Shown here: positions 1-61,799 of the stretch, piece by piece
Layout: each line of letters starts with the position of its first letter
How positions within the stretch are numbered: the first letter of the stretch is position 1
DNA from: a virus
Taxonomy: Duplodnaviria; Caudoviricetes
DNA: 61,799 nucleotides
IMG/VR virus record: IMGVR_UViG_3300037634_002056
Span: 1 to 61,799 of that record
Reading direction: 5' to 3' (one strand)
Position numbers and translations under genes: made by a program
The notes under the pieces: model-generated
Seen by the model: only the letters and a program-made list of their open reading frames with translations
Database searches by the model: none
What the model was told of the DNA's origin: nothing

Positions 1-112
1 CAAACATCCATATTATATGGGACCAAGCTATATTGTACTTTTCAGTGAAACTGATGCATTTATGTATAAGCTTGGCGGCTTCGAAACATGGATTGAAAGC
101 CAAAAAGATTAA
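1..112 (+). CDS. partial hypothetical protein (3' end, runs off window)
   Basis: Frame 2 open from window start: KHPYYMGPSYIVLFSETDAFMYKLGGFETWIESQKD*. Confidence 0.6.
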   Translation, partial: KHPYYMGPSYIVLFSETDAFMYKLGGFETWIESQKD

Positions 113-130
113 ATAAAAAGCAAAAAAGTA

Positions 131-174
131 TTGACAACCAATACGTCTTACTGTATCATATAAGTATAAGTTAA
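131..174 (+). promoter_or_regulatory. early sigma70-type promoter with AATACGTCTT spacer motif (copy 1)
   Basis: TTGACA-accaatacgtcttactg(17)-TATCAT-ataagtataagttaa. Confidence 0.85.
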
Positions 175-181
175 TCAAAGA

Positions 182-445
182 GTGAGAAAGATTATGAAAC
201 GCAACGAACGAACAGCTTTTAACGCATTAAAGAAAATGGGCTGCCCAGTTTTCGCCCCTGAAGGTTGCGACTATGGTGCATTCATTATTAGCGCCGAAGA
301 TAACTCAACTGATCTTTGGGCTGATTATTACCAGTTCGCATATGGTGAGTTTGGAGTAAAACAAGAAGTATGTGATTTGCTTCGCAAGAACAAATTGTTT
401 TGTGAGTGGGTTAATCCTGGAATGCTTGGTGTTTATCAAATTTAA
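182..445 (+). CDS. hypothetical protein
   Basis: 87-aa ORF directly after strong promoter. Confidence 0.7.
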   Translation: MRKIMKRNERTAFNALKKMGCPVFAPEGCDYGAFIISAEDNSTDLWADYYQFAYGEFGVKQEVCDLLRKNKLFCEWVNPGMLGVYQI

Positions 446-448
446 GTA

Positions 449-477
449 TTGACACACCTACCTAGATAATGTATAAT
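449..477 (+). promoter_or_regulatory. sigma70 promoter
   Basis: TTGACA-17 nt-TATAAT perfect consensus. Confidence 0.8.
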
Positions 478-526
478 CTATACATAACTTAATTAAACCC
501 GATAATGGATATAACGGAGACACGAT

Positions 527-1645
527 ATGTCAACTACTGCTACATTAACAAATGATCGTACTGTACGGATTTCAGAGGCCAACCGCCTTATCGTTCGTGC
601 GTTCAATAAGAAGCGTCCTGTGTTTTTGTGGGGACCTCCAGGAATTGGTAAATCAGAACTTGTACAGGGCATTGGTGATTCAGGTGTATTGGGTAATACT
701 CTTGTAATTGATATGCGCCTGGCATTGTTTGAGCCAACTGATTTGCGTGGTTACCCAGTTCCAAATCTAGAAACAGGTGTTATGCAATGGCTACCACCTG
801 CAGATCTTCCCAGTGAAGAACTAGCTGCACAATACGATACAGTTATTGTGTTCCTAGATGAGATGAACTCAGCAGCACCAAGTGTACAGGCCGCTGGTTA
901 TCAACTTATCCTAAACCGTCGAATTGGTCAGTATAAGTTGCCTGAAAATGTGGTAATGATTGCCGCAGGTAACCGTGAGACTGACAAAGGTGTTACTTAC
1001 CGTATGCCTAAGCCACTTGAGAATCGTTTTGTTCACTTTGAACTACGTGTTGATTTTGAAGATTGGTTGAACTGGGCTGTTGATAAAAACATCAATGCTG
1101 ATATTGTTGGTTATTTGAGCTTTGCTAAAAATGACCTTTATAACTTTGACCCCAAGTCTAGTTCACGTGGTTTTGCTACACCACGCGCATGGACATTTAC
1201 TAGTGAATTACTAGAAGATGATGATGATCTTGGTGAAGGACTTACCACTGATATGGTTGCAGGCTGTGTTGGTGAAGGCATTGCTATTAAGTTTATGGCT
1301 CACCGCAAAGTTGCTGCTGATTGTCCAGATCCAACTGCTGTATTGGACGGCAAGATAACTGAAATGAAGAGTGATGAGATGAGCGCGAAATATGCATTGG
1401 CAACGAGCCTATGTTACGAGTTACGTGAGCGTCACCAGAATGGAGAAAAGGCTGGTTCGTTGGATAAATTCCACAAGAGCTTTAGTAACTTTATTAGCTT
1501 CATGATGGATAACTTCGAAACAGAAATGGTGATTATGGCATCACGTGTTGCGATGCAAAATTATAAGTTAACACCAAAGCAAGATAAGATTGCCCGCTTC
1601 CAGGAGTTCTTCGAACGCTATGGTCGTTTGGTATTAGATGCATAG
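527..1645 (+). CDS. MoxR-like AAA+ ATPase
   Basis: Walker A GPPGIGKS, Walker B VFLDEMN, sensor AAGN, arginine finger LENRF; GGAG RBS. Confidence 0.9.
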   Translation: MSTTATLTNDRTVRISEANRLIVRAFNKKRPVFLWGPPGIGKSELVQGIGDSGVLGNTLVIDMRLALFEPTDLRGYPVPNLETGVMQWLPPADLPSEELAAQYDTVIVFLDEMNSAAPSVQAAGYQLILNRRIGQYKLPENVVMIAAGNRETDKGVTYRMPKPLENRFVHFELRVDFEDWLNWAVDKNINADIVGYLSFAKNDLYNFDPKSSSRGFATPRAWTFTSELLEDDDDLGEGLTTDMVAGCVGEGIAIKFMAHRKVAADCPDPTAVLDGKITEMKSDEMSAKYALATSLCYELRERHQNGEKAGSLDKFHKSFSNFISFMMDNFETEMVIMASRVAMQNYKLTPKQDKIARFQEFFERYGRLVLDA

Positions 1646-1664
1646 ACATTATGCATTATAAAAC

Positions 1665-1695
1665 TATAGGAGCTAATGGCTCCTATATCTTTTTT
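1665..1695 (+). terminator. rho-independent terminator
   Basis: TATAGGAGC-taatg-GCTCCTATA stem followed by TCTTTTTT. Confidence 0.7.
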
Positions 1696-1701
1696 AGTTA
1701 A

Positions 1702-2052
1702 GTGGATCGACATAGTATGAAAGCTACATATTTGACGCCAAAATTGTTAGAGCATGAAAAAAAGGTAGATTTAGCTAACTTTTCACCTCGTGAAAGAACT
1801 AATATCAGACTATATGGACTTGCATGCAAAGATTGGACACCGATAATGTTGCATGAATATAAACGCAAGTGGAAAGCAAATGCCGTAAGTGTTAAGGTTA
1901 GACCAGGTCAATTAATTGAAGCTACTGCATGGTGCCGCTTTAACTTATTTCATCAAGATTTTGTAGTAACTAAGTATGCCTTTCCAGATGATTCGCATGC
2001 AATTTACTTTAAAAATCCAGATGACGCTATGATTTTCAAATTAAGTTTATGA
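1702..2052 (+). CDS. hypothetical protein
   Basis: 116-aa ORF in gene-dense context; C-terminal FKNPDDAMIFKL. Confidence 0.65.
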   Translation: MDRHSMKATYLTPKLLEHEKKVDLANFSPRERTNIRLYGLACKDWTPIMLHEYKRKWKANAVSVKVRPGQLIEATAWCRFNLFHQDFVVTKYAFPDDSHAIYFKNPDDAMIFKLSL

Positions 2053-2057
2053 TTTAC

Positions 2058-2086
2058 TTGACATTAGTAATGAATTATAGTATTAT
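2058..2086 (+). promoter_or_regulatory. sigma70 promoter
   Basis: TTGACA-17 nt-TATTAT. Confidence 0.65.
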
Positions 2087-2110
2087 AATAATATAGTACA
2101 ACAGATTAGG

Positions 2111-3295
2111 ATGAATGATATGGTACAACTTGCCGAAGAACGTATAACAAAATCACGTGTTCGTCTCCTATTAGGTAAACCATTTTTTGGTCAGCTTGCT
2201 ACCCGGTTTAAATTAATAGAAATGAATGATATTTCTACAGCGGCAACAGATGGACGTAACTTTTATTTTAATCGCGAGTTTATCAACCAGTTGCCAGATG
2301 GAATGATTGATTATTTGGTTGGCCATGAAGTGTTACATATGGTGTTTGATCATATGGGCGCACGTGGTGACCGTGACCCCAATAAGTATAATCAAGCGGC
2401 AGATTTTAATATAAATATGACATTGGTTGATGAAAATATTGGCACCGTGATTACTGAAGAATATCTAAGCGGCGGTAAGCCATGCTTAGATTGGAAATAC
2501 AAAGGCATGAACTCATATGAGATTTATGACATTCTTGTTGAAGAGAATGATGACACAGGCTGTAGCATGGATGTTCATTTAGACCCAAATGGTTCACCAG
2601 GCGACGGTGATGGCGAAGGTGATGCTGGTTCAATTGGACAAATGACAGAAGAAGAACGCAAGGCATTGCAAGATGAAATCAAGCAGGCTGTTATCCAGGC
2701 AGCACAAGGTGCTGGTGGTGATGTTCCAGAATCAATTAAACGAATGATTCAAGAGTTAGTAGCACCAAAGATGGACTGGAAGGATATTTTATGTACCCAG
2801 TTAGAAAGTTCACTTCAGCATGATTTTACCTTTATGCGCCCAAGCAAGCGTTCAGGAGAAGTTATTTTCCCGGGCATGAATAAAGATGAACTTTTAAGGG
2901 CATTTATTGCATTAGATCTTAGCGGAAGTATTGGCCATGATTTGGCAAAAGAAATGCTTAGTGAAGTGCAAGGTATTATGGACCAGTATGCTGATTATGA
3001 AATTCACGTTTGTTGTTTTGACACCCGTGTATATAACTATGAAATATTCAGCAGCGAAGATGGCCGCAGTATTAACGACTATGAACTTAAAGGTGGTGGT
3101 GGTACTGATTTTGATGCAGTATTTAATTTCTTAGCTGAAAATGATATTAGTCCTCATCAGTTAGTAATGTTTACTGATGGTTATCCATGGGGTTCATGGG
3201 GTAACGAAGATTACTGTGATACATTATTTGTTATTCACGGAGATACCGCACAAAGAATACAAGCACCATTTGGAGTTACAGTGCATTATGAATAA
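2111..3295 (+). CDS. DUF2201-type putative metallopeptidase with C-terminal vWA domain
   Basis: TAATDG, HEVLH (HEXXH), MIDAS DLSGS, GGGGTDF, FTDG; typical partner of MoxR-like AAA+. Confidence 0.85.
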   Translation: MNDMVQLAEERITKSRVRLLLGKPFFGQLATRFKLIEMNDISTAATDGRNFYFNREFINQLPDGMIDYLVGHEVLHMVFDHMGARGDRDPNKYNQAADFNINMTLVDENIGTVITEEYLSGGKPCLDWKYKGMNSYEIYDILVEENDDTGCSMDVHLDPNGSPGDGDGEGDAGSIGQMTEEERKALQDEIKQAVIQAAQGAGGDVPESIKRMIQELVAPKMDWKDILCTQLESSLQHDFTFMRPSKRSGEVIFPGMNKDELLRAFIALDLSGSIGHDLAKEMLSEVQGIMDQYADYEIHVCCFDTRVYNYEIFSSEDGRSINDYELKGGGGTDFDAVFNFLAENDISPHQLVMFTDGYPWGSWGNEDYCDTLFVIHGDTAQRIQAPFGVTVHYE

Positions 3296-3581
3296 ACCAA
3301 AAATATTAGATAACGCAGGCTCATTAAGCGAAAATGATATGGGCCTGCTAGCAGGAACTGAACTTATTCAGACAATGATGCGAAATCGAATTCTAGTTAT
3401 GTCAGTACCAAACCAAGAAATGGATTGGGTTGCATTGACGGCTGGGGTCACTGGATTGTATCATATCAGAAGTATTAATCAAAGAAGTTTATATCAGGTT
3501 TGGTTTGAAAGCCCGACTGATATAGATAAGTTTAAAAAGAACTTATTTATTGCTATTGTAGGCAATAATGCTCATGCATAG
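3288..3581 (+). CDS. hypothetical protein
   Basis: ATG at 3288 (MNKPKIL...) overlapping upstream stop, within ORF 3177..3581. Confidence 0.65.
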   Translation: MNKPKILDNAGSLSENDMGLLAGTELIQTMMRNRILVMSVPNQEMDWVALTAGVTGLYHIRSINQRSLYQVWFESPTDIDKFKKNLFIAIVGNNAHA

Positions 3582-3582
3582 G

Positions 3583-3589
3583 ATAAATA
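3583..3589 (+). promoter_or_regulatory. putative T4-like late promoter
   Basis: ATAAATA in intergenic gap before 3627. Confidence 0.4.
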
Positions 3590-3626
3590 AACATAGCAGT
3601 TAATTAAAATTCAAAAGGAGAACCAA

Positions 3627-3866
3627 ATGACTGAACAAACCGAAAATCAAGAACGCTCAGCGTCACTAACATTAGATGATCTTACAACAACTTGTAATAT
3701 CATTGATTTAGCAGTCCAGCGTGGCGCATTTAAAGGCGCTGAAGCAGAAACTGTAGGCATCCAATTCAATCGCCTAGTTGCAATTATTCGTCAACTAGCA
3801 CCTGAAGTTGAAACTCGTGATGACGAGTCTGTTAAAGAAGAAGCCCCTGCCTCTGAAGGAGAGTAA
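3627..3866 (+). CDS. hypothetical protein
   Basis: 79 aa, strong AGGAG RBS. Confidence 0.75.
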   Translation: MTEQTENQERSASLTLDDLTTTCNIIDLAVQRGAFKGAEAETVGIQFNRLVAIIRQLAPEVETRDDESVKEEAPASEGE

Positions 3867-3871
3867 GTATT

Positions 3872-4459
3872 ATGCCAACAAATAACTTAAAACACATTGG
3901 GTCTATTATTAATACCCAACGTAGATGTGTTGTAGTTTTTCGTGAAATTCCAGATGAGCCCACTTATTGCTTAATAGTAGATACAGATGCACTTCCAGAT
4001 TGGATGCATGATGATATTATGCATGCAGTTGAATCACCAGCTGGTCAAGAATCAAATGAATTCTACGAATATGCCGCACGAACTTTATTCTCAGATGGAA
4101 CGCAGATGTTAAATAACATGCATTCAAAAGGGTTACTGCAACGCCAACCGGTTAGCAATATTTCAATGACACCAAATCGTGAAACTGCTATTAATTTAGC
4201 CGATTTGAATGATTTGATTAGTCAGCAAAATGGCGGAAAGCCAGCAGTTGAGCCATCAGCAGAAGTAGAATCATCATCAGATGATGATGTGGCATTGGAT
4301 AATGTTGCGTTGGCGCAAAATATGTTAAAGCAAGCATCTGGATTTGAAGCAGAAGCAAAGCGTTTGCGAACCGAAGCGTTTGATTTGGCACCAGAACTAA
4401 AGCCAAAACGTGGCCGCAAACCTAAAGCAAAAAGCATTAAAACTGAAACAGTAAAATAA
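3872..4459 (+). CDS. hypothetical phage protein
   Basis: 195 aa, basic C-terminal KPKRGRKPK. Confidence 0.8.
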   Translation: MPTNNLKHIGSIINTQRRCVVVFREIPDEPTYCLIVDTDALPDWMHDDIMHAVESPAGQESNEFYEYAARTLFSDGTQMLNNMHSKGLLQRQPVSNISMTPNRETAINLADLNDLISQQNGGKPAVEPSAEVESSSDDDVALDNVALAQNMLKQASGFEAEAKRLRTEAFDLAPELKPKRGRKPKAKSIKTETVK

Positions 4460-4473
4460 AGGATTAAACTGTT

Positions 4474-4776
4474 ATGTCAATTGAAAGAAAGGATCGTTCG
4501 TTTGACCGCATTTTGGACGAAGTCGAAGTTCATCAAGTGCCTGCAAATTTCATTATGACAGTACAAATTGTTCTTATGGATGGTTCAACCATTGATGTAG
4601 GTGATTTGGATGAAGCGCAGTTATTAATTGAAAATATTAGTAGGGAAGAAGTCGCTGATGTTAATATTAGCTTAGATTACGAAGCTATTAAAAAGCATGT
4701 AACTGGCGATATAACACGCATGTTGGATTCATATTTTAAAGATGACATCATCGACGACGATACAGACAATCAATGA
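4474..4776 (+). CDS. hypothetical acidic protein
   Basis: 100 aa, AAGGA RBS. Confidence 0.75.
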   Translation: MSIERKDRSFDRILDEVEVHQVPANFIMTVQIVLMDGSTIDVGDLDEAQLLIENISREEVADVNISLDYEAIKKHVTGDITRMLDSYFKDDIIDDDTDNQ

Positions 4777-4786
4777 TACGAGAATA

Positions 4787-4842
4787 AAAGGACCCGGTTA
4801 TGTAGGATACTAAAAAAGATATTCAACATTACTGGGTCCTTT
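4787..4842 (+). other. long imperfect hairpin (terminator or structured RNA)
   Basis: AAAGGACCCGGTTATGTAGGATA ... TATTCAACATTACTGGGTCCTTT; ~23 bp with 2 G-U pairs and 2 mismatches. Confidence 0.6.
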
Positions 4843-4880
4843 CTGTTAAAATTTTATAAAACAATTAGGAATGAGATTTA

Positions 4881-4973
4881 ATGGATAGTTATACAAAAAC
4901 TGAAATCTTTGCAATTTCAATGATAGTAGTTAATATCGCATTGATGGTTCTTGTTGTAATTAAATATTCATAA
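4881..4973 (+). CDS. small hydrophobic peptide (30 aa)
   Basis: MDSYTKTEIFAISMIVVNIALMVLVVIKYS*, AGGA upstream; below ORF-track cutoff. Confidence 0.45.
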   Translation: MDSYTKTEIFAISMIVVNIALMVLVVIKYS

Positions 4974-5003
4974 GAGTATCAAAAAATAAAGTTAGGAGTC
5001 ATA

Positions 5004-6428
5004 ATGACCTGTAACGATTCAAAATTACCGTCAGACACTTTTTGCATATTGCCATGGATGCATTTAAGTACACGGCCTGATGGTAGTATGCGAGTATGTT
5101 GTACTGCTAACGCAAGTTCAGTTGGCGCAACTAATGATAAAGTACATGGCGGACGAGTGGGCATTGTTAAGACAGACGATGGTAAACCAGCCAACTTAAA
5201 TACAAGTGATTTGCATAGCGCCTGGAATAACTCATATATGCGAAATGTAAGGCAAATGATGATAGCTGGTGAAAAACCTGCGAGTTGTCTAAAGTGTTAC
5301 AAGGAAGAAGCTGCTGGCCACCGTTCAAAACGTCAATGGGAAACAGAGTATTGGATACGTGATGGCATTGATCCATTTCAGTTAGTGGAAGAAACATATA
5401 AAGATGGTTCAACAAATGCTAACTTGGCATATATTGATATACGTATGGGCACCAAATGCCAACTGGGCTGTGTTATGTGTAGCCCGCATGATTCAAGTGG
5501 TTGGATTAAAGATTGGAATAACCTTTATCCAAAAATTGAGAACAAAAATCTTAAAGAAACTATGGGATGGGAAGATCGCGGCAAAACATTTGGCGCTACT
5601 TATAATTGGCATAAGGATAATCCCACGTTCTGGAAACAACTTTATGAACAAGTACCTAATATCCGTCAATTATACTTTGCTGGCGGTGAAGCAACTATTA
5701 TTGAAGAACATTATGAAATCCTTGACAAGGTTATTGAAATGGGATATGCAGACAAGATTGAAGTACGTTACAATTCCAACTGCATAGAACTGCCAGACCG
5801 CTTGCTAGAGCAATGGAAACATTTTAAGAAAGTTCGTATGCATTATTCAGTAGATAGCATTGGAGACATGAACGACTACATTCGATATCCAAGTACATGG
5901 GATCACACTCTTAAAATGTTTGAACGTTTAGATACACAAACCAGTAATAACGTTGAAATTACAATTGCATGTGCAGTAAATGCACTAAATATTTATTATA
6001 TTCCAGATTTTCTAAAATGGAAACTCAAAGAAAGTGGATTACATAAAACAAATATGTGGCCATTTGGCGCAGGTGGCATTAATTATCACTTTGTATACTG
6101 GCCAGGACATTTCAATGTCAAAGTATTGCCAGATGAATTTATTGATCAGTGCGAAGCCAAGTATGAAGAATTCATTGAATGGTGGACTGAAAATTGGGAA
6201 CTAGGTGTACCTAGTTGGCATAAAGGCAACGTAACAAAAGAACAATGGCTAGATGCGCCATATGGTATTAAACGACTACGTGGCATGATTAACTTTGCTC
6301 GCAGTGAAGATTGGAGTCGTCGATTACCGGAGTTTCGTGAATACTTAACAAAATTAGATGAACAGCGTGGAACAGATTTCCGTAAGACATTTCCTGAAAT
6401 GTCTTACTTACTAGACGAACCAAAATAG
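5004..6428 (+). CDS. radical SAM protein with N-terminal twitch/SPASM-like domain
   Basis: FCILPW...VCC...CLKC N-domain; CQLGCVMC (CX3CX2C); AGGE. Confidence 0.9.
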   Translation: MTCNDSKLPSDTFCILPWMHLSTRPDGSMRVCCTANASSVGATNDKVHGGRVGIVKTDDGKPANLNTSDLHSAWNNSYMRNVRQMMIAGEKPASCLKCYKEEAAGHRSKRQWETEYWIRDGIDPFQLVEETYKDGSTNANLAYIDIRMGTKCQLGCVMCSPHDSSGWIKDWNNLYPKIENKNLKETMGWEDRGKTFGATYNWHKDNPTFWKQLYEQVPNIRQLYFAGGEATIIEEHYEILDKVIEMGYADKIEVRYNSNCIELPDRLLEQWKHFKKVRMHYSVDSIGDMNDYIRYPSTWDHTLKMFERLDTQTSNNVEITIACAVNALNIYYIPDFLKWKLKESGLHKTNMWPFGAGGINYHFVYWPGHFNVKVLPDEFIDQCEAKYEEFIEWWTENWELGVPSWHKGNVTKEQWLDAPYGIKRLRGMINFARSEDWSRRLPEFREYLTKLDEQRGTDFRKTFPEMSYLLDEPK

Positions 6429-6504
6429 ATAATATATTAATGATATATACAGCGATGGAAACAGCCAGAAAAAAACTACAATAATTAATAATGAGGATAT
6501 TTAA

Positions 6505-7059
6505 ATGATTTATATTTTAGTAGCATTAGAAACTGAATTATCTAGCGACTACTGCGATCAACTTCCTGATAATTTTATGGTAATATACTGTGGCGTAGGA
6601 AAGATTAATGCAACTATTGCAGCTAGTGTTGTTGCCAATCAGCCTGATTGTGAACGCATTATAAATTTTGGTACTGCTGGCACATTACGTACTGAATTAG
6701 TAGGCCAACTTCATAATGTTGGACTAGTTCGTCAACGAGATATGGATGCCAGACCAGTTTCTGGTTTGGGCATAACGCCGTTTGATCCGGATGTAATTAA
6801 CGGAGATCTCAAAGTAAGCGATAGTAAAATTGTGCTAAGTACTGGTGATAATTTTGTTACATCAACCCCTGAACTTGATAGTGATCTGGTAGATATGGAA
6901 GGTTATGCCATAGTTAAAGTTGCCATGCTTAAAGGACAAGGTATACAGATATTAAAATATGCAAGTGATTTAGCAGACGAACTCGCTGCTGATGATTGGA
7001 AAGAAAATCAATCCGACGGCGCCCAATCATTTGTTGACTATATTAAGGCACAATATTAA
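6505..7059 (+). CDS. MTA/SAH nucleosidase-like (PNP/UDP family)
   Basis: GVGKINA, INFGTAG, STGDNF, VDMEGYA, SD motifs. Confidence 0.85.
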   Translation: MIYILVALETELSSDYCDQLPDNFMVIYCGVGKINATIAASVVANQPDCERIINFGTAGTLRTELVGQLHNVGLVRQRDMDARPVSGLGITPFDPDVINGDLKVSDSKIVLSTGDNFVTSTPELDSDLVDMEGYAIVKVAMLKGQGIQILKYASDLADELAADDWKENQSDGAQSFVDYIKAQY

Positions 7060-7075
7060 TGCCCGAGAATATAAT

Positions 7076-7210
7076 ATGAATAAAAAGTAGATACTACTAG
7101 TGGATTATGCAAATACCTGCCCTAGGTGGGGAGATGAAATAAGTGATCCATACTTGGGACATTGTGGTGAATGTTGGTGGTGTAAAGAAAGGGAATGGGG
7201 ATTTAAGTAA
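7076..7210 (+). pseudogene. C-terminal remnant of QueC-like gene
   Basis: MNKK*ILLVDYANTCPRWGDEISDPYLGHCGECWWCKEREWGFK*; 7159-7199 identical to 17047-17087. Confidence 0.7.
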
Positions 7211-7221
7211 AGGATAATATT

Positions 7222-8586
7222 ATGAGCAAAGACTTTGAGAACGTACCAAAATCAAAAGGAGATACAATTTGTCCAATGCCATGGAACTCAATCAATCTTA
7301 GAAATAATGGTGATTTGAGAATATGTTGTAATACAAATTCGTATTCCCCTCAACGTGGCATAATGAGAAAAGAAGATGGCACTCCTTATAATGCTGGCCG
7401 TGATGATTTTAATGAAGCCAGAAATGCTGTGCTACTGAAGGATGTTCGCAAGACTATGATGGAAGGCGAATGGCATCCAGAATGTGAACGTTGCAGACAA
7501 GAAGAAATAAATGGAATCAAGTCAAGACGAGAATATGAAACTGAAGATTGGGGACTCTCTGAAGCACAAATCCACGAAGTCACAGAAGATGACGGAACAC
7601 TTGCCGTTGAAGAACAGAACATAGACTTCTTTGATATTCGTTATGGTAATTTCTGTAATCTAAAATGTAGAATGTGTGGACCCACAGATTCACATATGTG
7701 GTATGATGACTTTGTAACGATACACGGCAAGACATCATACAAAGATACACACGACCTCATTCAATTAGTACAAAATAACAAAGGCAAATGGTCTACTGAC
7801 CAATATGATTGGTTTAAGAATGCTGACCATTACTGGGAACAGTTTGAGAAATATTGTACTACTGCTAAGAAATTATATATAGTTGGTGGTGAACCATTAA
7901 TCATCAAGGAACACCAAGAAAGTTTAGAAAAGTTAGTTGCAAGTGGTAATGCGCATAACATAGAGATTGAATATAATTCTAATCTAACTATGGTACCAAC
8001 CAGACTGGTATATCTATGGGAACAGTTTAAGCAGATTCGTATTGGTGTTAGTATCGATGGTTGTAATGATGTATTTGATTATCAACGAACACCAGCAAAG
8101 TTTCCAGCAGTCTATAAACATATGAAAACATTAAACGACAATAAACGAATAAATCTGAAAGCATGGTTTGCCTTCACAGTTACTCCAATGAATGTATATC
8201 ATATGCCAGAGTTTATGAAATGGAAGTTAGAGAAATCTGGATTAGATAAGTTTAATCCTCATCACAGTCCGCGACCAACAATAACACAACATGTGTGTCA
8301 CTCACCTAAATATTATAACATTAAAGTGTTACCAGAAAAGAACAAGCAAGAAGTAGTTGCATTGTATGAAGAATATAAAGACTGGGTAAAGGCTAGTGAC
8401 CACCCAGAGAAAACGAAGAAGCATTTCTGTACGGTATTAGACTCAACTGTCAGATTTATGTTGAGTGAAGATTATTCTGAGGAATGGCTAGATGGATTTG
8501 TTGATATTACAAAGAAACTTGACGAAGCACGAGACCAAAACATATTAGATATCGTTCCACAATATGAGGATTTGTTTTGCACATAA
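7222..8586 (+). CDS. radical SAM protein with N-terminal twitch/SPASM-like domain
   Basis: ICPMPW...ICC...CERC; CNLKCRMC; VGGEP; paralog of 5004..6428. Confidence 0.9.
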   Translation: MSKDFENVPKSKGDTICPMPWNSINLRNNGDLRICCNTNSYSPQRGIMRKEDGTPYNAGRDDFNEARNAVLLKDVRKTMMEGEWHPECERCRQEEINGIKSRREYETEDWGLSEAQIHEVTEDDGTLAVEEQNIDFFDIRYGNFCNLKCRMCGPTDSHMWYDDFVTIHGKTSYKDTHDLIQLVQNNKGKWSTDQYDWFKNADHYWEQFEKYCTTAKKLYIVGGEPLIIKEHQESLEKLVASGNAHNIEIEYNSNLTMVPTRLVYLWEQFKQIRIGVSIDGCNDVFDYQRTPAKFPAVYKHMKTLNDNKRINLKAWFAFTVTPMNVYHMPEFMKWKLEKSGLDKFNPHHSPRPTITQHVCHSPKYYNIKVLPEKNKQEVVALYEEYKDWVKASDHPEKTKKHFCTVLDSTVRFMLSEDYSEEWLDGFVDITKKLDEARDQNILDIVPQYEDLFCT

Positions 8587-9473
8587 CATCAGAAAACTTA
8601 GATTGTTGTATCGTAACACTATTCATTCATAATGTTTGTAATTATAGTTGCTCATATTGTTCAGATTTTCATAGAGATGGAACGCAACGCTGGCCTACAG
8701 ATTGGGCACCATATATAAAATTAATTGATGAGTTGAAAAAACGAAACAAATATTTATATGTAGAAGTATTAGGTGGTGAACCAACAGTGTGGCCGAAGTT
8801 CCAAGATTTTGTTGACACTATTTCTTCTGACAATGTGTTCGTAGAGTACTCTACAAATGCGTCAAGAACTTTAAGATATTGGGAGAAATTTAGGGCTCAA
8901 CGAGCATTTGTATTCTTATCGTGGCATTATGAAGAAGCAGATGATGACCATTTTTATAAAGTTGCAGAGATAATGCAACACAAAGCAAGTGTATCTATTC
9001 CTCTTATGATTCTTCCAAACAACTTTGAGAGGGCAGTAACGTTGTTTGAACGATTAAAAGGATTAAAGGTTGAGATTACACCCAAGTTTGTAAGAAAATC
9101 TATTCACGGAACTGAATATTTTCAATACACTGCCGAACAAAGAGAATGGATTACAAGTAACAATTATTTTAATATGAAAGACTTTGGACTAGATTGGACA
9201 TTCCCTAGAAATTTACATTTTGATGGTGAATCGATGCCATTTATGAAAGTGTTAGATAAGGAGTTACATCAATTTAAAGGCTTTACTTGTACTGCTGGTA
9301 TGAAACGATTGATGGTAGAACCTGATGGTAACATATTAAGATGTACTAAGAGAGTTGGAGGTTCACTTGGCAATCTACTAACTGGTGAGTATACTTTGCC
9401 AGACAAGCCGATTGTATGTGATTATAATGCATGTCCTTGTAAACTGGACGCAATTGTGGAGAAATGGAACTAA
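8577..9473 (+). CDS. radical SAM protein with C-terminal twitch-like Cys cluster
   Basis: CNYSCSYC, LGGEPT, STN; CTAG...RC...CDYNACPC; TTG start. Confidence 0.9.
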   Translation: MHITSENLDCCIVTLFIHNVCNYSCSYCSDFHRDGTQRWPTDWAPYIKLIDELKKRNKYLYVEVLGGEPTVWPKFQDFVDTISSDNVFVEYSTNASRTLRYWEKFRAQRAFVFLSWHYEEADDDHFYKVAEIMQHKASVSIPLMILPNNFERAVTLFERLKGLKVEITPKFVRKSIHGTEYFQYTAEQREWITSNNYFNMKDFGLDWTFPRNLHFDGESMPFMKVLDKELHQFKGFTCTAGMKRLMVEPDGNILRCTKRVGGSLGNLLTGEYTLPDKPIVCDYNACPCKLDAIVEKWN

Positions 9474-10426
9474 TGAAATACGAAGATTTAACAATAAATG
9501 ATTTAGGAACGAGAAGACAACGACCAATGTATATGTCTGCCTTTCATAAATTTAGAAAGAATATGGGAACAGAAGAATATCCGCGAGACCCACACAAATA
9601 TACGCAGACATTTTTGACTGCCATTGACAAATGGATAACGTCACACAAACGAGTAAAGTATGTAGGGTTAGATACATTTGATAGACGTGATGCTATTTTA
9701 GGAACAACTCATCAATTAGATGAATTACATATGATAAATGGTAAAAAAATAACAGTATATAAAGGCGAGTATAAATATCATCGACGATTGACAGACTACA
9801 AAGTTAATCAGATTACAGACTACACTCAGATTAAAGAAGGAGATGTATTTGTAGTATCATATCCTTCTTGTATAACAACCGGATATCATAAAGATTTTGA
9901 TAAATTACTAGACCACTGTCACTCTATAGGAGTTCCGGTTCATATAGATGGTGCATGGTTTGGTCAATGTAGAAATTTTGAGTTTGATGTTACTCATCCT
10001 GCTGTTAGGTCTATATCAGTCTCATTGTCTAAAGCATTAGGAATGGGGTCTCAACGAATTGGTATTAGATATTATAGAAGCGATGAGTTGCCAAATCCAT
10101 CAGGACCGATACAAATAATGAACGACTTTAATTATGCTAATGTATCTGATATGTGGATAGGTGTTAATATGATGGAACATTTCGGACCAGATGTTTGGTG
10201 GGATAGATATGAAGATTACTATACAAAAGTGTGTAAGGATTTTAATTTAGGAGAGACGAATTCCATTCATGTCGGATGGGATGATGAGGGCGACCAAGCA
10301 GGAATAAGAACAGCATTACGAATGCTGATTGATGGAATGTATGATGAACGAGGAACAGATAAAGGTCTGAACAAAGCAGAGATTGAAGATATTAAAATAA
10401 CGGAGGAATCATGGAAAATAAAATAG
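9464..10426 (+). CDS. fold-type I PLP-dependent enzyme-like (threonine aldolase/aminotransferase-like)
   Basis: PVHIDGAW and SVSLSKALG (Schiff-base Lys), RIG. Confidence 0.65.
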   Translation: MELMKYEDLTINDLGTRRQRPMYMSAFHKFRKNMGTEEYPRDPHKYTQTFLTAIDKWITSHKRVKYVGLDTFDRRDAILGTTHQLDELHMINGKKITVYKGEYKYHRRLTDYKVNQITDYTQIKEGDVFVVSYPSCITTGYHKDFDKLLDHCHSIGVPVHIDGAWFGQCRNFEFDVTHPAVRSISVSLSKALGMGSQRIGIRYYRSDELPNPSGPIQIMNDFNYANVSDMWIGVNMMEHFGPDVWWDRYEDYYTKVCKDFNLGETNSIHVGWDDEGDQAGIRTALRMLIDGMYDERGTDKGLNKAEIEDIKITEESWKIK

Positions 10427-11130
10427 AATATAACCCAGAGAATATAGCATTCGGAGAATATCCTACAGTATCAAGTATAGATATTTTTAAGAATAGAATT
10501 CACGATTTAAGAAATTCAGACGTAAAAAAGAAGTCAGGATTAAAAAAGAATAATTATTTTGCACCAATAACTGATGCAGAAAACAAATCATTAATGGACG
10601 AATTGAATGCACTAATGAATTACCGATTTGACTGGGCATTTGAGTTTTTTCATTCGGGCGAACCTGCTAACTTACATACTGATAACGCAACTGTGCCTTG
10701 GGATGACGAGACTGAATGCCAAGTTGTTATAGGATGTATAATTCCATTGACTTGGAATTGTTACCGTCACCCATACACTGTATGTTTTGATAAGATATCA
10801 GAGGTTCCACGAAAATTGATGTTTTCAAATGGCAAAATGCGTTATCTAGATAATAAAGAAATCTATCCATACCAGCAAGAATTTCCTATGTGGGACAAAA
10901 GAGTTATGGACCATCACCCACGTGGCACACAATACTTTGGAACGCATGGAGATGTAAGATGGCATTCTGAATATAAATGGAATAAAAGTACAATGTTTGT
11001 TTTTGATGTAAGAAGATGGCATTCATCAAACTGGTTTGCTAAGGCGGGTCGTGTGACAGAAATTGATTCAGACTACAAAGAAGCGTTAATTGGATTTGGA
11101 AGTATTGATGTCCCGAGGAATTTAACTTAA
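10411..11130 (+). CDS. putative Fe(II)/2-oxoglutarate oxygenase-like protein
   Basis: LHTD (HxD) ... FVFD..RWHSS (distal His). Confidence 0.45.
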   Translation: MENKIEYNPENIAFGEYPTVSSIDIFKNRIHDLRNSDVKKKSGLKKNNYFAPITDAENKSLMDELNALMNYRFDWAFEFFHSGEPANLHTDNATVPWDDETECQVVIGCIIPLTWNCYRHPYTVCFDKISEVPRKLMFSNGKMRYLDNKEIYPYQQEFPMWDKRVMDHHPRGTQYFGTHGDVRWHSEYKWNKSTMFVFDVRRWHSSNWFAKAGRVTEIDSDYKEALIGFGSIDVPRNLT

Positions 11131-11134
11131 AATT

Positions 11135-12337
11135 ATGTTCACTGGAATCAATCACACTCGCAAAGAAGAGTTTAGTGTAGTATGGGACTTAGGTCGCAGA
11201 TGCACCTATGCGTGTAGCTATTGCGGCCCACATCATAGTAATAAAAATAGTCCTCTAGTTGAGATTGATAAACTTAAACACACATTAGATGGTATCGTTA
11301 AATATTCGCAGTTAATGGACTTATATAGAAAAGAGCCTCTTAAATTAGACATTGGATACACGGGCGGCGAACCAACACTACATCCTGCGTTTTTTGAGTT
11401 TGTGAGATATGCTAAAGAAACATATCCATTTATAAGGTCCAACATTACAACAAATGGATGTTATTCAGAGAAACAATGCAGAGAAATAATGGACTGTGTA
11501 AACAGTACTACACTAAGTTATCACGCAGAAGGCACACCAGAACAAAAGAAATTAGTAATAGCAAATATAAAATTAATGCACGAAAGTGGTTATAATTTTA
11601 GAATCAATCATATGTTTCACAAAGATTACTTTGACGAATGTATTGAGTTGGCAGATTGGTTTGACGAGTTAGGTATAACATACACTAGCAGACCTATAGG
11701 TGATAGCACCAACAAATCTGATTTATTAGATGGAACAGCACACGAGTATACAGAAAAACAATTAGAGTATTTTAAAAACCAATGGACGCAGAAGCCTAAA
11801 CCAAAACCAAAACCAAAAGCACCTTCTGGTGTAATGCATATGCAAACTACAGAAAATCCCAAAGCGAAAACATCACTTGAGACTATTGGCAGACCTTGTT
11901 GTAATGGCAAATGTTTAAGTGTTAAAGTTGACGATGAATGGACTAAAAGTTTTAGAGTACCAACAACTAATTTTAAAGGCTGGAACTGTATGATTAACTG
12001 GGATTTTCTTTTTATTAACAGCGAACTAGATGGTGTATGGCATCATCAGACTTGTCAAGTTGACATGGATGGACAAATTGGTCTAATTGGTAAAGCAAGT
12101 GACTTTGCTCCAATAATTGATAAGTTACGTACAACATTACGTAGCGGAAAAATGCCTGTCATTAGATGTCCTAAGACACACTGCGGATGTGGACTATGTA
12201 GTCCTAAAGCATTAAATGATGAAGATGCTAAAGAGATTTTCGATAGTCGTACTCAGTACCTTGAGCCAGTATTTCAAGAGGACATAAAGGATATTAGCAA
12301 AGATGAAACTATAATTGGAATGTTTAAGGAGATTTAA
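11135..12337 (+). CDS. radical SAM protein with Cys-rich C-terminus
   Basis: CTYACSYC, TGGEPT, TTNG; PCC, CPKTHCGCGLC; KPKPKPKP linker. Confidence 0.9.
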   Translation: MFTGINHTRKEEFSVVWDLGRRCTYACSYCGPHHSNKNSPLVEIDKLKHTLDGIVKYSQLMDLYRKEPLKLDIGYTGGEPTLHPAFFEFVRYAKETYPFIRSNITTNGCYSEKQCREIMDCVNSTTLSYHAEGTPEQKKLVIANIKLMHESGYNFRINHMFHKDYFDECIELADWFDELGITYTSRPIGDSTNKSDLLDGTAHEYTEKQLEYFKNQWTQKPKPKPKPKAPSGVMHMQTTENPKAKTSLETIGRPCCNGKCLSVKVDDEWTKSFRVPTTNFKGWNCMINWDFLFINSELDGVWHHQTCQVDMDGQIGLIGKASDFAPIIDKLRTTLRSGKMPVIRCPKTHCGCGLCSPKALNDEDAKEIFDSRTQYLEPVFQEDIKDISKDETIIGMFKEI

Positions 12338-12353
12338 AATAATTTATTTTGAG

Positions 12354-13136
12354 ATGAAAGATATAGTAAAACAATATGACATGAGACTTAATAAGAGTAT
12401 ATTTGTTGTAGACGGTCTACCCATTTATTTAGATTATAGACATAGTAACATTTCAGTTGACCTATCGGGCGGTGCTGACTCGGCACTCCTAGCATATCTA
12501 CTTATTAATGAATTGAATAAAAGAAAACAAAAGTGTACTGTTCATTTAATAACACATAGAAGGCTTTGGAAAACTAGACCATGGCAAAAAATAATAGCCA
12601 AAAATGTCTTTGATTATCTATGTGCCATGAATACATTTCTCAAACAACAACCACTTATGAGTAGTCTAATAACGATAGTGAGACATACAAATTTTATACC
12701 ACCACTATTAGAGTCGGTTCATGTAAAAGGTATAGATGAAAGTAGAACTGCTGAGAATTTATGTGTTGATGAGTTTAGAGAAGTAGTAATGTTTGATTAT
12801 GATATTGATATGATATATAACGCAACAACATTGAATCCACCTATGCCAATAGAAGGAAGAGTACCATCAAGGGATAAAACAAAAATTGATAAACTTGATT
12901 TGTTGAACCGTGATGATAAAGAGTCTAATCCTTTTTTCTATATAAACAAAGCATGGGTTATAAAACAATACAAAGATAATAACATATTAGATTTATTATA
13001 TACTACTCGGTCTTGTGAAGGTGGTGACGTAGAAACGCCTGCTGATTGGAATGGTGAACGTCCAGATGATTGTGGCGAATGTTTTTGGTGTGTTGAACGT
13101 CATTGGGCAATGGATGAAAATAATGTCGAACACTAA
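12354..13136 (+). CDS. QueC-like PP-loop ATP-pyrophosphatase
   Basis: LSGGADS PP-loop; TRSCE ... CGECFWC; start MKDIVK chosen within ORF 12315..13136. Confidence 0.75.
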   Translation: MKDIVKQYDMRLNKSIFVVDGLPIYLDYRHSNISVDLSGGADSALLAYLLINELNKRKQKCTVHLITHRRLWKTRPWQKIIAKNVFDYLCAMNTFLKQQPLMSSLITIVRHTNFIPPLLESVHVKGIDESRTAENLCVDEFREVVMFDYDIDMIYNATTLNPPMPIEGRVPSRDKTKIDKLDLLNRDDKESNPFFYINKAWVIKQYKDNNILDLLYTTRSCEGGDVETPADWNGERPDDCGECFWCVERHWAMDENNVEH

Positions 13137-13302
13137 ACCATTTTGCAAAGCCCCTTGGATAAATCTAAATTATTCTGGAACACTGGGAATAGCACCATGT
13201 TGTGAATGGCTTGATAAGAAAAATGACACCAAATGTGACCAAGCAATTGCGATTATAAATACACACGATTATGATGAGATGGCATTTAAAGAATTCATTT
13301 AA
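13123..13302 (+). pseudogene. truncated twitch/SPASM N-terminal domain of a radical SAM gene
   Basis: MSNTKPFCKAPWINL...IAPCCEW matches N-termini of 5004 and 7222 proteins but stops after 59 aa. Confidence 0.6.
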
Positions 13303-13371
13303 AATGAAAGAAGCCCTGGAATGTGATGTTTTAATAACTTTAACACACTATTACGCACCTAACAGTTTATA

Positions 13372-13429
13372 CCACTAGATGTAGTATTTAAAGTTACGTT
13401 AAAGGCATGGAAACGACTAGATATTGTGC
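13372..13429. promoter_or_regulatory. tandem NrdR-box-like sites
   Basis: CCACTAGATGTAGTAT (13372) and CGACTAGATATTGTGC (13414) both fit acaCwAtATaTwGtgt at the conserved positions; 42 bp apart. Confidence 0.55.
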
Positions 13430-13511
13430 TACTATACTATACCTAACAATAAAAGGAAACAAGACAAAAATGTTGCATAATAATAAAAAACCGAAAATGG
13501 AGATTTTACGT

Positions 13512-13754
13512 ATGGCACTTAATACAAAAATAAAAAATTATTTATATTCTATAAAGATGCGAGAAGGCGACCCTTATATGGATGGATATGTAACATCAAA
13601 AGCAAAACGCGAATTATTTGAAATTTATTGGTATATTGAAGATATGTTGGAAGATTGTGGCACATATGTAGGTGAAGATGAATGGAAAGCCCAGCGCGAA
13701 AAAGATAAAATGTTAAATAAACTATCAGGAGAAACACGATTTGGAAAAGATTAA
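13512..13754 (+). CDS. hypothetical protein
   Basis: ATG 13512 (MALNTKIK) after GGAG, within ORF 13407..13754. Confidence 0.7.
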   Translation: MALNTKIKNYLYSIKMREGDPYMDGYVTSKAKRELFEIYWYIEDMLEDCGTYVGEDEWKAQREKDKMLNKLSGETRFGKD

Positions 13755-13950
13755 TCCTGAGACTACTGGAATGCATCCCCTGCGCCACTCGTTAACTGAT
13801 GCTGATTGGGAACGTATTAGAGCATATTGTCTTTATAATAATACGACTGTTATTGTCACTTCTGAAGAACTTGATGCATTTGCTGATTGGATATTTGATG
13901 AAATTGCAGCAAAGCAGCAAACAGTTGCAGGCTCAACTACATTACAATAA
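13741..13950 (+). CDS. hypothetical protein
   Basis: TTG start after AGGAG; 69 aa. Confidence 0.6.
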   Translation: MEKINPETTGMHPLRHSLTDADWERIRAYCLYNNTTVIVTSEELDAFADWIFDEIAAKQQTVAGSTTLQ

Positions 13951-13993
13951 GGAAACAACAGGAATGTTTGTTAGACATTGAAAAGGAGATAAT

Positions 13994-14830
13994 ATGATAC
14001 CAGATTTTACTCAAGAAAATAGAAATAAAATTGACAGTTTTTTTAAGCATTCACAAGAAAATCCATGGGGTAATTTAATTGCAATTAAATGTACAGCCAG
14101 TGCCTTAATCGAATGGCGCAACAATGGAAAGATAAAAAAATTAATCAATGAATCAGTTAGTAAACCAGACTGGGGCAATGAGAATTCCCGTGACTATGCG
14201 AGCAGTGTCACTAGTGATCCGCGATTCTTTTTGTTTAACGTAAATGAGTTATATAATAGTATTAATGACATTGGTGTAAGAATACCAGTACATATACATC
14301 GTGTAGCAACAGATAATAAATTTAGCGATTTACATCCAATTAATAATAAAATTGAAACATTGTGTGAATTTTTTCCAAATAAAATGATTACATGTATCTA
14401 TCATGATTATGATTATTTGCGAGAATATTGGCCAGATAAATTAAATGATTGGTATAAGCAATGGGAATATACAATTATTGATAATACTGATGATTATTTA
14501 AAATTATTCGGCGCAGATCGAGATAGTAATGAAACAAGATTTGGATGGGATCTATGCAAAAATATAATTCAATCTCCAAACAATGTTTGGGACTTCTTAA
14601 AGGTTAGTGCGCAGGATTGGCAATATATTGACATTACTAAACATTATGGTGACCCATTATTAGAAAATGCACCGTTTTTAACAATGACAGATAGATTTCA
14701 TCGCAATGCGATGTATGAAAATGAAATAGCATTGGGTGACATTTTGATTAAGACTTCTGATGGATTTGTATTTTGTGATAAAGAATTTAAGAACGTCGAC
14801 CAGGATGATCATGATGAAAGGTGGTATTAA
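13994..14830 (+). CDS. hypothetical protein
   Basis: 278 aa, AGGAG RBS. Confidence 0.75.
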   Translation: MIPDFTQENRNKIDSFFKHSQENPWGNLIAIKCTASALIEWRNNGKIKKLINESVSKPDWGNENSRDYASSVTSDPRFFLFNVNELYNSINDIGVRIPVHIHRVATDNKFSDLHPINNKIETLCEFFPNKMITCIYHDYDYLREYWPDKLNDWYKQWEYTIIDNTDDYLKLFGADRDSNETRFGWDLCKNIIQSPNNVWDFLKVSAQDWQYIDITKHYGDPLLENAPFLTMTDRFHRNAMYENEIALGDILIKTSDGFVFCDKEFKNVDQDDHDERWY

Positions 14831-14831
14831 C

Positions 14832-15284
14832 ATGATTAAAAAATTTAAAGATACGCCGTTTGAAAAATATGACCAAAAAAGTGAAATCGACGCAGAGTTT
14901 TATAAAGTATACCCAGATTCCTGGCCAGCATGTGACGGTCATGTATTGTTTGTACCAAAACAAAATACATTGGAGTTTATTACTCATACATTAAGTGCAG
15001 TAGTTGAATATGGAGACAAATTAGTAGCAGAAGGCAATATTGATGGATATCATTTTGGAATGAATATGGGCGAAGCCGCAGGCCAAACTGTTATGTGGCC
15101 ACATGTACATTTCTTACCTAGAATTAAAGGTGACGTTGAAGGGTTTCCAGGAAGTGTTAGACTAGCTCATAGAGGACATCGTGGGTTTGATTATTATGCA
15201 AATCATCCAGAAATAGGTCCCGAATATCGAAAAAGACATGAACACGTTAAACACCATTTACCAAAAAATAAAACTGGAAATTAG
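14832..15284 (+). CDS. HIT-family nucleotide hydrolase
   Basis: GHVLFVPK, NMGEAAGQTV, WPHVHFLPR (first His of triad replaced by Trp). Confidence 0.85.
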   Translation: MIKKFKDTPFEKYDQKSEIDAEFYKVYPDSWPACDGHVLFVPKQNTLEFITHTLSAVVEYGDKLVAEGNIDGYHFGMNMGEAAGQTVMWPHVHFLPRIKGDVEGFPGSVRLAHRGHRGFDYYANHPEIGPEYRKRHEHVKHHLPKNKTGN

Positions 15285-16460
15285 ATGACTAATAAAGCAG
15301 ATTTAAAATGGAGTGCATATGATTTCAAATCTATTCCATATGATAATATTACTAGAGTAGGCCAGCGTTCAATGCTGTACCGCGATTTGTTCACAGTGAG
15401 CTGGCTATTAGGAAGATTCTGTAACTACAGATGTTCATATTGTTGGCCTTATGCTCGTTCGGATCGCAAAGACCATCGTCCTACTAAACTATGTGTCAAA
15501 ACAATCGACGAAATAAAGAGGCAAGCACGTGATAACGGTTTTAATAGTTTCCATTTTAGTTTATCTGGTGGCGAACCGACCTTCCATCCTGGATACTTGG
15601 ATATCATGGAGCATCTCGCGAAAGATGTTGATAATACTAATTATACTAGCGTTCATATGACAACTAATATGAGCCGTCCTTTAAAATGGTTCAACAAGTA
15701 TGTAGAATATGCATCTAAGTTCCATCGAGCAAGCATTACAGCAAGTCTGCATACTGAGCATGTAAATACACCCGAGAAAATGCAAGAGCTTGCAGATAAG
15801 CTTATATTGTGCCAAGAGCATGATGTACAAGTAACTGTTAATCAAGTAATGGTTCCAGACTGGTTTGAGCGTGATTGGGATAATGCATTATTTTTTCATA
15901 ACCAAGGTATTAATGTTACACTTAAACCAATGAGTGATCCAACAGCAAGCAAAGTTGTAGACGGTTACACAGACAGCATGTTAGAGCGTTTGCATAACGG
16001 TATGCCACAGCGTGGCTATACTGAAGAAAAAGCAGCGTTAGCCAAGCTTGTCGAGCGTCCTAAGCCCACATTTAAAAAGACAAGTGACCCGATATACTGG
16101 AAAGAAAACGAAGGTATTCCGCAACATTTTCAAGTTGAATTTCGTGACCAAGAAGGTAAATTTTGGTATATGGATCAAGCAGAACGTTTTAATGCATTTG
16201 GTTTTAATAAATTTGAAGGGTGGGAATGTAGTTCAGGATATCGTAGTATTATTATTCGTGAACCAGATGGTAGTGTAAAGCGTAGTTATAGCTGTCATGA
16301 CCAGCCATTGGGTAACGTAGAAACAGGGTTTAAGCTGTTTGATGGACCTAAAGTGTGTACAACCGGTGCCTGTGTAAGTAGCGCAGACAGCAAGATTCCT
16401 AAGCGCAAACCTGGAATTAAACTGCCATTATGGCCAGGAGATGAAACTTGGAAAACATAA
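15285..16460 (+). CDS. radical SAM protein with C-terminal twitch-like Cys cluster
   Basis: CNYRCSYC, SGGEPT, TTN; CSSG...SC...CTTGACVSSAD. Confidence 0.9.
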   Translation: MTNKADLKWSAYDFKSIPYDNITRVGQRSMLYRDLFTVSWLLGRFCNYRCSYCWPYARSDRKDHRPTKLCVKTIDEIKRQARDNGFNSFHFSLSGGEPTFHPGYLDIMEHLAKDVDNTNYTSVHMTTNMSRPLKWFNKYVEYASKFHRASITASLHTEHVNTPEKMQELADKLILCQEHDVQVTVNQVMVPDWFERDWDNALFFHNQGINVTLKPMSDPTASKVVDGYTDSMLERLHNGMPQRGYTEEKAALAKLVERPKPTFKKTSDPIYWKENEGIPQHFQVEFRDQEGKFWYMDQAERFNAFGFNKFEGWECSSGYRSIIIREPDGSVKRSYSCHDQPLGNVETGFKLFDGPKVCTTGACVSSADSKIPKRKPGIKLPLWPGDETWKT

Positions 16461-17107
16461 CAGTATGTGGTGTAGATATAGAAATTCCTAATGGTCCGGT
16501 TGGAATAAGTGTTAGTGGTGGAGCAGATAGTGTTGCACTACTATATATTTTATTAAACTATTTCCCGGACAAAGAATTTCATGTTTATACTGCTATTGAA
16601 AACTTAGAAGATTTTAGAGTAGCTGCTGGGCCTTGTGTAAGTACTATTATAGCGAGAATCCAACAGCAAATAGGTTATCGCAATGTGCAACATCATATAA
16701 CGCAATATAATAATGTTAGCGCCGAATTTAACCCATCAACTATATATGAAAAGGCAATTAAAGATATAGATAGAGGAATTATAAGATCTGTGTTTTCTGG
16801 TCTCACTGCATCACCACCGTTACATATTGCAAAAGATTGGACGTCAGATCCTGTAATGTTTAATGAGATGACCTCACGATTGCCCGGTCGGAACTTACCA
16901 ACTAAAAAACGTAATCGGTATGTGCCGCTGCGTAATCATGATAAACTAAAAATTGCTGAAATATACGAAACATATGAACTATTAGATTGGTTGTTTCCGT
17001 TGACATTTAGTTGTGAAGATACAGACAACCAACTACACAATTTAAAACATTGTGGTGAATGTTGGTGGTGTAAAGAAAGGGAATGGGCGTTTGGACGGTT
17101 AGTTTAA
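16448..17107 (+). CDS. QueC-like PP-loop ATP-pyrophosphatase
   Basis: VSGGADS; TFSCE ... HCGECWWCKER. Confidence 0.75.
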   Translation: MENITVCGVDIEIPNGPVGISVSGGADSVALLYILLNYFPDKEFHVYTAIENLEDFRVAAGPCVSTIIARIQQQIGYRNVQHHITQYNNVSAEFNPSTIYEKAIKDIDRGIIRSVFSGLTASPPLHIAKDWTSDPVMFNEMTSRLPGRNLPTKKRNRYVPLRNHDKLKIAEIYETYELLDWLFPLTFSCEDTDNQLHNLKHCGECWWCKEREWAFGRLV

Positions 17108-17629
17108 GCAGAGCTCGCTAAAAATTTTATTAAAGAATTCTTCTTTATCTTGTAATTCACGAAAATGTTCATATAATGCACGTTCTAATCCATAAGCTTC
17201 TCGCTCCCATGGAAAAGCAAAATATTCACTGCGAGAAAATTTAACACCCTCGTATGGAATACATTCTAAATTATTATCTAATTTATCATTCCAAATAAAT
17301 GAACCATTTTCTTGATAAAGTCTGCCCTCTGCATGTTGATACACATGCACCATTTCATGGGCGATTGCGGTAAGGATAACAGAATGTTCTTGCTCCAATA
17401 ATGATCGACTGACACGAATTTCAAAATCTCGTGGCCACATTCCTTCATTAGCATCTACGCTTTCAACACAAGCTTCATAGCCAGTGGAGTTATCAAGAAT
17501 AATCTCAACAGTAATATCACTAATGCTTTCGTTAAGATAATTGCCAGTTTCATTAATAAGATGTTCAACATCTTTAACGAGTTCTTTCTGCATGAAAAAT
17601 ACAGAGTTACAAAAAGTTACATCAATCAT
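17099..17629 (-). CDS. HEXXH zinc-metallopeptidase-like protein
   Basis: IAHEMVHVYQ ... PWEREAY. Confidence 0.7.
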   Translation of the reverse strand: MIDVTFCNSVFFMQKELVKDVEHLINETGNYLNESISDITVEIILDNSTGYEACVESVDANEGMWPRDFEIRVSRSLLEQEHSVILTAIAHEMVHVYQHAEGRLYQENGSFIWNDKLDNNLECIPYEGVKFSRSEYFAFPWEREAYGLERALYEHFRELQDKEEFFNKIFSELCLN

Positions 17630-17630
17630 A

Positions 17631-17876
17631 TTATTTTAACTCTTTTAGCAGCTTAACTAATTCAGGTTTAGCGTCAACAACAAACATTGCAAACATACCA
17701 GGAATGTTAACACCCTTAGATGCCTCTGTATATGGCATGAACGGCTCAAGTCTAATCCCACATTCAGAGCCATCTTTAATAACACTATAGCCATCACTGA
17801 TGTAGATTGAGTCATCTTGCCAACGTTCGACGTTTCCAACAATCTCTTCACCTGATGTTAACCTCACTAGATTCAT
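17631..17876 (-). CDS. hypothetical (Sm-like fold) phage protein
   Basis: LVRLTSGEEIVG N-terminus typical of small myophage Sm-like proteins. Confidence 0.6.
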   Translation of the reverse strand: MNLVRLTSGEEIVGNVERWQDDSIYISDGYSVIKDGSECGIRLEPFMPYTEASKGVNIPGMFAMFVVDAKPELVKLLKELK

Positions 17877-17887
17877 TACTAATTTCC

Positions 17888-17977
17888 TTAATTTAATAAT
17901 TTAAAGGCTGCTGCAACGGTAACAATAAACCAAATGGCTAACAATATTTGCCCTTGTCTATCATTAAATAAATTCAT
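17888..17977 (-). CDS. small hydrophobic peptide (29 aa)
   Basis: MNLFNDRQGQILLAIWFIVTVAAAFKLLN*; GAGGG RBS; first ORF after promoter copy 2. Confidence 0.55.
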   Translation of the reverse strand: MNLFNDRQGQILLAIWFIVTVAAAFKLLN

Positions 17978-18011
17978 ATTAAACACCCTCAACTTTTCTA
18001 ACTATACATAT

Positions 18012-18040
18012 ATGATAGCACCAATACGTCTTGATGTCAA
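18012..18040 (-). promoter_or_regulatory. early promoter copy 2 (spacer motif inverted)
   Basis: TTGACA-tcAAGACGTATTggtgc-TATCAT. Confidence 0.85.
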
Positions 18041-18043
18041 GAA

Positions 18044-18071
18044 AAAACGCAAGAAACAATTCTTGCGTTTT
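18044..18071. repeat. perfect 12-bp inverted repeat upstream of promoter copy 2
   Basis: AAAACGCAAGAA-acaa-TTCTTGCGTTTT. Confidence 0.8.
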
Positions 18072-18096
18072 CAATGGGTTATAAAATAATTTAATA

Positions 18097-18765
18097 TTAT
18101 TTGTAAATTTTTACTGCATTGTATATTCTTTTGGCTACTTCGATATGACCCTCATTATTGAAATGAAATAGATCCTGATTAAATTTAGAATCAAAGTTAT
18201 CACTGTTAATTTTAACTATTGTAGTGTCACTAGGAACGTGATAACCACGATGATGTACATAATTCCATGCGTCAAGAAATATATAATTAAAGTCGTGTGA
18301 TTGTAGCATGTGTATAAAGTTATAGTGATTATTAACAAAAATTTCAGCATCATACTCTGCATTTGTATGTTCATTTTCAACTAGTTTAAAAAATTCAGAA
18401 TCTGATTTTGACCATTGCCATTCATGGCTACCGGATTTAAACCTAATTAGTTCACCATCATCGTATTCATCTCGCAGGTTTATTCCATGAACAATCTGGA
18501 CGCCGTCAATGAAATTAGATGTCCAAAATTCTTTCCTATTAACACATGTATACTGTATTACAATTAATGTGTTTTTGTCTATTTCACCTAGGCGTATTTT
18601 TGTAGTAATTGTTCTCCAGATTCTAAAATTTGATCCACATCCCGCGCCTTGATGATCATATTCACAATCCAACATTTCAGCTAATTTGTCACCATAACAA
18701 AAATCTACATTACCACGGTCACTAACGCTACACCCTGCAACAACTAATTTATTATATTTTTTCAT
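18097..18765 (-). CDS. SGNH/GDSL-hydrolase-like protein
   Basis: VAGCSVS, GCGSN, DLFHFNNEGH (DxxH); CTAAATA late motif 5 nt upstream. Confidence 0.55.
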   Translation of the reverse strand: MKKYNKLVVAGCSVSDRGNVDFCYGDKLAEMLDCEYDHQGAGCGSNFRIWRTITTKIRLGEIDKNTLIVIQYTCVNRKEFWTSNFIDGVQIVHGINLRDEYDDGELIRFKSGSHEWQWSKSDSEFFKLVENEHTNAEYDAEIFVNNHYNFIHMLQSHDFNYIFLDAWNYVHHRGYHVPSDTTIVKINSDNFDSKFNQDLFHFNNEGHIEVAKRIYNAVKIYK

Positions 18766-18781
18766 ACATGTATTTAGTCAA

Positions 18782-19015
18782 TTAAAAATTACAAACTAAT
18801 TTTTTAAGACTTACTATTAAGTTAACTATAGTATAATGTATAATTAAGCCAAATATGCCGACCCAAACTAATGGGCCACTTAATAATAAAAACAATACAA
18901 AAAATTTATCTGGGGATAGGCCATATCGTATTTCTAGTTTAGTCAACCAAAATAATCCAACGATTGTCCAGGTAATTATAACCGCAGCAAATATTGTAAT
19001 AAAAAACATATTCAT
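18782..19015 (-). CDS. small membrane protein
   Basis: two hydrophobic segments. Confidence 0.55.
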   Translation of the reverse strand: MNMFFITIFAAVIITWTIVGLFWLTKLEIRYGLSPDKFFVLFLLLSGPLVWVGIFGLIIHYTIVNLIVSLKKLVCNF

Positions 19016-19114
19016 TGTATTAATCTATAAAATTGTTTAATCTTTTTTGATTTAATACAAGGGTGGCGCATTGTAGTACAACCATAACATTTACACATTT
19101 TTATATTTCCTTTT

Positions 19115-19420
19115 TTACGTTAATAAAACTATTAGGATTATTACAACTAATCCAACTTTAAAGATTATATTTCCTAATTTTTTGGTTTTTTTCGTCACAT
19201 TTTCCATTATTTCATTTTGTTCTTTAACCAATTGACGATGTATAGCACTTGCTTCTTGACGAATAGCTAGTGGTAATTCTTTATTTCTTAAATAATCATT
19301 ATATTTAAATTCTTCACCACATTTATCATTCAAATCATCAATTAAAAAAGCAACGGGCGTAAGATTCATTTCTGATATATCATCTAATAATTTCTTAGTA
19401 TTTCTATAATCATAATTCAT
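19115..19420 (-). CDS. hypothetical protein with C-terminal TM helix
   Basis: 101 aa ending VGLVVIILIVLLT. Confidence 0.6.
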   Translation of the reverse strand: MNYDYRNTKKLLDDISEMNLTPVAFLIDDLNDKCGEEFKYNDYLRNKELPLAIRQEASAIHRQLVKEQNEIMENVTKKTKKLGNIIFKVGLVVIILIVLLT

Positions 19421-19423
19421 ATT

Positions 19424-19576
19424 TTAGCCTGTGTTATTTTTACGTTTACCTTCTTCTAATCGACCGCTGTTTAATTGTTTTTTAATTATGTCATCGATTT
19501 CTTTGACCCATTTTGGATTAAGTGCAATAATCTCTTCTAATACATTATCCAATTCTTCTAAGCTTCGTTTCTTCAT
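19424..19576 (-). CDS. small hypothetical protein (50 aa)
   Basis: MKKRSLEELDNVLEEIIALNPKW...; ATGA overlap with upstream gene, fills gap exactly. Confidence 0.55.
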   Translation of the reverse strand: MKKRSLEELDNVLEEIIALNPKWVKEIDDIIKKQLNSGRLEEGKRKNNTG

Positions 19577-20118
19577 GCTATTTTGTACCATTTAGGTGCT
19601 CCTCGTTTAGTCCACTTTGCAAGATGTTGCTTGTACGTCACATAGTATTGCTTGTAAGAAACAATAGAACATAAGTCTTTGACATCATCAGGCATTGCTG
19701 GTGTTGGTTGTGTGAATTTACCATCAGCTATATTAGTTGGTGGCGTAGCAAGTACCTTATGTAACTTGCGATAACTTTCATGCGGGTCATTTTTGTTGTA
19801 ACGATACATAAATTCTGTATTCAATTCAGTCCACATACGATATAACCACATGTAATTTTCTTTGTTTTTACGAACCCAAATACCACTGGGATGATTAATG
19901 TGTGATGCTTTGTATAGAACATGCTCAAGGTTTGAATCCAAGCGCCAACGTTTAATTTTACGATTGTTTTTAGTTCGATCAGTCCACTCTGTACCATCAA
20001 GATATCGATGTGCAGTTGACATTAGTTGTGCGTATTCAATAATCATCTTACTGCAATGCCTATCGACATGCATTTTTGCACAAACATCTTCATCTTTGTG
20101 TAGATAAAATACGTTAAT
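19573..20118 (-). CDS. pyrimidine-dimer DNA glycosylase (DenV-like) family protein; probable ATT start
   Basis: (M)NVFYLHKDEDVCAKMHVDRHCSKMIIEYAQLMSTAHR, HINHPS, PAMPD; GGAG 7 nt before ATT at 20118. Confidence 0.75.
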   Translation of the reverse strand: MNVFYLHKDEDVCAKMHVDRHCSKMIIEYAQLMSTAHRYLDGTEWTDRTKNNRKIKRWRLDSNLEHVLYKASHINHPSGIWVRKNKENYMWLYRMWTELNTEFMYRYNKNDPHESYRKLHKVLATPPTNIADGKFTQPTPAMPDDVKDLCSIVSYKQYYVTYKQHLAKWTKRGAPKWYKIA

Positions 20119-20131
20119 AGTATATCTCCCT

Positions 20132-20482
<351 letters not shown>

Positions 20483-20511
20483 TATTGTATTCCTTTAATT
20501 AACTTACTTAT

Positions 20512-20540
20512 ACTATACAGTAAGACGTATTGGTTGTCAA
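20512..20540 (-). promoter_or_regulatory. early promoter copy 3
   Basis: TTGACA-accAATACGTCTTactg-TATAGT. Confidence 0.85.
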
Positions 20541-23500
20541 CCCCAAGTTTGTTTTATTAATTCATCAATTTCACTTAATTCACTAACTACCTGATCATAT
20601 TCAGCATTAGATAAGTTTGCATTATATTTCATTATTTTTGCTATTGTATTATCTCGCAATTCTTTTTCTTGCTGACGTGATTTTGACATCATTAACGGAT
20701 CAAATGCAGTATCACGTAGCACCTTGCCGTGTTGTAACAATTTAAATATATTAATTATCCACCAGCCTGATACTTTTGACTTTTTCTTGTTCTTTCGATT
20801 CCATGGCATATTTAAATACAAATAAACATTTGCTAGATCTGCCATCGTATCAGTTTTATGCGTATTATAATAGTCTACCCATAATCTAGCAACTTCATAT
20901 TCATCTTTATATGCCATTACGTTAAATAAGTTATGCATTACTACATCTGAATATTCGGTCCTATTCAAAGATTTATCTATTAGGATTGCCTCTTGAACCA
21001 ATTTCTTATACTCATCTGCATATTTGACAGATTTATACTTCTTTAATATTTCATATCTATATAAGAACGGATCATCAGTATGTTGCTTTTCACTAATATG
21101 ATAATCTATTTCACTTCTTAGTTCGTCTATTGCATATGCACGACCACAGTGCCATGCATATTGATTATCATCCACTGCTGCACCATTAATTTCAATTGCT
21201 TTTAACATACTTTCTTCAGTAATAGGCAGCCATCCCATTTGATATGCATAACCATACATAAATGATGTTCCTGTTATCGACGATCCCAATAACTTATTGA
21301 CAATTTTCTTGACTGGGATAGGAGCTAATGTGCGCGAGTTAGACTTTGCAATATCGAGACTCAATGTATCATCAAATTTCCAATCACGATTTGTAATTAG
21401 TTCTGACGATGAACTTGAATTGGTATTAAAAACAATATTTGTATGGTCACCCATTAATTGTACACTTGTTGTATTAGTAACAACTTGTGGATCAATGCCT
21501 ATAATTAAATTAGCAGTGCCTTTATATATTTGACCCATTGCATGTTCGCCTATGCTGATTTCACTTGTCACAGCACCGTATTTCTGTGCCAATCCAGTTG
21601 AATCAATTGCACTAACTTTATGTCCGTCTAATGAAGCTGCTACTGCTAACATCTGACTAGAGCTAACAATACCAGTTCCACCAATGCCACTTAATAGAAC
21701 ATTATATCTCTTGAAATTTGTATCTAGTTCTGGTTTAGGGATATCAAATGACAACCGATCTTTAAGATCATACTGTTCAACATAACCATCAACTGTCATA
21801 AATGATGGACAAAATCCTTTCAAGCAAGATAAATCTATATTACAATTATCGTAATCTATAGTTCTTTTTGTTCCAAGCGGAGTATCTAGTGATACTATAC
21901 TTAGGCAAGTAGACTTAGTGCTACAATCACCGCACCCTACGCATATTTCTGGATTAATAAATGGCTTAGTGTCTATACCTTCTTGCAAACCTCGTTTTAT
22001 TTTTCGGCGTCTTTCTGTGGCACATTGCTTTTCGTGAATAATTACAGAAACACCTTTTTTATGTTTAAATTCTTCTTGTACTTCCATTAATGAATCCAGT
22101 GGTTCGGTACGAATTGCATGTGTAAACTTATCAGACACAATGCAGACATCATTGATGTCAATGCCTTCAGCTAACACTTGATTCACTACCATATCAACTG
22201 TCAACTTACCGTCAACAGGTTGGCCGCCAGTCATTGCCACTGCATCATTGTACAATATTTTATATGTCATATTGGCGCCAACGGCAACGGCTTGTCTAAT
22301 TGCTAATAATCCTGAATGGAAATAAGTACCATCACCCAAGTTAACAAATACATGTTTCGCTGAATCATATAAATGTTGCCCGCACCACATTGATCCTTCT
22401 CCGCCCATTGGAGAAAGAGATACATGATCTCTATCTTGCATTCCTCGTACCATAATATGGCAACCAACACCAGCTAGTCCAACTGAACCTTCAGGTAGCT
22501 TTGTACCAACATTATGAGGACAACCTGAACAGAAGTGAGGGACACGGCCTTCACTAGTTATGTTTGATGCTACAGGAATTTTTACTGCTTTACGTAATAC
22601 AGTTTCATTAAACACTTCTGTTATTTTTACTGCATCAAAATCTAATTCTTGTGGGAAATGGGATTTGCCTACTAACGGGGTAGTAATCCCCATATCATAT
22701 AATTTTGCCTTTAATTGATCTTCTACAAACCCTCGTTTTTCTTCAATAACAATAATCTTATCTCTATCTTTCGCGAAATCTATTAAGTCTTGGGTAATAG
22801 GATAAGACATGCCTACTTTCATAATATCAATGCCGTATGCTTCTATGTCAATGCCATTAACATTTATTGCATTAATTAGATCAACATAATTTTTGCCAAC
22901 TGCATAAACTGCAATCTTACCTTTTTTAGATTTATGGGTGACTTCATTGAATGGATTAAGTTTAACAAATTCTTCTATTGCTGGAAATTTTTGTTGGATC
23001 ATTCGTGCTTCTTGAGAATCACCGTCATCTGGCCATCTAACTGAAACATCAAACTCTTTTTCTGGAATAGTAGGAGCCCATGCATCTAAATTTACATCGA
23101 CTGACTGATAAGCATCTGCAATATTACTTACTATCTTTACTGAACACCAAAGGCCACTGTAACGTGATAATGCTACAGCGTTAATACCTAAACGTAATAT
23201 ATCCTCTACACCAGACGGTGTGATGCTTGGAATACTCCAACTGGCTAATGTTGAGCAAGTTTCATGTGGCAATGCTGAACTTTTTTTAGGATGATCATCA
23301 CCAGCAAACATAACAACACCACCTGTAGCAGAGGTGCCAAATAAATTACAATGTCGTAACTGGTCACCTGCTCTATCTACACCAGGACCCTTGGCGTACC
23401 AAAATGCAAATGTTCCATCATATAACTTATCACCAACTAGTCCAGCGTTTTGCGTACCTTGTACCATTCCCGCAGCAAGATCTTCGTTAACTCCAGGTAT

Positions 23501-23722
23501 GAATGTTATACCAGCAGCATCTGTTATGTGTTTCTGTTTAACAAATTCAACATCAACGCCGCCCAATGGACTGCCTCTATAACCAGAAACAAACCCGGCG
23601 GTATTAAGACCGTTGCGTTTATCTAGTTCTTTCTGCAACAACGCAAGTTTTAGTATTGACTGTGAGCCAGACATAACGAATACACCATCATTCGATAAAT
23701 ATCTATTCTCTAATTCGCCCAT
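20537..23722 (-). CDS. indolepyruvate:ferredoxin oxidoreductase family protein (fused alpha/beta)
   Basis: SGYRGSPLGG, NEDLAA, FCSGCPH, GDGTYFHSG (TPP), AMTGGQ, CVGCGDC...CPSF, GIGGTG, GLAQKYG, MAYKDEYEVARL. Confidence 0.92.
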   Translation of the reverse strand: MGELENRYLSNDGVFVMSGSQSILKLALLQKELDKRNGLNTAGFVSGYRGSPLGGVDVEFVKQKHITDAAGITFIPGVNEDLAAGMVQGTQNAGLVGDKLYDGTFAFWYAKGPGVDRAGDQLRHCNLFGTSATGGVVMFAGDDHPKKSSALPHETCSTLASWSIPSITPSGVEDILRLGINAVALSRYSGLWCSVKIVSNIADAYQSVDVNLDAWAPTIPEKEFDVSVRWPDDGDSQEARMIQQKFPAIEEFVKLNPFNEVTHKSKKGKIAVYAVGKNYVDLINAINVNGIDIEAYGIDIMKVGMSYPITQDLIDFAKDRDKIIVIEEKRGFVEDQLKAKLYDMGITTPLVGKSHFPQELDFDAVKITEVFNETVLRKAVKIPVASNITSEGRVPHFCSGCPHNVGTKLPEGSVGLAGVGCHIMVRGMQDRDHVSLSPMGGEGSMWCGQHLYDSAKHVFVNLGDGTYFHSGLLAIRQAVAVGANMTYKILYNDAVAMTGGQPVDGKLTVDMVVNQVLAEGIDINDVCIVSDKFTHAIRTEPLDSLMEVQEEFKHKKGVSVIIHEKQCATERRRKIKRGLQEGIDTKPFINPEICVGCGDCSTKSTCLSIVSLDTPLGTKRTIDYDNCNIDLSCLKGFCPSFMTVDGYVEQYDLKDRLSFDIPKPELDTNFKRYNVLLSGIGGTGIVSSSQMLAVAASLDGHKVSAIDSTGLAQKYGAVTSEISIGEHAMGQIYKGTANLIIGIDPQVVTNTTSVQLMGDHTNIVFNTNSSSSSELITNRDWKFDDTLSLDIAKSNSRTLAPIPVKKIVNKLLGSSITGTSFMYGYAYQMGWLPITEESMLKAIEINGAAVDDNQYAWHCGRAYAIDELRSEIDYHISEKQHTDDPFLYRYEILKKYKSVKYADEYKKLVQEAILIDKSLNRTEYSDVVMHNLFNVMAYKDEYEVARLWVDYYNTHKTDTMADLANVYLYLNMPWNRKNKKKSKVSGWWIINIFKLLQHGKVLRDTAFDPLMMSKSRQQEKELRDNTIAKIMKYNANLSNAEYDQVVSELSEIDELIKQTWG

Positions 23723-23739
23723 GTATTTTCTCCTACATT

Positions 23740-24156
23740 TTATGGTGCCGCGTCCCTTTCATCCCACGGTCCCATTTCATAACAAGGCTGGGGCATTATA
23801 TCTTTATATATGATAAGAACTTCAGTTCCGGTTGCTGTGGTTTTTGAAGTTATTGTTTCGACCCCTTGTTCCCTTGGCTTACCAAAACATCTATTGTTGC
23901 TTTGGCCTGGATATCTATAACGCGGATTGTGCGCTAGAAAATCAATTAATTCTTTAAGATGTTCTTCTTCTGTTTTTATAATATATGAATCATGACATGA
24001 TGCTGGTATATTAAAGTCAAAAGTGTTAAAATGTTCCTTTGTATAGTTACTCTTTAATAAACACATCTTTAAAATATTATTGGATTCAGATGCATCAGCC
24101 GCTGGTAAAAAGCCAAGCGTGGTTAAAATAACTAACATCATTACTACATCCCGCAT
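23740..24156 (-). CDS. hypothetical secreted protein
   Basis: signal-peptide-like N-terminus. Confidence 0.6.
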   Translation of the reverse strand: MRDVVMMLVILTTLGFLPAADASESNNILKMCLLKSNYTKEHFNTFDFNIPASCHDSYIIKTEEEHLKELIDFLAHNPRYRYPGQSNNRCFGKPREQGVETITSKTTATGTEVLIIYKDIMPQPCYEMGPWDERDAAP

Positions 24157-24160
24157 AATT

Positions 24161-24661
24161 TTATGTCTCTACTTTATTTACTGTGATTCCAGACTTGTGC
24201 AAGAAATCCGTGCCAGCTGTACTGCGATAATCATGTTTATAGTATACATTGGTTATACCACTTTGATAAATTAATTTAGCACAGTTTATACATGGCGAGT
24301 GTGTACAAAATAATGTAGCATCCTTTCCACTTTCATGGCTACCTGCAAGTTTAGTTAGTGCATTAGCTTCTGCATGCAATACTTCTGGTTTAGTTACAAG
24401 TCGATAGCGATTACCTTTCTCATCTTGATATGGCCATTGATCCTCAACTGTTGAGGTATTTAACCAACATCCTGCATCATTGTCCATATACTCTCTATGT
24501 TCGCAATCATTGTCCCAACCCATTGGCATGCCATTATAGCCAATACTAATAATACGATTATCCTTAATAACGATGCTGCCTACTTTTAGTCGTTCAGCAT
24601 ATGATAGTTCTGCAAATCGCTCAGCTACATCCATAAATGCGTGTATATATTTTTCTTTCAT
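24161..24661 (-). CDS. dCMP deaminase
   Basis: SIGYNG, HAEANAL, PCINC. Confidence 0.92.
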   Translation of the reverse strand: MKEKYIHAFMDVAERFAELSYAERLKVGSIVIKDNRIISIGYNGMPMGWDNDCEHREYMDNDAGCWLNTSTVEDQWPYQDEKGNRYRLVTKPEVLHAEANALTKLAGSHESGKDATLFCTHSPCINCAKLIYQSGITNVYYKHDYRSTAGTDFLHKSGITVNKVET

Positions 24662-25014
24662 TTTAGGCTCTTGACTTTTCTAGGCGTATATCGACTGGTC
24701 CGTTTACAATGTCAGCAGCAATTGCCTTAGCATCATCTACCATTTTTAAAACCTCTTGAACCGTTTCTCTTGGTAAATCCCCAAATGTTGCCTGAAACGT
24801 GAAGTCATAGTTTTTATCGTATTCGATATCCACATCAAGCCTCTGAATTATATATTCAATCTGAGGATTGGACTTCTGAAGTTGATATCTCAAGCGATGA
24901 ATTTCAGTGGTCTTCTCAAGCAAAACCTTTGCCTTTTTATGCAGCTCGTCTATACTATGATACATCTTCATGATCTCCCTTATCCATAAATGCGTGTATA
25001 TATTTTTCTTTCAT
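24629..25014. repeat. 33-bp direct repeat (24629-24661 and 24982-25014) flanking an inserted ORF
   Basis: ATCCATAAATGCGTGTATATATTTTTCTTTCAT twice = first 11 codons of dCMP deaminase. Confidence 0.9.
24663..24971 (-). CDS. hypothetical protein (inserted)
   Basis: 102 aa, GGGAG RBS, between the 33-bp repeats. Confidence 0.7.
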   Translation of the reverse strand: MKMYHSIDELHKKAKVLLEKTTEIHRLRYQLQKSNPQIEYIIQRLDVDIEYDKNYDFTFQATFGDLPRETVQEVLKMVDDAKAIAADIVNGPVDIRLEKSRA

Positions 25015-25460
25015 ATTAGATTTTGATTACTTGGTGTTAGGTGGTCGCCATTCTCGATGGTCTTAATATTATGGCAATTGTGACATAATGTCTGTAAATT
25101 GGATGGATCATTGTTTTCATGATTACCATCAATATGGTCCACGCTTAATGAACTACGTACCATTGAATTAAATAATTTTGGGTCACTTTTTTTGTATTTG
25201 TTAACCCTAGGCAGTTTAGCAGGTTGAAAATTACATTCTTCACAATAGTCTAATCGATGTTGACTGTATACTTTTTCTGCCGTTGCTAATCCACCAAACT
25301 GTTTAAAGTTGCGTTGGTGTTCATCACAATAGTCCTTCTCACCTGGCCCCTTCCATAATGTAAGATGCTTATCACATCCAGGAACCTTGCACTTATTTGA
25401 TAATGCTATACGCATTTCATTTGTGCTTTTGCGTTGACGGTCTGTAGCTTCGCGGATCAT
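25011..25460 (-). CDS. HNH endonuclease with Zn-binding motifs
   Basis: CKVPGC..YCDEH; CEEC; DHIDGNHENN...LCHNCH. Confidence 0.85.
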   Translation of the reverse strand: MIREATDRQRKSTNEMRIALSNKCKVPGCDKHLTLWKGPGEKDYCDEHQRNFKQFGGLATAEKVYSQHRLDYCEECNFQPAKLPRVNKYKKSDPKLFNSMVRSSLSVDHIDGNHENNDPSNLQTLCHNCHNIKTIENGDHLTPSNQNLI

Positions 25461-26647
25461 GCTACCTCCATTGTTTTAAAATTATAACTCTCTGCAAATG
25501 ATGGTAAATCAAATTCGAAGTTATTTTGTGCAAGGACTCGGGCAATCCATGGTGGAGCAACTTTTGTTTGGTTACATCGATAAGTTTTACCATCAATTAA
25601 TCGACCCGCAGCCTTTTCAGCGTCTACATATGTTTGATATGCATCCTGTACAAGCTTATGTTTTTTACTGCCTACTACCCATGTATTTTCAGTAACACGG
25701 CTCATAATTTTTGCAATAGCGTTAAGATAGTCGTCTGTAATTTGAATACCATCATTTAAACATTGACGTATAAACACACTCATATTATCTATTTCTAGTG
25801 ATACAAATGGCTTGTCTGCATTTGTAATTGAATGGTAATACATAACACGTTCAAAAATCTCAACTGGGAAATTACGATTAAAGACTTCTGTCATACGTGA
25901 CCACGCGCCAGCATTCTTTTCATCACCAAACTTTTCATCAGTGGCAAAGTATGAATACTTCTCAAAATAGCTCTGCATAGTAAAGCATCTGATATTCCAA
26001 AAATCTTCACAGTTATCATGACGCATACCAGCAACATACTGTTTATACAAATCAATATTATCCAATTGTTTGCTAGTTTTACCACTATTAAATTCTACAA
26101 ATCGACGTCGAATTGCTGCTCGATCATCTCCAGGATATTCATCAACTGGAATTAAGATATCTTCAGGATCAGCCCCAAAGCCAAATGTACCAATAATCCA
26201 TAATGCTATCGCAGTATGTTGGCCATCCCATGCAACTTGTCGATCTATTAAGCCGTCTTTGCGATGACTGTCGCGGTATGTACGGATACGGTTAACATAG
26301 CTTGGATCAAATTCACCAACAATGTTTAGTAAATTTTCTCGATCTGGCCAACGTTGCATAGTATCGTTAATGTCAAGAACAATACTTGAATAATATTCAA
26401 TCTTACCCATGCCTACCATGTCTTGGATCATATCACTGTATGTTTCATAACCCATAGCAGCAACCATTCCTTGGGCAAGTGATTCAAACATTGTTGGTAA
26501 TATCGGGTCTTTTTGGTACAATTCTTGTAATCGTTCACCAATGGTGACAAATTTATCTTCATCACTGTGATATGATTCATTGATACGATTAGCATATTCA
26601 TCAACTAACTTAATCATTGGGGCTGCCTTCTTTTTAGTTGCTGTCAC
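25457..26647 (-). CDS. ParB/Srx-like (DGQH-motif) protein
   Basis: MQR...WDGQHTA...FVEFN pattern. Confidence 0.55.
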   Translation of the reverse strand: MTATKKKAAPMIKLVDEYANRINESYHSDEDKFVTIGERLQELYQKDPILPTMFESLAQGMVAAMGYETYSDMIQDMVGMGKIEYYSSIVLDINDTMQRWPDRENLLNIVGEFDPSYVNRIRTYRDSHRKDGLIDRQVAWDGQHTAIALWIIGTFGFGADPEDILIPVDEYPGDDRAAIRRRFVEFNSGKTSKQLDNIDLYKQYVAGMRHDNCEDFWNIRCFTMQSYFEKYSYFATDEKFGDEKNAGAWSRMTEVFNRNFPVEIFERVMYYHSITNADKPFVSLEIDNMSVFIRQCLNDGIQITDDYLNAIAKIMSRVTENTWVVGSKKHKLVQDAYQTYVDAEKAAGRLIDGKTYRCNQTKVAPPWIARVLAQNNFEFDLPSFAESYNFKTMEVA

Positions 26648-26652
26648 AATTA

Positions 26653-27072
26653 TTATCCCTCTTTGATTTCCTGAAATTCGCCATCGCGTACAATTGCCAT
26701 AACGCTACCACCTGAACAACGAACATAGTTACGACCTCCATCAATCATATTGCCATTTTCAAACTTTTTATAGCTATGATGGCCTTCACTATATTCAAAT
26801 AAATTATCATCATTCAGTACCATACCGAATGTAAAATCTTCAATAATGTCAGCATTTGTAATCATGGTGTCAAATGTTATTGGATCTTTATATAATCCAA
26901 AATAACGATTGCCAAATTTTGGGTGTGGTGTCGCTCTGAAAAATACATCAATATGAACATCTGATATGGCTATATCAGTAGTACATACATATTTTACAGG
27001 TACTCCGTCCTTTTTAGAAAAATGCTTGACCACTTTATTGTCATCAAATTTTGGATTATGTTTAATATTCAT
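26653..27072 (-). CDS. hypothetical phage protein
   Basis: 139 aa; HPKFGNRYFG, IDGGRNY. Confidence 0.75.
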   Translation of the reverse strand: MNIKHNPKFDDNKVVKHFSKKDGVPVKYVCTTDIAISDVHIDVFFRATPHPKFGNRYFGLYKDPITFDTMITNADIIEDFTFGMVLNDDNLFEYSEGHHSYKKFENGNMIDGGRNYVRCSGGSVMAIVRDGEFQEIKEG

Positions 27073-27076
27073 AATA

Positions 27077-27433
27077 TTATTTAGGCTCCCGCGCCCAGGC
27101 TGCTAATTGATCAAAACCAGCATGGGCAACAATATGTTTTGTACCGTCACTAGCTTCAATAATATCTCCGACGCTAACTGAACGCATTTGTGCCACACGA
27201 TCAATGTTTTCTTCTGGACCCATGTTACCTATATGAAATACTTCATCAAGTGTAGCAGCAGTAATAGTAGCAACATGCTCATGATATGAATCTGATTTAA
27301 CTCTACCAAAACTAGCATCTAAATATGCTTGAATGCGTGGCTCATTGTTAGCGGCTTCTGTCCAACCATTATCATTTACATAATCACTATCGCTATCAGT
27401 TAAACTAATTTGGTATACTTTAAATTGCGCCAT
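27077..27433 (-). CDS. YodL-like hypothetical protein
   Basis: FKVYQI ... LDEVF ... RSVSVGDII; AGGAG RBS. Confidence 0.6.
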   Translation of the reverse strand: MAQFKVYQISLTDSDSDYVNDNGWTEAANNEPRIQAYLDASFGRVKSDSYHEHVATITAATLDEVFHIGNMGPEENIDRVAQMRSVSVGDIIEASDGTKHIVAHAGFDQLAAWAREPK

Positions 27434-27466
27434 GTTGTTTGCTCCTAAATCTCAGTTCGTACATAA

Positions 27467-27495
27467 ATTATAACACACGGAAATAACTATGTCAA
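27467..27495 (-). promoter_or_regulatory. sigma70 promoter
   Basis: TTGACA-17 nt-TATAAT. Confidence 0.75.
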
Positions 27496-27566
27496 ATAAA
27501 TCCTATCCAATGCGTAACATCATCACATGGGTCATCAACACGACTCCAGCCATTTTCGTTTTGCAT
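27492..27566 (-). CDS. small acidic peptide (24 aa)
   Basis: MQNENGWSRVDDPCDDVTHWIGFI*; AAGGTGA RBS; first ORF after promoter copy 4. Confidence 0.5.
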   Translation of the reverse strand: MQNENGWSRVDDPCDDVTHWIGFI

Positions 27567-27597
27567 AATGTCACCTTTTTGTTTAACTTATACTTAT

Positions 27598-27626
27598 ATA
27601 TTACAGCAAGCCGTATTGGTTGTCAA
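27598..27626 (-). promoter_or_regulatory. early promoter copy 4
   Basis: TTGACA-accAATACGGCTTgctg-TAATAT then ataagtataagttaa. Confidence 0.8.
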
Positions 27627-27683
27627 GAAAAAGCCAAAGAATAAAATCCTTGGCCTTCAAGTAGTTATAAATTATTTTTAAAA

Positions 27684-28742
27684 TTATGGTGTATATATAA
27701 ATGTGGATGGGAATAATTGAATCCAGTTTGTTCCGTCATATCCTTCAAACATTTTTGTTGATGTATTAAAGAACATCATACCTTCTACTGGAGAAGTTGG
27801 TCTTTGATGTGCTGCTCCTTTAGGCAATACAAATGTAGTTGTTACTTCAACATTACCAGTAACATCACCATCCAAGTCTGCGTGAACAATAGGACCCGGT
27901 GTTGCATCGTCTTCAATAATAAGTGTGCCACCAGTTCTATCATAAACTGCACCGTTCCAATTACCTAAGGTAGTTGTTCCAGTAAAGTCTGCCATACCGC
28001 CAGTAAATGTAGCAGTGCCACTAATATTAGTGGTGCCTGCATTTAATGTTGTTGTGTTTGCGGTATCAACTGTTAAAGAGGAATCTAAATTACCAGTTCC
28101 GCTTTCTAAAATTTTATCGGCACCTGTTGGATTATAAACATCACCATAAGTGTTGCCCATTAGTCCGCCAGTAAATGTAGTGCTTGTGCTTGATACATCA
28201 ACAATAACTGTGCCACTGTTGTTTATAACATCACCGCGATATGTTGCTGGTGTTGCTGCGTTACCTGGATCCAATACAATTGAGGTTGTATCAGTTTGAT
28301 CTGCTAAATTGTATCCAACTTTTGTTGCGTATGAATAGTCTGTATCAGTAAAGCTAATAACACCCGTTGAACTATCATAAGACAAACTACCACTTGCCGA
28401 AATGGCTGCTCTTGCATCTGCATCTGTATATTGTGTTGGTAAATTACCTGCAACAATTGTATCTGCTGTAAGTGTTCTTACTGACAAGTCACCTTTAATT
28501 AATGTCTGATTACTGGCATCGATATCATTGACCGTGTCGCTACCTAAGGTTATATCATTAATTAATAGAAAGCTATCAGTCTGTGCATCCTTAATAAGTC
28601 CAGCATAATTTACTGCACCTATCTTCCCCAACCAGCCAATATCAGTTGGGCTAGCGCCAGACTTATTTAGTAGTATTATCGGATCTGTAAATGCAGTATC
28701 CGAACTAATTAAGTTCTTTGTATTAATTTTTCTAAATGTCAC
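27684..28742 (-). CDS. putative virion structural/tail-fibre-like protein
   Basis: T/G/D/S-rich; SLSYDSSTGVISF; C-terminal RPTSPVEGMMFFNTSTKMFEGYDG; late promoter upstream. Confidence 0.7.
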   Translation of the reverse strand: MTFRKINTKNLISSDTAFTDPIILLNKSGASPTDIGWLGKIGAVNYAGLIKDAQTDSFLLINDITLGSDTVNDIDASNQTLIKGDLSVRTLTADTIVAGNLPTQYTDADARAAISASGSLSYDSSTGVISFTDTDYSYATKVGYNLADQTDTTSIVLDPGNAATPATYRGDVINNSGTVIVDVSSTSTTFTGGLMGNTYGDVYNPTGADKILESGTGNLDSSLTVDTANTTTLNAGTTNISGTATFTGGMADFTGTTTLGNWNGAVYDRTGGTLIIEDDATPGPIVHADLDGDVTGNVEVTTTFVLPKGAAHQRPTSPVEGMMFFNTSTKMFEGYDGTNWIQLFPSTFIYTP

Positions 28743-28786
28743 CGTAAGCTCCTGGTCGTTTGGTATATAAAATCGATGTATATCCT

Positions 28787-28794
28787 TATTTATA
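28787..28794 (-). promoter_or_regulatory. T4-type late promoter
   Basis: exact TATAAATA upstream of structural gene. Confidence 0.6.
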
Positions 28795-28806
28795 TTAAAT
28801 GCTTAT

Positions 28807-30198
28807 TTAATATTTCATATTTTCATCGATTTTATAGTTACGGGTACCATTATTTGCGACAAGATTGAATAATGTAGCCACCCCAAAGCCAGTAGCACCG
28901 TAAGGAACAATTTCAGTACCTGATTCACTCCATGCCATACCAGCAATATCTAAGTGCGCCCAACTACGACCCTCATCAACAAATCGATATAAAAACTCTG
29001 CGGCTGTGGTTGAGCCACCATATGGTCCACCAATATTTTGCATATCAGCAATCTTAGAATCAATCATCTTATTCCAGTTTTTGCCCATTGGCATCCGCCA
29101 AAATTCTTCACCTAGCTTTGATCCATCTGCTTGAATGGTTTCGCTTAATTCACTAGAGTTAGTAAATAGTCCTGCCATTTCATGACCAAGCGATACTAGT
29201 ATAGCACCAGTTAAAGTAGCTACGTCAATAATTACATGCGGGTCGTAGGTTTGCACATATGTTAAAATATCAGCTAACACTAGTCGGCCTTCTGCATCTG
29301 TATTAAGATTTTCAACCGTTTGTCCACTCATTGATGTAACAATATCACCAGGCTTAATAGCTTTACCATCAGGCATGTTTTCAACTAATCCAACAATCCC
29401 AACCACATTGTGGTTTACTTTGTTGCTGCCAATAGCATGCATTGCTCCAACTACTGCGGCACTCCCGCCCATATCAAACTTCATATCCGCCATGCCTTTG
29501 CCTGGCTTTAGTGAAATACCACCAGAATCAAATGTAACACCTTTACCTACTAAAGCAATGGGTTTGGCATCTGCATCAGGATCATTCATGTATTCCATCA
29601 CAACAACAAAGCTATCTTTTTCACTACCTTGTCCTACACTTAGAAGCAAATCAAAACCCAGGGTTTCTAATTGTGATTGGTGTAAAATTTTAACAGTTAC
29701 ACCTACTGCATTTAATGCTGACTCGATTCGATATGCATAGTTTTGCGGGAATAGTTTATTGCCGGGTTCAGAAACAAGAGTGCGAGCTAGCTCTATGCTT
29801 TCACTTAGTAGATTATTTTTTAATCCATGAATAGCTAATTGTGTTGATTTTTTATCTGTCTTATATTTGTTAAATTCATAGTTTGCAAGCCGAGCACCAT
29901 CAGCTAGATGTTCATTTCCTAGTTCAAAATAGATATTGTCTACATCTTTGCGTTTACGATATTCTTTAACAAGCTGCCCGCCAAGTTTTAACCATTCATT
30001 TGGCGTATCCTCACTCATTATAATAACACGTACAAAATCGATATCAGCGCCAGGGTATTGCACTTCGACATCTTTTGTTTTTTTAATATAATTGCGATTA
30101 CAAACTTCGTCTAACTTCTTCTTTAGAGATTTGTTTAATTTTTTATATGCGGCGCTGTTATGTTCAACAATTACAACACTTTTGCTGTTATAATCCAT
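28807..30198 (-). CDS. pepA: leucyl aminopeptidase (peptidase M17)
   Basis: VGKGVTFDSGG, MKFDMGG, NTDAEGRL, DVATLTGA, WAHLDIAG; start MDYNSK after AAGGA. Confidence 0.92.
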   Translation of the reverse strand: MDYNSKSVVIVEHNSAAYKKLNKSLKKKLDEVCNRNYIKKTKDVEVQYPGADIDFVRVIIMSEDTPNEWLKLGGQLVKEYRKRKDVDNIYFELGNEHLADGARLANYEFNKYKTDKKSTQLAIHGLKNNLLSESIELARTLVSEPGNKLFPQNYAYRIESALNAVGVTVKILHQSQLETLGFDLLLSVGQGSEKDSFVVVMEYMNDPDADAKPIALVGKGVTFDSGGISLKPGKGMADMKFDMGGSAAVVGAMHAIGSNKVNHNVVGIVGLVENMPDGKAIKPGDIVTSMSGQTVENLNTDAEGRLVLADILTYVQTYDPHVIIDVATLTGAILVSLGHEMAGLFTNSSELSETIQADGSKLGEEFWRMPMGKNWNKMIDSKIADMQNIGGPYGGSTTAAEFLYRFVDEGRSWAHLDIAGMAWSESGTEIVPYGATGFGVATLFNLVANNGTRNYKIDENMKY

Positions 30199-30424
30199 AA
30201 TTGTATCCTTTGTTTTTAATTTCAGTTGGGTCAATAGTAAATTCCAAACCAGCCATTTTAGCAACAAACAGGTTCTTTTTTTCTTTATGGAAATGCAAAA
30301 CTACATCCTGCATGTTAACACGTATAACATCTTGTCGTTGGTCTACAATGATACCGTCGATTTTCTTGCCATTGTCAGTACAGGTTACTGTAATTTCTTG
30401 CATATCCGAGATATAATATCCCAT
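30188..30424 (-). CDS. hypothetical protein
   Basis: 78 aa, GGAG RBS. Confidence 0.7.
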   Translation of the reverse strand: MGYYISDMQEITVTCTDNGKKIDGIIVDQRQDVIRVNMQDVVLHFHKEKKNLFVAKMAGLEFTIDPTEIKNKGYNYGL

Positions 30425-30448
30425 TGTTGTTCTCCATTAGCTGTTCAT

Positions 30449-30477
30449 AAAAAAGCGAAGCCTGTTATAGGCTCCGC
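30449..30477 (-). terminator. rho-independent terminator
   Basis: GCGGAGCCT-ataac-AGGCTTCGC followed by T run on minus strand. Confidence 0.75.
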
Positions 30478-30484
30478 AGTAGGG

Positions 30485-31522
30485 TTATGCTTTCGCTTCT
30501 TCTTCCGCTGCATCTAGCACACGGTTAAATTCACGCAAACGTTTAATGACTGATTGGAAGTCAACAATCGTTGTCCATCGATCAATAAAGTAAGTTAATG
30601 CGCCTTCGACTCTACCAAATGCATTTAGTACCTGAATAAGTACACCAAATGTAATTAGCTGTGCGAAATAACTAGGTGCAAGTACAATAAGAGCCACGTT
30701 ACCTGCAATTAGACTAAAGCCAGTTTGCCATACACCAAAGCCCATATACCAGTTAAACAAGCGGTAATAGTTGCGCTTAACACTCGCAAACATTGGGAAT
30801 AGATCTGCGCTAACACGTTCACTAAAGTCATCTTCACTGTGAACAAGTTTTTTACGAAACTTAGCTTCAACAACCTGGTTACGGTATTCCAATCCAGGAA
30901 GTTTCATACCTAGTAGGAATGATAGTGCGGTGCCGCCTAAGCTCATTGTTAGTGCTACCCAAACTAAGAAGCCTGGAATAATTTGGCCATTCCATACTGG
31001 TAAGCCTTCACTTAGTTGCCATAATACTGGTAAAAATGCACTTAAAATAAAGATTTTGTTAACAAATCCCGTAAACAATGATTGCAATGTTTTACCGAAA
31101 ATCATCAAATCTTCTTGAATACGTTGTGATCCACCTTCAATAACAGCGGTAGATTCTTCCCATCGCATTAGATAGTGATGCGTATTCGCTTCTCTCCAGC
31201 GGAATGTGTACCGTTGAGTTTGCCAAGTAGCATAGGTTGCCATTGGTACATATATAATTAATATTTCTAGAAAACTTGGTACTGTGGTTTTTTCATCCAT
31301 ATTAAACGAAATAAAATCAATCATCCGTAATGAATCAAAACTCCAAAACAATTGCCAAAACCTATCTTCTTGAAGGGTTTGGATTGCATCGTAGAACTCT
31401 CGGTTCCATGAGTTATAGTAAACCAAAATTTGAACATTGTACCAACCTATGAACAGTAGCCAAGCCAGCATTAGCCAGGCGTACGGAGCATTCTTTGACG
31501 TCCAAAAGAAACTTTTAAGCAT
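30485..31522 (-). CDS. sbmA: SbmA/BacA-family peptide transporter
   Basis: MLKSFF, WNREFYD, FRWREAN, EGGSQRIQED, LPGLEYRNQVVEAKFRKKLV, SVIKRLREF. Confidence 0.88.
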   Translation of the reverse strand: MLKSFFWTSKNAPYAWLMLAWLLFIGWYNVQILVYYNSWNREFYDAIQTLQEDRFWQLFWSFDSLRMIDFISFNMDEKTTVPSFLEILIIYVPMATYATWQTQRYTFRWREANTHHYLMRWEESTAVIEGGSQRIQEDLMIFGKTLQSLFTGFVNKIFILSAFLPVLWQLSEGLPVWNGQIIPGFLVWVALTMSLGGTALSFLLGMKLPGLEYRNQVVEAKFRKKLVHSEDDFSERVSADLFPMFASVKRNYYRLFNWYMGFGVWQTGFSLIAGNVALIVLAPSYFAQLITFGVLIQVLNAFGRVEGALTYFIDRWTTIVDFQSVIKRLREFNRVLDAAEEEAKA

Positions 31523-31540
31523 GTTATGCCTCCATTTATT

Positions 31541-32410
31541 TTACTTTAAACCAGCGTCAGGCGCACTGCCGCTGAAGCCCCAGAAATTCCTATAGTTTGT
31601 TGCAAGTTCAATTAAGCCTTTGCGTAAAGGAAAGTCATTTGGTTTCAGCCAATACATTGACGAATTTGGTATCTTAATAAACAGAAGTCTCAAGTCTGGA
31701 CTTTCAACACCTAATGATTGTAATAATTGCATCAAGTTCGCAGCGGTTCTAAAACTACTAGATTCTAACTGCCTTCTGTTTAAATTATTAATAGCACCTT
31801 CTGGTGTGCCAGGGCCATGTATGCCAAGCCACACGTCACCAATAAGGTACCGTTGGTCACCACCTAAAAACATAAGACTACATGCACTAGCACACATTGT
31901 TTTGCCAGCCATATAGTTATCATCTTCTGGGATAGTTCCTGGGGTATAAATTATTTCCCCGTTTTCATTCATTACAGTCGTATCTCGTACAACTGTAACA
32001 ACATCTCGTAATTTTAAATGAGCTGCTAAACAGCTTCCTTCAGCTAGGTTTCCGCCTGGTGATTCAAGTATCACAGTAAATGCCTGTGGCATGTCTGGTA
32101 TAATACGTTCGCAATCTCCGTCGCCTACACTACCTGTCAAAGTATAAAGGTTATCACCAATTAATTTAAATTCTAAATGATCGTTTGGGTCATCAGCTTC
32201 GTCTGCTGCTTTTTCATCATTTAAATCATGATACATAACCATGAAATCATCGTAATACATATGGCCTTGATTAACTACTAGTACAGTACACAGTATTGTT
32301 AACCCGCCCAAAAATGTATTTTGGAATAATTTATTAATAGCCCGATAAACAAAAGTTTCTTTTGACTTTTGCACTAATACCTTGACTATGTTTTTCAGAA
32401 AATTTAACAT
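31541..32410 (-). CDS. membrane-anchored ClpP/crotonase-fold (COG3904-like) protein
   Basis: N-terminal TM; LESPGG, CASACSLMFLGG, LGIH. Confidence 0.55.
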   Translation of the reverse strand: MLNFLKNIVKVLVQKSKETFVYRAINKLFQNTFLGGLTILCTVLVVNQGHMYYDDFMVMYHDLNDEKAADEADDPNDHLEFKLIGDNLYTLTGSVGDGDCERIIPDMPQAFTVILESPGGNLAEGSCLAAHLKLRDVVTVVRDTTVMNENGEIIYTPGTIPEDDNYMAGKTMCASACSLMFLGGDQRYLIGDVWLGIHGPGTPEGAINNLNRRQLESSSFRTAANLMQLLQSLGVESPDLRLLFIKIPNSSMYWLKPNDFPLRKGLIELATNYRNFWGFSGSAPDAGLK

Positions 32411-32480
32411 GTGGATCTCCGTTTGTTTTTACGCTTCTGTACTAGTATTTAGTTGAGTCCAAAAGGCGTAGATCATCCAT

Positions 32481-32789
32481 TTATTTTTCTTCTGTATCTG
32501 ATTGCTCAGATTCTGAATCAGTTTGCTCAGCTTCATTTGCTTGTTGCTGTCTAGCAGCCATCGCCGCAGCAAAATCAGTTTCAGTCATACATTGTGCTTG
32601 CTTAATTAATGTATATTCAGTACTGATTGGAAATTGACCCTGTACCTTTTCAACATATTGATGACATATCTCCATATTGGGATATGGTACAAATTGAAAT
32701 ACTGGATTTCCTAATTGAAATTGGAAAACACTTACAATAAAATGTCCTACAATTAATATTGCGCCTACTGTGCCTGTTGCTGGTTCCAT
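32481..32789 (-). CDS. hypothetical membrane/secreted protein
   Basis: N-terminal hydrophobic helix; GGAGG RBS. Confidence 0.65.
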   Translation of the reverse strand: MEPATGTVGAILIVGHFIVSVFQFQLGNPVFQFVPYPNMEICHQYVEKVQGQFPISTEYTLIKQAQCMTETDFAAAMAARQQQANEAEQTDSESEQSDTEEK

Positions 32790-32801
32790 GATGAACCCTC
32801 C

Positions 32802-33302
32802 TTATTTTGCGAAGTCATCGCCTCGCGGTTGAAAATCGTATACGGCATATTCTCCACCTTGCGTTTGGCCTTTGCCGCTCTTATCGCCTTTTTGTTTTAT
32901 TTGCTGAGGTACGCCTTGTTCGGTTTTGTTTTGTGCTTCTTCCATTGCTTCTTGATTTTCTTCAGTGTTATCAATCAAATAACAACGAGCACCACGACTT
33001 GAACTTCGCTCACGTTCAGCTTCAGTCTCAATCAAATAAACTCTAGCTTCAATTTTTTCATCATCATATGTTGGAACATGACTCTGGTATACTGCATCGT
33101 CTGGTATTACACCTGACGTACAATAACCTAGATTATCGTCAATTGTTCTATACATTACTATAACTGTCATTAATGTTAATGGAATTAAGGCAAATAATAC
33201 TACCCAATTTCGCATTAACTTGATCATAGTATACAATAATACAGACATTAGTATTACTAATGATATTAATACTGGTAATAATTCTAAACTTATGTAATTC
33301 AT
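32802..33302 (-). CDS. hypothetical membrane protein
   Basis: two N-terminal TM helices; third gene of MotA-like operon. Confidence 0.7.
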   Translation of the reverse strand: MNYISLELLPVLISLVILMSVLLYTMIKLMRNWVVLFALIPLTLMTVIVMYRTIDDNLGYCTSGVIPDDAVYQSHVPTYDDEKIEARVYLIETEAERERSSSRGARCYLIDNTEENQEAMEEAQNKTEQGVPQQIKQKGDKSGKGQTQGGEYAVYDFQPRGDDFAK

Positions 33303-33311
33303 AAATTATCC

Positions 33312-34025
33312 TTATGGTATGTTCGCTGATGATGGTTGGTCAACTGCTGGTGGTGGTGTTGGGAGATTTCTGTTGTTTATTTTTGATCCCATTATGAAAT
33401 TACTTTTACGTTCATCATAACTCGTTACGTTGCCGTCTTCATCAAGTTCAAAGTTAAAGAGTGTAACTATTTGGCCTTTTCTAGAATATAATTTTTCTAC
33501 CAAATATGCTTCACCATACGGATTAATTTTAACTAATGAAGCGCGAACCCAAGACTCTTCTGTTAGATATTGAGAACTGCCGATGTCTTTATCTGCCCTA
33601 TAGGTCATTTTTCGAGAATAAACATGAAATGCTACTTCATATCTTCCTGGAACAATGCCACGCATAGTTACAACTTCACGATTAATTGGTAATACCATTA
33701 AATCGCCAGTTACTGGATTTCTATATGAATCATTGCTTGCGCCAAGATCATCTTTTTCCAAATGTAGCAAGCCACCCATTTTATTTCGGAAACTAACTAC
33801 GGTTGCATTTGGATCTTTGACCCATAAATCAATGTCATCATCTAATGCAGTATTCCATTCGATAATAATTAAGTACTCGGCTTTCTTTGGAGCGTCTGCT
33901 TCTTTGGTTGGGGGATTAATTAAGATAAACGCAATAACAAAAAGAAAAACAAAGCCCACAAGTAAGTTAAATAGCAAATCTTGAAATGCATATGTGCTAC
34001 GAAACTTACTTCTATCAGCGCTCAT
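33312..34025 (-). CDS. ExbD/TolR/MotB-like single-TM protein with periplasmic beta domain
   Basis: FQDLLFNLLVGFVFLF (Asp at start of TM); DDDIDLWVKDP, NREVV. Confidence 0.6.
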   Translation of the reverse strand: MSADRSKFRSTYAFQDLLFNLLVGFVFLFVIAFILINPPTKEADAPKKAEYLIIIEWNTALDDDIDLWVKDPNATVVSFRNKMGGLLHLEKDDLGASNDSYRNPVTGDLMVLPINREVVTMRGIVPGRYEVAFHVYSRKMTYRADKDIGSSQYLTEESWVRASLVKINPYGEAYLVEKLYSRKGQIVTLFNFELDEDGNVTSYDERKSNFIMGSKINNRNLPTPPPAVDQPSSANIP

Positions 34026-34477
34026 TATTCTGTAATCTCGATATTAACTAATTGAACTTTAAACAACTGACTACAAATTAATCCAACTAGTGTAGTATAT
34101 AAGGCGGTACTCATCCCCAACGCCATTGCTGTTAAAGCTTCTTTAAGACTAGATTGGTTGCTAACATCAATGGTTTCAAAGCTGCTTCCCAGCATTAAAA
34201 TAAAACCTGCGACAGTACCAATCATACCAAGTGCCAGCATAGATTCTGCCATAAACCATCCGGTATCTATTCTTGCAGAAACTTGTTTACCTTTGGATTT
34301 ATGATAAGTTGCAGTACCTATCATGACACTGCCGGCCAAATATAAAGCCATGATTACAAAACTTAGCTTGGTGCTATCCTTTGCATATACTTCATCCATA
34401 AAACCTAAGTAATATCCGATATATGCAAATAAAAGGCTTAAGCAAAATATAAGCCACCATTTTAAAAATTTATTCAT
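34025..34477 (-). CDS. MotA/TolQ/ExbB proton-channel family protein
   Basis: LGMIGTVAGF ... GMSTALYTTLVGL. Confidence 0.85.
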   Translation of the reverse strand: MNKFLKWWLIFCLSLLFAYIGYYLGFMDEVYAKDSTKLSFVIMALYLAGSVMIGTATYHKSKGKQVSARIDTGWFMAESMLALGMIGTVAGFILMLGSSFETIDVSNQSSLKEALTAMALGMSTALYTTLVGLICSQLFKVQLVNIEITE

Positions 34478-34522
34478 AACAACTGTTTTCCTTTTATCGT
34501 TTGTTATAGGTATTTATCATAA

Positions 34523-35443
34523 TCAATCTAAGGCGCGACTGATCTCTATCATTGTTGCTGAAAGGTTAATTTCAACATCTGCGACCTGTGTATGCTTTAC
34601 TAATCCATTCCTAATAGCAAGAACACATTCGTCATATTGATCATTGTTGTCTGTGTATAAGTCTAAATTGCGATAAAGCCAGGTATAGATGTCATTATAT
34701 TCATCAGCCCTAGCTTTATTAATAATTAATTTGCGAGCATCGACAATCTTTTTTGCTTTGAACAAATCAACCATGCCAATGCGCCATTCTGCACTGGAAC
34801 CTTCATCTTGTGGTTGTTGTAGCTGATTATCAACGACACTCATTTGTACTGTATTGATTGTTTTGCGTAGATCTGGATAGTTAGCACGAACCATTGCATC
34901 AATAGTTTCTAAATCAAAAGTGCAACTTTCTCCAATAAGAATTTCTGCTATACGAGCAGTAAACTCAGTTTGATCAAGTTGTTCGATATGAAATCCTTGG
35001 CACCTACTATGCAATGCAGGAATAATCATATTAGGATAATTACATGTTAGAATAAAACGTACACTAGCATGATATTGCTCCATAACACCGCGCAATGCTG
35101 CTTGTCCTTCTGGACTAATGTGGTCAGCCTCATCTAGCAATACTACTTTAAAATTACCCCATGGCATTGTTTCGCTAAATGCAGTAATCTTTTTACGAAT
35201 CATTTCAACGCCGTTGTCTCTACTAGCGTTAATGTATAATACATCTGCCTTTTCTACACTTAATTCTTCAATAAGAACTTTGGCAAGTGTAGTTTTACCT
35301 GTGCCTGGAGAACCACTAAACAATAGATGTGGAATGCCTTGGTCATCAATCCAATTCTGTACCTGCGCACGTTGAGCATCATCTTTGAATACATATTCAG
35401 CAATGCTACTTGGCCTGTACTTCTCCACCCAAAGTTCTTTCAT
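34523..35443 (-). CDS. sliding-clamp loader subunit (RFC/gp44-like)
   Basis: LWVEKYRP, GSPGTGKTT, INAS, LLDEAD, SRC. Confidence 0.92.
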   Translation of the reverse strand: MKELWVEKYRPSSIAEYVFKDDAQRAQVQNWIDDQGIPHLLFSGSPGTGKTTLAKVLIEELSVEKADVLYINASRDNGVEMIRKKITAFSETMPWGNFKVVLLDEADHISPEGQAALRGVMEQYHASVRFILTCNYPNMIIPALHSRCQGFHIEQLDQTEFTARIAEILIGESCTFDLETIDAMVRANYPDLRKTINTVQMSVVDNQLQQPQDEGSSAEWRIGMVDLFKAKKIVDARKLIINKARADEYNDIYTWLYRNLDLYTDNNDQYDECVLAIRNGLVKHTQVADVEINLSATMIEISRALD

Positions 35444-35476
35444 ATTTTATCCTTTATTTTAATTACGTTAATAACT

Positions 35477-35505
35477 ATTATATATGAGTTTTGATGATAT
35501 GTCAA
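35477..35505 (-). promoter_or_regulatory. sigma70 promoter
   Basis: TTGACA-17 nt-TATAAT. Confidence 0.75.
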
Positions 35506-35780
35506 ACATTGATTGCATTGACATTAGTTAATTTATCCCAACGAAATGAGCGCCAACCTTCTGCGTTAATGTCAAATACACTGCATACATCTGGGTTCTG
35601 TTTGCGAACTTTTTTTGGCTTATTAGTGCTTTCATTAACTTTGACTTCAGGCAATTTATCTGCTTTTAAAGTACAAGTCATTATTCGTTGATCACCATTC
35701 ACTTTATTGAATGTAACTTCAACAATGCCTGCTTTAAGTTGATCGATTACTTGTTCTTTCTGTTCATCAGTGTTATACAT
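35502..35780 (-). CDS. WYL_2/SH3-fold phage protein
   Basis: VTFNKVNGDQRIMTCTL ... VFDINAEGWRSFR. Confidence 0.75.
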   Translation of the reverse strand: MYNTDEQKEQVIDQLKAGIVEVTFNKVNGDQRIMTCTLKADKLPEVKVNESTNKPKKVRKQNPDVCSVFDINAEGWRSFRWDKLTNVNAINV

Positions 35781-35793
35781 TTTATAGTGTTCC

Positions 35794-36114
35794 TTAATTA
35801 GATAATGAATCTATCATTAAAATTTTACCAAGTTCTTCGGTAAGATCTGCACCATCACTAATAACATACAGCCGGGTGTCATGGTCATAGCCACTACGCC
35901 CAGCAACGGTAGTTAATGTTGTGGTTCTGCATTCAATAATTCGTCCACCATTTGCACTATATACTCGAATATTATAAGACGGATCTACATCTGGTCGCCA
36001 TGACACCTTGTTATCATCATGGATTATATAATCGTCTAACGATGGGTCTTGAAAGTCATGGTATGACTTGTCTATCAAATATTTGCCTAACCAGGTATGC
36101 AGTCTTCTTAACAT
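35794..36114 (-). CDS. hypothetical protein
   Basis: 106 aa; VYSANGGRIIE. Confidence 0.7.
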   Translation of the reverse strand: MLRRLHTWLGKYLIDKSYHDFQDPSLDDYIIHDDNKVSWRPDVDPSYNIRVYSANGGRIIECRTTTLTTVAGRSGYDHDTRLYVISDGADLTEELGKILMIDSLSN

Positions 36115-36123
36115 ATAAACCTC

Positions 36124-36783
36124 TTAGTATGTAGTGATGATCTTGTCAGCCACACCATGCTTTAACACTTCTTCAGGCGTTAACCAAACGTCCTCAGCAG
36201 GAAGAAGATGCTGACGAATGTATTTCTCGTTTTTACCAGTACACTTCTTATAGTGCTCAACCATGTTATGTGATGTCTGTTCAAATGATTTCATACGAGC
36301 ATAAAGATCAAATTCTTTACCACCACTACCTGCACTATATACATGACTCATAACACTAGTATTCTGTGTCACGTAGCGATGACCTTTCTCGCCCGCCATT
36401 AATAGTAAGCAACCACATGATGCAGCCATACCCATAGCATATGTGTACACTGGAATGCGGCTCTGCTTAATAGTATCAATCAAATGCCAGGCACTGGCAA
36501 CCATACCACCAGGGCTGTTGATATACAGATGAATAATCTCGGGTTTCTTATCATCAGGCATCAAGTTATATTCTAAAATCATCTTAACCAATGGCATGCA
36601 GTTCTCTTGATTAAACTCTTTATCCATAAACAGCACACCATTATCACGCAAATATTCACCTGGCATTTTTGGCGGCGCAGGTGGCGCTGGCATTGGCGGC
36701 ATTGGTGGTGCATCTGGGACCTGTCTTGGTACTGGTATTACTGTTGGGTTTTGCTTTTTTGGTTCTGTCTTTTTCTTAGCCAC
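36124..36783 (-). CDS. clpP: ClpP-like protease proteolytic subunit
   Basis: LYINSPGG, GMAASCG (catalytic Ser), MSH, DVWLT; Pro-rich N-terminal extension. Confidence 0.88.
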   Translation of the reverse strand: MAKKKTEPKKQNPTVIPVPRQVPDAPPMPPMPAPPAPPKMPGEYLRDNGVLFMDKEFNQENCMPLVKMILEYNLMPDDKKPEIIHLYINSPGGMVASAWHLIDTIKQSRIPVYTYAMGMAASCGCLLLMAGEKGHRYVTQNTSVMSHVYSAGSGGKEFDLYARMKSFEQTSHNMVEHYKKCTGKNEKYIRQHLLPAEDVWLTPEEVLKHGVADKIITTY

Positions 36784-36812
36784 AATAAATTTCCTTTTAT
36801 TAGTTTTTTAAC

Positions 36813-37133
36813 TTAGACGGTAATTCCATCTTTAATTGGGTTAGTATCAGAAGTAATTAAACATTCTTCATTATCCAATAACCAAACCTTAGTATCATCA
36901 TTTACTCGAAGAGCATTACTCCAACGACCGTGGGATACCAATACATATTCATCTTTCTTAATCCAATCAACCTTTGGCCCAACACTATATACTTGGAACC
37001 AACGAGGTCTAATTGCCTCGGGGGTTGCATCCTTATCAGCAATAAAAATACCACCTTGTGTTTTTTTATAATCGCCTGGCGCATCAATCATTACTGCCAA
37101 AACCTTATCGCCAAATGCTTTTACTGATTTCAT
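36813..37133 (-). CDS. GroES-like co-chaperonin
   Basis: KAFGDKVL, KKTQGGIF, VYSVGP. Confidence 0.75.
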   Translation of the reverse strand: MKSVKAFGDKVLAVMIDAPGDYKKTQGGIFIADKDATPEAIRPRWFQVYSVGPKVDWIKKDEYVLVSHGRWSNALRVNDDTKVWLLDNEECLITSDTNPIKDGITV

Positions 37134-37522
37134 TTTTTGTCTACCTCTACTTCTTTCATACTTCCATCATTATATTCAACTTCAATATACTGTGATCCAT
37201 CTGGGCGCTCACGCAATTGTCGGTTAACTTCTGTTAGCTTTTTCTTTTTCTTTTTTCTTTTTTCTTCGTGCAACTCTTGCACTTCATCAACTATTATTTG
37301 GTCATCTTTAATACTTGCTGCTTTAGCAGTAGCATCTGGACTTGCTGCTTTATATATTTCACGAGTGACTTCTTCACGGGTTATTTTTACATTACCACGA
37401 TTATCAATAATATCACCGCGGGCATTCATAGATACATTACCTACTGCCCTGTCTGTTTCATGCTTCGCAGCAATTGCGACCATATTAACTTCACGCCCGC
37501 GGGCCGATATAATTCTTCTCAT
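37130..37522 (-). CDS. hypothetical phage protein
   Basis: SARGREVNM, AVGNVSMNARGDII; AGGAG RBS. Confidence 0.75.
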   Translation of the reverse strand: MRRIISARGREVNMVAIAAKHETDRAVGNVSMNARGDIIDNRGNVKITREEVTREIYKAASPDATAKAASIKDDQIIVDEVQELHEEKRKKKKKKLTEVNRQLRERPDGSQYIEVEYNDGSMKEVEVDKK

Positions 37523-38025
37523 TTTAAAAACTCCTTAATGTCAAGTTCATACTTAATACTGTCTACTTTATGGATGCCAAGCAAGAATAATACATAACTT
37601 GCTACACTTGAACCACGACCAACACCCAAAACAATGTCATTTTCTTTACACACATCAACCAAATATACTAAAAAATTAAGAACTGGTATCATACCACGTT
37701 CACGAAATAATTGTATTTCTTCATGTACTCGTGCTCGTTGTTGGTATGTTAGTGTTCTATTATTTATAAATCTGACAACATCAATTTCTTTATAATATTC
37801 TGGCATATACCAATGCTCTAAGCAATGTTGAAAGTACTCTAGGTCTGTATTTTCTGTATGTGCTTCAATTTTATGATCTATGTCATACTGATTGCACCAA
37901 TTATTGTAGATATTAATGGGTTCAACACTATCTACAATAGCTGATCCTATATCTATATTATTTAACCAAGAAACAACTATATCCTGGTCAGTCAATATTA
38001 TCTGATGATTGTTGTTTTTCCTCAC
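37519..38025 (-). CDS. stand-alone DNA polymerase III alpha (DnaE) fragment
   Basis: RVHEE...GVGRGSSVASYVLFLLGIHKVDSIKYEL matches the DnaE GRGS motif. Confidence 0.75.
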   Translation of the reverse strand: MRKNNNHQIILTDQDIVVSWLNNIDIGSAIVDSVEPINIYNNWCNQYDIDHKIEAHTENTDLEYFQHCLEHWYMPEYYKEIDVVRFINNRTLTYQQRARVHEEIQLFRERGMIPVLNFLVYLVDVCKENDIVLGVGRGSSVASYVLFLLGIHKVDSIKYELDIKEFLK

Positions 38026-38266
38026 CGATCAATAGTCCTTGTTCGTTATCGTTACTATTTTGTTTCTTGGAACTTTCCACAAATTCAGCAATCTTTTCCT
38101 GTTTGTGGAATCTAATTTCATTTAAAAAATTATTCAATTGATCAATAATGCTGTCACTCATTCCAGCATTGCTAGCAGTCAAGACACGCTTTAACACCAT
38201 TTTCTCAAATTCTATGGATTCTTCCATAGTTAGATCTTCAAGTGGTTTATCTTGGAATTTTAGCAT
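37988..38266 (-). CDS. hypothetical protein
   Basis: 92 aa, coupled to neighbours. Confidence 0.7.
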   Translation of the reverse strand: MLKFQDKPLEDLTMEESIEFEKMVLKRVLTASNAGMSDSIIDQLNNFLNEIRFHKQEKIAEFVESSKKQNSNDNEQGLLIGEEKQQSSDNID

Positions 38267-38679
38267 TAGAGATCGCCTTCTTGCCTGTTTTCACTATAGA
38301 ACGCATCAAACTCTCCACCTGGATAGCGTGATTCTAACTTGTTCACGTTCTCTGCGATAACATCATTGGGGTCTAGATTTAATGCTCGGCAAGCATTCAT
38401 CCAATACCACATAATGTCACCTAATTCACGCTTCATATGAAAGATGGTATCTTTGTGCATATGTTTGCCTTGGAACGCAACTTTCTTTGGAATCTCTGCA
38501 AATTCACCGCCTTCAGCAGCCATGCCAATAGCCGCTGTCAAAAGCAATGACATATTCACACCACTATCATTTTCTACTTCACGCAAACGTTCAGTAAATA
38601 CATCAGTATTGTTAGATGCATCGCTTGTTACTTCTTTTACAAAGCCTTTGTACTTGTTTAAATCAATGTTGTTGGTCAT
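38266..38679 (-). CDS. mazG: MazG-like NTP pyrophosphohydrolase
   Basis: AEGGEFAE, RELGDIMWY, NVNKLESRYP. Confidence 0.88.
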   Translation of the reverse strand: MTNNIDLNKYKGFVKEVTSDASNNTDVFTERLREVENDSGVNMSLLLTAAIGMAAEGGEFAEIPKKVAFQGKHMHKDTIFHMKRELGDIMWYWMNACRALNLDPNDVIAENVNKLESRYPGGEFDAFYSENRQEGDL

Positions 38680-38703
38680 TTAATTTTCCTTTAGATTACA
38701 ATC

Positions 38704-38732
38704 AGTTTAACATATCGACAATGGTATGTCAA
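38704..38732 (-). promoter_or_regulatory. sigma70 promoter
   Basis: TTGACA-17 nt-TAAACT with extended TG. Confidence 0.6.
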
Positions 38733-38740
38733 ATGCTATT

Positions 38741-39082
38741 TTATAGCCCGCAACTTTTTATAGATGCGTTACTTGGGCACCCGCCACATTCGTCTGACTG
38801 TGGATTCGATACTTCTAACGTAGACCCAAATTCGTCTTTTTCGATGGTTATAGTTGCGCCATATAGATACATAAAGCTTACATCATCTATTACTAACTTA
38901 CAGCCATTCTCTAGATCAATAACTTCATCACCTGGGACCAAATTATCTGGGTCGGCAAAATACCATCCATATTGATATCCAGAACAGCCTGCACCTATAA
39001 TTGCTAACCGTGGATATTGATTGTCATTTTCTTGACTTGATTTTAATAAATGCTCTTTCGCTTCTTGTGCAACATTAATCAT
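38741..39082 (-). CDS. HesB/IscA/ErpA-type Fe-S cluster carrier
   Basis: GAGCSGYQY, IDDVSFMYLYG, NP...CGGC (variant of CGCG). Confidence 0.85.
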   Translation of the reverse strand: MINVAQEAKEHLLKSSQENDNQYPRLAIIGAGCSGYQYGWYFADPDNLVPGDEVIDLENGCKLVIDDVSFMYLYGATITIEKDEFGSTLEVSNPQSDECGGCPSNASIKSCGL

Positions 39083-39094
39083 ATATTTTATCTC

Positions 39095-39808
39095 CTAGTG
39101 ATAACAGACCATTGGTCTAATTTTACAATACCAGTCTGGCATGTCTGATGGGTTAACAGTATGAAAGAATACTTCTTCAAGCTCTTGCCACCCTTGCCAT
39201 AAGAAGTAAATTCCTAAAAATATCATTGCAAATTTACTAATAGTAAAGAATAATTTGACTGGTATTTGCAACATTACTCGTTTAAGTATAATATATAGAA
39301 TAAATAATGCAACTAACGCCACCACGCCACCTGTTATAATAACATCTGATTGTTCAATATCACTTAGGAATAATGCATTGTAAAACAATACAATTTCAAA
39401 TCCCTCGCGTAAAATGGCAAACATTACCGTTGCTGATAAAGCCAATGCAGTACCAGTTGATACATTCTGTTCAATACCATGTTTAATATGCTGTTCAGGT
39501 CCGTGACACCACCACGCTACATAAAATAGCATTAATGCAGCAATAATCATGGTAATACCTTCGAACAGTTCTTCATGCTCATGCGTGGCTTCTGCTATTA
39601 CGCTAAATCCAGTAGCTACTAGTATACTCAACAAGATTCCAGAAAACACACCATACCAGACATATCTATTTTTATCACGCACATTAAGAATTTCCAGATA
39701 TGAAAAAACTAACATAACAATTAGCATTGCTTCTAATCCTTCGCGGAATATAATAAAAAATGAGCCTATAAAGGCCAGTACTTCTGCATTTGTTAAAAGA
39801 TCAGTCAT
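39095..39808 (-). CDS. FTR1/EfeU-family iron permease
   Basis: two REGxE motifs (REGLE, REGFE); multiple TM helices. Confidence 0.9.
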   Translation of the reverse strand: MTDLLTNAEVLAFIGSFFIIFREGLEAMLIVMLVFSYLEILNVRDKNRYVWYGVFSGILLSILVATGFSVIAEATHEHEELFEGITMIIAALMLFYVAWWCHGPEQHIKHGIEQNVSTGTALALSATVMFAILREGFEIVLFYNALFLSDIEQSDVIITGGVVALVALFILYIILKRVMLQIPVKLFFTISKFAMIFLGIYFLWQGWQELEEVFFHTVNPSDMPDWYCKIRPMVCYH

Positions 39809-40082
39809 TTGTTTTCTCCATATTAATTTTCACTACAACGGGGTCTAAGATGGTCCCAATGTCTTTTGATTGTAACATATCCCTTAGTTTAAAAGAGAAT
39901 TGTAATAGTTCATCATGGGTTTTGAATTTGTCTAAGAATTGTATATTCTCACCACGCCTGAGCATTTTAATATAATCTATAAAACCTGAATCAACCCATT
40001 GATAAGGTGAATAAAGTCCCATTGTAAAATATTCCAGTGAACTAATTTTTTCGTCATTTGTCATTTTATTAATCACCATCAC
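39801..40082 (-). CDS. hypothetical protein
   Basis: 93 aa, overlaps both neighbours in operon. Confidence 0.55.
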
Positions 40083-40419
40083 CAGGTCTTTCGTCTAGTA
40101 ACTTGATTTTATTACCACCAGCATATCCTAACACTGGATTCATTTTATCTGAATCTGGCAGCGGATCTTTCCGTGCTGTGATTACTGGCCAAAGTCTACT
40201 ATATTTGTCATTAAAGTCGACCCATGACGCCCCTTCTTTAGTTGTGTCAGGTAAAATAGCACCTGTCGGGCATTCAGGCTCGCAAACACCACAATCAATA
40301 CATTCATTTGGACGAATTACTAATGTATTTGCTCCTTCATAAAAGCAGTCTACTGGACAAACTTCTACACAATCGGTATATTTGCATTTAATGCATGCAT
40401 CATTAACTATATATGTCAT
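40069..40419 (-). CDS. fdxA: dicluster ferredoxin (FdxA family)
   Basis: [21 protein letters not shown] ... [12 protein letters not shown]. Confidence 0.92.
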
Positions 40420-40922
40420 TCGATTAAGTTCTCATTCCATTCTCTATGGCCTTCACGATACGCTACATTGCTCTGTGTTTCACGTACTTCAACTTTAAAG
40501 CACCATAACCGCTCGGCTTCTGCTTCACCCCACATATCTGGAATATAAACACCATTGATATATCGATATAGCATATCAGCAAGTCCTTCGCACCCTAACT
40601 TAGGTAGAATGGTTAGTTTAGCAATACCACGCTCTTGCATTGTTTTGTATAGTTCTAACTCTGGATCATCTTCTGACACTAACAAGGTATGATCAAAAAA
40701 ATCTTTAAGTACACTTTTTAGTTCTTTTAATCCGCCATAATCAGCAGCCCAATTACGAACATCAAGTTCATTAGTACCAAAATAAAATTTCATACTAAAT
40801 GCATAACCATGGATTAGGTTACAATGGGAGTCAGCTTTCCACTGACGATATGCTACAGGAAAAGCATCTACATATTCTTTTGTAGACACATATTTATACG
40901 CTACTGGTACAATTTCATTCAT
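40416..40922 (-). CDS. queD: QueD/6-pyruvoyl-tetrahydropterin synthase family protein
   Basis: [24 protein letters not shown]. Confidence 0.8.
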
Positions 40923-40989
40923 AATTTATCCTTATGTTGTTGTAAGGAGCGGAGTATTTTAAGAGGGGCGATCCTAGATTAGTCCTCTG
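40923..40989 (-). ncRNA. candidate cis-regulatory RNA (preQ1-I-like architecture) in queD leader
   Basis: AGAGG-ACTAATCTAGGATCGCC-CCTCT-TAAAATACTCC then TCCTTA-caacaaca-TAAGGA hairpin over the SD. Confidence 0.45.
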
Positions 40990-41006
40990 AATATTTACGT
41001 TAAATT

Positions 41007-41035
41007 ATTATAGACTATATAGTGTTGGAAGTCAA
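41007..41035 (-). promoter_or_regulatory. sigma70 promoter of queD operon
   Basis: TTGACT-17 nt-TATAAT. Confidence 0.75.
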
Positions 41036-41066
41036 GCGCCATAGTTTTTAATTTGCATAAATATTT

Positions 41067-41735
41067 ATGTTAAAAGGAAAAACTAATATGAAACTAACAT
41101 ATAATCATTTTTTCCAATTTGGCGATCATATTCGACTTACCCAATCTATAGACACAGCACGATTTGCACAAGATTTGGAAGAATTTGATAACGACTGGAA
41201 TCAATATAATGAATTTAAACCACACATTAGACGAGAAGGTCTTTGTATATTAAACGAAGATGGCATTATCAAACGAGGACCTGCAATTAGTAGTATACTT
41301 GAATGGAACAAAACATATGGAACATCATGGTCTGAAGACGATTTTGTCGTTCCAACTCCAGTATATCATAAAAGTATAGATATGCAAAATCTATTAGGGC
41401 CAATATTGCCATATATTTGCAGAACTCATATATTAAAAATTAAGCCTGGTGGATTTTTTCCGCCGCATCGTGATGCATATTATAGGGGTGGAATAGAATG
41501 CAGGACTTTTCGATTACTGATGCCGTTATATAATACAGAGGCACCATGGTTTCGATTTATGGTTGGCGATGCAACATTACCCTGGGCAAATGGTGACCTA
41601 TATGCTGTCAATACACAGAAAGAACATACACTGTTTAATACTAGTATTGATAAAGATAGTTACTGGATTGTAATTAATGCGAAAGTATGTGAAGAAATGT
41701 TTAACTATGTAACTTCAAATTTATCAGTTCGTTAA
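41067..41735 (+). CDS. Fe(II)/2OG oxygenase (Asp/Asn beta-hydroxylase-like)
   Basis: PGGFFPPHRD, FRLLMPL, NTQKEHT; ATAAATA at 41057-41063; alternative start at 41088. Confidence 0.7.
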   Translation: MLKGKTNMKLTYNHFFQFGDHIRLTQSIDTARFAQDLEEFDNDWNQYNEFKPHIRREGLCILNEDGIIKRGPAISSILEWNKTYGTSWSEDDFVVPTPVYHKSIDMQNLLGPILPYICRTHILKIKPGGFFPPHRDAYYRGGIECRTFRLLMPLYNTEAPWFRFMVGDATLPWANGDLYAVNTQKEHTLFNTSIDKDSYWIVINAKVCEEMFNYVTSNLSVR

Positions 41736-42406
41736 TGTAAATATTCCCACAGATCAACAGCACAATCACGCCATTCTGACTTATATGTAGAAAACGGCAT
41801 GCCTTCGGAATATCGCAAAAATTCCCAATCATTGACAATGTATTCTGGACTGATTACTGGATTCCATTCTGCGTCGCGCTCTTTTGCATGCGAACTAAAT
41901 GCAGGATAAGTCATAAAATCAATAGTAGGAATTTCGCCAAAACATAATTCAGCTACAATATCTTCTAGATCTAGGTTTGTTAAATTGATGTGTCTTGGTA
42001 AGCCATAGTCTGGCGCATTAAAATAAATGTAGATTCCAGGTATTGGATCATTATTACGTCTGCATAATACGTCATATCGTCCGCTGCCAGGATGGGCACG
42101 CCAGCGATTATCCCAAGGCTCGTGCAACACTTGTGGTAAAAATTTTATAGTTTGTCTTTCTAAATAGAAAATTTTACATGCATCTTCTAATAGAGTTCTG
42201 TCTGACATTGAGTTATCAAAAGTGTTTGTTACTATAAACTGTTCGGCTTGCTCTAAACTTATATTTTGTTTAAAATCATTGTATAATTTCTTTGTGGCAG
42301 TAGGATCATGATGAACATATTCGCGTATATTCGGTATTTTGCATAATCGCCCGCCATTTATACGATGATATTCAAGCCAATTGTATAATACTTCGTAATT
42401 AATCAT
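41732..42406 (-). CDS. hypothetical protein
   Basis: 224 aa; HPGSGR. Confidence 0.7.
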   Translation of the reverse strand: MINYEVLYNWLEYHRINGGRLCKIPNIREYVHHDPTATKKLYNDFKQNISLEQAEQFIVTNTFDNSMSDRTLLEDACKIFYLERQTIKFLPQVLHEPWDNRWRAHPGSGRYDVLCRRNNDPIPGIYIYFNAPDYGLPRHINLTNLDLEDIVAELCFGEIPTIDFMTYPAFSSHAKERDAEWNPVISPEYIVNDWEFLRYSEGMPFSTYKSEWRDCAVDLWEYLH

Positions 42407-42575
42407 AATAATTTTGCTATGCTATTGTGCCATCCTTGACCAGGATGTATATCGTCACGAGCTCTTGGCGGATCAGCTGCCAATTCCATTTCAAAGGATT
42501 CCTGGCGATTGGCGATTCTTTACCTTTTGGAAATGTATTTGGACAATATAAATTTGTACTGTTGGATAGCAAATT
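42403..42575 (-). pseudogene. C-terminal remnant of SGNH-like gene
   Basis: ...SKR*RIANRQESFEMELAADPPRARDDIHPGQGWHNSIAKLL* (ARDxxHPG); stop overlaps next ATG. Confidence 0.5.
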
Positions 42576-42578
42576 CAC

Positions 42579-43205
42579 TTAATCCCACCGATAAAATATA
42601 TGTGCTCCAATACGACCAACTAAATTCATATTTTTACTATTCTGCCAATAAGGTGCTACATATGTTGCATGGTAATGAGTAGAACCTTCTGTAAGTCCAC
42701 GGTGGGCACCACCATGCATCATTTCCCAAGCAACTGTTTGTGCTTTTACCCAATTCTCACTGCCCATTGGAATGTCATCTGCCTTTCCGTCACAATACCA
42801 GCTGAACTGACACTTATTGCGTATTGGAATATATATACGTTCTTCTGGATTTAAATCTGGATATTGTTTTGTTTTCCAACTTTCTTTTAGTTTTGCATCT
42901 TTAACAACACCACAAACGGTATTAGGATAACGAGCATCTTGGACACGATTTAAAGTAACATCAGCAACGGCAATCATGCCTGCTTTATTATCTACGCTAG
43001 CCTCAAAGAAAATATTTTGTGCTAAACAAAATTCTTGTTTGTAATCTTGTGGACTATAAAGAAAAAACTCTTTATCATCTCGGTCAAAATGTACTATGGG
43101 GGCTGTAGCGGCAGAATTGCTAGCACTTGCATTAGCTTCTACAATAGCATATGCGCTGCCTAAACCAATGGCAATAACAAGACCTAATGCATCAGTTACA
43201 TTCAT
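42579..43205 (-). CDS. cell wall hydrolase (SleB/Hydrolase_2 family)
   Basis: CLAQNIFFEA, VTLNRV, CQFSWYCDG, THYHA, IGAHIFY; N-terminal signal/TM. Confidence 0.9.
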   Translation of the reverse strand: MNVTDALGLVIAIGLGSAYAIVEANASASNSAATAPIVHFDRDDKEFFLYSPQDYKQEFCLAQNIFFEASVDNKAGMIAVADVTLNRVQDARYPNTVCGVVKDAKLKESWKTKQYPDLNPEERIYIPIRNKCQFSWYCDGKADDIPMGSENWVKAQTVAWEMMHGGAHRGLTEGSTHYHATYVAPYWQNSKNMNLVGRIGAHIFYRWD

Positions 43206-43234
43206 AATATAGTTCCTTTTTACTGGTTATATCC

Positions 43235-43263
43235 ATTATAAGGTAAGACGTATTGAATGTCAA
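43235..43263 (-). promoter_or_regulatory. early promoter copy 5
   Basis: TTGACA-ttcAATACGTCTTacct-TATAAT. Confidence 0.85.
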
Positions 43264-43982
43264 GTATTGGAATACTTATTTTTTAATATGTTTGCGGTAT
43301 GTACGTGACTTTTTACATGATGTACCTTGCCACGTTTGTTAATTTGAATACTATGTGCAATACTAAAATCATTGCCGTTGATGTCACAGCGATCACCGAA
43401 AAATATCAACTCGTCGTAATCATCAAAATCTTTTAATATTTGTGATTTATCACAGCCAACTGGAAATATATCAAGCCCCGTTTCACCACCAACAGATGAT
43501 ATAATACCGTGATGTTTATATAATGAATTAAATTGTTCTGCTATGTTCTCACGCTCGCAATGTTTACGATCCCACAGCACATATTGTTGCCTTTCAACTA
43601 GTGATATTCCTCGTCCAGGAATACTAAAATTTAACATGCCTGGACGAATTTCAAAATGCTCGCCATTTTTGTTTTTAAATTTGCTTTGATTTAGCTCATG
43701 GCGTAGAAAGTTCATTGGAGCAGACGGCAACTCCCATGTATTACTATATACATTATTATCTTTTTCCCATACGTCATTGCCACTACAATTATAAACACGT
43801 TGGCAGCTATTGTAAATAACTTCACCAATTTGTTCAATTGTTTTTGGTCGATCACTGCCTGTTACTAGATATACATCGTTTGCATTACAAAACGCCTTAA
43901 ACCAAACAGCAAACTTTTTATCCATTGATTGTCTGCTTGGTGTTAAGGTTCCGTCTACATCAAATATATATGCAGTTGCCAT
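43260..43982 (-). CDS. HAD-IIB phosphomannomutase-like protein
   Basis: FDVDGTLTPSR, VTGSD, RPGMLNFS, GGETGLDI, FFGD...GND. Confidence 0.85.
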   Translation of the reverse strand: MATAYIFDVDGTLTPSRQSMDKKFAVWFKAFCNANDVYLVTGSDRPKTIEQIGEVIYNSCQRVYNCSGNDVWEKDNNVYSNTWELPSAPMNFLRHELNQSKFKNKNGEHFEIRPGMLNFSIPGRGISLVERQQYVLWDRKHCERENIAEQFNSLYKHHGIISSVGGETGLDIFPVGCDKSQILKDFDDYDELIFFGDRCDINGNDFSIAHSIQINKRGKVHHVKSHVHTANILKNKYSNT

Positions 43983-43984
43983 AT

Positions 43985-44281
43985 TTAATCGCTGCCCAAT
44001 TTGTCAAGAAAGGCTTGTTGTTCTTTCTTATATTTCTTCCATTTATCTCTAAATATATCAACAATCACGTCACCCCACATTAACATTGCAATAGTAAGGA
44101 TACTAAATATTTTCCGTTCTTTGTCAAGATCTTCAGCCGCGGGCCATTCAAATAAACCAGTTAGCGGATATACAGCAATGCCAATACAAACATATATAAA
44201 TAATCGTTTTTGCCATGGAGTTATTTTTGACCATGCAAAATTCCATTTGAGGAATCCTATAATGTCTTTAATTCGGCCCAT
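43985..44281 (-). CDS. hypothetical membrane protein
   Basis: 98 aa, hydrophobic segments. Confidence 0.65.
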   Translation of the reverse strand: MGRIKDIIGFLKWNFAWSKITPWQKRLFIYVCIGIAVYPLTGLFEWPAAEDLDKERKIFSILTIAMLMWGDVIVDIFRDKWKKYKKEQQAFLDKLGSD

Positions 44282-44283
44282 GT

Positions 44284-44550
44284 CTAATCAGCCTGGTTAT
44301 TAGTTTTAGATTCTTCGTCGAAACGTACAAGAACCTCATCATACGTGCCAGTTTGCTCATTGAACACTTGTGAAGTTTTAATGTAGCCTTCATCAATCAT
44401 CATGTTTACCCATGCTCCAGCTAAGTCTTCACTAAGTATAATTTGATCAGTTCGACCCTTTAGTCGACCCAAGTAAAATAAGATAAAACCGAGGCCTACC
44501 CCGATCCATCCTTGTGCATTAAAAATATAATCCCAATCCATATTAAACAC
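44284..44550 (-). CDS. hypothetical membrane protein
   Basis: 88 aa, one TM. Confidence 0.65.
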   Translation of the reverse strand: MFNMDWDYIFNAQGWIGVGLGFILFYLGRLKGRTDQIILSEDLAGAWVNMMIDEGYIKTSQVFNEQTGTYDEVLVRFDEESKTNNQAD

Positions 44551-44815
44551 CTCTAATTAAATAATAGTTAGCACCAGAACGTAATAGTGACCAATCAGTA
44601 CTAGCAGGTTGTTTACTAGTACTAAGTTTTTTCATTTCTAGCTTTGTGAATTTACGTCCTGATTTATAAAAAGTCTTTGGTTTGATAAAAGTCTTAATAT
44701 CAATATCGCCTGCTTTGCGGAAGGCAAATAATTTGCCATCATCATTGATAATATATGTGTGGCGTTTGAATTCACCACCAGTCGTTTCTAACAATGCTTG
44801 CATAGTAATTCCCAT
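44543..44815 (-). CDS. hypothetical protein
   Basis: 90 aa; LLETT...HTYI...GRKF. Confidence 0.65.
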   Translation of the reverse strand: MGITMQALLETTGGEFKRHTYIINDDGKLFAFRKAGDIDIKTFIKPKTFYKSGRKFTKLEMKKLSTSKQPASTDWSLLRSGANYYLIRGV

Positions 44816-44836
44816 TTGAATTTCTATTATAATAGG

Positions 44837-44886
44837 GTGATTCCGAATGCCCAGTGGAAAAGATGAACAAGGACACTCGGAATCAT
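44837..44886 (-). other. intergenic hairpin
   Basis: TGATTCCGAGTGTCC-18 nt-GGGCATTCGGAATCA on minus strand, two G-U pairs. Confidence 0.55.
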
Positions 44887-44888
44887 GT

Positions 44889-45239
44889 TTAGTCTAAACG
44901 TGATCCAGCATGCGCTGCAAAACCATATTTATTAAGCACCTCGGCATATGCCCTAGCACCTACTTCTTTAATATCAACGTTTTGGCCACCGTAATTACTT
45001 GGATTCCACACACTAAATGCTCTCGTCCAGTCTTGCTTAATACCAAGCTTCTTAAGAGTGCGGCCAACTTTAGTATTACCTTTGATTTTTTGACCGTCAA
45101 GCATATAGATGTTAACCCATGCAAAACCACAACAACCCTTCCCATCAGTACCATACTGATTATATAGGTCATTTGAAGCTTTTTCTGCCGCTACTGATGC
45201 TTCGTCTAAAATTACTTGAATTTGGTTTGCAGTATACAT
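44889..45239 (-). CDS. hypothetical phage protein
   Basis: CGFAWV, QNVDIKE, SRLD C-terminus; GAGGAG RBS. Confidence 0.75.
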   Translation of the reverse strand: MYTANQIQVILDEASVAAEKASNDLYNQYGTDGKGCCGFAWVNIYMLDGQKIKGNTKVGRTLKKLGIKQDWTRAFSVWNPSNYGGQNVDIKEVGARAYAEVLNKYGFAAHAGSRLD

Positions 45240-45251
45240 AATAATCTCCTC

Positions 45252-45545
45252 TTATTTTGCATTAGCCAAATCTTGTTTCATCGCTTCAAGGTTAGCCCTT
45301 TGCTTTAGCTTGAGGGCACGTTCATCTAAGACCCGCATCAAGTCCCACTTGCTTGAACCTGATACTATCACTCCCTGACGGGTTTGGGCCGTCAGTGTTC
45401 CTATACCATGGTTTTCGACCACAGAATACCATTTCTGATCAGCCTTCCAAGCATAAAGATTGCGGGCCATTATTCTACCGGTTTCTACATGTACATACTC
45501 TTGGTCACCAAACTCATTAATGCCGTTCTTTTCAAATATTTTCAT
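45252..45545 (-). CDS. hypothetical protein
   Basis: 97 aa directly after promoter copy 6. Confidence 0.7.
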   Translation of the reverse strand: MKIFEKNGINEFGDQEYVHVETGRIMARNLYAWKADQKWYSVVENHGIGTLTAQTRQGVIVSGSSKWDLMRVLDERALKLKQRANLEAMKQDLANAK

Positions 45546-45576
45546 AATCTTGGTCTCGTGGTTAACTTATACTTAT

Positions 45577-45605
45577 ATGATACAGTAAGACGTATTGGTT
45601 GTCAA
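45577..45605 (-). promoter_or_regulatory. early promoter copy 6
   Basis: identical to copy 1 over 44 nt (TTGACA...TAAGTTAA). Confidence 0.85.
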
Positions 45606-45618
45606 CCTTTTTTTAGAT

Positions 45619-46590
45619 TTATTTTAACCTATCATTTGCTATTTGTTCTGCGGCATGCTGTATTGGCATTCCTTCATCTGATGCTATATTAAATATGCTA
45701 TCTATTCGTACAGTTAGTTCGTGCGTTAATGCATCCTTATAATCTTTTTTCTCAAAATCTAATGCGGCGGCGACCACACCACCACAGTTAGCAACGAAAT
45801 CTGGAACATACTTGATGCCCATATTGTGTGCCGTGATAATATCGTTACGAGTGCCAAATACGTTATTTGCACTACCACATACATATTTTGATTTGATTAA
45901 TTGGAGTGATGATTCATTTAGCGCACCACCTAATGCACAAGGAACATAAAATTCGCCTTGTAGCAATGCAGTTTCTTCTATATGAGTAACACCTTCTAAA
46001 CTATCGACAAATGGATCATAAGCTTCTATTTTACCATCTAGCATTTTGATTAAATGTTTGCCAACTTTGCCAAGTCCCTGTACTGCAAATGTCTGATCTT
46101 TTATTTCTAGTCCATCTTGCTTGAGCAATGTTTTAATACTAGTATGTACTCCTAATGCTGTTGGTAGACTAGTATCTAATGTTATGCCTGTCACATATGA
46201 TGTTGTATCATTCACTCTATATAGATCGTCAACTCCTGTACCGACATCACCAGCACATATATATGCGCCGTCGTGAAGATTTACGGCTTTACCAAGCATT
46301 TGATATGCTAAGTCTCTGTCTTTAATTTTGAGTGCATTTATAGTAGTTTTGGCGCCACCATGATTTAATCCTGATGCCGCATTTTTGAATGTCATGCCTT
46401 CACTAAGGCGTAATGCGTCTGTTAGTTGTGATTCGAAAGTTTCATAGTTATAACATCTAATTCCGCCAATGGCTGGTCCTAATTTTGTGCTATGTATAGC
46501 AATTATTGCATCCAAGCCCGACTCAAGATGTTCAACATGTAATACTCTTTCGTATCCATCAATAGACATTTCGGTTCGTTTAATTAACAT
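45619..46590 (-). CDS. Glu/Leu/Phe/Val dehydrogenase (leucine dehydrogenase-like)
   Basis: HSTKLGPAIGGIR, LRLSEGMTFK, GGAK, DVGT, QGLGKVG, PCALG, GSANN, PDFVANCGG. Confidence 0.92.
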   Translation of the reverse strand: MLIKRTEMSIDGYERVLHVEHLESGLDAIIAIHSTKLGPAIGGIRCYNYETFESQLTDALRLSEGMTFKNAASGLNHGGAKTTINALKIKDRDLAYQMLGKAVNLHDGAYICAGDVGTGVDDLYRVNDTTSYVTGITLDTSLPTALGVHTSIKTLLKQDGLEIKDQTFAVQGLGKVGKHLIKMLDGKIEAYDPFVDSLEGVTHIEETALLQGEFYVPCALGGALNESSLQLIKSKYVCGSANNVFGTRNDIITAHNMGIKYVPDFVANCGGVVAAALDFEKKDYKDALTHELTVRIDSIFNIASDEGMPIQHAAEQIANDRLK

Positions 46591-46621
46591 TTTTTTCTCC
46601 TAGTAGGATAACTATGTTACA

Positions 46622-47338
46622 TTAATATTTATCCTGGGTACTCGAATCATGCCACTTACATACATCTTCTGGTGTGTTTATTTCAATGCCATCAAAATCT
46701 ACTTTATAAGAATGCATTATTCTGCCGTGATGTAACCATCGCAATTGTTCAAGTCCTTCTATGCTTTCTTCTGGCGATGGATCCATTTCATTATAATTAG
46801 TAAGCGATTCCCATTCATATCCATAAATGCCTAAATGATGGTGGCCGTATGTAAAGCCTCTGCCACACCATTGAACTTCGTTAAATCTATTTAAAATTAT
46901 CTTAACTGTATTAGAATCATGGATAGCGTGGTCTGGCAATGCAGTATGCAATGTAACTAATTCGCAACCGTCATAATACAGCCCTGCATGAATTTTATTG
47001 ATCATATTAACATTAACATCTGGCATATCGCCCTGGACATTAATAAAATAGTCATACTTGAGCATTCTGTCATCATTCAATGCCATAGAACAACGCCCAG
47101 TTCCATTTGTTATTTCTTTATTGTCATCAAAAATAACCATTGATGGATCAAACAAACTAGCAATTCGATCATCATCAGTTAACACATATGTATCAAGTCC
47201 ACTCATTTTACAGTTGAATGCAACTATTTTTATCATTTCAACGTTATTAAGTTTAACAAGTGGTTTGCCTGGTAGCCGTGAACTATTGTAACGTGCTGGA
47301 ATTAATATTGCCGGATCTTTTGATTTAATAAATGACAT
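46622..47338 (-). CDS. kdsB: CMP-KDO synthetase (3-deoxy-manno-octulosonate cytidylyltransferase)
   Basis: IPARYNSSRLPGKPL, GTGR, INVQGD, HLGIYGY, LEQLRW. Confidence 0.9.
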   Translation of the reverse strand: MSFIKSKDPAILIPARYNSSRLPGKPLVKLNNVEMIKIVAFNCKMSGLDTYVLTDDDRIASLFDPSMVIFDDNKEITNGTGRCSMALNDDRMLKYDYFINVQGDMPDVNVNMINKIHAGLYYDGCELVTLHTALPDHAIHDSNTVKIILNRFNEVQWCGRGFTYGHHHLGIYGYEWESLTNYNEMDPSPEESIEGLEQLRWLHHGRIMHSYKVDFDGIEINTPEDVCKWHDSSTQDKY

Positions 47339-48107
47339 TGCTAATCTGCACTATGTCTGATACTACTTTTTCAAAATCCTTTAGGTATAACATGTTAGGC
47401 CCGTCACTTGGTGCTAAATCAGGTTCAGGATGGACTTCCAAGAAAAAGCTTCTAATCCCAATAGCAGCCCCGCCACAAGCCAGCCTAGGCACGTAATTAC
47501 GAGAACCGCCTGAGCTAGTTCCCTGTCTGCCTGGTTTTTGGGCAGAGTGTGTAACATCAAAAATAATATCACTGTTAAAATTGTCGAGCATATACATAAG
47601 ACCAGTATAGTCAACGATAAGATTGTTGTAACCAAAACTTGTTCCTCTCTCTGTTATCCAGACATCTTTTGCACCTGATGTTTTAGATAGGATGCCTGCC
47701 ACATCCCATGGTGCAAGAAATTGTCCTTTCTTTATATTTACTATTTTGTTTGTAGCACATGCAGCCTTAATTAGATCAGTTTGTCTACACAAAAAAGCAG
47801 GTATTTGTATTACATCTACAGCATCAAACCAGAGGGCTGAACAACGCCAACTGTGTATATCAAATGCACTGTGAAAGTCGGTAACTATGTTTACACCAAG
47901 TTCTTCCTTTAGTGCTACAAAGTCATTCATTGTATCTCGCAAACCAAGTCCGCGTTCTCCAGATATGCTTGTGCGGTTTGCTTTATCATAACTTGCTTTG
48001 AAATAATATTCGACGCCATATTCATCACATACACGCTTGCATTCTGTTGCAATCTCTAAGCTTTGCTCTAGTGACTCATGTTGGCAAGGCCCTGCTATAA
48101 TTCTCAT
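47325..48107 (-). CDS. kdsA: KDO-8-phosphate synthase
   Basis: IAGPC, KASYDKANRTS, QIPAFLCRQTDL, KKGQF, ERGTSFGY, DVTHS, SDGP. Confidence 0.93.
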   Translation of the reverse strand: MRIIAGPCQHESLEQSLEIATECKRVCDEYGVEYYFKASYDKANRTSISGERGLGLRDTMNDFVALKEELGVNIVTDFHSAFDIHSWRCSALWFDAVDVIQIPAFLCRQTDLIKAACATNKIVNIKKGQFLAPWDVAGILSKTSGAKDVWITERGTSFGYNNLIVDYTGLMYMLDNFNSDIIFDVTHSAQKPGRQGTSSGGSRNYVPRLACGGAAIGIRSFFLEVHPEPDLAPSDGPNMLYLKDFEKVVSDIVQISNVIY

Positions 48108-48364
48108 TTTTGCTTTTTGCTCCATTTATAAAGTCCGTAGATACTAATAGCCGCCCAAAAAATTTCAAGTGTAATATTAGCTAATACAGGTTTAAAGTAT
48201 AAATTCACAAATAGTAAGATTGCGACCATTAAATTATTAAAACTATACCAGAATCCCTTTGCATCGATTTTATCGGCCTGCAATAACAAATAGGTAGAAA
48301 CTAAAAGCAATACTCCAGCATTACCAAAAATGTCACTCCAATGTAATGCGTAATAATTAGTCAA
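48104..48364 (-). CDS. small membrane protein (CBU_0592-like)
   Basis: three TM segments, YLLLQ, LEIFW. Confidence 0.6.
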   Translation of the reverse strand: MTNYYALHWSDIFGNAGVLLLVSTYLLLQADKIDAKGFWYSFNNLMVAILLFVNLYFKPVLANITLEIFWAAISIYGLYKWSKKQK

Positions 48365-48374
48365 CTATATACTC

Positions 48375-49022
48375 CTATAATAAAATTTGATGTACTTGTT
48401 GTTTTAAAAAGTTTAAATCTTTTGTATTTGATATCTTTTGATCAAAATCCCAACCAGCCCAACTCCATTCGCTAGGATGAACATCTGGAAATGCTACCTC
48501 CATATGGTGGCCTTGATCATGAATATGATATTCTAACTCTTTTGGCGTAGTATTTGTGATTACTGCGGTGTCCCACCAACTTGGTTCATTGTCACGCCAA
48601 ACTACTGCGGTGGTTCCGCCCAACCGCCTAATAACATTTAACTCATTAAAAAATCTACAATCTGAGATAACAACATTGTCATCAGTCATTTCTATTTGAC
48701 GTTCTGCGGCGGCTACCCAGATGTCTGGATGAAAATGCTGTCTAAAAACATTAGTGCCAATATATTGCAATGCAAATCTTGGTGTAAAATTTGGAATGTC
48801 TAAGCGTTTCGCCCACCATTCGTCAACGGTCTCCCGCCACACTCTGCTTTCAGATGTATTACCTTCAAGTAGAATTCTATCCCAACTAAAAATATTGGCA
48901 CACGCATCTTTAAGAACTCCAGCAAAACTAATACGACGAAAGCCTTCTTGAATAAGAAAGCCGGCAGCAGTGTCTTTGCCGTGTCCAATAAGTCCACATA
49001 TTCCTACTATTTTTTTACTCAT
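48375..49022 (-). CDS. deoxynucleoside monophosphate kinase (T4 gp1-like)
   Basis: GLIGHGKDT, SFA..LK, TPRFALQYIGT, ISDCRFFNE, HPSE. Confidence 0.88.
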   Translation of the reverse strand: MSKKIVGICGLIGHGKDTAAGFLIQEGFRRISFAGVLKDACANIFSWDRILLEGNTSESRVWRETVDEWWAKRLDIPNFTPRFALQYIGTNVFRQHFHPDIWVAAAERQIEMTDDNVVISDCRFFNELNVIRRLGGTTAVVWRDNEPSWWDTAVITNTTPKELEYHIHDQGHHMEVAFPDVHPSEWSWAGWDFDQKISNTKDLNFLKQQVHQILL

Positions 49023-49134
49023 TTATTACTGTTCCTGTCTACACTTGCCAGTTAACGTGATTCTTACACCTGTCCAAATTTCCCCATCAGCTTGCATGTT
49101 GCCGTTGTGCTTATCAATAATTATTATGTTTTTC

Positions 49135-49479
49135 TTATATGTGAATATCATAATTTTCTTTGACGCATTTTTCTTGGCACACATCGATGTTATGCATATT
49201 ATCTTCTATCCATTTAAATATGGGACCATTAATTATTTCTTCCATAGAATAATATTTGATATTGTGATATTTTTTATCTATGCCCGAATCTCCCCACAAT
49301 TTAGTTATGTGTTTTTGAACTCCATACCAACAACATGGATATACATATCCCTTTGCAGAGATATATATGTTACCCATAGTCTTGTGGAAATTGTCGCCAC
49401 CATTTCCTACCTGTGCTTTACACTTAGGCTCTATTGTGAATGTTTTTTTAATTTCTGTTTTTGGTTGCACTTCGTTCAT
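49135..49479 (-). CDS. SPASM/twitch-like domain (C-terminal half of split radical SAM or stand-alone)
   Basis: PKC...IYISAKGYVYPCCW...VCQEKC. Confidence 0.7.
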   Translation of the reverse strand: MNEVQPKTEIKKTFTIEPKCKAQVGNGGDNFHKTMGNIYISAKGYVYPCCWYGVQKHITKLWGDSGIDKKYHNIKYYSMEEIINGPIFKWIEDNMHNIDVCQEKCVKENYDIHI

Positions 49480-50161
49480 AATCTTCTGGTATTTCTATAT
49501 TTTTTATTTTTTCGTCTTCGCCTCTAACGCTTTGTACAATATGAAATCTGTTGAAGTTTTCACTTTTGGAATAACTTTTAACTTCATTCACCTGATGTTT
49601 ATTCCAATTGAACACTATAAACTGCCATTTCGCTCTGCCACCAGCAGATATATAAGCACGCCAGTTTTCTCGTAGTCTACTCCATTCAACATTCTTTCTA
49701 TATAAATGGTTCGTATCTTCTAATCCATCAATTCCCCACACAACTATCAATCGTTCATTCATACTTGCTGATAACTCTCCGAGTTCTTTCCAAAATTCGA
49801 TTGAGCGAATGCCACCGTTTGTTGCAATATGCATTTTTATATTCGGTGCTAGTGTGTCCATATATTTTATAATTTCTATTATATCTGGATTAATAACAGG
49901 TTCATCAACATTGCCACAATAATGTATATCATCTAAATGTTTCCAACGACCCTTTACAAACGTTTCTTTAATTTGTTTTAAAGATATGTAAGTATCGTTA
50001 AGCGATAAATCAAAACATGCAATCTCATCCCATCTATTTTCGGACTTCATGTCACTTATCTCTTTTATTTTGAATCTTTCACATTGAGGACATGCGGCAT
50101 TACAATAGTTTGTAAGTTCTATTTGTATTCTACCAATGTCTGATTCCTGTGCCCAAGTCAT
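49448..50161 (-). CDS. radical SAM core domain (C-terminally short)
   Basis: ELTNYCNAACPQC, GNVDEP, TNGG, IDGLEDTNHLYR. Confidence 0.85.
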   Translation of the reverse strand: MTWAQESDIGRIQIELTNYCNAACPQCERFKIKEISDMKSENRWDEIACFDLSLNDTYISLKQIKETFVKGRWKHLDDIHYCGNVDEPVINPDIIEIIKYMDTLAPNIKMHIATNGGIRSIEFWKELGELSASMNERLIVVWGIDGLEDTNHLYRKNVEWSRLRENWRAYISAGGRAKWQFIVFNWNKHQVNEVKSYSKSENFNRFHIVQSVRGEDEKIKNIEIPEDYERSATKNRN

Positions 50162-50796
50162 TAGATAATCCTACCAAACCCATACCAACGTTCTAAACAA
50201 AAAAAGCACGTTTCACAATGAATAGGATATCCATCTTCATCTTCTCCACTGGGAGATTCACACGAACAAGTATTAGGATATAGTTCATCTAATACTTTTT
50301 CTTCTTTATAAACCATAGCCACATCTCTCTTAGACAATAGGGCAAATGGAGCACCCTTTCTAGCAGATGATACAGGCAATAAGTCTCGTTCTTTATCTCT
50401 TTTATCTATATGAAACTTGACTTCTTCCAAATTTAAATTATGATTATGTTCAAAATATTCTAACATATCATCTATAGGTGGATTGGATGATATTCCCGAA
50501 TATATATCTTCTACTTTATATTCGTTACGAAGAATGTCAGCCATATCTTCCTGACCAGTGACATAGCCTTCGTCACTATGTTCAATGAAATTAGTTATAT
50601 GTTTGACTGGTCTAACTCCTGTCAATTTGTATACTATTTCTACAACACGTTTTGCTAACATTGGATAATATGGTTTTTCATCAGTTCCCAATGTAAGAAT
50701 GTATATCTCTGCATCGGGAAATTCCTTACACAATTTATAATAGACAATTGCCGAATCTGCGCCACCTGATAACTTCATTCCTATTTTCTTTTTCAT
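50161..50796 (-). CDS. QueC-like PP-loop ATP-pyrophosphatase
   Basis: LSGGADS; TCSCE ... HCETCFFCLER. Confidence 0.75.
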   Translation of the reverse strand: MKKKIGMKLSGGADSAIVYYKLCKEFPDAEIYILTLGTDEKPYYPMLAKRVVEIVYKLTGVRPVKHITNFIEHSDEGYVTGQEDMADILRNEYKVEDIYSGISSNPPIDDMLEYFEHNHNLNLEEVKFHIDKRDKERDLLPVSSARKGAPFALLSKRDVAMVYKEEKVLDELYPNTCSCESPSGEDEDGYPIHCETCFFCLERWYGFGRII

Positions 50797-50825
50797 ATGT
50801 TCTCATTTATGATTTGTAGTGCTTC

Positions 50826-51233
50826 TTAGATGACATCGTCTTCAACCCGTGTAACTAAACCAATCTCGCCTGATATCTTCATCATCATTCGATCACCAGT
50901 ACTAGGTTGTTCTTTGGTTGTATATAAACGTCTGCGGCTTTTGAAATACCATTTTTCAATAACAGGACCATTCTCATCTTCGTCCACTACAACATAAGCT
51001 ACAGTTTTACGCACCAATGCTTTGCGATAACCGCAATCTATTCCATTAGATGAGTCGCGAACCCAAACTAAATGTGGGTATTCTATAGCTCGGCCAGTCG
51101 TTGGATCATTGAACATGTCAAAGTCTGGGTTCATGCTGTATTCAAAAATGTTGCCTAGATCTTTTTCAATGAAGTAACCCTGGATCGATCCGTCACCTGT
51201 ATTAAAATATGTAGAACCTGGTGCAAAGGCCAT
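50826..51233 (-). CDS. hypothetical protein
   Basis: start MAFAPG after GGAGGA; KTVAYVVVDEDE. Confidence 0.7.
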   Translation of the reverse strand: MAFAPGSTYFNTGDGSIQGYFIEKDLGNIFEYSMNPDFDMFNDPTTGRAIEYPHLVWVRDSSNGIDCGYRKALVRKTVAYVVVDEDENGPVIEKWYFKSRRRLYTTKEQPSTGDRMMMKISGEIGLVTRVEDDVI

Positions 51234-51234
51234 C

Positions 51235-51600
51235 CTATTCCTCCAACATGCCTTGTTCTTTAGCGGCAGCAATTATAATCGGTGTAAACTTTGCTTCAAC
51301 CAACTCGTTCACCTGATCCCAGCTACCTCCAAGATAACCATACTCTTTGGTGTGTACTGGAAGGTACAATTCGCTTTTACGAAGACCGTCAAGAGCAAAA
51401 CGACAATCATAAGCACGGTTAATAAGTAAATTATTAAAAATATCATATACAACATTATGTGCTTTACGATACTTTTCCAACGCAGGATTTTTCTTTGGAT
51501 TCTCTACTGATCCTGTCGGTGGGATTAATGCGTCTAGGTCACGGCTTAACTTATAGGTCTTGTCTGTTACGCCCCAGTTAGCTTTTTTTGGATTAAACAT
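51235..51600 (-). CDS. hypothetical protein
   Basis: 121 aa after promoter copy 7, GGAG RBS. Confidence 0.75.
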   Translation of the reverse strand: MFNPKKANWGVTDKTYKLSRDLDALIPPTGSVENPKKNPALEKYRKAHNVVYDIFNNLLINRAYDCRFALDGLRKSELYLPVHTKEYGYLGGSWDQVNELVEAKFTPIIIAAAKEQGMLEE

Positions 51601-51636
51601 CTGATATCTCCGGTAATTAATTTAACTTATAATAAT

Positions 51637-51665
51637 ATTATAGCACCAAGACGTATTGGTGTCAA
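51637..51665 (-). promoter_or_regulatory. early promoter copy 7
   Basis: TTGACA-ccAATACGTCTTggtgc-TATAAT. Confidence 0.85.
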
Positions 51666-52189
51666 GTATTATTTTTATAATAATCGTTACTAATTTCTTT
51701 GGCTTTATTCCAAATTGGCGTATTATGAACTTTAGTCATAGAATCAAGAAGCAGTGCTTTTTCTTCCATATACACTACTGCGAATTTTTTATCGTTTTTA
51801 ATAATACATTCAGTATTATGTATTAGGTCTGCACATTTTATAAATTGCGCTTCTTGTGAAGCTTTCTGTATGTGCTTTCGGTCAATAGCTTTGCGTGTTG
51901 CTCTGTTACCATCTTCTGGTTTGCTCGTATCCGTGAGCCAGTCAACAAGATCAGCAATGGTATCACCAAAATGCTCCCTAATAATATCAATTGTAACATT
52001 TGTATCCTCCACAACATCGTGTAACAATGCTGCTTGTATTTGTTCGGCATTGCCGCCGTATTCTTCTACAATACTAGCTACTGCCACTGGATGTGTATAA
52101 TATGGCTGCCCAGAATATTTTCTTTTCTGGCCGACAGCTTCGTGGGCGGCGATTGCAAATAGTTTTGCATTAGTATTGTTATTATCCAT
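51662..52189 (-). CDS. HD-domain small alarmone hydrolase-like (RelA/SpoT HD, Mesh1-like)
   Basis: AH..QKRKYSGQPYYTHP, ALLHDVVEDT, IKCADLIHN. Confidence 0.85.
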   Translation of the reverse strand: MDNNNTNAKLFAIAAHEAVGQKRKYSGQPYYTHPVAVASIVEEYGGNAEQIQAALLHDVVEDTNVTIDIIREHFGDTIADLVDWLTDTSKPEDGNRATRKAIDRKHIQKASQEAQFIKCADLIHNTECIIKNDKKFAVVYMEEKALLLDSMTKVHNTPIWNKAKEISNDYYKNNT

Positions 52190-52206
52190 AATTATAGTCC
52201 GTATAA

Positions 52207-52410
52207 TTAAAAGTTGGCGGTTTGTCCAGTAGTTGGATTGCGTAATTCAAGAATTACATAATTTACATTTGGATTATATGTAACATCCAGTGCCCAATTA
52301 TATGCGCTATCCCAATCAACAAAACGCATAGTTTCAGTTAATGTCAGTCCTTCAGCAATGCCAGATAACATATATTTGTCAAATTCTACTTTGAGTATTG
52401 TGGTTGTCAT
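52207..52410 (-). CDS. hypothetical protein
   Basis: 67 aa after promoter copy 8. Confidence 0.65.
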   Translation of the reverse strand: MTTTILKVEFDKYMLSGIAEGLTLTETMRFVDWDSAYNWALDVTYNPNVNYVILELRNPTTGQTANF

Positions 52411-52443
52411 GTTTATATTCTCTTTAATTAACTTTATACTTAT

Positions 52444-52472
52444 ATGATACAGTAAGACGTATTGGTTGTCAA
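52444..52472 (-). promoter_or_regulatory. early promoter copy 8
   Basis: TTGACA-accAATACGTCTTactg-TATCAT. Confidence 0.85.
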
Positions 52473-52493
52473 CCTTTTTTGGCTTGTTGCAAA

Positions 52494-55172
52494 TTAAAAG
52501 TCAAATAAATCTGAAAATGTATTTTTATCTTCTGCCATAGTTAAATCCCAATTCAACACACCCAGCAAATTGTCCAGCTTTTTAGTAATAATAGTTTCTT
52601 CCATAAGATCATCATCAAACGGTAGTTCTTTAAACCAGTCTGGAATACGCTTTACATCAGTTGGATACCCGATGCTTTTTATTCCTAATGCATTAGGTTT
52701 TAGCTTGCATACGATAGTTTTCATACCATCAGTAATATCACCACTATATGCATCGCTATTCATTTCTTTAAGTCTATTCCAGTTAATAGCTGCCAATACA
52801 TGACCAATCCCACACTTGCCAGTCTTTTTCCATACATTAGTATGATGTGTTAATTTATTAACTCGTTTAGGCGTACCTTTTTCCCACGACTGCATCTCAC
52901 GAAACTTCTTACGGAATTTTTTAATATCCTCAATGATAGAATCTTCACTAGCACCAGTGAGCACTTTCATAAGAACTTCGCCCAAATAATCTTGCATAAA
53001 TGGCGGGGTATCACTACGCTTCAAGTCTAAGCCCATTGCTTTAACTTTACCCACTTTACCATCAGTATCTTCACGCTTGCCTTCGTTATCATACACTAAT
53101 GCTGCATAACGTTTCTTAGTAATAAAGATTCCAGCTTGCGCTGAAATCTCTCTACCTGCTGCAATAATTGTACCTAAGTCTAACGTTGTGTGGAATGAAT
53201 TATTCATAAAGCTAGGAAACGTATTGTTTACTTCATCACAAACTGCTTCATAGTATGCAGTAATAGTATCCTTATCCCATTGAATCTCGTTTTTGTCAAT
53301 TTGTTCTTTAAGCATTGGATATGCACTAAAATATACTGAGTCAGTATCACCATATACAATGCCATCACCTACGTGATTATACTCGCCTGCGATAACTTCA
53401 TTTGCTTTGGCTGCCATATGACGCGCAATACAGCGACCAGTTAGTGTAGTACTTTGTCCTAGACGCGGATCATTAAATCTACTTCCTGGATTAAGTAACG
53501 CACCATACAAACTGTTCAAGTTAATCTTCTTAACCAACTGTCGCTTATCCCAAAATGCAAACTTATCACCACCCTCATCACGTGCTGCACGTGCTTTAGC
53601 TTGTAATTCTTTACGTTCAGCATACCAGCGTTCTAGCAATCCTGGAATAATACCAGTTCGCTCATATGTAAAGATTGTACCGTTAGCACTAATAAGCCAA
53701 GGTTGTCCGCTATTGAATACAATTTCATAAATCTCTGCGCCTGTAGCTTCAATGCTTTCGCCATCTTCAAAATCCAGCATCAAGCGTACATCAGTATCTT
53801 TAGCCATTACTAGCTCATATTCAGCAGCAGCAAATTTGCCCTCCCAATAACGTGCTACTGGACTTTCTTTGTACTTTGCAAAGCATTCTTCAATACCAAG
53901 CGATGTAATAGTATGCCGCACTTGGCCTACAATAGTTTCAGTGCTCATATTGCAACTACGCAAGATACTAGGATATAGACTGTTTAAATCCATGCTGCCA
54001 ATCCATTCATGCATACCTTTTTTAGGTGTTGCAACATAGGCGCCAGCAGCCTGTACTTTGCGCTGATATGATGGTTGAAAAAAATCGCCACGTTTTTTAT
54101 CTGGAACAATTAATCCAAGACTATGCGCATGGTTAACAATAGCTTGGTCTGTTTGCGCGACCGCACCCATTGTTGTTTGTAGCAATACAGTGTTAGAGTG
54201 TGCCAACACGTTTGCCAAGTCAATAAACTGTAGTTTAGCGTCTAGTCTTACTAGCAAGTCAACGTCTTGCCTGTTATACGCAATGAATTTTTCATAGTCA
54301 TTGTTGTATAGTTGATCCAATGTACCTTCATAATCTACTTTGCGTTCATTAAGTTCATATTCGCCAATGGCGTCTAGGCTATAACTATGCATTTCATGAT
54401 ATGTATACTTGCGATACAATTCAAGCATATCCAAATGTACACGGCCAGCTAGATCATATGTTTCACTTTCTTTGCCAAACTTAACAATAGTTTTAGCTTT
54501 TGGGAATTTATCCCATAAACAAAATTTACGTGTGTGACTTTTGCTTAGTATCCGTGAAATACGATTAACAATATATGGGATATCGAAGCCTTCACTATTC
54601 CAACCGGTGAATACATCAACATCATCAGATAACTCAAGGAAGGCGCCTAGCAGTTCTTCTTCAGTATCAAATAATATTGTATCATCAAATTTTTCACATA
54701 TAGCTTGTGCTTCTTCTTTAGATAATGTGTCAGGTTTAATAGTTAAACATATAGTACGGTTTAACCAACTTAAATGTAACGCAATGGCAGTGATTGCATT
54801 GAATGGATCTTCAGGTGGAGCAAACCCTTTGTTTTTATTAAAATCAACCTCGATATCGAAAAAGCCAATATGTAATTCAGGTGCTTCAGCATCCATATAA
54901 TTGTCAGCCAAGCACCTGAATACTGGATTGATGTCACTCTCAAACAATCCTTTATGGCCATGCATTTTCTTTTCAGTATTGAATCTTCTACCGCTGTTAC
55001 ATACAACCCGATCCAACTTGTCGCCGAAGATGCTAGTAAATGCACCGCGGTCATCAGGATAATACATTGTATATTTTGCAGGGTATTCTCGATATTGGCG
55101 TTCGCCGTTCACACGTTCAACTACGTGTATAATATCTCGATCTCGATCTAAAAAGCTGTCTACATAACTCAA
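52494..55172 (-). CDS. family B DNA polymerase
   Basis: ExoI FDIEV, ExoII WNSEGFDIPY, ExoIII YNRQDV, DLNSLYPS, KKINLNSLYG, YGDTDS, KKRY. Confidence 0.97.
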   Translation of the reverse strand: MSYVDSFLDRDRDIIHVVERVNGERQYREYPAKYTMYYPDDRGAFTSIFGDKLDRVVCNSGRRFNTEKKMHGHKGLFESDINPVFRCLADNYMDAEAPELHIGFFDIEVDFNKNKGFAPPEDPFNAITAIALHLSWLNRTICLTIKPDTLSKEEAQAICEKFDDTILFDTEEELLGAFLELSDDVDVFTGWNSEGFDIPYIVNRISRILSKSHTRKFCLWDKFPKAKTIVKFGKESETYDLAGRVHLDMLELYRKYTYHEMHSYSLDAIGEYELNERKVDYEGTLDQLYNNDYEKFIAYNRQDVDLLVRLDAKLQFIDLANVLAHSNTVLLQTTMGAVAQTDQAIVNHAHSLGLIVPDKKRGDFFQPSYQRKVQAAGAYVATPKKGMHEWIGSMDLNSLYPSILRSCNMSTETIVGQVRHTITSLGIEECFAKYKESPVARYWEGKFAAAEYELVMAKDTDVRLMLDFEDGESIEATGAEIYEIVFNSGQPWLISANGTIFTYERTGIIPGLLERWYAERKELQAKARAARDEGGDKFAFWDKRQLVKKINLNSLYGALLNPGSRFNDPRLGQSTTLTGRCIARHMAAKANEVIAGEYNHVGDGIVYGDTDSVYFSAYPMLKEQIDKNEIQWDKDTITAYYEAVCDEVNNTFPSFMNNSFHTTLDLGTIIAAGREISAQAGIFITKKRYAALVYDNEGKREDTDGKVGKVKAMGLDLKRSDTPPFMQDYLGEVLMKVLTGASEDSIIEDIKKFRKKFREMQSWEKGTPKRVNKLTHHTNVWKKTGKCGIGHVLAAINWNRLKEMNSDAYSGDITDGMKTIVCKLKPNALGIKSIGYPTDVKRIPDWFKELPFDDDLMEETIITKKLDNLLGVLNWDLTMAEDKNTFSDLFDF

Positions 55173-55187
55173 TTTTAAATTCCTTAT

Positions 55188-55442
55188 TTAAATATCGCGG
55201 CCAGTAACTTCTAGGATTGTTTCAAGTTCTTCAAATTCTTCTCGATTTTTACCAGCTTCTGCCTTATGGGCAATGCGGATAGCTTTATTAAGAATTGACG
55301 GTTTAACATCTAATTCTTCAGCAATTGCTTTTACAGTGTCACGAAGACCTTCTTTGAGTACTGTAATTTCTTCGGTTGTATGAATGCCTTCTTTAATAAG
55401 GCTTTTTAGTTTTGTGATATCGTTTGGTGAAAAATGGGCCAT
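55188..55442 (-). CDS. small dsDNA-binding protein (T4 DsbA/DUF2312-like)
   Basis: helical; LRDTVKAIAEELDVKPSILNKAIRIAHK. Confidence 0.55.
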   Translation of the reverse strand: MAHFSPNDITKLKSLIKEGIHTTEEITVLKEGLRDTVKAIAEELDVKPSILNKAIRIAHKAEAGKNREEFEELETILEVTGRDI

Positions 55443-55487
55443 AAATTATCTCCTGTTTATGTAATAAAAATTTATTATAGCTTGTTA

Positions 55488-55516
55488 ATGATACACAGAA
55501 ATGATAGGAAAGTCAA
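55488..55516 (-). promoter_or_regulatory. sigma70 promoter upstream of DNA-binding protein/polymerase
   Basis: TTGACT-17 nt-TATCAT. Confidence 0.6.
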
Positions 55517-55519
55517 TGA

Positions 55520-55810
55520 TTATTTGTGCTTTTTATCTTCTAATTTTTTAATACGTACTTCTAATTCTTCTATTTTCTTTGTAAGTTTTGGATTGGCGGC
55601 TTTCCATGCGTCTGGGTTATGTTTAAACCAAGTCCAACCCCAACGATTGACTAGGAAGTCTAGTATAGCTTCCCATTTGGTTAATGCCCAAAAGGCAATA
55701 TATGTATCTTTGATCCAGTAAACAAATAATGCACCAAATATACTACCTACTAGTGCGGTGTAAATCCACAATCTGTCACTAGCCATTTGTTCGATCATTT
55801 CCCAAATCAT
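55520..55810 (-). CDS. hypothetical membrane protein
   Basis: N-terminal TM, C-terminal coiled coil. Confidence 0.7.
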   Translation of the reverse strand: MIWEMIEQMASDRLWIYTALVGSIFGALFVYWIKDTYIAFWALTKWEAILDFLVNRWGWTWFKHNPDAWKAANPKLTKKIEELEVRIKKLEDKKHK

Positions 55811-57168
55811 TTTAGTTTAAATCCTATACGACCTTTTTGTCCAGTTGCAAAATATGATTTGTTTACAAGCTGTGGTGACCCAGCAAACACAGCTGGAAAC
55901 TTAGTATAATAACTTAGTGCAAGGTCTTGTCCTTGTTTACTTCCTTTAGTTATCAATTGTATATACTGATTATTATTCAAAGCTGCTAACATTGCTGCCT
56001 TGAAATCAGCATTTTGATTAACTACTGGCATCATTGCATTAACTATTGCAGTTAGTGCATGATAAAATACACGATAGTCATTTCGTTCAAGTGTTCCTGG
56101 TTGTACAGGTTGCGCTTGGACCATTGCTCGTAACTTGTCATCTGTAATATCACCGATATTGCGTGACGCTCTGTCTAATGATTCTAATGCTGCTACTGCG
56201 TTTTTGTCAATAATTCCCAAGTCAAATGCTACTTGCACTGGGCCACTTACTGCTGATTTAGTTGCTAGTATTTCTATAATCTTGACACCAGTTTGAAATT
56301 CATTACGTTGTTCGTCAGTTATTTGTTTATATACGCCACTTAAACTACTGGCAGCACCACCAGCTTTACTTATTTTACTGCTTATTTGTAAGTCTATGCC
56401 ATCTGAAGTGCGTACAACACTGTCTATAAGTTCCATGCCAGTATCTTGTGGGAACATAACGGTACTGCCAGCTAAATTAGTTAACCCAAAATGCTTCAAT
56501 ACTTCTGATGTGTTGCCGCCTACACTGCTAGTTGCGTCAATCAGTGCCAGTGGTCCTAAATATTCACCACCGTATTTCTGTAATACACCGCTATATTCAT
56601 GTGCATTAGAAATATATGTTGACTTACCAGTTCTAGCTTGTTCAACAGCCTGTTCCATTATTGGGGCAAAATCTTCGTGTCCTGTGCCTGCCATCTGCGA
56701 ATGGATATTATCTAAGATTGCATTAGCTAGTTGATCTGTAGATCTATAATTTTCATCACTAACTAAGTCACTTGGCTTAATTGGTAAACTTTCTTGTTTA
56801 TGGCCCTTACCATATTTGTATCCGCGTAATGTTTTCCATAACCCGTGAATGCCGCCTGGCGGTATTTGTTTTAAATATCGTATCCAATATTGTGATTGAT
56901 TATTAGCATCAGTTACATGTGCAATTACTGCTGCTAGTGTACCGTTGTTTTTAGCATTGTCATCAATACGCCTTGCATCTAGTGGAATAAGTGCATCTAG
57001 TGCTGATTCAAGATTTTCAAGATTTTCAAAACTAGCAACATCTTGTGGTATTGGTATAATTTCTTGTATAGTTAATATATCTGCAGGATCTGAAACACTG
57101 ACATATGTTTCTCCTTGGTCTCGTGCTGTTACACCGCGAGATTCAAATATTATTTGTTCTGCTCTCAT
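55807..57168 (-). CDS. hypothetical (putative virion/internal head) protein
   Basis: 453 aa; N-terminus MRAEQIIFE; LID...ISSK may be a PD-(D/E)xK-like core (weak). Confidence 0.7.
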   Translation of the reverse strand: MRAEQIIFESRGVTARDQGETYVSVSDPADILTIQEIIPIPQDVASFENLENLESALDALIPLDARRIDDNAKNNGTLAAVIAHVTDANNQSQYWIRYLKQIPPGGIHGLWKTLRGYKYGKGHKQESLPIKPSDLVSDENYRSTDQLANAILDNIHSQMAGTGHEDFAPIMEQAVEQARTGKSTYISNAHEYSGVLQKYGGEYLGPLALIDATSSVGGNTSEVLKHFGLTNLAGSTVMFPQDTGMELIDSVVRTSDGIDLQISSKISKAGGAASSLSGVYKQITDEQRNEFQTGVKIIEILATKSAVSGPVQVAFDLGIIDKNAVAALESLDRASRNIGDITDDKLRAMVQAQPVQPGTLERNDYRVFYHALTAIVNAMMPVVNQNADFKAAMLAALNNNQYIQLITKGSKQGQDLALSYYTKFPAVFAGSPQLVNKSYFATGQKGRIGFKLK

Positions 57169-57429
57169 TTAATGATCCTCATTGCACTTGGTGCATTCGT
57201 ATATATTGTTATCAGAATCATCGGCATTAATTTTAACATAATCCAAAGTAATAGTTCCACATGACACACATTCTACACCGTGGCAGTGTATGCATCTACA
57301 ACTATCACAAATGACAAGAAATTTGTCTGTGGGTATTTTATTTAATCCAAATGATTGAGTATTTTGTAACTTAGTACCGCAATGACTTGGGCGGCCACAA
57401 TTACTACAAGTTTGGCCACCGATAATCAT
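57169..57429 (-). CDS. Cys-rich zinc-finger protein
   Basis: CSNC..HC, CDSCRCIHC, CVSC, CTKC. Confidence 0.65.
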   Translation of the reverse strand: MIIGGQTCSNCGRPSHCGTKLQNTQSFGLNKIPTDKFLVICDSCRCIHCHGVECVSCGTITLDYVKINADDSDNNIYECTKCNEDH

Positions 57430-58208
57430 TACTTAAATCCTTTTTTAATAAGTGCTATGTCGTTGGCACTCAATCCTGCACTAGCTGCTTTTGCTACCAT
57501 GTCATCACTATCAGTACCAGAACCAGCAATGCCCAAATCCTTAGCAAATTGTGTTGGAGCATCATCACCACCAAAGTCGCCTACATCTTTGCCACGCTTG
57601 CCTTTGCCTCTAACCATTCGTTTAAGGCCACCTGTTGCTTTGCGCATTCCGGCGATAGCTCCGCGTTTTAATGCTTGGCCTGCTGCTGATCTTGCTGCAT
57701 AGCCTAAGGCTGCTCGAGCTGCCATACCACCTAATGCTGCTAATGGTACTACTTCATCGAGGCGGTCTTCAGTAAGCTCGCCACTCTCCAGTTGTTCGTA
57801 CACTTCCATCAATTGATTATGCTGATCGATAAGATGCGTTCGGTGTTCAGGTATTAAATCTTTAGTGAATATATCAGACTGATAACTAATTAATACACAC
57901 TCAAGAACATCTTTACTAACGCCAGCTTCTTGTTCAGCTAGGTTAGGTTGAGAAATAGTTTCGTCAATTTTATGAATAATGTTATATCCATCATTTTGTG
58001 TAATAGTATATGTATCGCTATGTACTGATATACGACGATTTTTCTTACCAACAACAATACTACGGTCATCTTTATCTAAGTTGACTGCTTTAACTTCATC
58101 TGCTTGGCCATTGTTTGAAAAATATACAGGCTCACCACGATTTAGCAAATCATCTATTTGCTGTGTTAACGGCATACTTTCAAATTCTGCTAATTGTGAT
58201 AATCTCAT
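57429..58208 (-). CDS. hypothetical (putative internal head) protein
   Basis: MRLSQLAE N-terminus; repeated L/I-x-E sites. Confidence 0.7.
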   Translation of the reverse strand: MRLSQLAEFESMPLTQQIDDLLNRGEPVYFSNNGQADEVKAVNLDKDDRSIVVGKKNRRISVHSDTYTITQNDGYNIIHKIDETISQPNLAEQEAGVSKDVLECVLISYQSDIFTKDLIPEHRTHLIDQHNQLMEVYEQLESGELTEDRLDEVVPLAALGGMAARAALGYAARSAAGQALKRGAIAGMRKATGGLKRMVRGKGKRGKDVGDFGGDDAPTQFAKDLGIAGSGTDSDDMVAKAASAGLSANDIALIKKGFK

Positions 58209-59578
58209 TTCTTTCGTGCCTTTAATGATTTCTTTGCAGCATCTTTGGCATGCTTAAACATATCGTTAGCTACATTTTCTAATGCATCGTTACGCTTATC
58301 ATCAAACGCCATGCCTTCGTCTACGTTCTTTTTATCATCTCTTTCTCTAGCTTTAATTTTATCACGTGCCTTTATAATTGCACCAGCTCGCTTCTGAGAT
58401 TTCTTCTTAAATTTAGGCTTATTTTCTTTATCATAGCCATAATCAACTGGTACTTGAGCTTGTGACTTAGTATCCAATTCGTCGCGAGAAACACGTGCCT
58501 TCTTGACATATTTTTTCAATGTGTCACTTGAAACTTCGTTTGTCATATCACTATAGTCATCATCGTATCTGCGGAATTCGTCATATGACATATACATATC
58601 TGTATCTGGATCGTAGTAACTACCTTCTTTTGGATCGTAATAAACAACTTTACCACCTCGTGTACTAAATGGACCTTCTAAACCATCACGTGGCTGATAT
58701 TTGTCGTCCATTGGAGGCAAAATTTTGTAACCTTCATCAACGTCATCAACTTTCTTAAACATCGTTTTAATTCGCTTAGAGTGTTGCTTGTGTGCTTCAT
58801 CATCACGTTCACCCTTTAGTTTCTTGCCATGTGCTTTTAGTTCATCAGTACTTAGGTCACTAGCAATACTTTTTGCCTTGTCCTTAACCCAATCACTGAT
58901 TCCTTCATTATAAGATGCAAGAACCTTTTTCGCGGCGCGTTTTCTTTCCCATTCAGCATCAGCTGGAAGATTTACTGACTTAGCGGCTGACTTGATCCCT
59001 TCAATATCAACATTCGGCTTATGCATTTTATAATTTGTATGCTTATCGCCTGGAATCTTACGATATTCTTCTAACTCGTTGTCAACTGCTACTGGTGCGG
59101 TTGGTTCAACTTCTGGGTTCATGGCATTGTATTCAGTGTAACGACGCACTGCTTCCATATCTCCACTTGCTGCAATAATCTTTGCTTGTATCCATGGCTG
59201 CAAATCATCACGATCATCAATCATGCCATGTAATGCAATTGCATCTTTAGCTAAGAAGTATAATTGGCTGCGGGCCATAAAGCCATCTTCATCATCACCG
59301 TCAAGAACTCCTTCAGTTAAATTATTAGCGTCTAAGGATTGACTTTCATCCTGTTCTCCATATAAATCTAGATGTGCTACAGCACCCATATGCCCGTCTT
59401 CTAACAGCGCATATAGATCATCAAATGATTCGTTAATCTTGTTAAGCCAAGAAATATCTCCGCCTACCTCTATAATAGCCTTTTCTAAATTCTTACCTGG
59501 CTTGAAAGCCTTTTGTAATCTGATTATTTCATCCATTGCTCGATGGAAAGTGTTTTGAATTTTATTCTCTGTGCTCAT
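58205..59578 (-). CDS. hypothetical (putative internal head polyprotein)
   Basis: modules separated by LTEG, LEEY, YNEG, VDEG, TNEV, VDEG. Confidence 0.7.
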   Translation of the reverse strand: MSTENKIQNTFHRAMDEIIRLQKAFKPGKNLEKAIIEVGGDISWLNKINESFDDLYALLEDGHMGAVAHLDLYGEQDESQSLDANNLTEGVLDGDDEDGFMARSQLYFLAKDAIALHGMIDDRDDLQPWIQAKIIAASGDMEAVRRYTEYNAMNPEVEPTAPVAVDNELEEYRKIPGDKHTNYKMHKPNVDIEGIKSAAKSVNLPADAEWERKRAAKKVLASYNEGISDWVKDKAKSIASDLSTDELKAHGKKLKGERDDEAHKQHSKRIKTMFKKVDDVDEGYKILPPMDDKYQPRDGLEGPFSTRGGKVVYYDPKEGSYYDPDTDMYMSYDEFRRYDDDYSDMTNEVSSDTLKKYVKKARVSRDELDTKSQAQVPVDYGYDKENKPKFKKKSQKRAGAIIKARDKIKARERDDKKNVDEGMAFDDKRNDALENVANDMFKHAKDAAKKSLKARKK

Positions 59579-59583
59579 AGTCG

Positions 59584-59883
59584 TTACCTTTTTTCAATGC
59601 CACGACTGTTCTTACCGCCGCGTTTTCTAATCGTTTCTAATTCGTCGTACGTATCTGATATTGCTTTTAAAAGTACTTGCACCAGACCTTTGTTAAGGTC
59701 ATATTGAACACTTTCCCAATCTCCACGATTTGAACGTTCTGCAAGTTCTGCAAACATCTTAGCTACTTTAGCTTCAATTTGCTTTAATTTTAATCTACCA
59801 TAACCTTGTACTAATACTTCAGGGTTATTTGGCTCATTTGGGTCCATTTCATAAATTGATTCAGTAATATACTCTATTCTCAT
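59584..59883 (-). CDS. hypothetical (putative internal head) protein
   Basis: MRIEYITE N-terminus. Confidence 0.7.
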   Translation of the reverse strand: MRIEYITESIYEMDPNEPNNPEVLVQGYGRLKLKQIEAKVAKMFAELAERSNRGDWESVQYDLNKGLVQVLLKAISDTYDELETIRKRGGKNSRGIEKR

Positions 59884-60077
59884 TTTATTTTAACCTCTTT
59901 GTTGTATCCAGTTGGTTGCTTTTTACGTTTGCCATTGCCTAGATATCCCTTAGGATCAACCGCACGCCTAATCATTTTTTCTTTGCCGAATAAAGGAAAA
60001 CTAACACTAGCAACATTGCCAGCCATTGAAGTTCCTGCGTCGGCATCTTCATGTAATATTATATCAGATATTTTCAT
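59880..60077 (-). CDS. small hypothetical late protein
   Basis: MKISDIILHEDA...; CTAAATA at 60083-60089. Confidence 0.65.
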   Translation of the reverse strand: MKISDIILHEDADAGTSMAGNVASVSFPLFGKEKMIRRAVDPKGYLGNGKRKKQPTGYNKEVKIK

Positions 60078-60107
60078 ACTTGTATTTAGCACTTTATGCT
60101 ATTTTAT

Positions 60108-60359
60108 CTAGCTTGTGCCTGCTCCCTTTCCCTTATCGTCATCAATATTCTTTAATATTGCCTTGTTTAATCTTCTATCAGCTTTTTTGCTACTAGTTTT
60201 AATTTTTTGCTTCTTAGCTCTAACTCGACGTTCCTTGTGAATATCTAGCTCCCTGCTTTCGTCTACATTTGCATACACACGGGCATCTTCAGTTGCAACA
60301 TCATTCATTGGACCTTCTAATTCTTCAAGGTCATGTGGATCAAAGTTTTTTCTTGCCAT
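60108..60359 (-). CDS. hypothetical protein
   Basis: 83 aa; ATAAATA at 60365-60371. Confidence 0.65.
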   Translation of the reverse strand: MARKNFDPHDLEELEGPMNDVATEDARVYANVDESRELDIHKERRVRAKKQKIKTSSKKADRRLNKAILKNIDDDKGKGAGTS

Positions 60360-60367
60360 AATAGTAT

Positions 60368-60802
60368 TTATTGATTATTGTGATATACTATTCGCATATT
60401 AGCCTTTTCAGCTACACGCAAACTAGCACGGTTTTGTGGATTGATGAAGCACCATAGTTGCTTATCACTAAATTTTTCTTTAATTAATTGCATTGCAAAT
60501 GTAGCAACACCAGCATTGCGCCAATTCTTATGTACTACATATGCGGTTTCTTGGTCTTCTTTAATTTCAATTGCACCAATTAATGAACCTGGACAGTCGC
60601 CACCAGTCCAAATCCCCCAAGTATTATAATTGTTTATGAAATTTGTGGCTATCTCTCTAGTGAATGGCCATTCAATATTCGCAGCCATTGCAGTTTCTTT
60701 GTCCATAACTGCTGTTAGTTTATATAGATCTCTTATTTCTAAACGCTTGACTTCAATATGCATATTAAGTTTATCTGCTATTTTATTGTTTTCTTGAGCC
60801 AT
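60368..60802 (-). CDS. GNAT (RimJ/RimL-like) acetyltransferase
   Basis: WRNAGVAT acetyl-CoA motif, NRASLRVAEK. Confidence 0.8.
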   Translation of the reverse strand: MAQENNKIADKLNMHIEVKRLEIRDLYKLTAVMDKETAMAANIEWPFTREIATNFINNYNTWGIWTGGDCPGSLIGAIEIKEDQETAYVVHKNWRNAGVATFAMQLIKEKFSDKQLWCFINPQNRASLRVAEKANMRIVYHNNQ

Positions 60803-60993
60803 AAGTAAATTGCATATACGGATAACAGATATATTGTTGCAATACCTACATCTACAATATGCTCACGCATGTGATAAATAAATTCTATTCCCGCTTGAAC
60901 ATCACCTTCAGGTCCTGCACTTTCAACTATTACTGTTTTAGTAAAGTCTCCACCTACATCACCAACTGTTTGTTCCATATTTAATCCGTTCAT
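60778..60993 (-). CDS. small hypothetical protein with C-terminal TM
   Basis: start MNGLN chosen within ORF 60778..61026. Confidence 0.55.
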   Translation of the reverse strand: MNGLNMEQTVGDVGGDFTKTVIVESAGPEGDVQAGIEFIYHMREHIVDVGIATIYLLSVYAIYLWLKKTIK

Positions 60994-60997
60994 AATG

Positions 60998-61799
60998 TTA
61001 TTTGCTCTTCTGTTCTGCGGTAGCAACTAATCTAATATCTTTACCATGTGCATGTGATAATTGATCTATTTCTGCTGCCTTGGCCTTGGCCATCTTTATT
61101 AGATTCTTATGTTGTTCATCACCATCGTATTCACCCTTACGCAATGCTAAATTTATTTTGAATAATTCACTCTGTAACTTGGTATTTTGCTCTGTGTCAA
61201 AATATACATCTTCATCGGGATCAGCCGCTGGGTCCCATTGAAAAAACTCGTCAGTCTTTGGATTCCAGGCATACACAAATACACCAGGTATTTTTGCTAA
61301 CTTTGCCCACAACATCTTGCTGCCTGTTGATTGTTGGTAGTCACTTACAATTGTTTTTTTCCATTTTTTAATTGCAAATTCATACAATCTTGGACCCATG
61401 CCCAATCCTTGTATTTCTTTATCAAAGAACACTGTACTCTTGTGTGTTCCTGTATTTGAATCATGTTGCAATCTAAATTCGCCTAAGAATCCTTCGCTAT
61501 TCGGGTCTTTTATTAATAGTACAAAGTCATCATTATCATCTTCAATAACCCAAATTTCATATTTGCCTATTCGTTCACCAGATGGCTCAGCAGCACCGAT
61601 CATGCTATCAAAATCATATCTATCAGCGTCATCTTTTTTAACACCTTGCCCGCCGGCATTTTCAATTTCATTTAGTTGTGCTATTGCAATACTGACATCT
61701 TCTTTAGTGATTTCATATCGTTTGCCATGCGCTTTAATTTGTCGTCCTACTAGCAATCTAAGCATATTATTTAATTTATTAATATCTCTTTCTTGATCC
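60998..61799 (-). CDS. partial protein with GNAT-like segment (5' end beyond window)
   Basis: frame open to window edge; IQGLGMGPRLY, SDYQQS..SKMLW. Confidence 0.65.
   Translation of the reverse strand, partial: DQERDINKLNNMLRLLVGRQIKAHGKRYEITKEDVSIAIAQLNEIENAGGQGVKKDDADRYDFDSMIGAAEPSGERIGKYEIWVIEDDNDDFVLLIKDPNSEGFLGEFRLQHDSNTGTHKSTVFFDKEIQGLGMGPRLYEFAIKKWKKTIVSDYQQSTGSKMLWAKLAKIPGVFVYAWNPKTDEFFQWDPAADPDEDVYFDTEQNTKLQSELFKINLALRKGEYDGDEQHKNLIKMAKAKAAEIDQLSHAHGKDIRLVATAEQKSK

What the first reader, a model, noticed from the sequence alone, without database searches (positions are those of the whole stretch)
20537..46590. Dispersed peptide-to-reduced-ferredoxin pathway in a phage
Seen: SbmA/BacA peptide importer (30485), M17 leucyl aminopeptidase two genes downstream (28807), Leu/Phe/Val dehydrogenase (45619), indolepyruvate:ferredoxin oxidoreductase (20537) and FdxA ferredoxin (40069). 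Known: these steps chain chemically, peptide -> amino acid -> 2-oxoacid -> acyl-CoA + reduced ferredoxin. Inference: the phage may scavenge peptides for energy and for the low-potential electrons its many radical SAM enzymes need. I do not recall this full set being described for a phage.
Basis: partly seen in the sequence, partly recalled or inferred. Interest (0 to 1): 0.8.

Follow-up and report, generated by a model that had tools for sequence, protein, structure and literature searches.

The report
Scattered metabolic genes, marine jumbo phage
A large uncultured marine phage really does carry five intact genes that could chain peptides to reduced ferredoxin, but its relatives inherit them separately, so a single dedicated pathway remains unproven.

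Summary
All five genes exist at the stated coordinates and look intact. The window is about 17% of an uncultured T4-like marine jumbo phage.

The genes lie in five separate predicted transcription units and do not travel together:
- In 20 PolB-anchored relatives (28-205 kb fragments): FdxA 10/20, M17 5/20, SbmA-like 3/20, IOR 0/20, Leu-type dehydrogenase 0/20.
- A 92%-complete relative (342 kb, 20 radical SAM matches) has the dehydrogenase, M17, SbmA-like and FdxA, but no 2-oxoacid:ferredoxin oxidoreductase of any kind.
- Other phage contigs with IOR place it in a different cassette (IOR, VOC, FAH) and lack the other four genes.

Best reading: a mosaic of accessory genes forming two recurring groups.
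- Peptide and amino-acid scavenging: a newly recognised ClpP-fold protein paired with the SbmA-like transporter, plus M17 and the LeuDH-like enzyme.
- An iron/Fe-S/ferredoxin operon in a clade very rich in radical SAM genes.

IOR is a lineage-specific addition that could link the two groups, which is an inference only. Interest is moderate. The gene families are new as phage genes, but the five-step pathway is not shown to be a unit.

The parts
20537..23722 (-). Fused IOR-family 2-oxoacid:ferredoxin oxidoreductase, 1061 aa. It is the last gene of a roughly 7-kb transcription unit that starts near 27.5 kb.
   Evidence: Pfam DUF6537, POR and TPP_enzyme_C. NF009589 scores 1021 bits against a cut-off of 816, while the IorA equivalog TIGR03336 scores only 160 against 651. 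GDG at 463 and Cys 398/401/421/567 and 594/597/600/606/627/633/638 are present, and invariant among 6 phage-type sequences. No PHROG family matches. No PDB sequence relative at E<=1e-3.
28807..30267 (-). M17 leucyl aminopeptidase. The likely true start is the ATG at 30198.
   Evidence: PF00883 E 5e-118. NF002077 scores 505.7 bits against 471. NTDAEGR at residue 322. Orthologues of 57-60% identity occur in G009, G010, G012, G015 and G026.
30188..30424 (-). 78-aa ORF between the SbmA-like gene and M17, function unknown.
30455..30477 (-). Intrinsic-terminator-like hairpin directly after the SbmA-like stop codon.
   Evidence: 9-bp stem with 6 GC pairs and a T run. An RNA-library contig ends at 30479 while DNA contigs run on past it; this is a weak hint from one study.
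30485..31522 (-). SbmA/BacA-family inner-membrane transporter, a short form lacking about the first 84 residues of E. coli SbmA.
   Evidence: PF05992 E 2.6e-77. It is below both NCBIfam equivalog cut-offs: 289.6 against 385 and 236.2 against 492. Aligns to 7p34 residues 85-395. 77-81% orthologues occur in G010 and G026.
31541..32410 (-). Membrane-anchored ClpP-fold, serine-protease-like protein, 19 nt upstream of the SbmA-like gene.
   Evidence: No Pfam family in any of 29 family members scanned. SPGG, C-A-S175-A-C and H198 are invariant. AF2 model has pLDDT 88.5. Foldseek top hits are ClpP, E 4.8e-7, TM 0.55-0.65 by target. The pair with the SbmA-like gene is conserved in G010 and G026.
38741..39082 (-). 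A-type (IscA/ErpA-like) Fe-S carrier, last gene of the ferredoxin operon.
   Evidence: Pfam Fe-S_biosyn scores 35.5 against 26.3. It is below the NCBIfam cut-offs. A homologue lies near FdxA in G008.
39095..39808 (-). FTR1/EfeU-family iron permease.
   Evidence: PF03239 E 1.2e-21. A weak homologue lies next to FdxA in G014.
39801..40082 (-). 93-aa ORF of unknown function inside the ferredoxin operon.
40069..40419 (-). FdxA-type 7Fe ferredoxin.
   Evidence: NF045490 scores 148.1 against 135. Matches phrog_8732. The Cys ligands are invariant in 8 phage orthologues. Present in 10 of 20 PolB-anchored relatives and in G026.
40416..40922 (-). QueD-like 6-carboxytetrahydropterin synthase, first gene of the ferredoxin operon. 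A sigma-70-like promoter lies in the 144-nt spacer upstream.
   Evidence: PF01242. phrog_2389. Upstream sequence printed.
45619..46590 (-). Short (323 aa) Leu/Phe/Val/Trp-type amino-acid dehydrogenase. It is the last gene of the unit dNMP kinase, KdsA, KdsB, dehydrogenase.
   Evidence: Pfam. LeuDH structures are the best match, E 2.4e-54. Both catalytic-region lysines and GxGxxG are present. At least 120 clusters of 54-81% identity occur in metagenomes.
5004..16460 (+). Array with five radical SAM genes (5004, 7222, 8577, 11135, 15285) and PP-loop/QueC-like genes. These are the presumed users of reduced ferredoxin.
20520..20540 (-). One of six copies of the promoter motif TTGACAACCAATACGTCTTAC. 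The others are at 131(+), 27626, 43263, 45605 and 52472(-). None directly precedes any of the five genes. Copies sit just downstream of the IOR and of the dehydrogenase.
   Evidence: 6 matches against 0.01 expected.

Best explanation
The five genes are real, intact accessory metabolic genes of an uncultured T4-like marine jumbo phage of about 360 kb. They are a mosaic, not one inherited pathway.

Two groups recur in the clade:
- A peptide and amino-acid group: a membrane-anchored ClpP-fold protein paired with an SbmA-like importer, an M17 aminopeptidase, and a LeuDH-like dehydrogenase.
- An iron/Fe-S/electron-carrier operon (QueD-like, FdxA 7Fe ferredoxin, a 93-aa ORF, FTR1-like permease, A-type Fe-S carrier). 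It accompanies a very large radical SAM gene complement.

The fused IOR-family oxidoreductase is a lineage-specific addition at the end of another transcription unit. Its most likely chemistry is oxidative decarboxylation of branched-chain or aromatic 2-oxoacids to acyl-CoA, with reduction of a ferredoxin. FdxA is the only ferredoxin found among the window ORFs scanned. So in this phage alone the chain amino acid to 2-oxoacid to reduced FdxA is possible.

Shown here: gene identities, intact motifs, predicted operon structure, distribution among relatives, synteny, and presence in independent metagenomes.

Inferred only: substrates, direction of flux, that IOR reduces FdxA, and that FdxA feeds radical SAM enzymes.
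For: Identity and intactness.

Separate units: IOR, the SbmA-like gene and the dehydrogenase are each the last gene of a unit. A terminator follows the SbmA-like gene. FdxA has its own five-gene operon.

Distribution in the 20 longest of the 80 listed PolB relatives (at least 597 matched): FdxA 10/20, M17 5/20, SbmA-like 3/20, IOR 0/20, ELFV 0/20.

G026 (342 kb, CheckV 92%, PolB 58% identical) has ELFV at 59%, M17 at 57%, SbmA-like at 81% and FdxA at 63% identity, plus 20 radical SAM matches, but no DUF6537 and no POR domain.

FdxA is present in 7 of 7 contigs with 11 or more radical SAM matches.

The ClpP-fold and SbmA-like pair is conserved in G010 and G026.

Phage-type IORs fall on one side of a branch with SH-aLRT 100. 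In other phages they sit in an IOR-VOC(-FAH) cassette, with an omega-aminotransferase or a thioredoxin-like ORF upstream.

Amino-acid-linked context of cellular IORs: Lrp/AsnC regulators in 5 of 30 loci and LysR in 8 of 30; a Leu-type dehydrogenase 33 nt upstream in 1 of 84 loci; leucine/isovalerate catabolic genes (annotated isovaleryl-CoA dehydrogenase, acyl-CoA carboxylase subunits, enoyl-CoA hydratase) beside it in an Acinetobacter chromosome record.
Against: Almost all relatives are fragments (1-56% complete), so absences are weak. The exceptions are G026 and the syntenic PolB-FdxA interval, where 10 of 10 relatives holding both genes have no ELFV match anywhere on the contig.

Four of the five genes do recur together in G026. 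That is more co-occurrence than a purely random mosaic predicts.

M17 is directly adjacent to FdxA in G009 and G012. This could mean a functional tie that I cannot explain.

The window's IOR has a very long branch (2.26), and the tree was the quick one, with composition bias flagged.

No expression or biochemical data exist.
Confidence: 0.5

Rival explanations
1. The five genes work as one flux: peptide import, hydrolysis, deamination and oxidative decarboxylation, selected to give energy and low-potential electrons to the phage's radical SAM enzymes through FdxA.
For: The steps are chemically contiguous (established biochemistry; the peptide-fermentation scheme is recalled). All five genes are intact and lie within 26 kb on one strand. 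There are 6 radical SAM matches in the window. Four of the five recur in G026. A ClpP-fold partner sits beside the importer. One cellular locus has the dehydrogenase directly upstream of the IOR.
Against: The genes lie in five transcription units. IOR is absent from G026, which carries 20 radical SAM matches and FdxA, and from 20 of 20 PolB-anchored relatives. The IOR-bearing G001 (72.8 kb) has none of the other four and no radical SAM match. No Pfam family that I recognise as an acyl-CoA-to-ATP enzyme appears among the 89 window ORFs scanned. The natural substrate of the short SbmA-like form is unknown.
Confidence: 0.12
2. IOR is carried for carbon chemistry, not for electrons. It would make a particular acyl-CoA, for a small catabolic cassette or for acylation or hypermodification chemistry. 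The SbmA-like transporter, M17 and the dehydrogenase would simply balance the amino-acid and nitrogen pool for phage protein synthesis. FdxA would serve the radical SAM enzymes using host reductases.
For: In other phages the IOR sits in a conserved IOR-VOC(-FAH) cassette. VOC follows IOR in 4 of 6 contigs (L005, L008, L009/G001, L014) and FAH follows in 2. An omega-aminotransferase ends exactly at the IOR start in L005, L006 and L008, which are 97-99.6% alike and so count as one lineage. An AMP-binding enzyme lies nearby in L014. G026 manages 20 radical SAM matches and FdxA without any OFOR. Two GNAT acyltransferases lie in the window at 60368-61765.
Against: The window's IOR has none of the VOC, FAH, aminotransferase or thioredoxin-like neighbours; tblastn found no hit to the window. 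No acyl-CoA-consuming partner is identified. The enzyme must still unload two electrons onto some carrier.
Confidence: 0.2
3. Reverse, anabolic direction. Reduced ferredoxin plus acyl-CoA plus CO2 gives a 2-oxoacid through IOR, and the dehydrogenase aminates it. The set would then supply branched-chain or aromatic amino acids.
For: Both reactions are reversible in principle, and reductive carboxylation by IOR/VOR is known in anaerobes (recalled, not tested here). The theme of amino-acid supply fits M17 and the importer.
Against: The phage comes from seawater metagenomes, where low-potential reductant is scarce. No source of reduced ferredoxin other than the IOR itself is encoded in the window. 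Cellular relatives lie next to catabolic regulators and genes.
Confidence: 0.05
4. Some of the five have non-metabolic roles. M17 might act as a PepA-like DNA-binding or recombination accessory factor. The SbmA-like protein, with its membrane neighbours, might be a membrane-remodelling or exclusion function. The apparent pathway would then be coincidence.
For: PepA moonlighting is known in E. coli (recalled). The SbmA-like gene shares a unit with a MotA/ExbB-like gene and other membrane ORFs. A 35%-identical SbmA-like gene in G016 also lies beside homologues of those ORFs. M17 lies next to different genes in different relatives.
Against: The M17 catalytic signature is intact and the protein scores above the aminopeptidase equivalog cut-off. 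The N-terminal domain matches only weakly. The conserved core of SbmA is retained.
Confidence: 0.08

Closest known systems
Fused 'indolepyruvate ferredoxin oxidoreductase family protein' of aerobic Proteobacteria (NCBIfam NF009589/NF009588). Phaeobacter Ior1 is reported to convert phenylpyruvate to phenylacetyl-CoA (PMC5577590, one passage read).
   Same: Same domain order, scores above both subfamily cut-offs, and conserved TPP and Fe-S motifs.
   Different: Only 37-40% identical to the listed cellular proteins and 80-130 residues shorter. It sits on a long branch with other phage-type sequences. Its substrate is untested. I did not verify that Ior1 belongs to this fused subfamily. No solved structure is related by sequence.
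Peptide fermentation of hyperthermophilic archaea and anaerobes: peptide to amino acid to 2-oxoacid, then IOR/VOR/POR give acyl-CoA plus reduced ferredoxin, then an ADP-forming acyl-CoA synthetase makes ATP (recalled textbook scheme).
   Different: Here the IOR is a single fused protein, not IorAB. Deamination is by a LeuDH-type enzyme. No ATP-yielding acyl-CoA step was seen in the window. The genes are scattered and not co-inherited. The setting is a phage in oxic seawater.
Lake Baikal phages of Nitrospirota reported to carry 2-oxoacid:ferredoxin oxidoreductase subunits, a ferredoxin and an Fe-S cluster assembly protein (PMC7678222, two passages read).
   Same: Phage-borne OFOR-type genes together with a ferredoxin and an Fe-S assembly gene.
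   Different: Those are host-like separate subunits, read by the authors as reverse-TCA genes captured together. Here a fused IOR-family enzyme lies 17 kb from the ferredoxin operon and is absent from close relatives.
E. coli SbmA (7p34) and Mycobacterium Rv1819c (6tqe).
   Same: The conserved transmembrane core aligns, with E 3.5e-57 and 5.6e-18.
   Different: It lacks roughly the first 84 residues of SbmA and scores below the SbmA equivalog cut-off. It is paired with a ClpP-fold membrane protein.
Phage ferredoxin auxiliary genes (PHROGs phrog_16249 'ferredoxin'; cyanophage plant-type ferredoxin, recalled).
   Same: A phage-encoded small electron carrier.
   Different: This is the 7Fe FdxA type. 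It matches phrog_8732, which has no assigned function (E 2.3e-38), and phrog_16249 only weakly (E 5.7e-6). It sits in an operon with an iron permease and an A-type carrier.

Membership tests
2-oxoacid:ferredoxin oxidoreductase, fused IOR-family subfamily (NF009589) | Whole-protein score above the curated subfamily cut-off | tested here: met
   1021.4 bits against 816. NF009588 also passes, 976.6 against 952.
2-oxoacid:ferredoxin oxidoreductase, fused IOR-family subfamily (NF009589) | TPP-binding GDG motif and cysteines of the TPP-proximal cluster | tested here: met
   GDG at 463 and Cys 398, 401, 421 and 567, invariant in 6 sequences. Assigning these cysteines to particular clusters is recalled.
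2-oxoacid:ferredoxin oxidoreductase, fused IOR-family subfamily (NF009589) | Ferredoxin-like domain with two full CxxCxxCxxxC motifs | tested here: inconclusive
   Seven conserved Cys (594, 597, 600, 606, 627, 633, 638) rather than eight, with unusual spacing.
Canonical indolepyruvate:ferredoxin oxidoreductase IorA/IorB | Score above the IorA (TIGR03336) and IorB equivalog cut-offs | tested here: not met
   160.1 against 650.9 for IorA. About 60 against 205-284 for IorB models.
Canonical indolepyruvate:ferredoxin oxidoreductase IorA/IorB | Arylpyruvate substrate and ferredoxin as acceptor | not testable with these tools
   Needs an enzyme assay.
M17 leucyl aminopeptidase | Catalytic domain, NTDAEGR signature and equivalog cut-off | tested here: met
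   PF00883 E 5e-118, NF002077 505.7 bits against 471, NTDAEGR at residue 322.
SbmA peptide-antibiotic transporter (equivalog NF008306) | Score above the equivalog cut-off and the full-length architecture | tested here: not met
   236.2 bits against 492. Aligns only to residues 85-395 of the 406-residue SbmA. It is a member of Pfam PF05992, 260.8 bits against 24.
SbmA peptide-antibiotic transporter (equivalog NF008306) | Peptide import | not testable with these tools
   Needs a transport or complementation assay.
FdxA 7Fe ferredoxin (NF045490) | Equivalog cut-off, Cys ligand pattern and C-terminal DUF3470 | tested here: met
   148.1 bits against 135. DUF3470 E 2.5e-11. Cys 9, 17, 21, 40, 43, 46 and 50 are invariant in 8 phage orthologues.
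Leu/Phe/Val/Trp amino-acid dehydrogenase | Both ELFV domains, the two conserved lysines and a GxGxxG nucleotide site | tested here: met
   Motifs seen: MTFKNA...GGAK and GLGKVG.
Leu/Phe/Val/Trp amino-acid dehydrogenase | Assignment to one substrate class | tested here: inconclusive
   Best PDB matches are LeuDH at 2.4e-54, TrpDH at 6.3e-42 and PheDH at 1e-30. The TrpDH equivalog scores 165 against 600. My reading of the pocket residues uses recalled numbering.
Peptide-to-reduced-ferredoxin pathway as one unit | Co-inheritance of the five genes in relatives | tested here: not met
   IOR 0/20 and ELFV 0/20, against FdxA 10/20. G026 has four of the five and no OFOR. G001 has IOR only.
Peptide-to-reduced-ferredoxin pathway as one unit | Shared operon or shared regulatory signal | tested here: not met
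   Five predicted units. The repeated promoter motif precedes none of the five genes. These are predictions only.
Peptide-to-reduced-ferredoxin pathway as one unit | An energy-conserving acyl-CoA step | tested here: not met
   I recognised no such Pfam family among the 89 window ORFs scanned. The window is only about 17% of the genome.
ClpP-fold (clan SK-like) serine peptidase, for ORF 31541-32410 | ClpP fold with conserved Ser and His | tested here: met
   Model pLDDT 88.5. ClpP chains are the top hits, E 4.8e-7. S175 and H198 are invariant in 29 sequences. No Pfam family matches. Activity and the side of the membrane are unknown.

The most novel reading that the evidence does not exclude
This phage lineage has assembled its own generator of low-potential electrons: a Leu-type dehydrogenase, a fused IOR-family oxidoreductase and a 7Fe ferredoxin. 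The generator would be fed by phage-driven peptide scavenging (ClpP-fold protein, SbmA-like importer, M17). Its purpose would be to keep an unusually large virus-encoded radical SAM arsenal reduced inside an aerobic marine host.
Probability: 0.2. Interest if true: 0.75.

Novelty: new member of a known kind. Interest (0 to 1): 0.5.

Why it matters
Phage auxiliary metabolic genes are well known. However, IOR, M17 and the dehydrogenase matched no PHROG family. In 50,697 GenBank phage records they matched mostly records that appear to be cellular sequence: the two Acinetobacter 'phage' records are a bacterial chromosome, and I did not inspect the other hits.

If the IOR really reduces the phage ferredoxin, this would be a virus that makes its own low-potential reductant from amino acids. 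That bears on how radical SAM chemistry is powered in aerobic hosts.

Even without that link, the clade deserves attention. It is recurrent in marine metagenomes: 12 runs hold at least half the sampled words of the stretch. Relatives carry a ferredoxin/iron/Fe-S operon together with 11-20 radical SAM matches per contig.

Tried and rejected
- Complex prediction of IOR residues 380-1061 with FdxA gave 'no answer' (score 0.00 against a mark of 0.32). It counts neither for nor against binding.
- The RNA-library run X16 has no contig over the IOR (20537-24538), while it covers part of M17 and the SbmA-like gene. Lack of cover shows nothing, and DNA can be present in such libraries.
- Single-sequence scans of viral contigs found no IOR relative. 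An alignment was needed.
- Two Atlas look-ups: ORF 33312-34025 belongs to viral families of unknown function. The look-up for ORF 31541-32410 gave only a lead, which I then tested by fold prediction and search.
- The small ORFs flanking the IOR (23740-24156 and 20132-20482) match no family. The upstream one is not the thioredoxin-like ORF seen beside the IOR in L007.
- Literature: 0 papers hold 'indolepyruvate ferredoxin oxidoreductase', 'phage' and 'auxiliary metabolic' together. No listed paper held 'DUF6537'. Four papers hold 'radical SAM', 'jumbo phages' and 'marine', and by title and abstract start none concerns this clade. These searches cover only the held library, and I opened no supplements.
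- I considered the five genes being bacterial contamination and rejected it. T4-like core genes flank them, their composition matches the window, orthologues lie in other phage contigs, and independent metagenomes tile the stretch.
- I did not attempt host identification.

Full report
**What the window is**

The 61.8-kb window is itself the whole record held. CheckV puts it at 17% of a genome. It carries T4-like replication genes: family B DNA polymerase, gp44-type clamp loader, DsbA and dNMP kinase.

The polymerase is 51% identical to that of Sinorhizobium jumbo phage Phosso, 47% to Atu_ph07 and about 44% to RaK2-like phages. At least 597 viral contigs encode a polymerase related to the window's; the 80 listed are 58-80% identical.

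The stretch 20537-30267 is held near-identically by 12 sequencing runs (half of its sampled words or more). They are labelled as marine, seawater or unspecified metagenomes. Three DNA runs from three studies, none flagged as a possible source, tile 20537-40536 in all 30 bins at even depth, and contigs in them bridge M17 and the SbmA-like gene.

This is a real, recurrent, uncultured marine jumbo phage.

- IOR-family protein: it scores above two NCBIfam subfamily cut-offs (1021 bits against 816, and 977 against 952) but far below the canonical IorA and IorB equivalogs. It keeps the GDG thiamine-diphosphate motif and eleven conserved cysteines.
- M17 peptidase: it passes an aminopeptidase equivalog cut-off and has NTDAEGR.
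- Ferredoxin: it passes the proteobacterial FdxA equivalog cut-off. Its cysteine ligands are invariant in eight phage orthologues.
- Dehydrogenase: it has both ELFV domains, the conserved lysines and a GxGxxG site. It is closest to solved leucine dehydrogenases (E 2.4e-54), then tryptophan and phenylalanine dehydrogenases. Its substrate class is not settled.
- Transporter: it is a Pfam SbmA_BacA member but falls below both NCBIfam equivalog cut-offs. It aligns only to residues 85-395 of E. coli SbmA. 'Peptide importer' is therefore a family-level inference.

A 78-aa ORF does lie between the SbmA-like gene and M17. The window has six radical SAM matches. GC and GC3 of the five genes match the rest of the window.

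**Local organisation argues against one unit**

A 21-nt promoter-like motif occurs six times against 0.01 expected. Together with sigma-70-like sites, a strong terminator-like hairpin and gene spacing, it gives five predicted units:

- IOR is the last of eight genes in a unit starting near 27.5 kb. A motif copy overlaps its stop codon.
- The SbmA-like gene ends a unit that begins upstream of the clamp loader and runs through a MotA/ExbB-like gene and small membrane ORFs. The hairpin at 30477-30455 follows it.
- The 78-aa ORF, M17 and ORF 27684-28742 follow.
- FdxA lies in a tight operon: QueD-like, FdxA, a 93-aa ORF, FTR1-like permease and an A-type Fe-S carrier.
- The dehydrogenase ends a unit with dNMP kinase, KdsA and KdsB. 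Another motif copy lies just downstream.

Three of the five genes therefore sit at the 3' ends of units. This is where independently added genes would be expected (my inference). All of this is prediction from sequence.

I searched the 20 longest of the 80 listed polymerase-anchored relatives (28-205 kb; CheckV 1-56%). The results:

| Gene | Present in |
|---|---|
| FdxA | 10/20 |
| M17 | 5/20 |
| SbmA_BacA | 3/20 |
| DUF6537 (IOR) | 0/20 |
| ELFV_dehydrog_N | 0/20 |
| Radical SAM (at least one match) | 17/20 |

Fragment absences are weak evidence. However, in all 10 relatives that hold both the polymerase and FdxA, no dehydrogenase lies anywhere on the contig. In the window it sits between those two genes.

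Anchoring on the dehydrogenase gave 8 loci. One lies in G026, a 342-kb record rated 92% complete. G026 has:

- the dehydrogenase (59% identity);
- M17 (57%);
- the SbmA-like gene (81%, with the same two upstream neighbours);
- FdxA (63%);
- a polymerase 58% identical to the window's;
- 20 radical SAM matches.

G026 has no DUF6537 and no POR domain at all. G027 is the same phage at a constant coordinate offset and is not independent.

So four of the five genes recur together, spread over 143 kb. The one enzyme that would make reduced ferredoxin is the one that is missing.

**Where else the IOR occurs**

The closest proteins (45-48% identity) are unnamed metagenome sequences. The listed cellular relatives are 37-40% identical. 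In a quick tree the six phage-type sequences fall on one side of a branch with SH-aLRT 100. The window's sequence has a very long branch, and composition bias was flagged.

Six contigs carry the phage-type IOR: five viral contigs and one metagenome contig. T4 gp15-type tail genes lie beside the IOR in the three where I scanned neighbours, L007, L009 and L014. In these contigs the IOR has a different context:

- A VOC-family ORF follows it in 4 of 6 contigs.
- A fumarylacetoacetate-hydrolase-family ORF follows that in 2.
- A class III omega-aminotransferase ends exactly at the IOR start in three contigs. These are 97-99.6% alike and so count as one lineage.
- A thioredoxin-like ORF precedes it in two.

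None of these neighbours has a homologue in the window.

None of these contigs has a homologue of the other four genes. Record-level searches of four of them, and of G001, agree. The longest, G001 (72.8 kb), also has no radical SAM match.

**Context of cellular IORs**

In 84 further loci from the two scans (1.09 Mb; the 4 viral-contig and 80 metagenome hits, one of which, L014, is the phage-type locus above), tblastn with six window proteins found one dehydrogenase. It lies 33 nt upstream of the IOR in L033. It found no FdxA, M17, SbmA-like, A-type carrier or FTR1.

Of 30 loci whose flanking ORFs I scanned, 8 had an adjacent LysR regulator and 5 an Lrp/AsnC regulator. In a chromosome record mislabelled as an Acinetobacter phage, the IOR lies beside genes annotated for leucine/isovalerate catabolism.

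This fits a catabolic enzyme acting on amino-acid-derived 2-oxoacids. It also makes dehydrogenase-to-IOR coupling plausible but uncommon.

**A sixth part**

ORF 31541-32410, 19 nt upstream of the SbmA-like gene, has no Pfam match in any of 29 family members. It has invariant SPGG, C-A-S-A-C and His residues. Its model is confident (pLDDT 88.5): an N-terminal helical anchor plus a ClpP fold, with ClpP chains as the top structural hits.

The pair is conserved in G010 and G026. Its activity and the side of the membrane it faces are unknown.

**The ferredoxin and radical SAM genes**

Relatives carry very many radical SAM matches:

| Record | Matches | Length |
|---|---|---|
| G012 | 18 | 79 kb |
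| G009 | 18 | 110 kb |
| G006 | 18 | 205 kb |
| G011 | 16 | 80 kb |
| G007 | 16 | 127 kb |
| G026 | 20 | 342 kb |

FdxA is present in 7 of 7 contigs with 11 or more matches. FdxA-positive contigs hold 18, 16, 13, 18, 16, 18, 11, 1, 0 and 1 matches. FdxA-negative contigs hold 4, 7, 7, 4, 2, 0, 3, 1, 4 and 0.

That FdxA serves these enzymes is a reasonable inference, but nothing here tests it. Because G026 has both without any OFOR, the IOR cannot be a general requirement.

**Verdict**

The most economical reading is a mosaic of accessory genes with two recurring groups: peptide and amino-acid scavenging, and an iron/Fe-S/ferredoxin operon. A lineage-specific IOR could join them in this phage. 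I put about 0.5 on this reading, 0.12 on the full five-step unit, and 0.2 on IOR being there for carbon chemistry rather than for electrons.

**Known precedents and novelty**

Phages of Nitrospirota from Lake Baikal are reported with OFOR subunits, a ferredoxin and an Fe-S assembly gene (PMC7678222, passages read). A Phaeobacter Ior1 is reported to convert phenylpyruvate to phenylacetyl-CoA (PMC5577590, passage read).

IOR, M17 and the dehydrogenase matched no PHROG family. In GenBank phage records they matched mostly records that appear to be cellular sequence. They are therefore new members of the known kind 'phage auxiliary metabolic genes'.

Noticed in passing
window 5004-16460 (+) and 49135-50161 (-); relatives G006-G014, G026: Very large radical SAM gene complements in this phage clade: 11-20 PF04055 matches per contig, with about 16 of them within 26 kb in G012. 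PP-loop/QueC-like genes are interleaved in the window. Searches of the held literature listed nothing that, by title or abstract start, concerns this clade.
   Followed up: partly
window 131(+), 20540, 27626, 43263, 45605, 52472 (-): A 21-nt extended promoter-like motif, TTGACAACCAATACGTCTTAC, occurs six times (0.01 expected) in front of operon starts. It is probably an early or middle phage promoter class.
   Followed up: partly
L005, L008, L009 (G001), L014: Other T4-like phage contigs carry a conserved cassette of IOR-family gene, VOC/glyoxalase-family ORF and FAH-family ORF. An omega-aminotransferase or a thioredoxin-like ORF lies upstream. Its chemistry is unexplained.
   Followed up: partly
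G009 94303-95894; G012 28782-30376: In two relatives the M17 aminopeptidase gene is immediately followed by the FdxA gene. In the window these two genes are about 10 kb apart.
   Followed up: partly
window 28510-34478: In three DNA runs, some contigs join 28510 to 34478 with 14-15 other letters between. This suggests co-occurring strains or relatives that lack the 6-kb stretch with M17, the SbmA-like gene, the ClpP-fold gene and the MotA/ExbB-like gene (table 5c). Joints of this kind in metagenomes can be false.
   Followed up: no
window 24628-24982: One DNA run has a contig that skips 353 bases, removing ORF 24663-24971 between the dCMP deaminase and HNH genes.
   Followed up: no
window 34025-34477 and L185 (G016): A short MotA/ExbB-like ORF and ORF 33312-34025 lie in the same unit as the SbmA-like gene. 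In G016 their homologues sit next to a different SbmA-like gene that is only 35% identical. This hints at a conserved membrane module.
   Followed up: partly
window 43260-43982, 46622-48125: The Kdo pathway genes KdsA and KdsB and a phosphomannomutase-like gene lie in the same block. KdsA, KdsB, ClpP and a WYL_2 ORF are shared with G005.
   Followed up: no
L001 (CAKLQF020000001.1): The GenBank records named 'Acinetobacter phage MD-2021a' are bacterial chromosome contigs carrying catabolic operons and LysR regulators. They produce false 'phage' hits for IOR, M17, SbmA and FdxA.
   Followed up: yes
window 37519-38025: A 168-aa ORF matches only a part of the DNA polymerase III alpha NTPase domain (PF07733, profile positions 16-94 of 260). 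It may be a fragment or a split gene.
   Followed up: no
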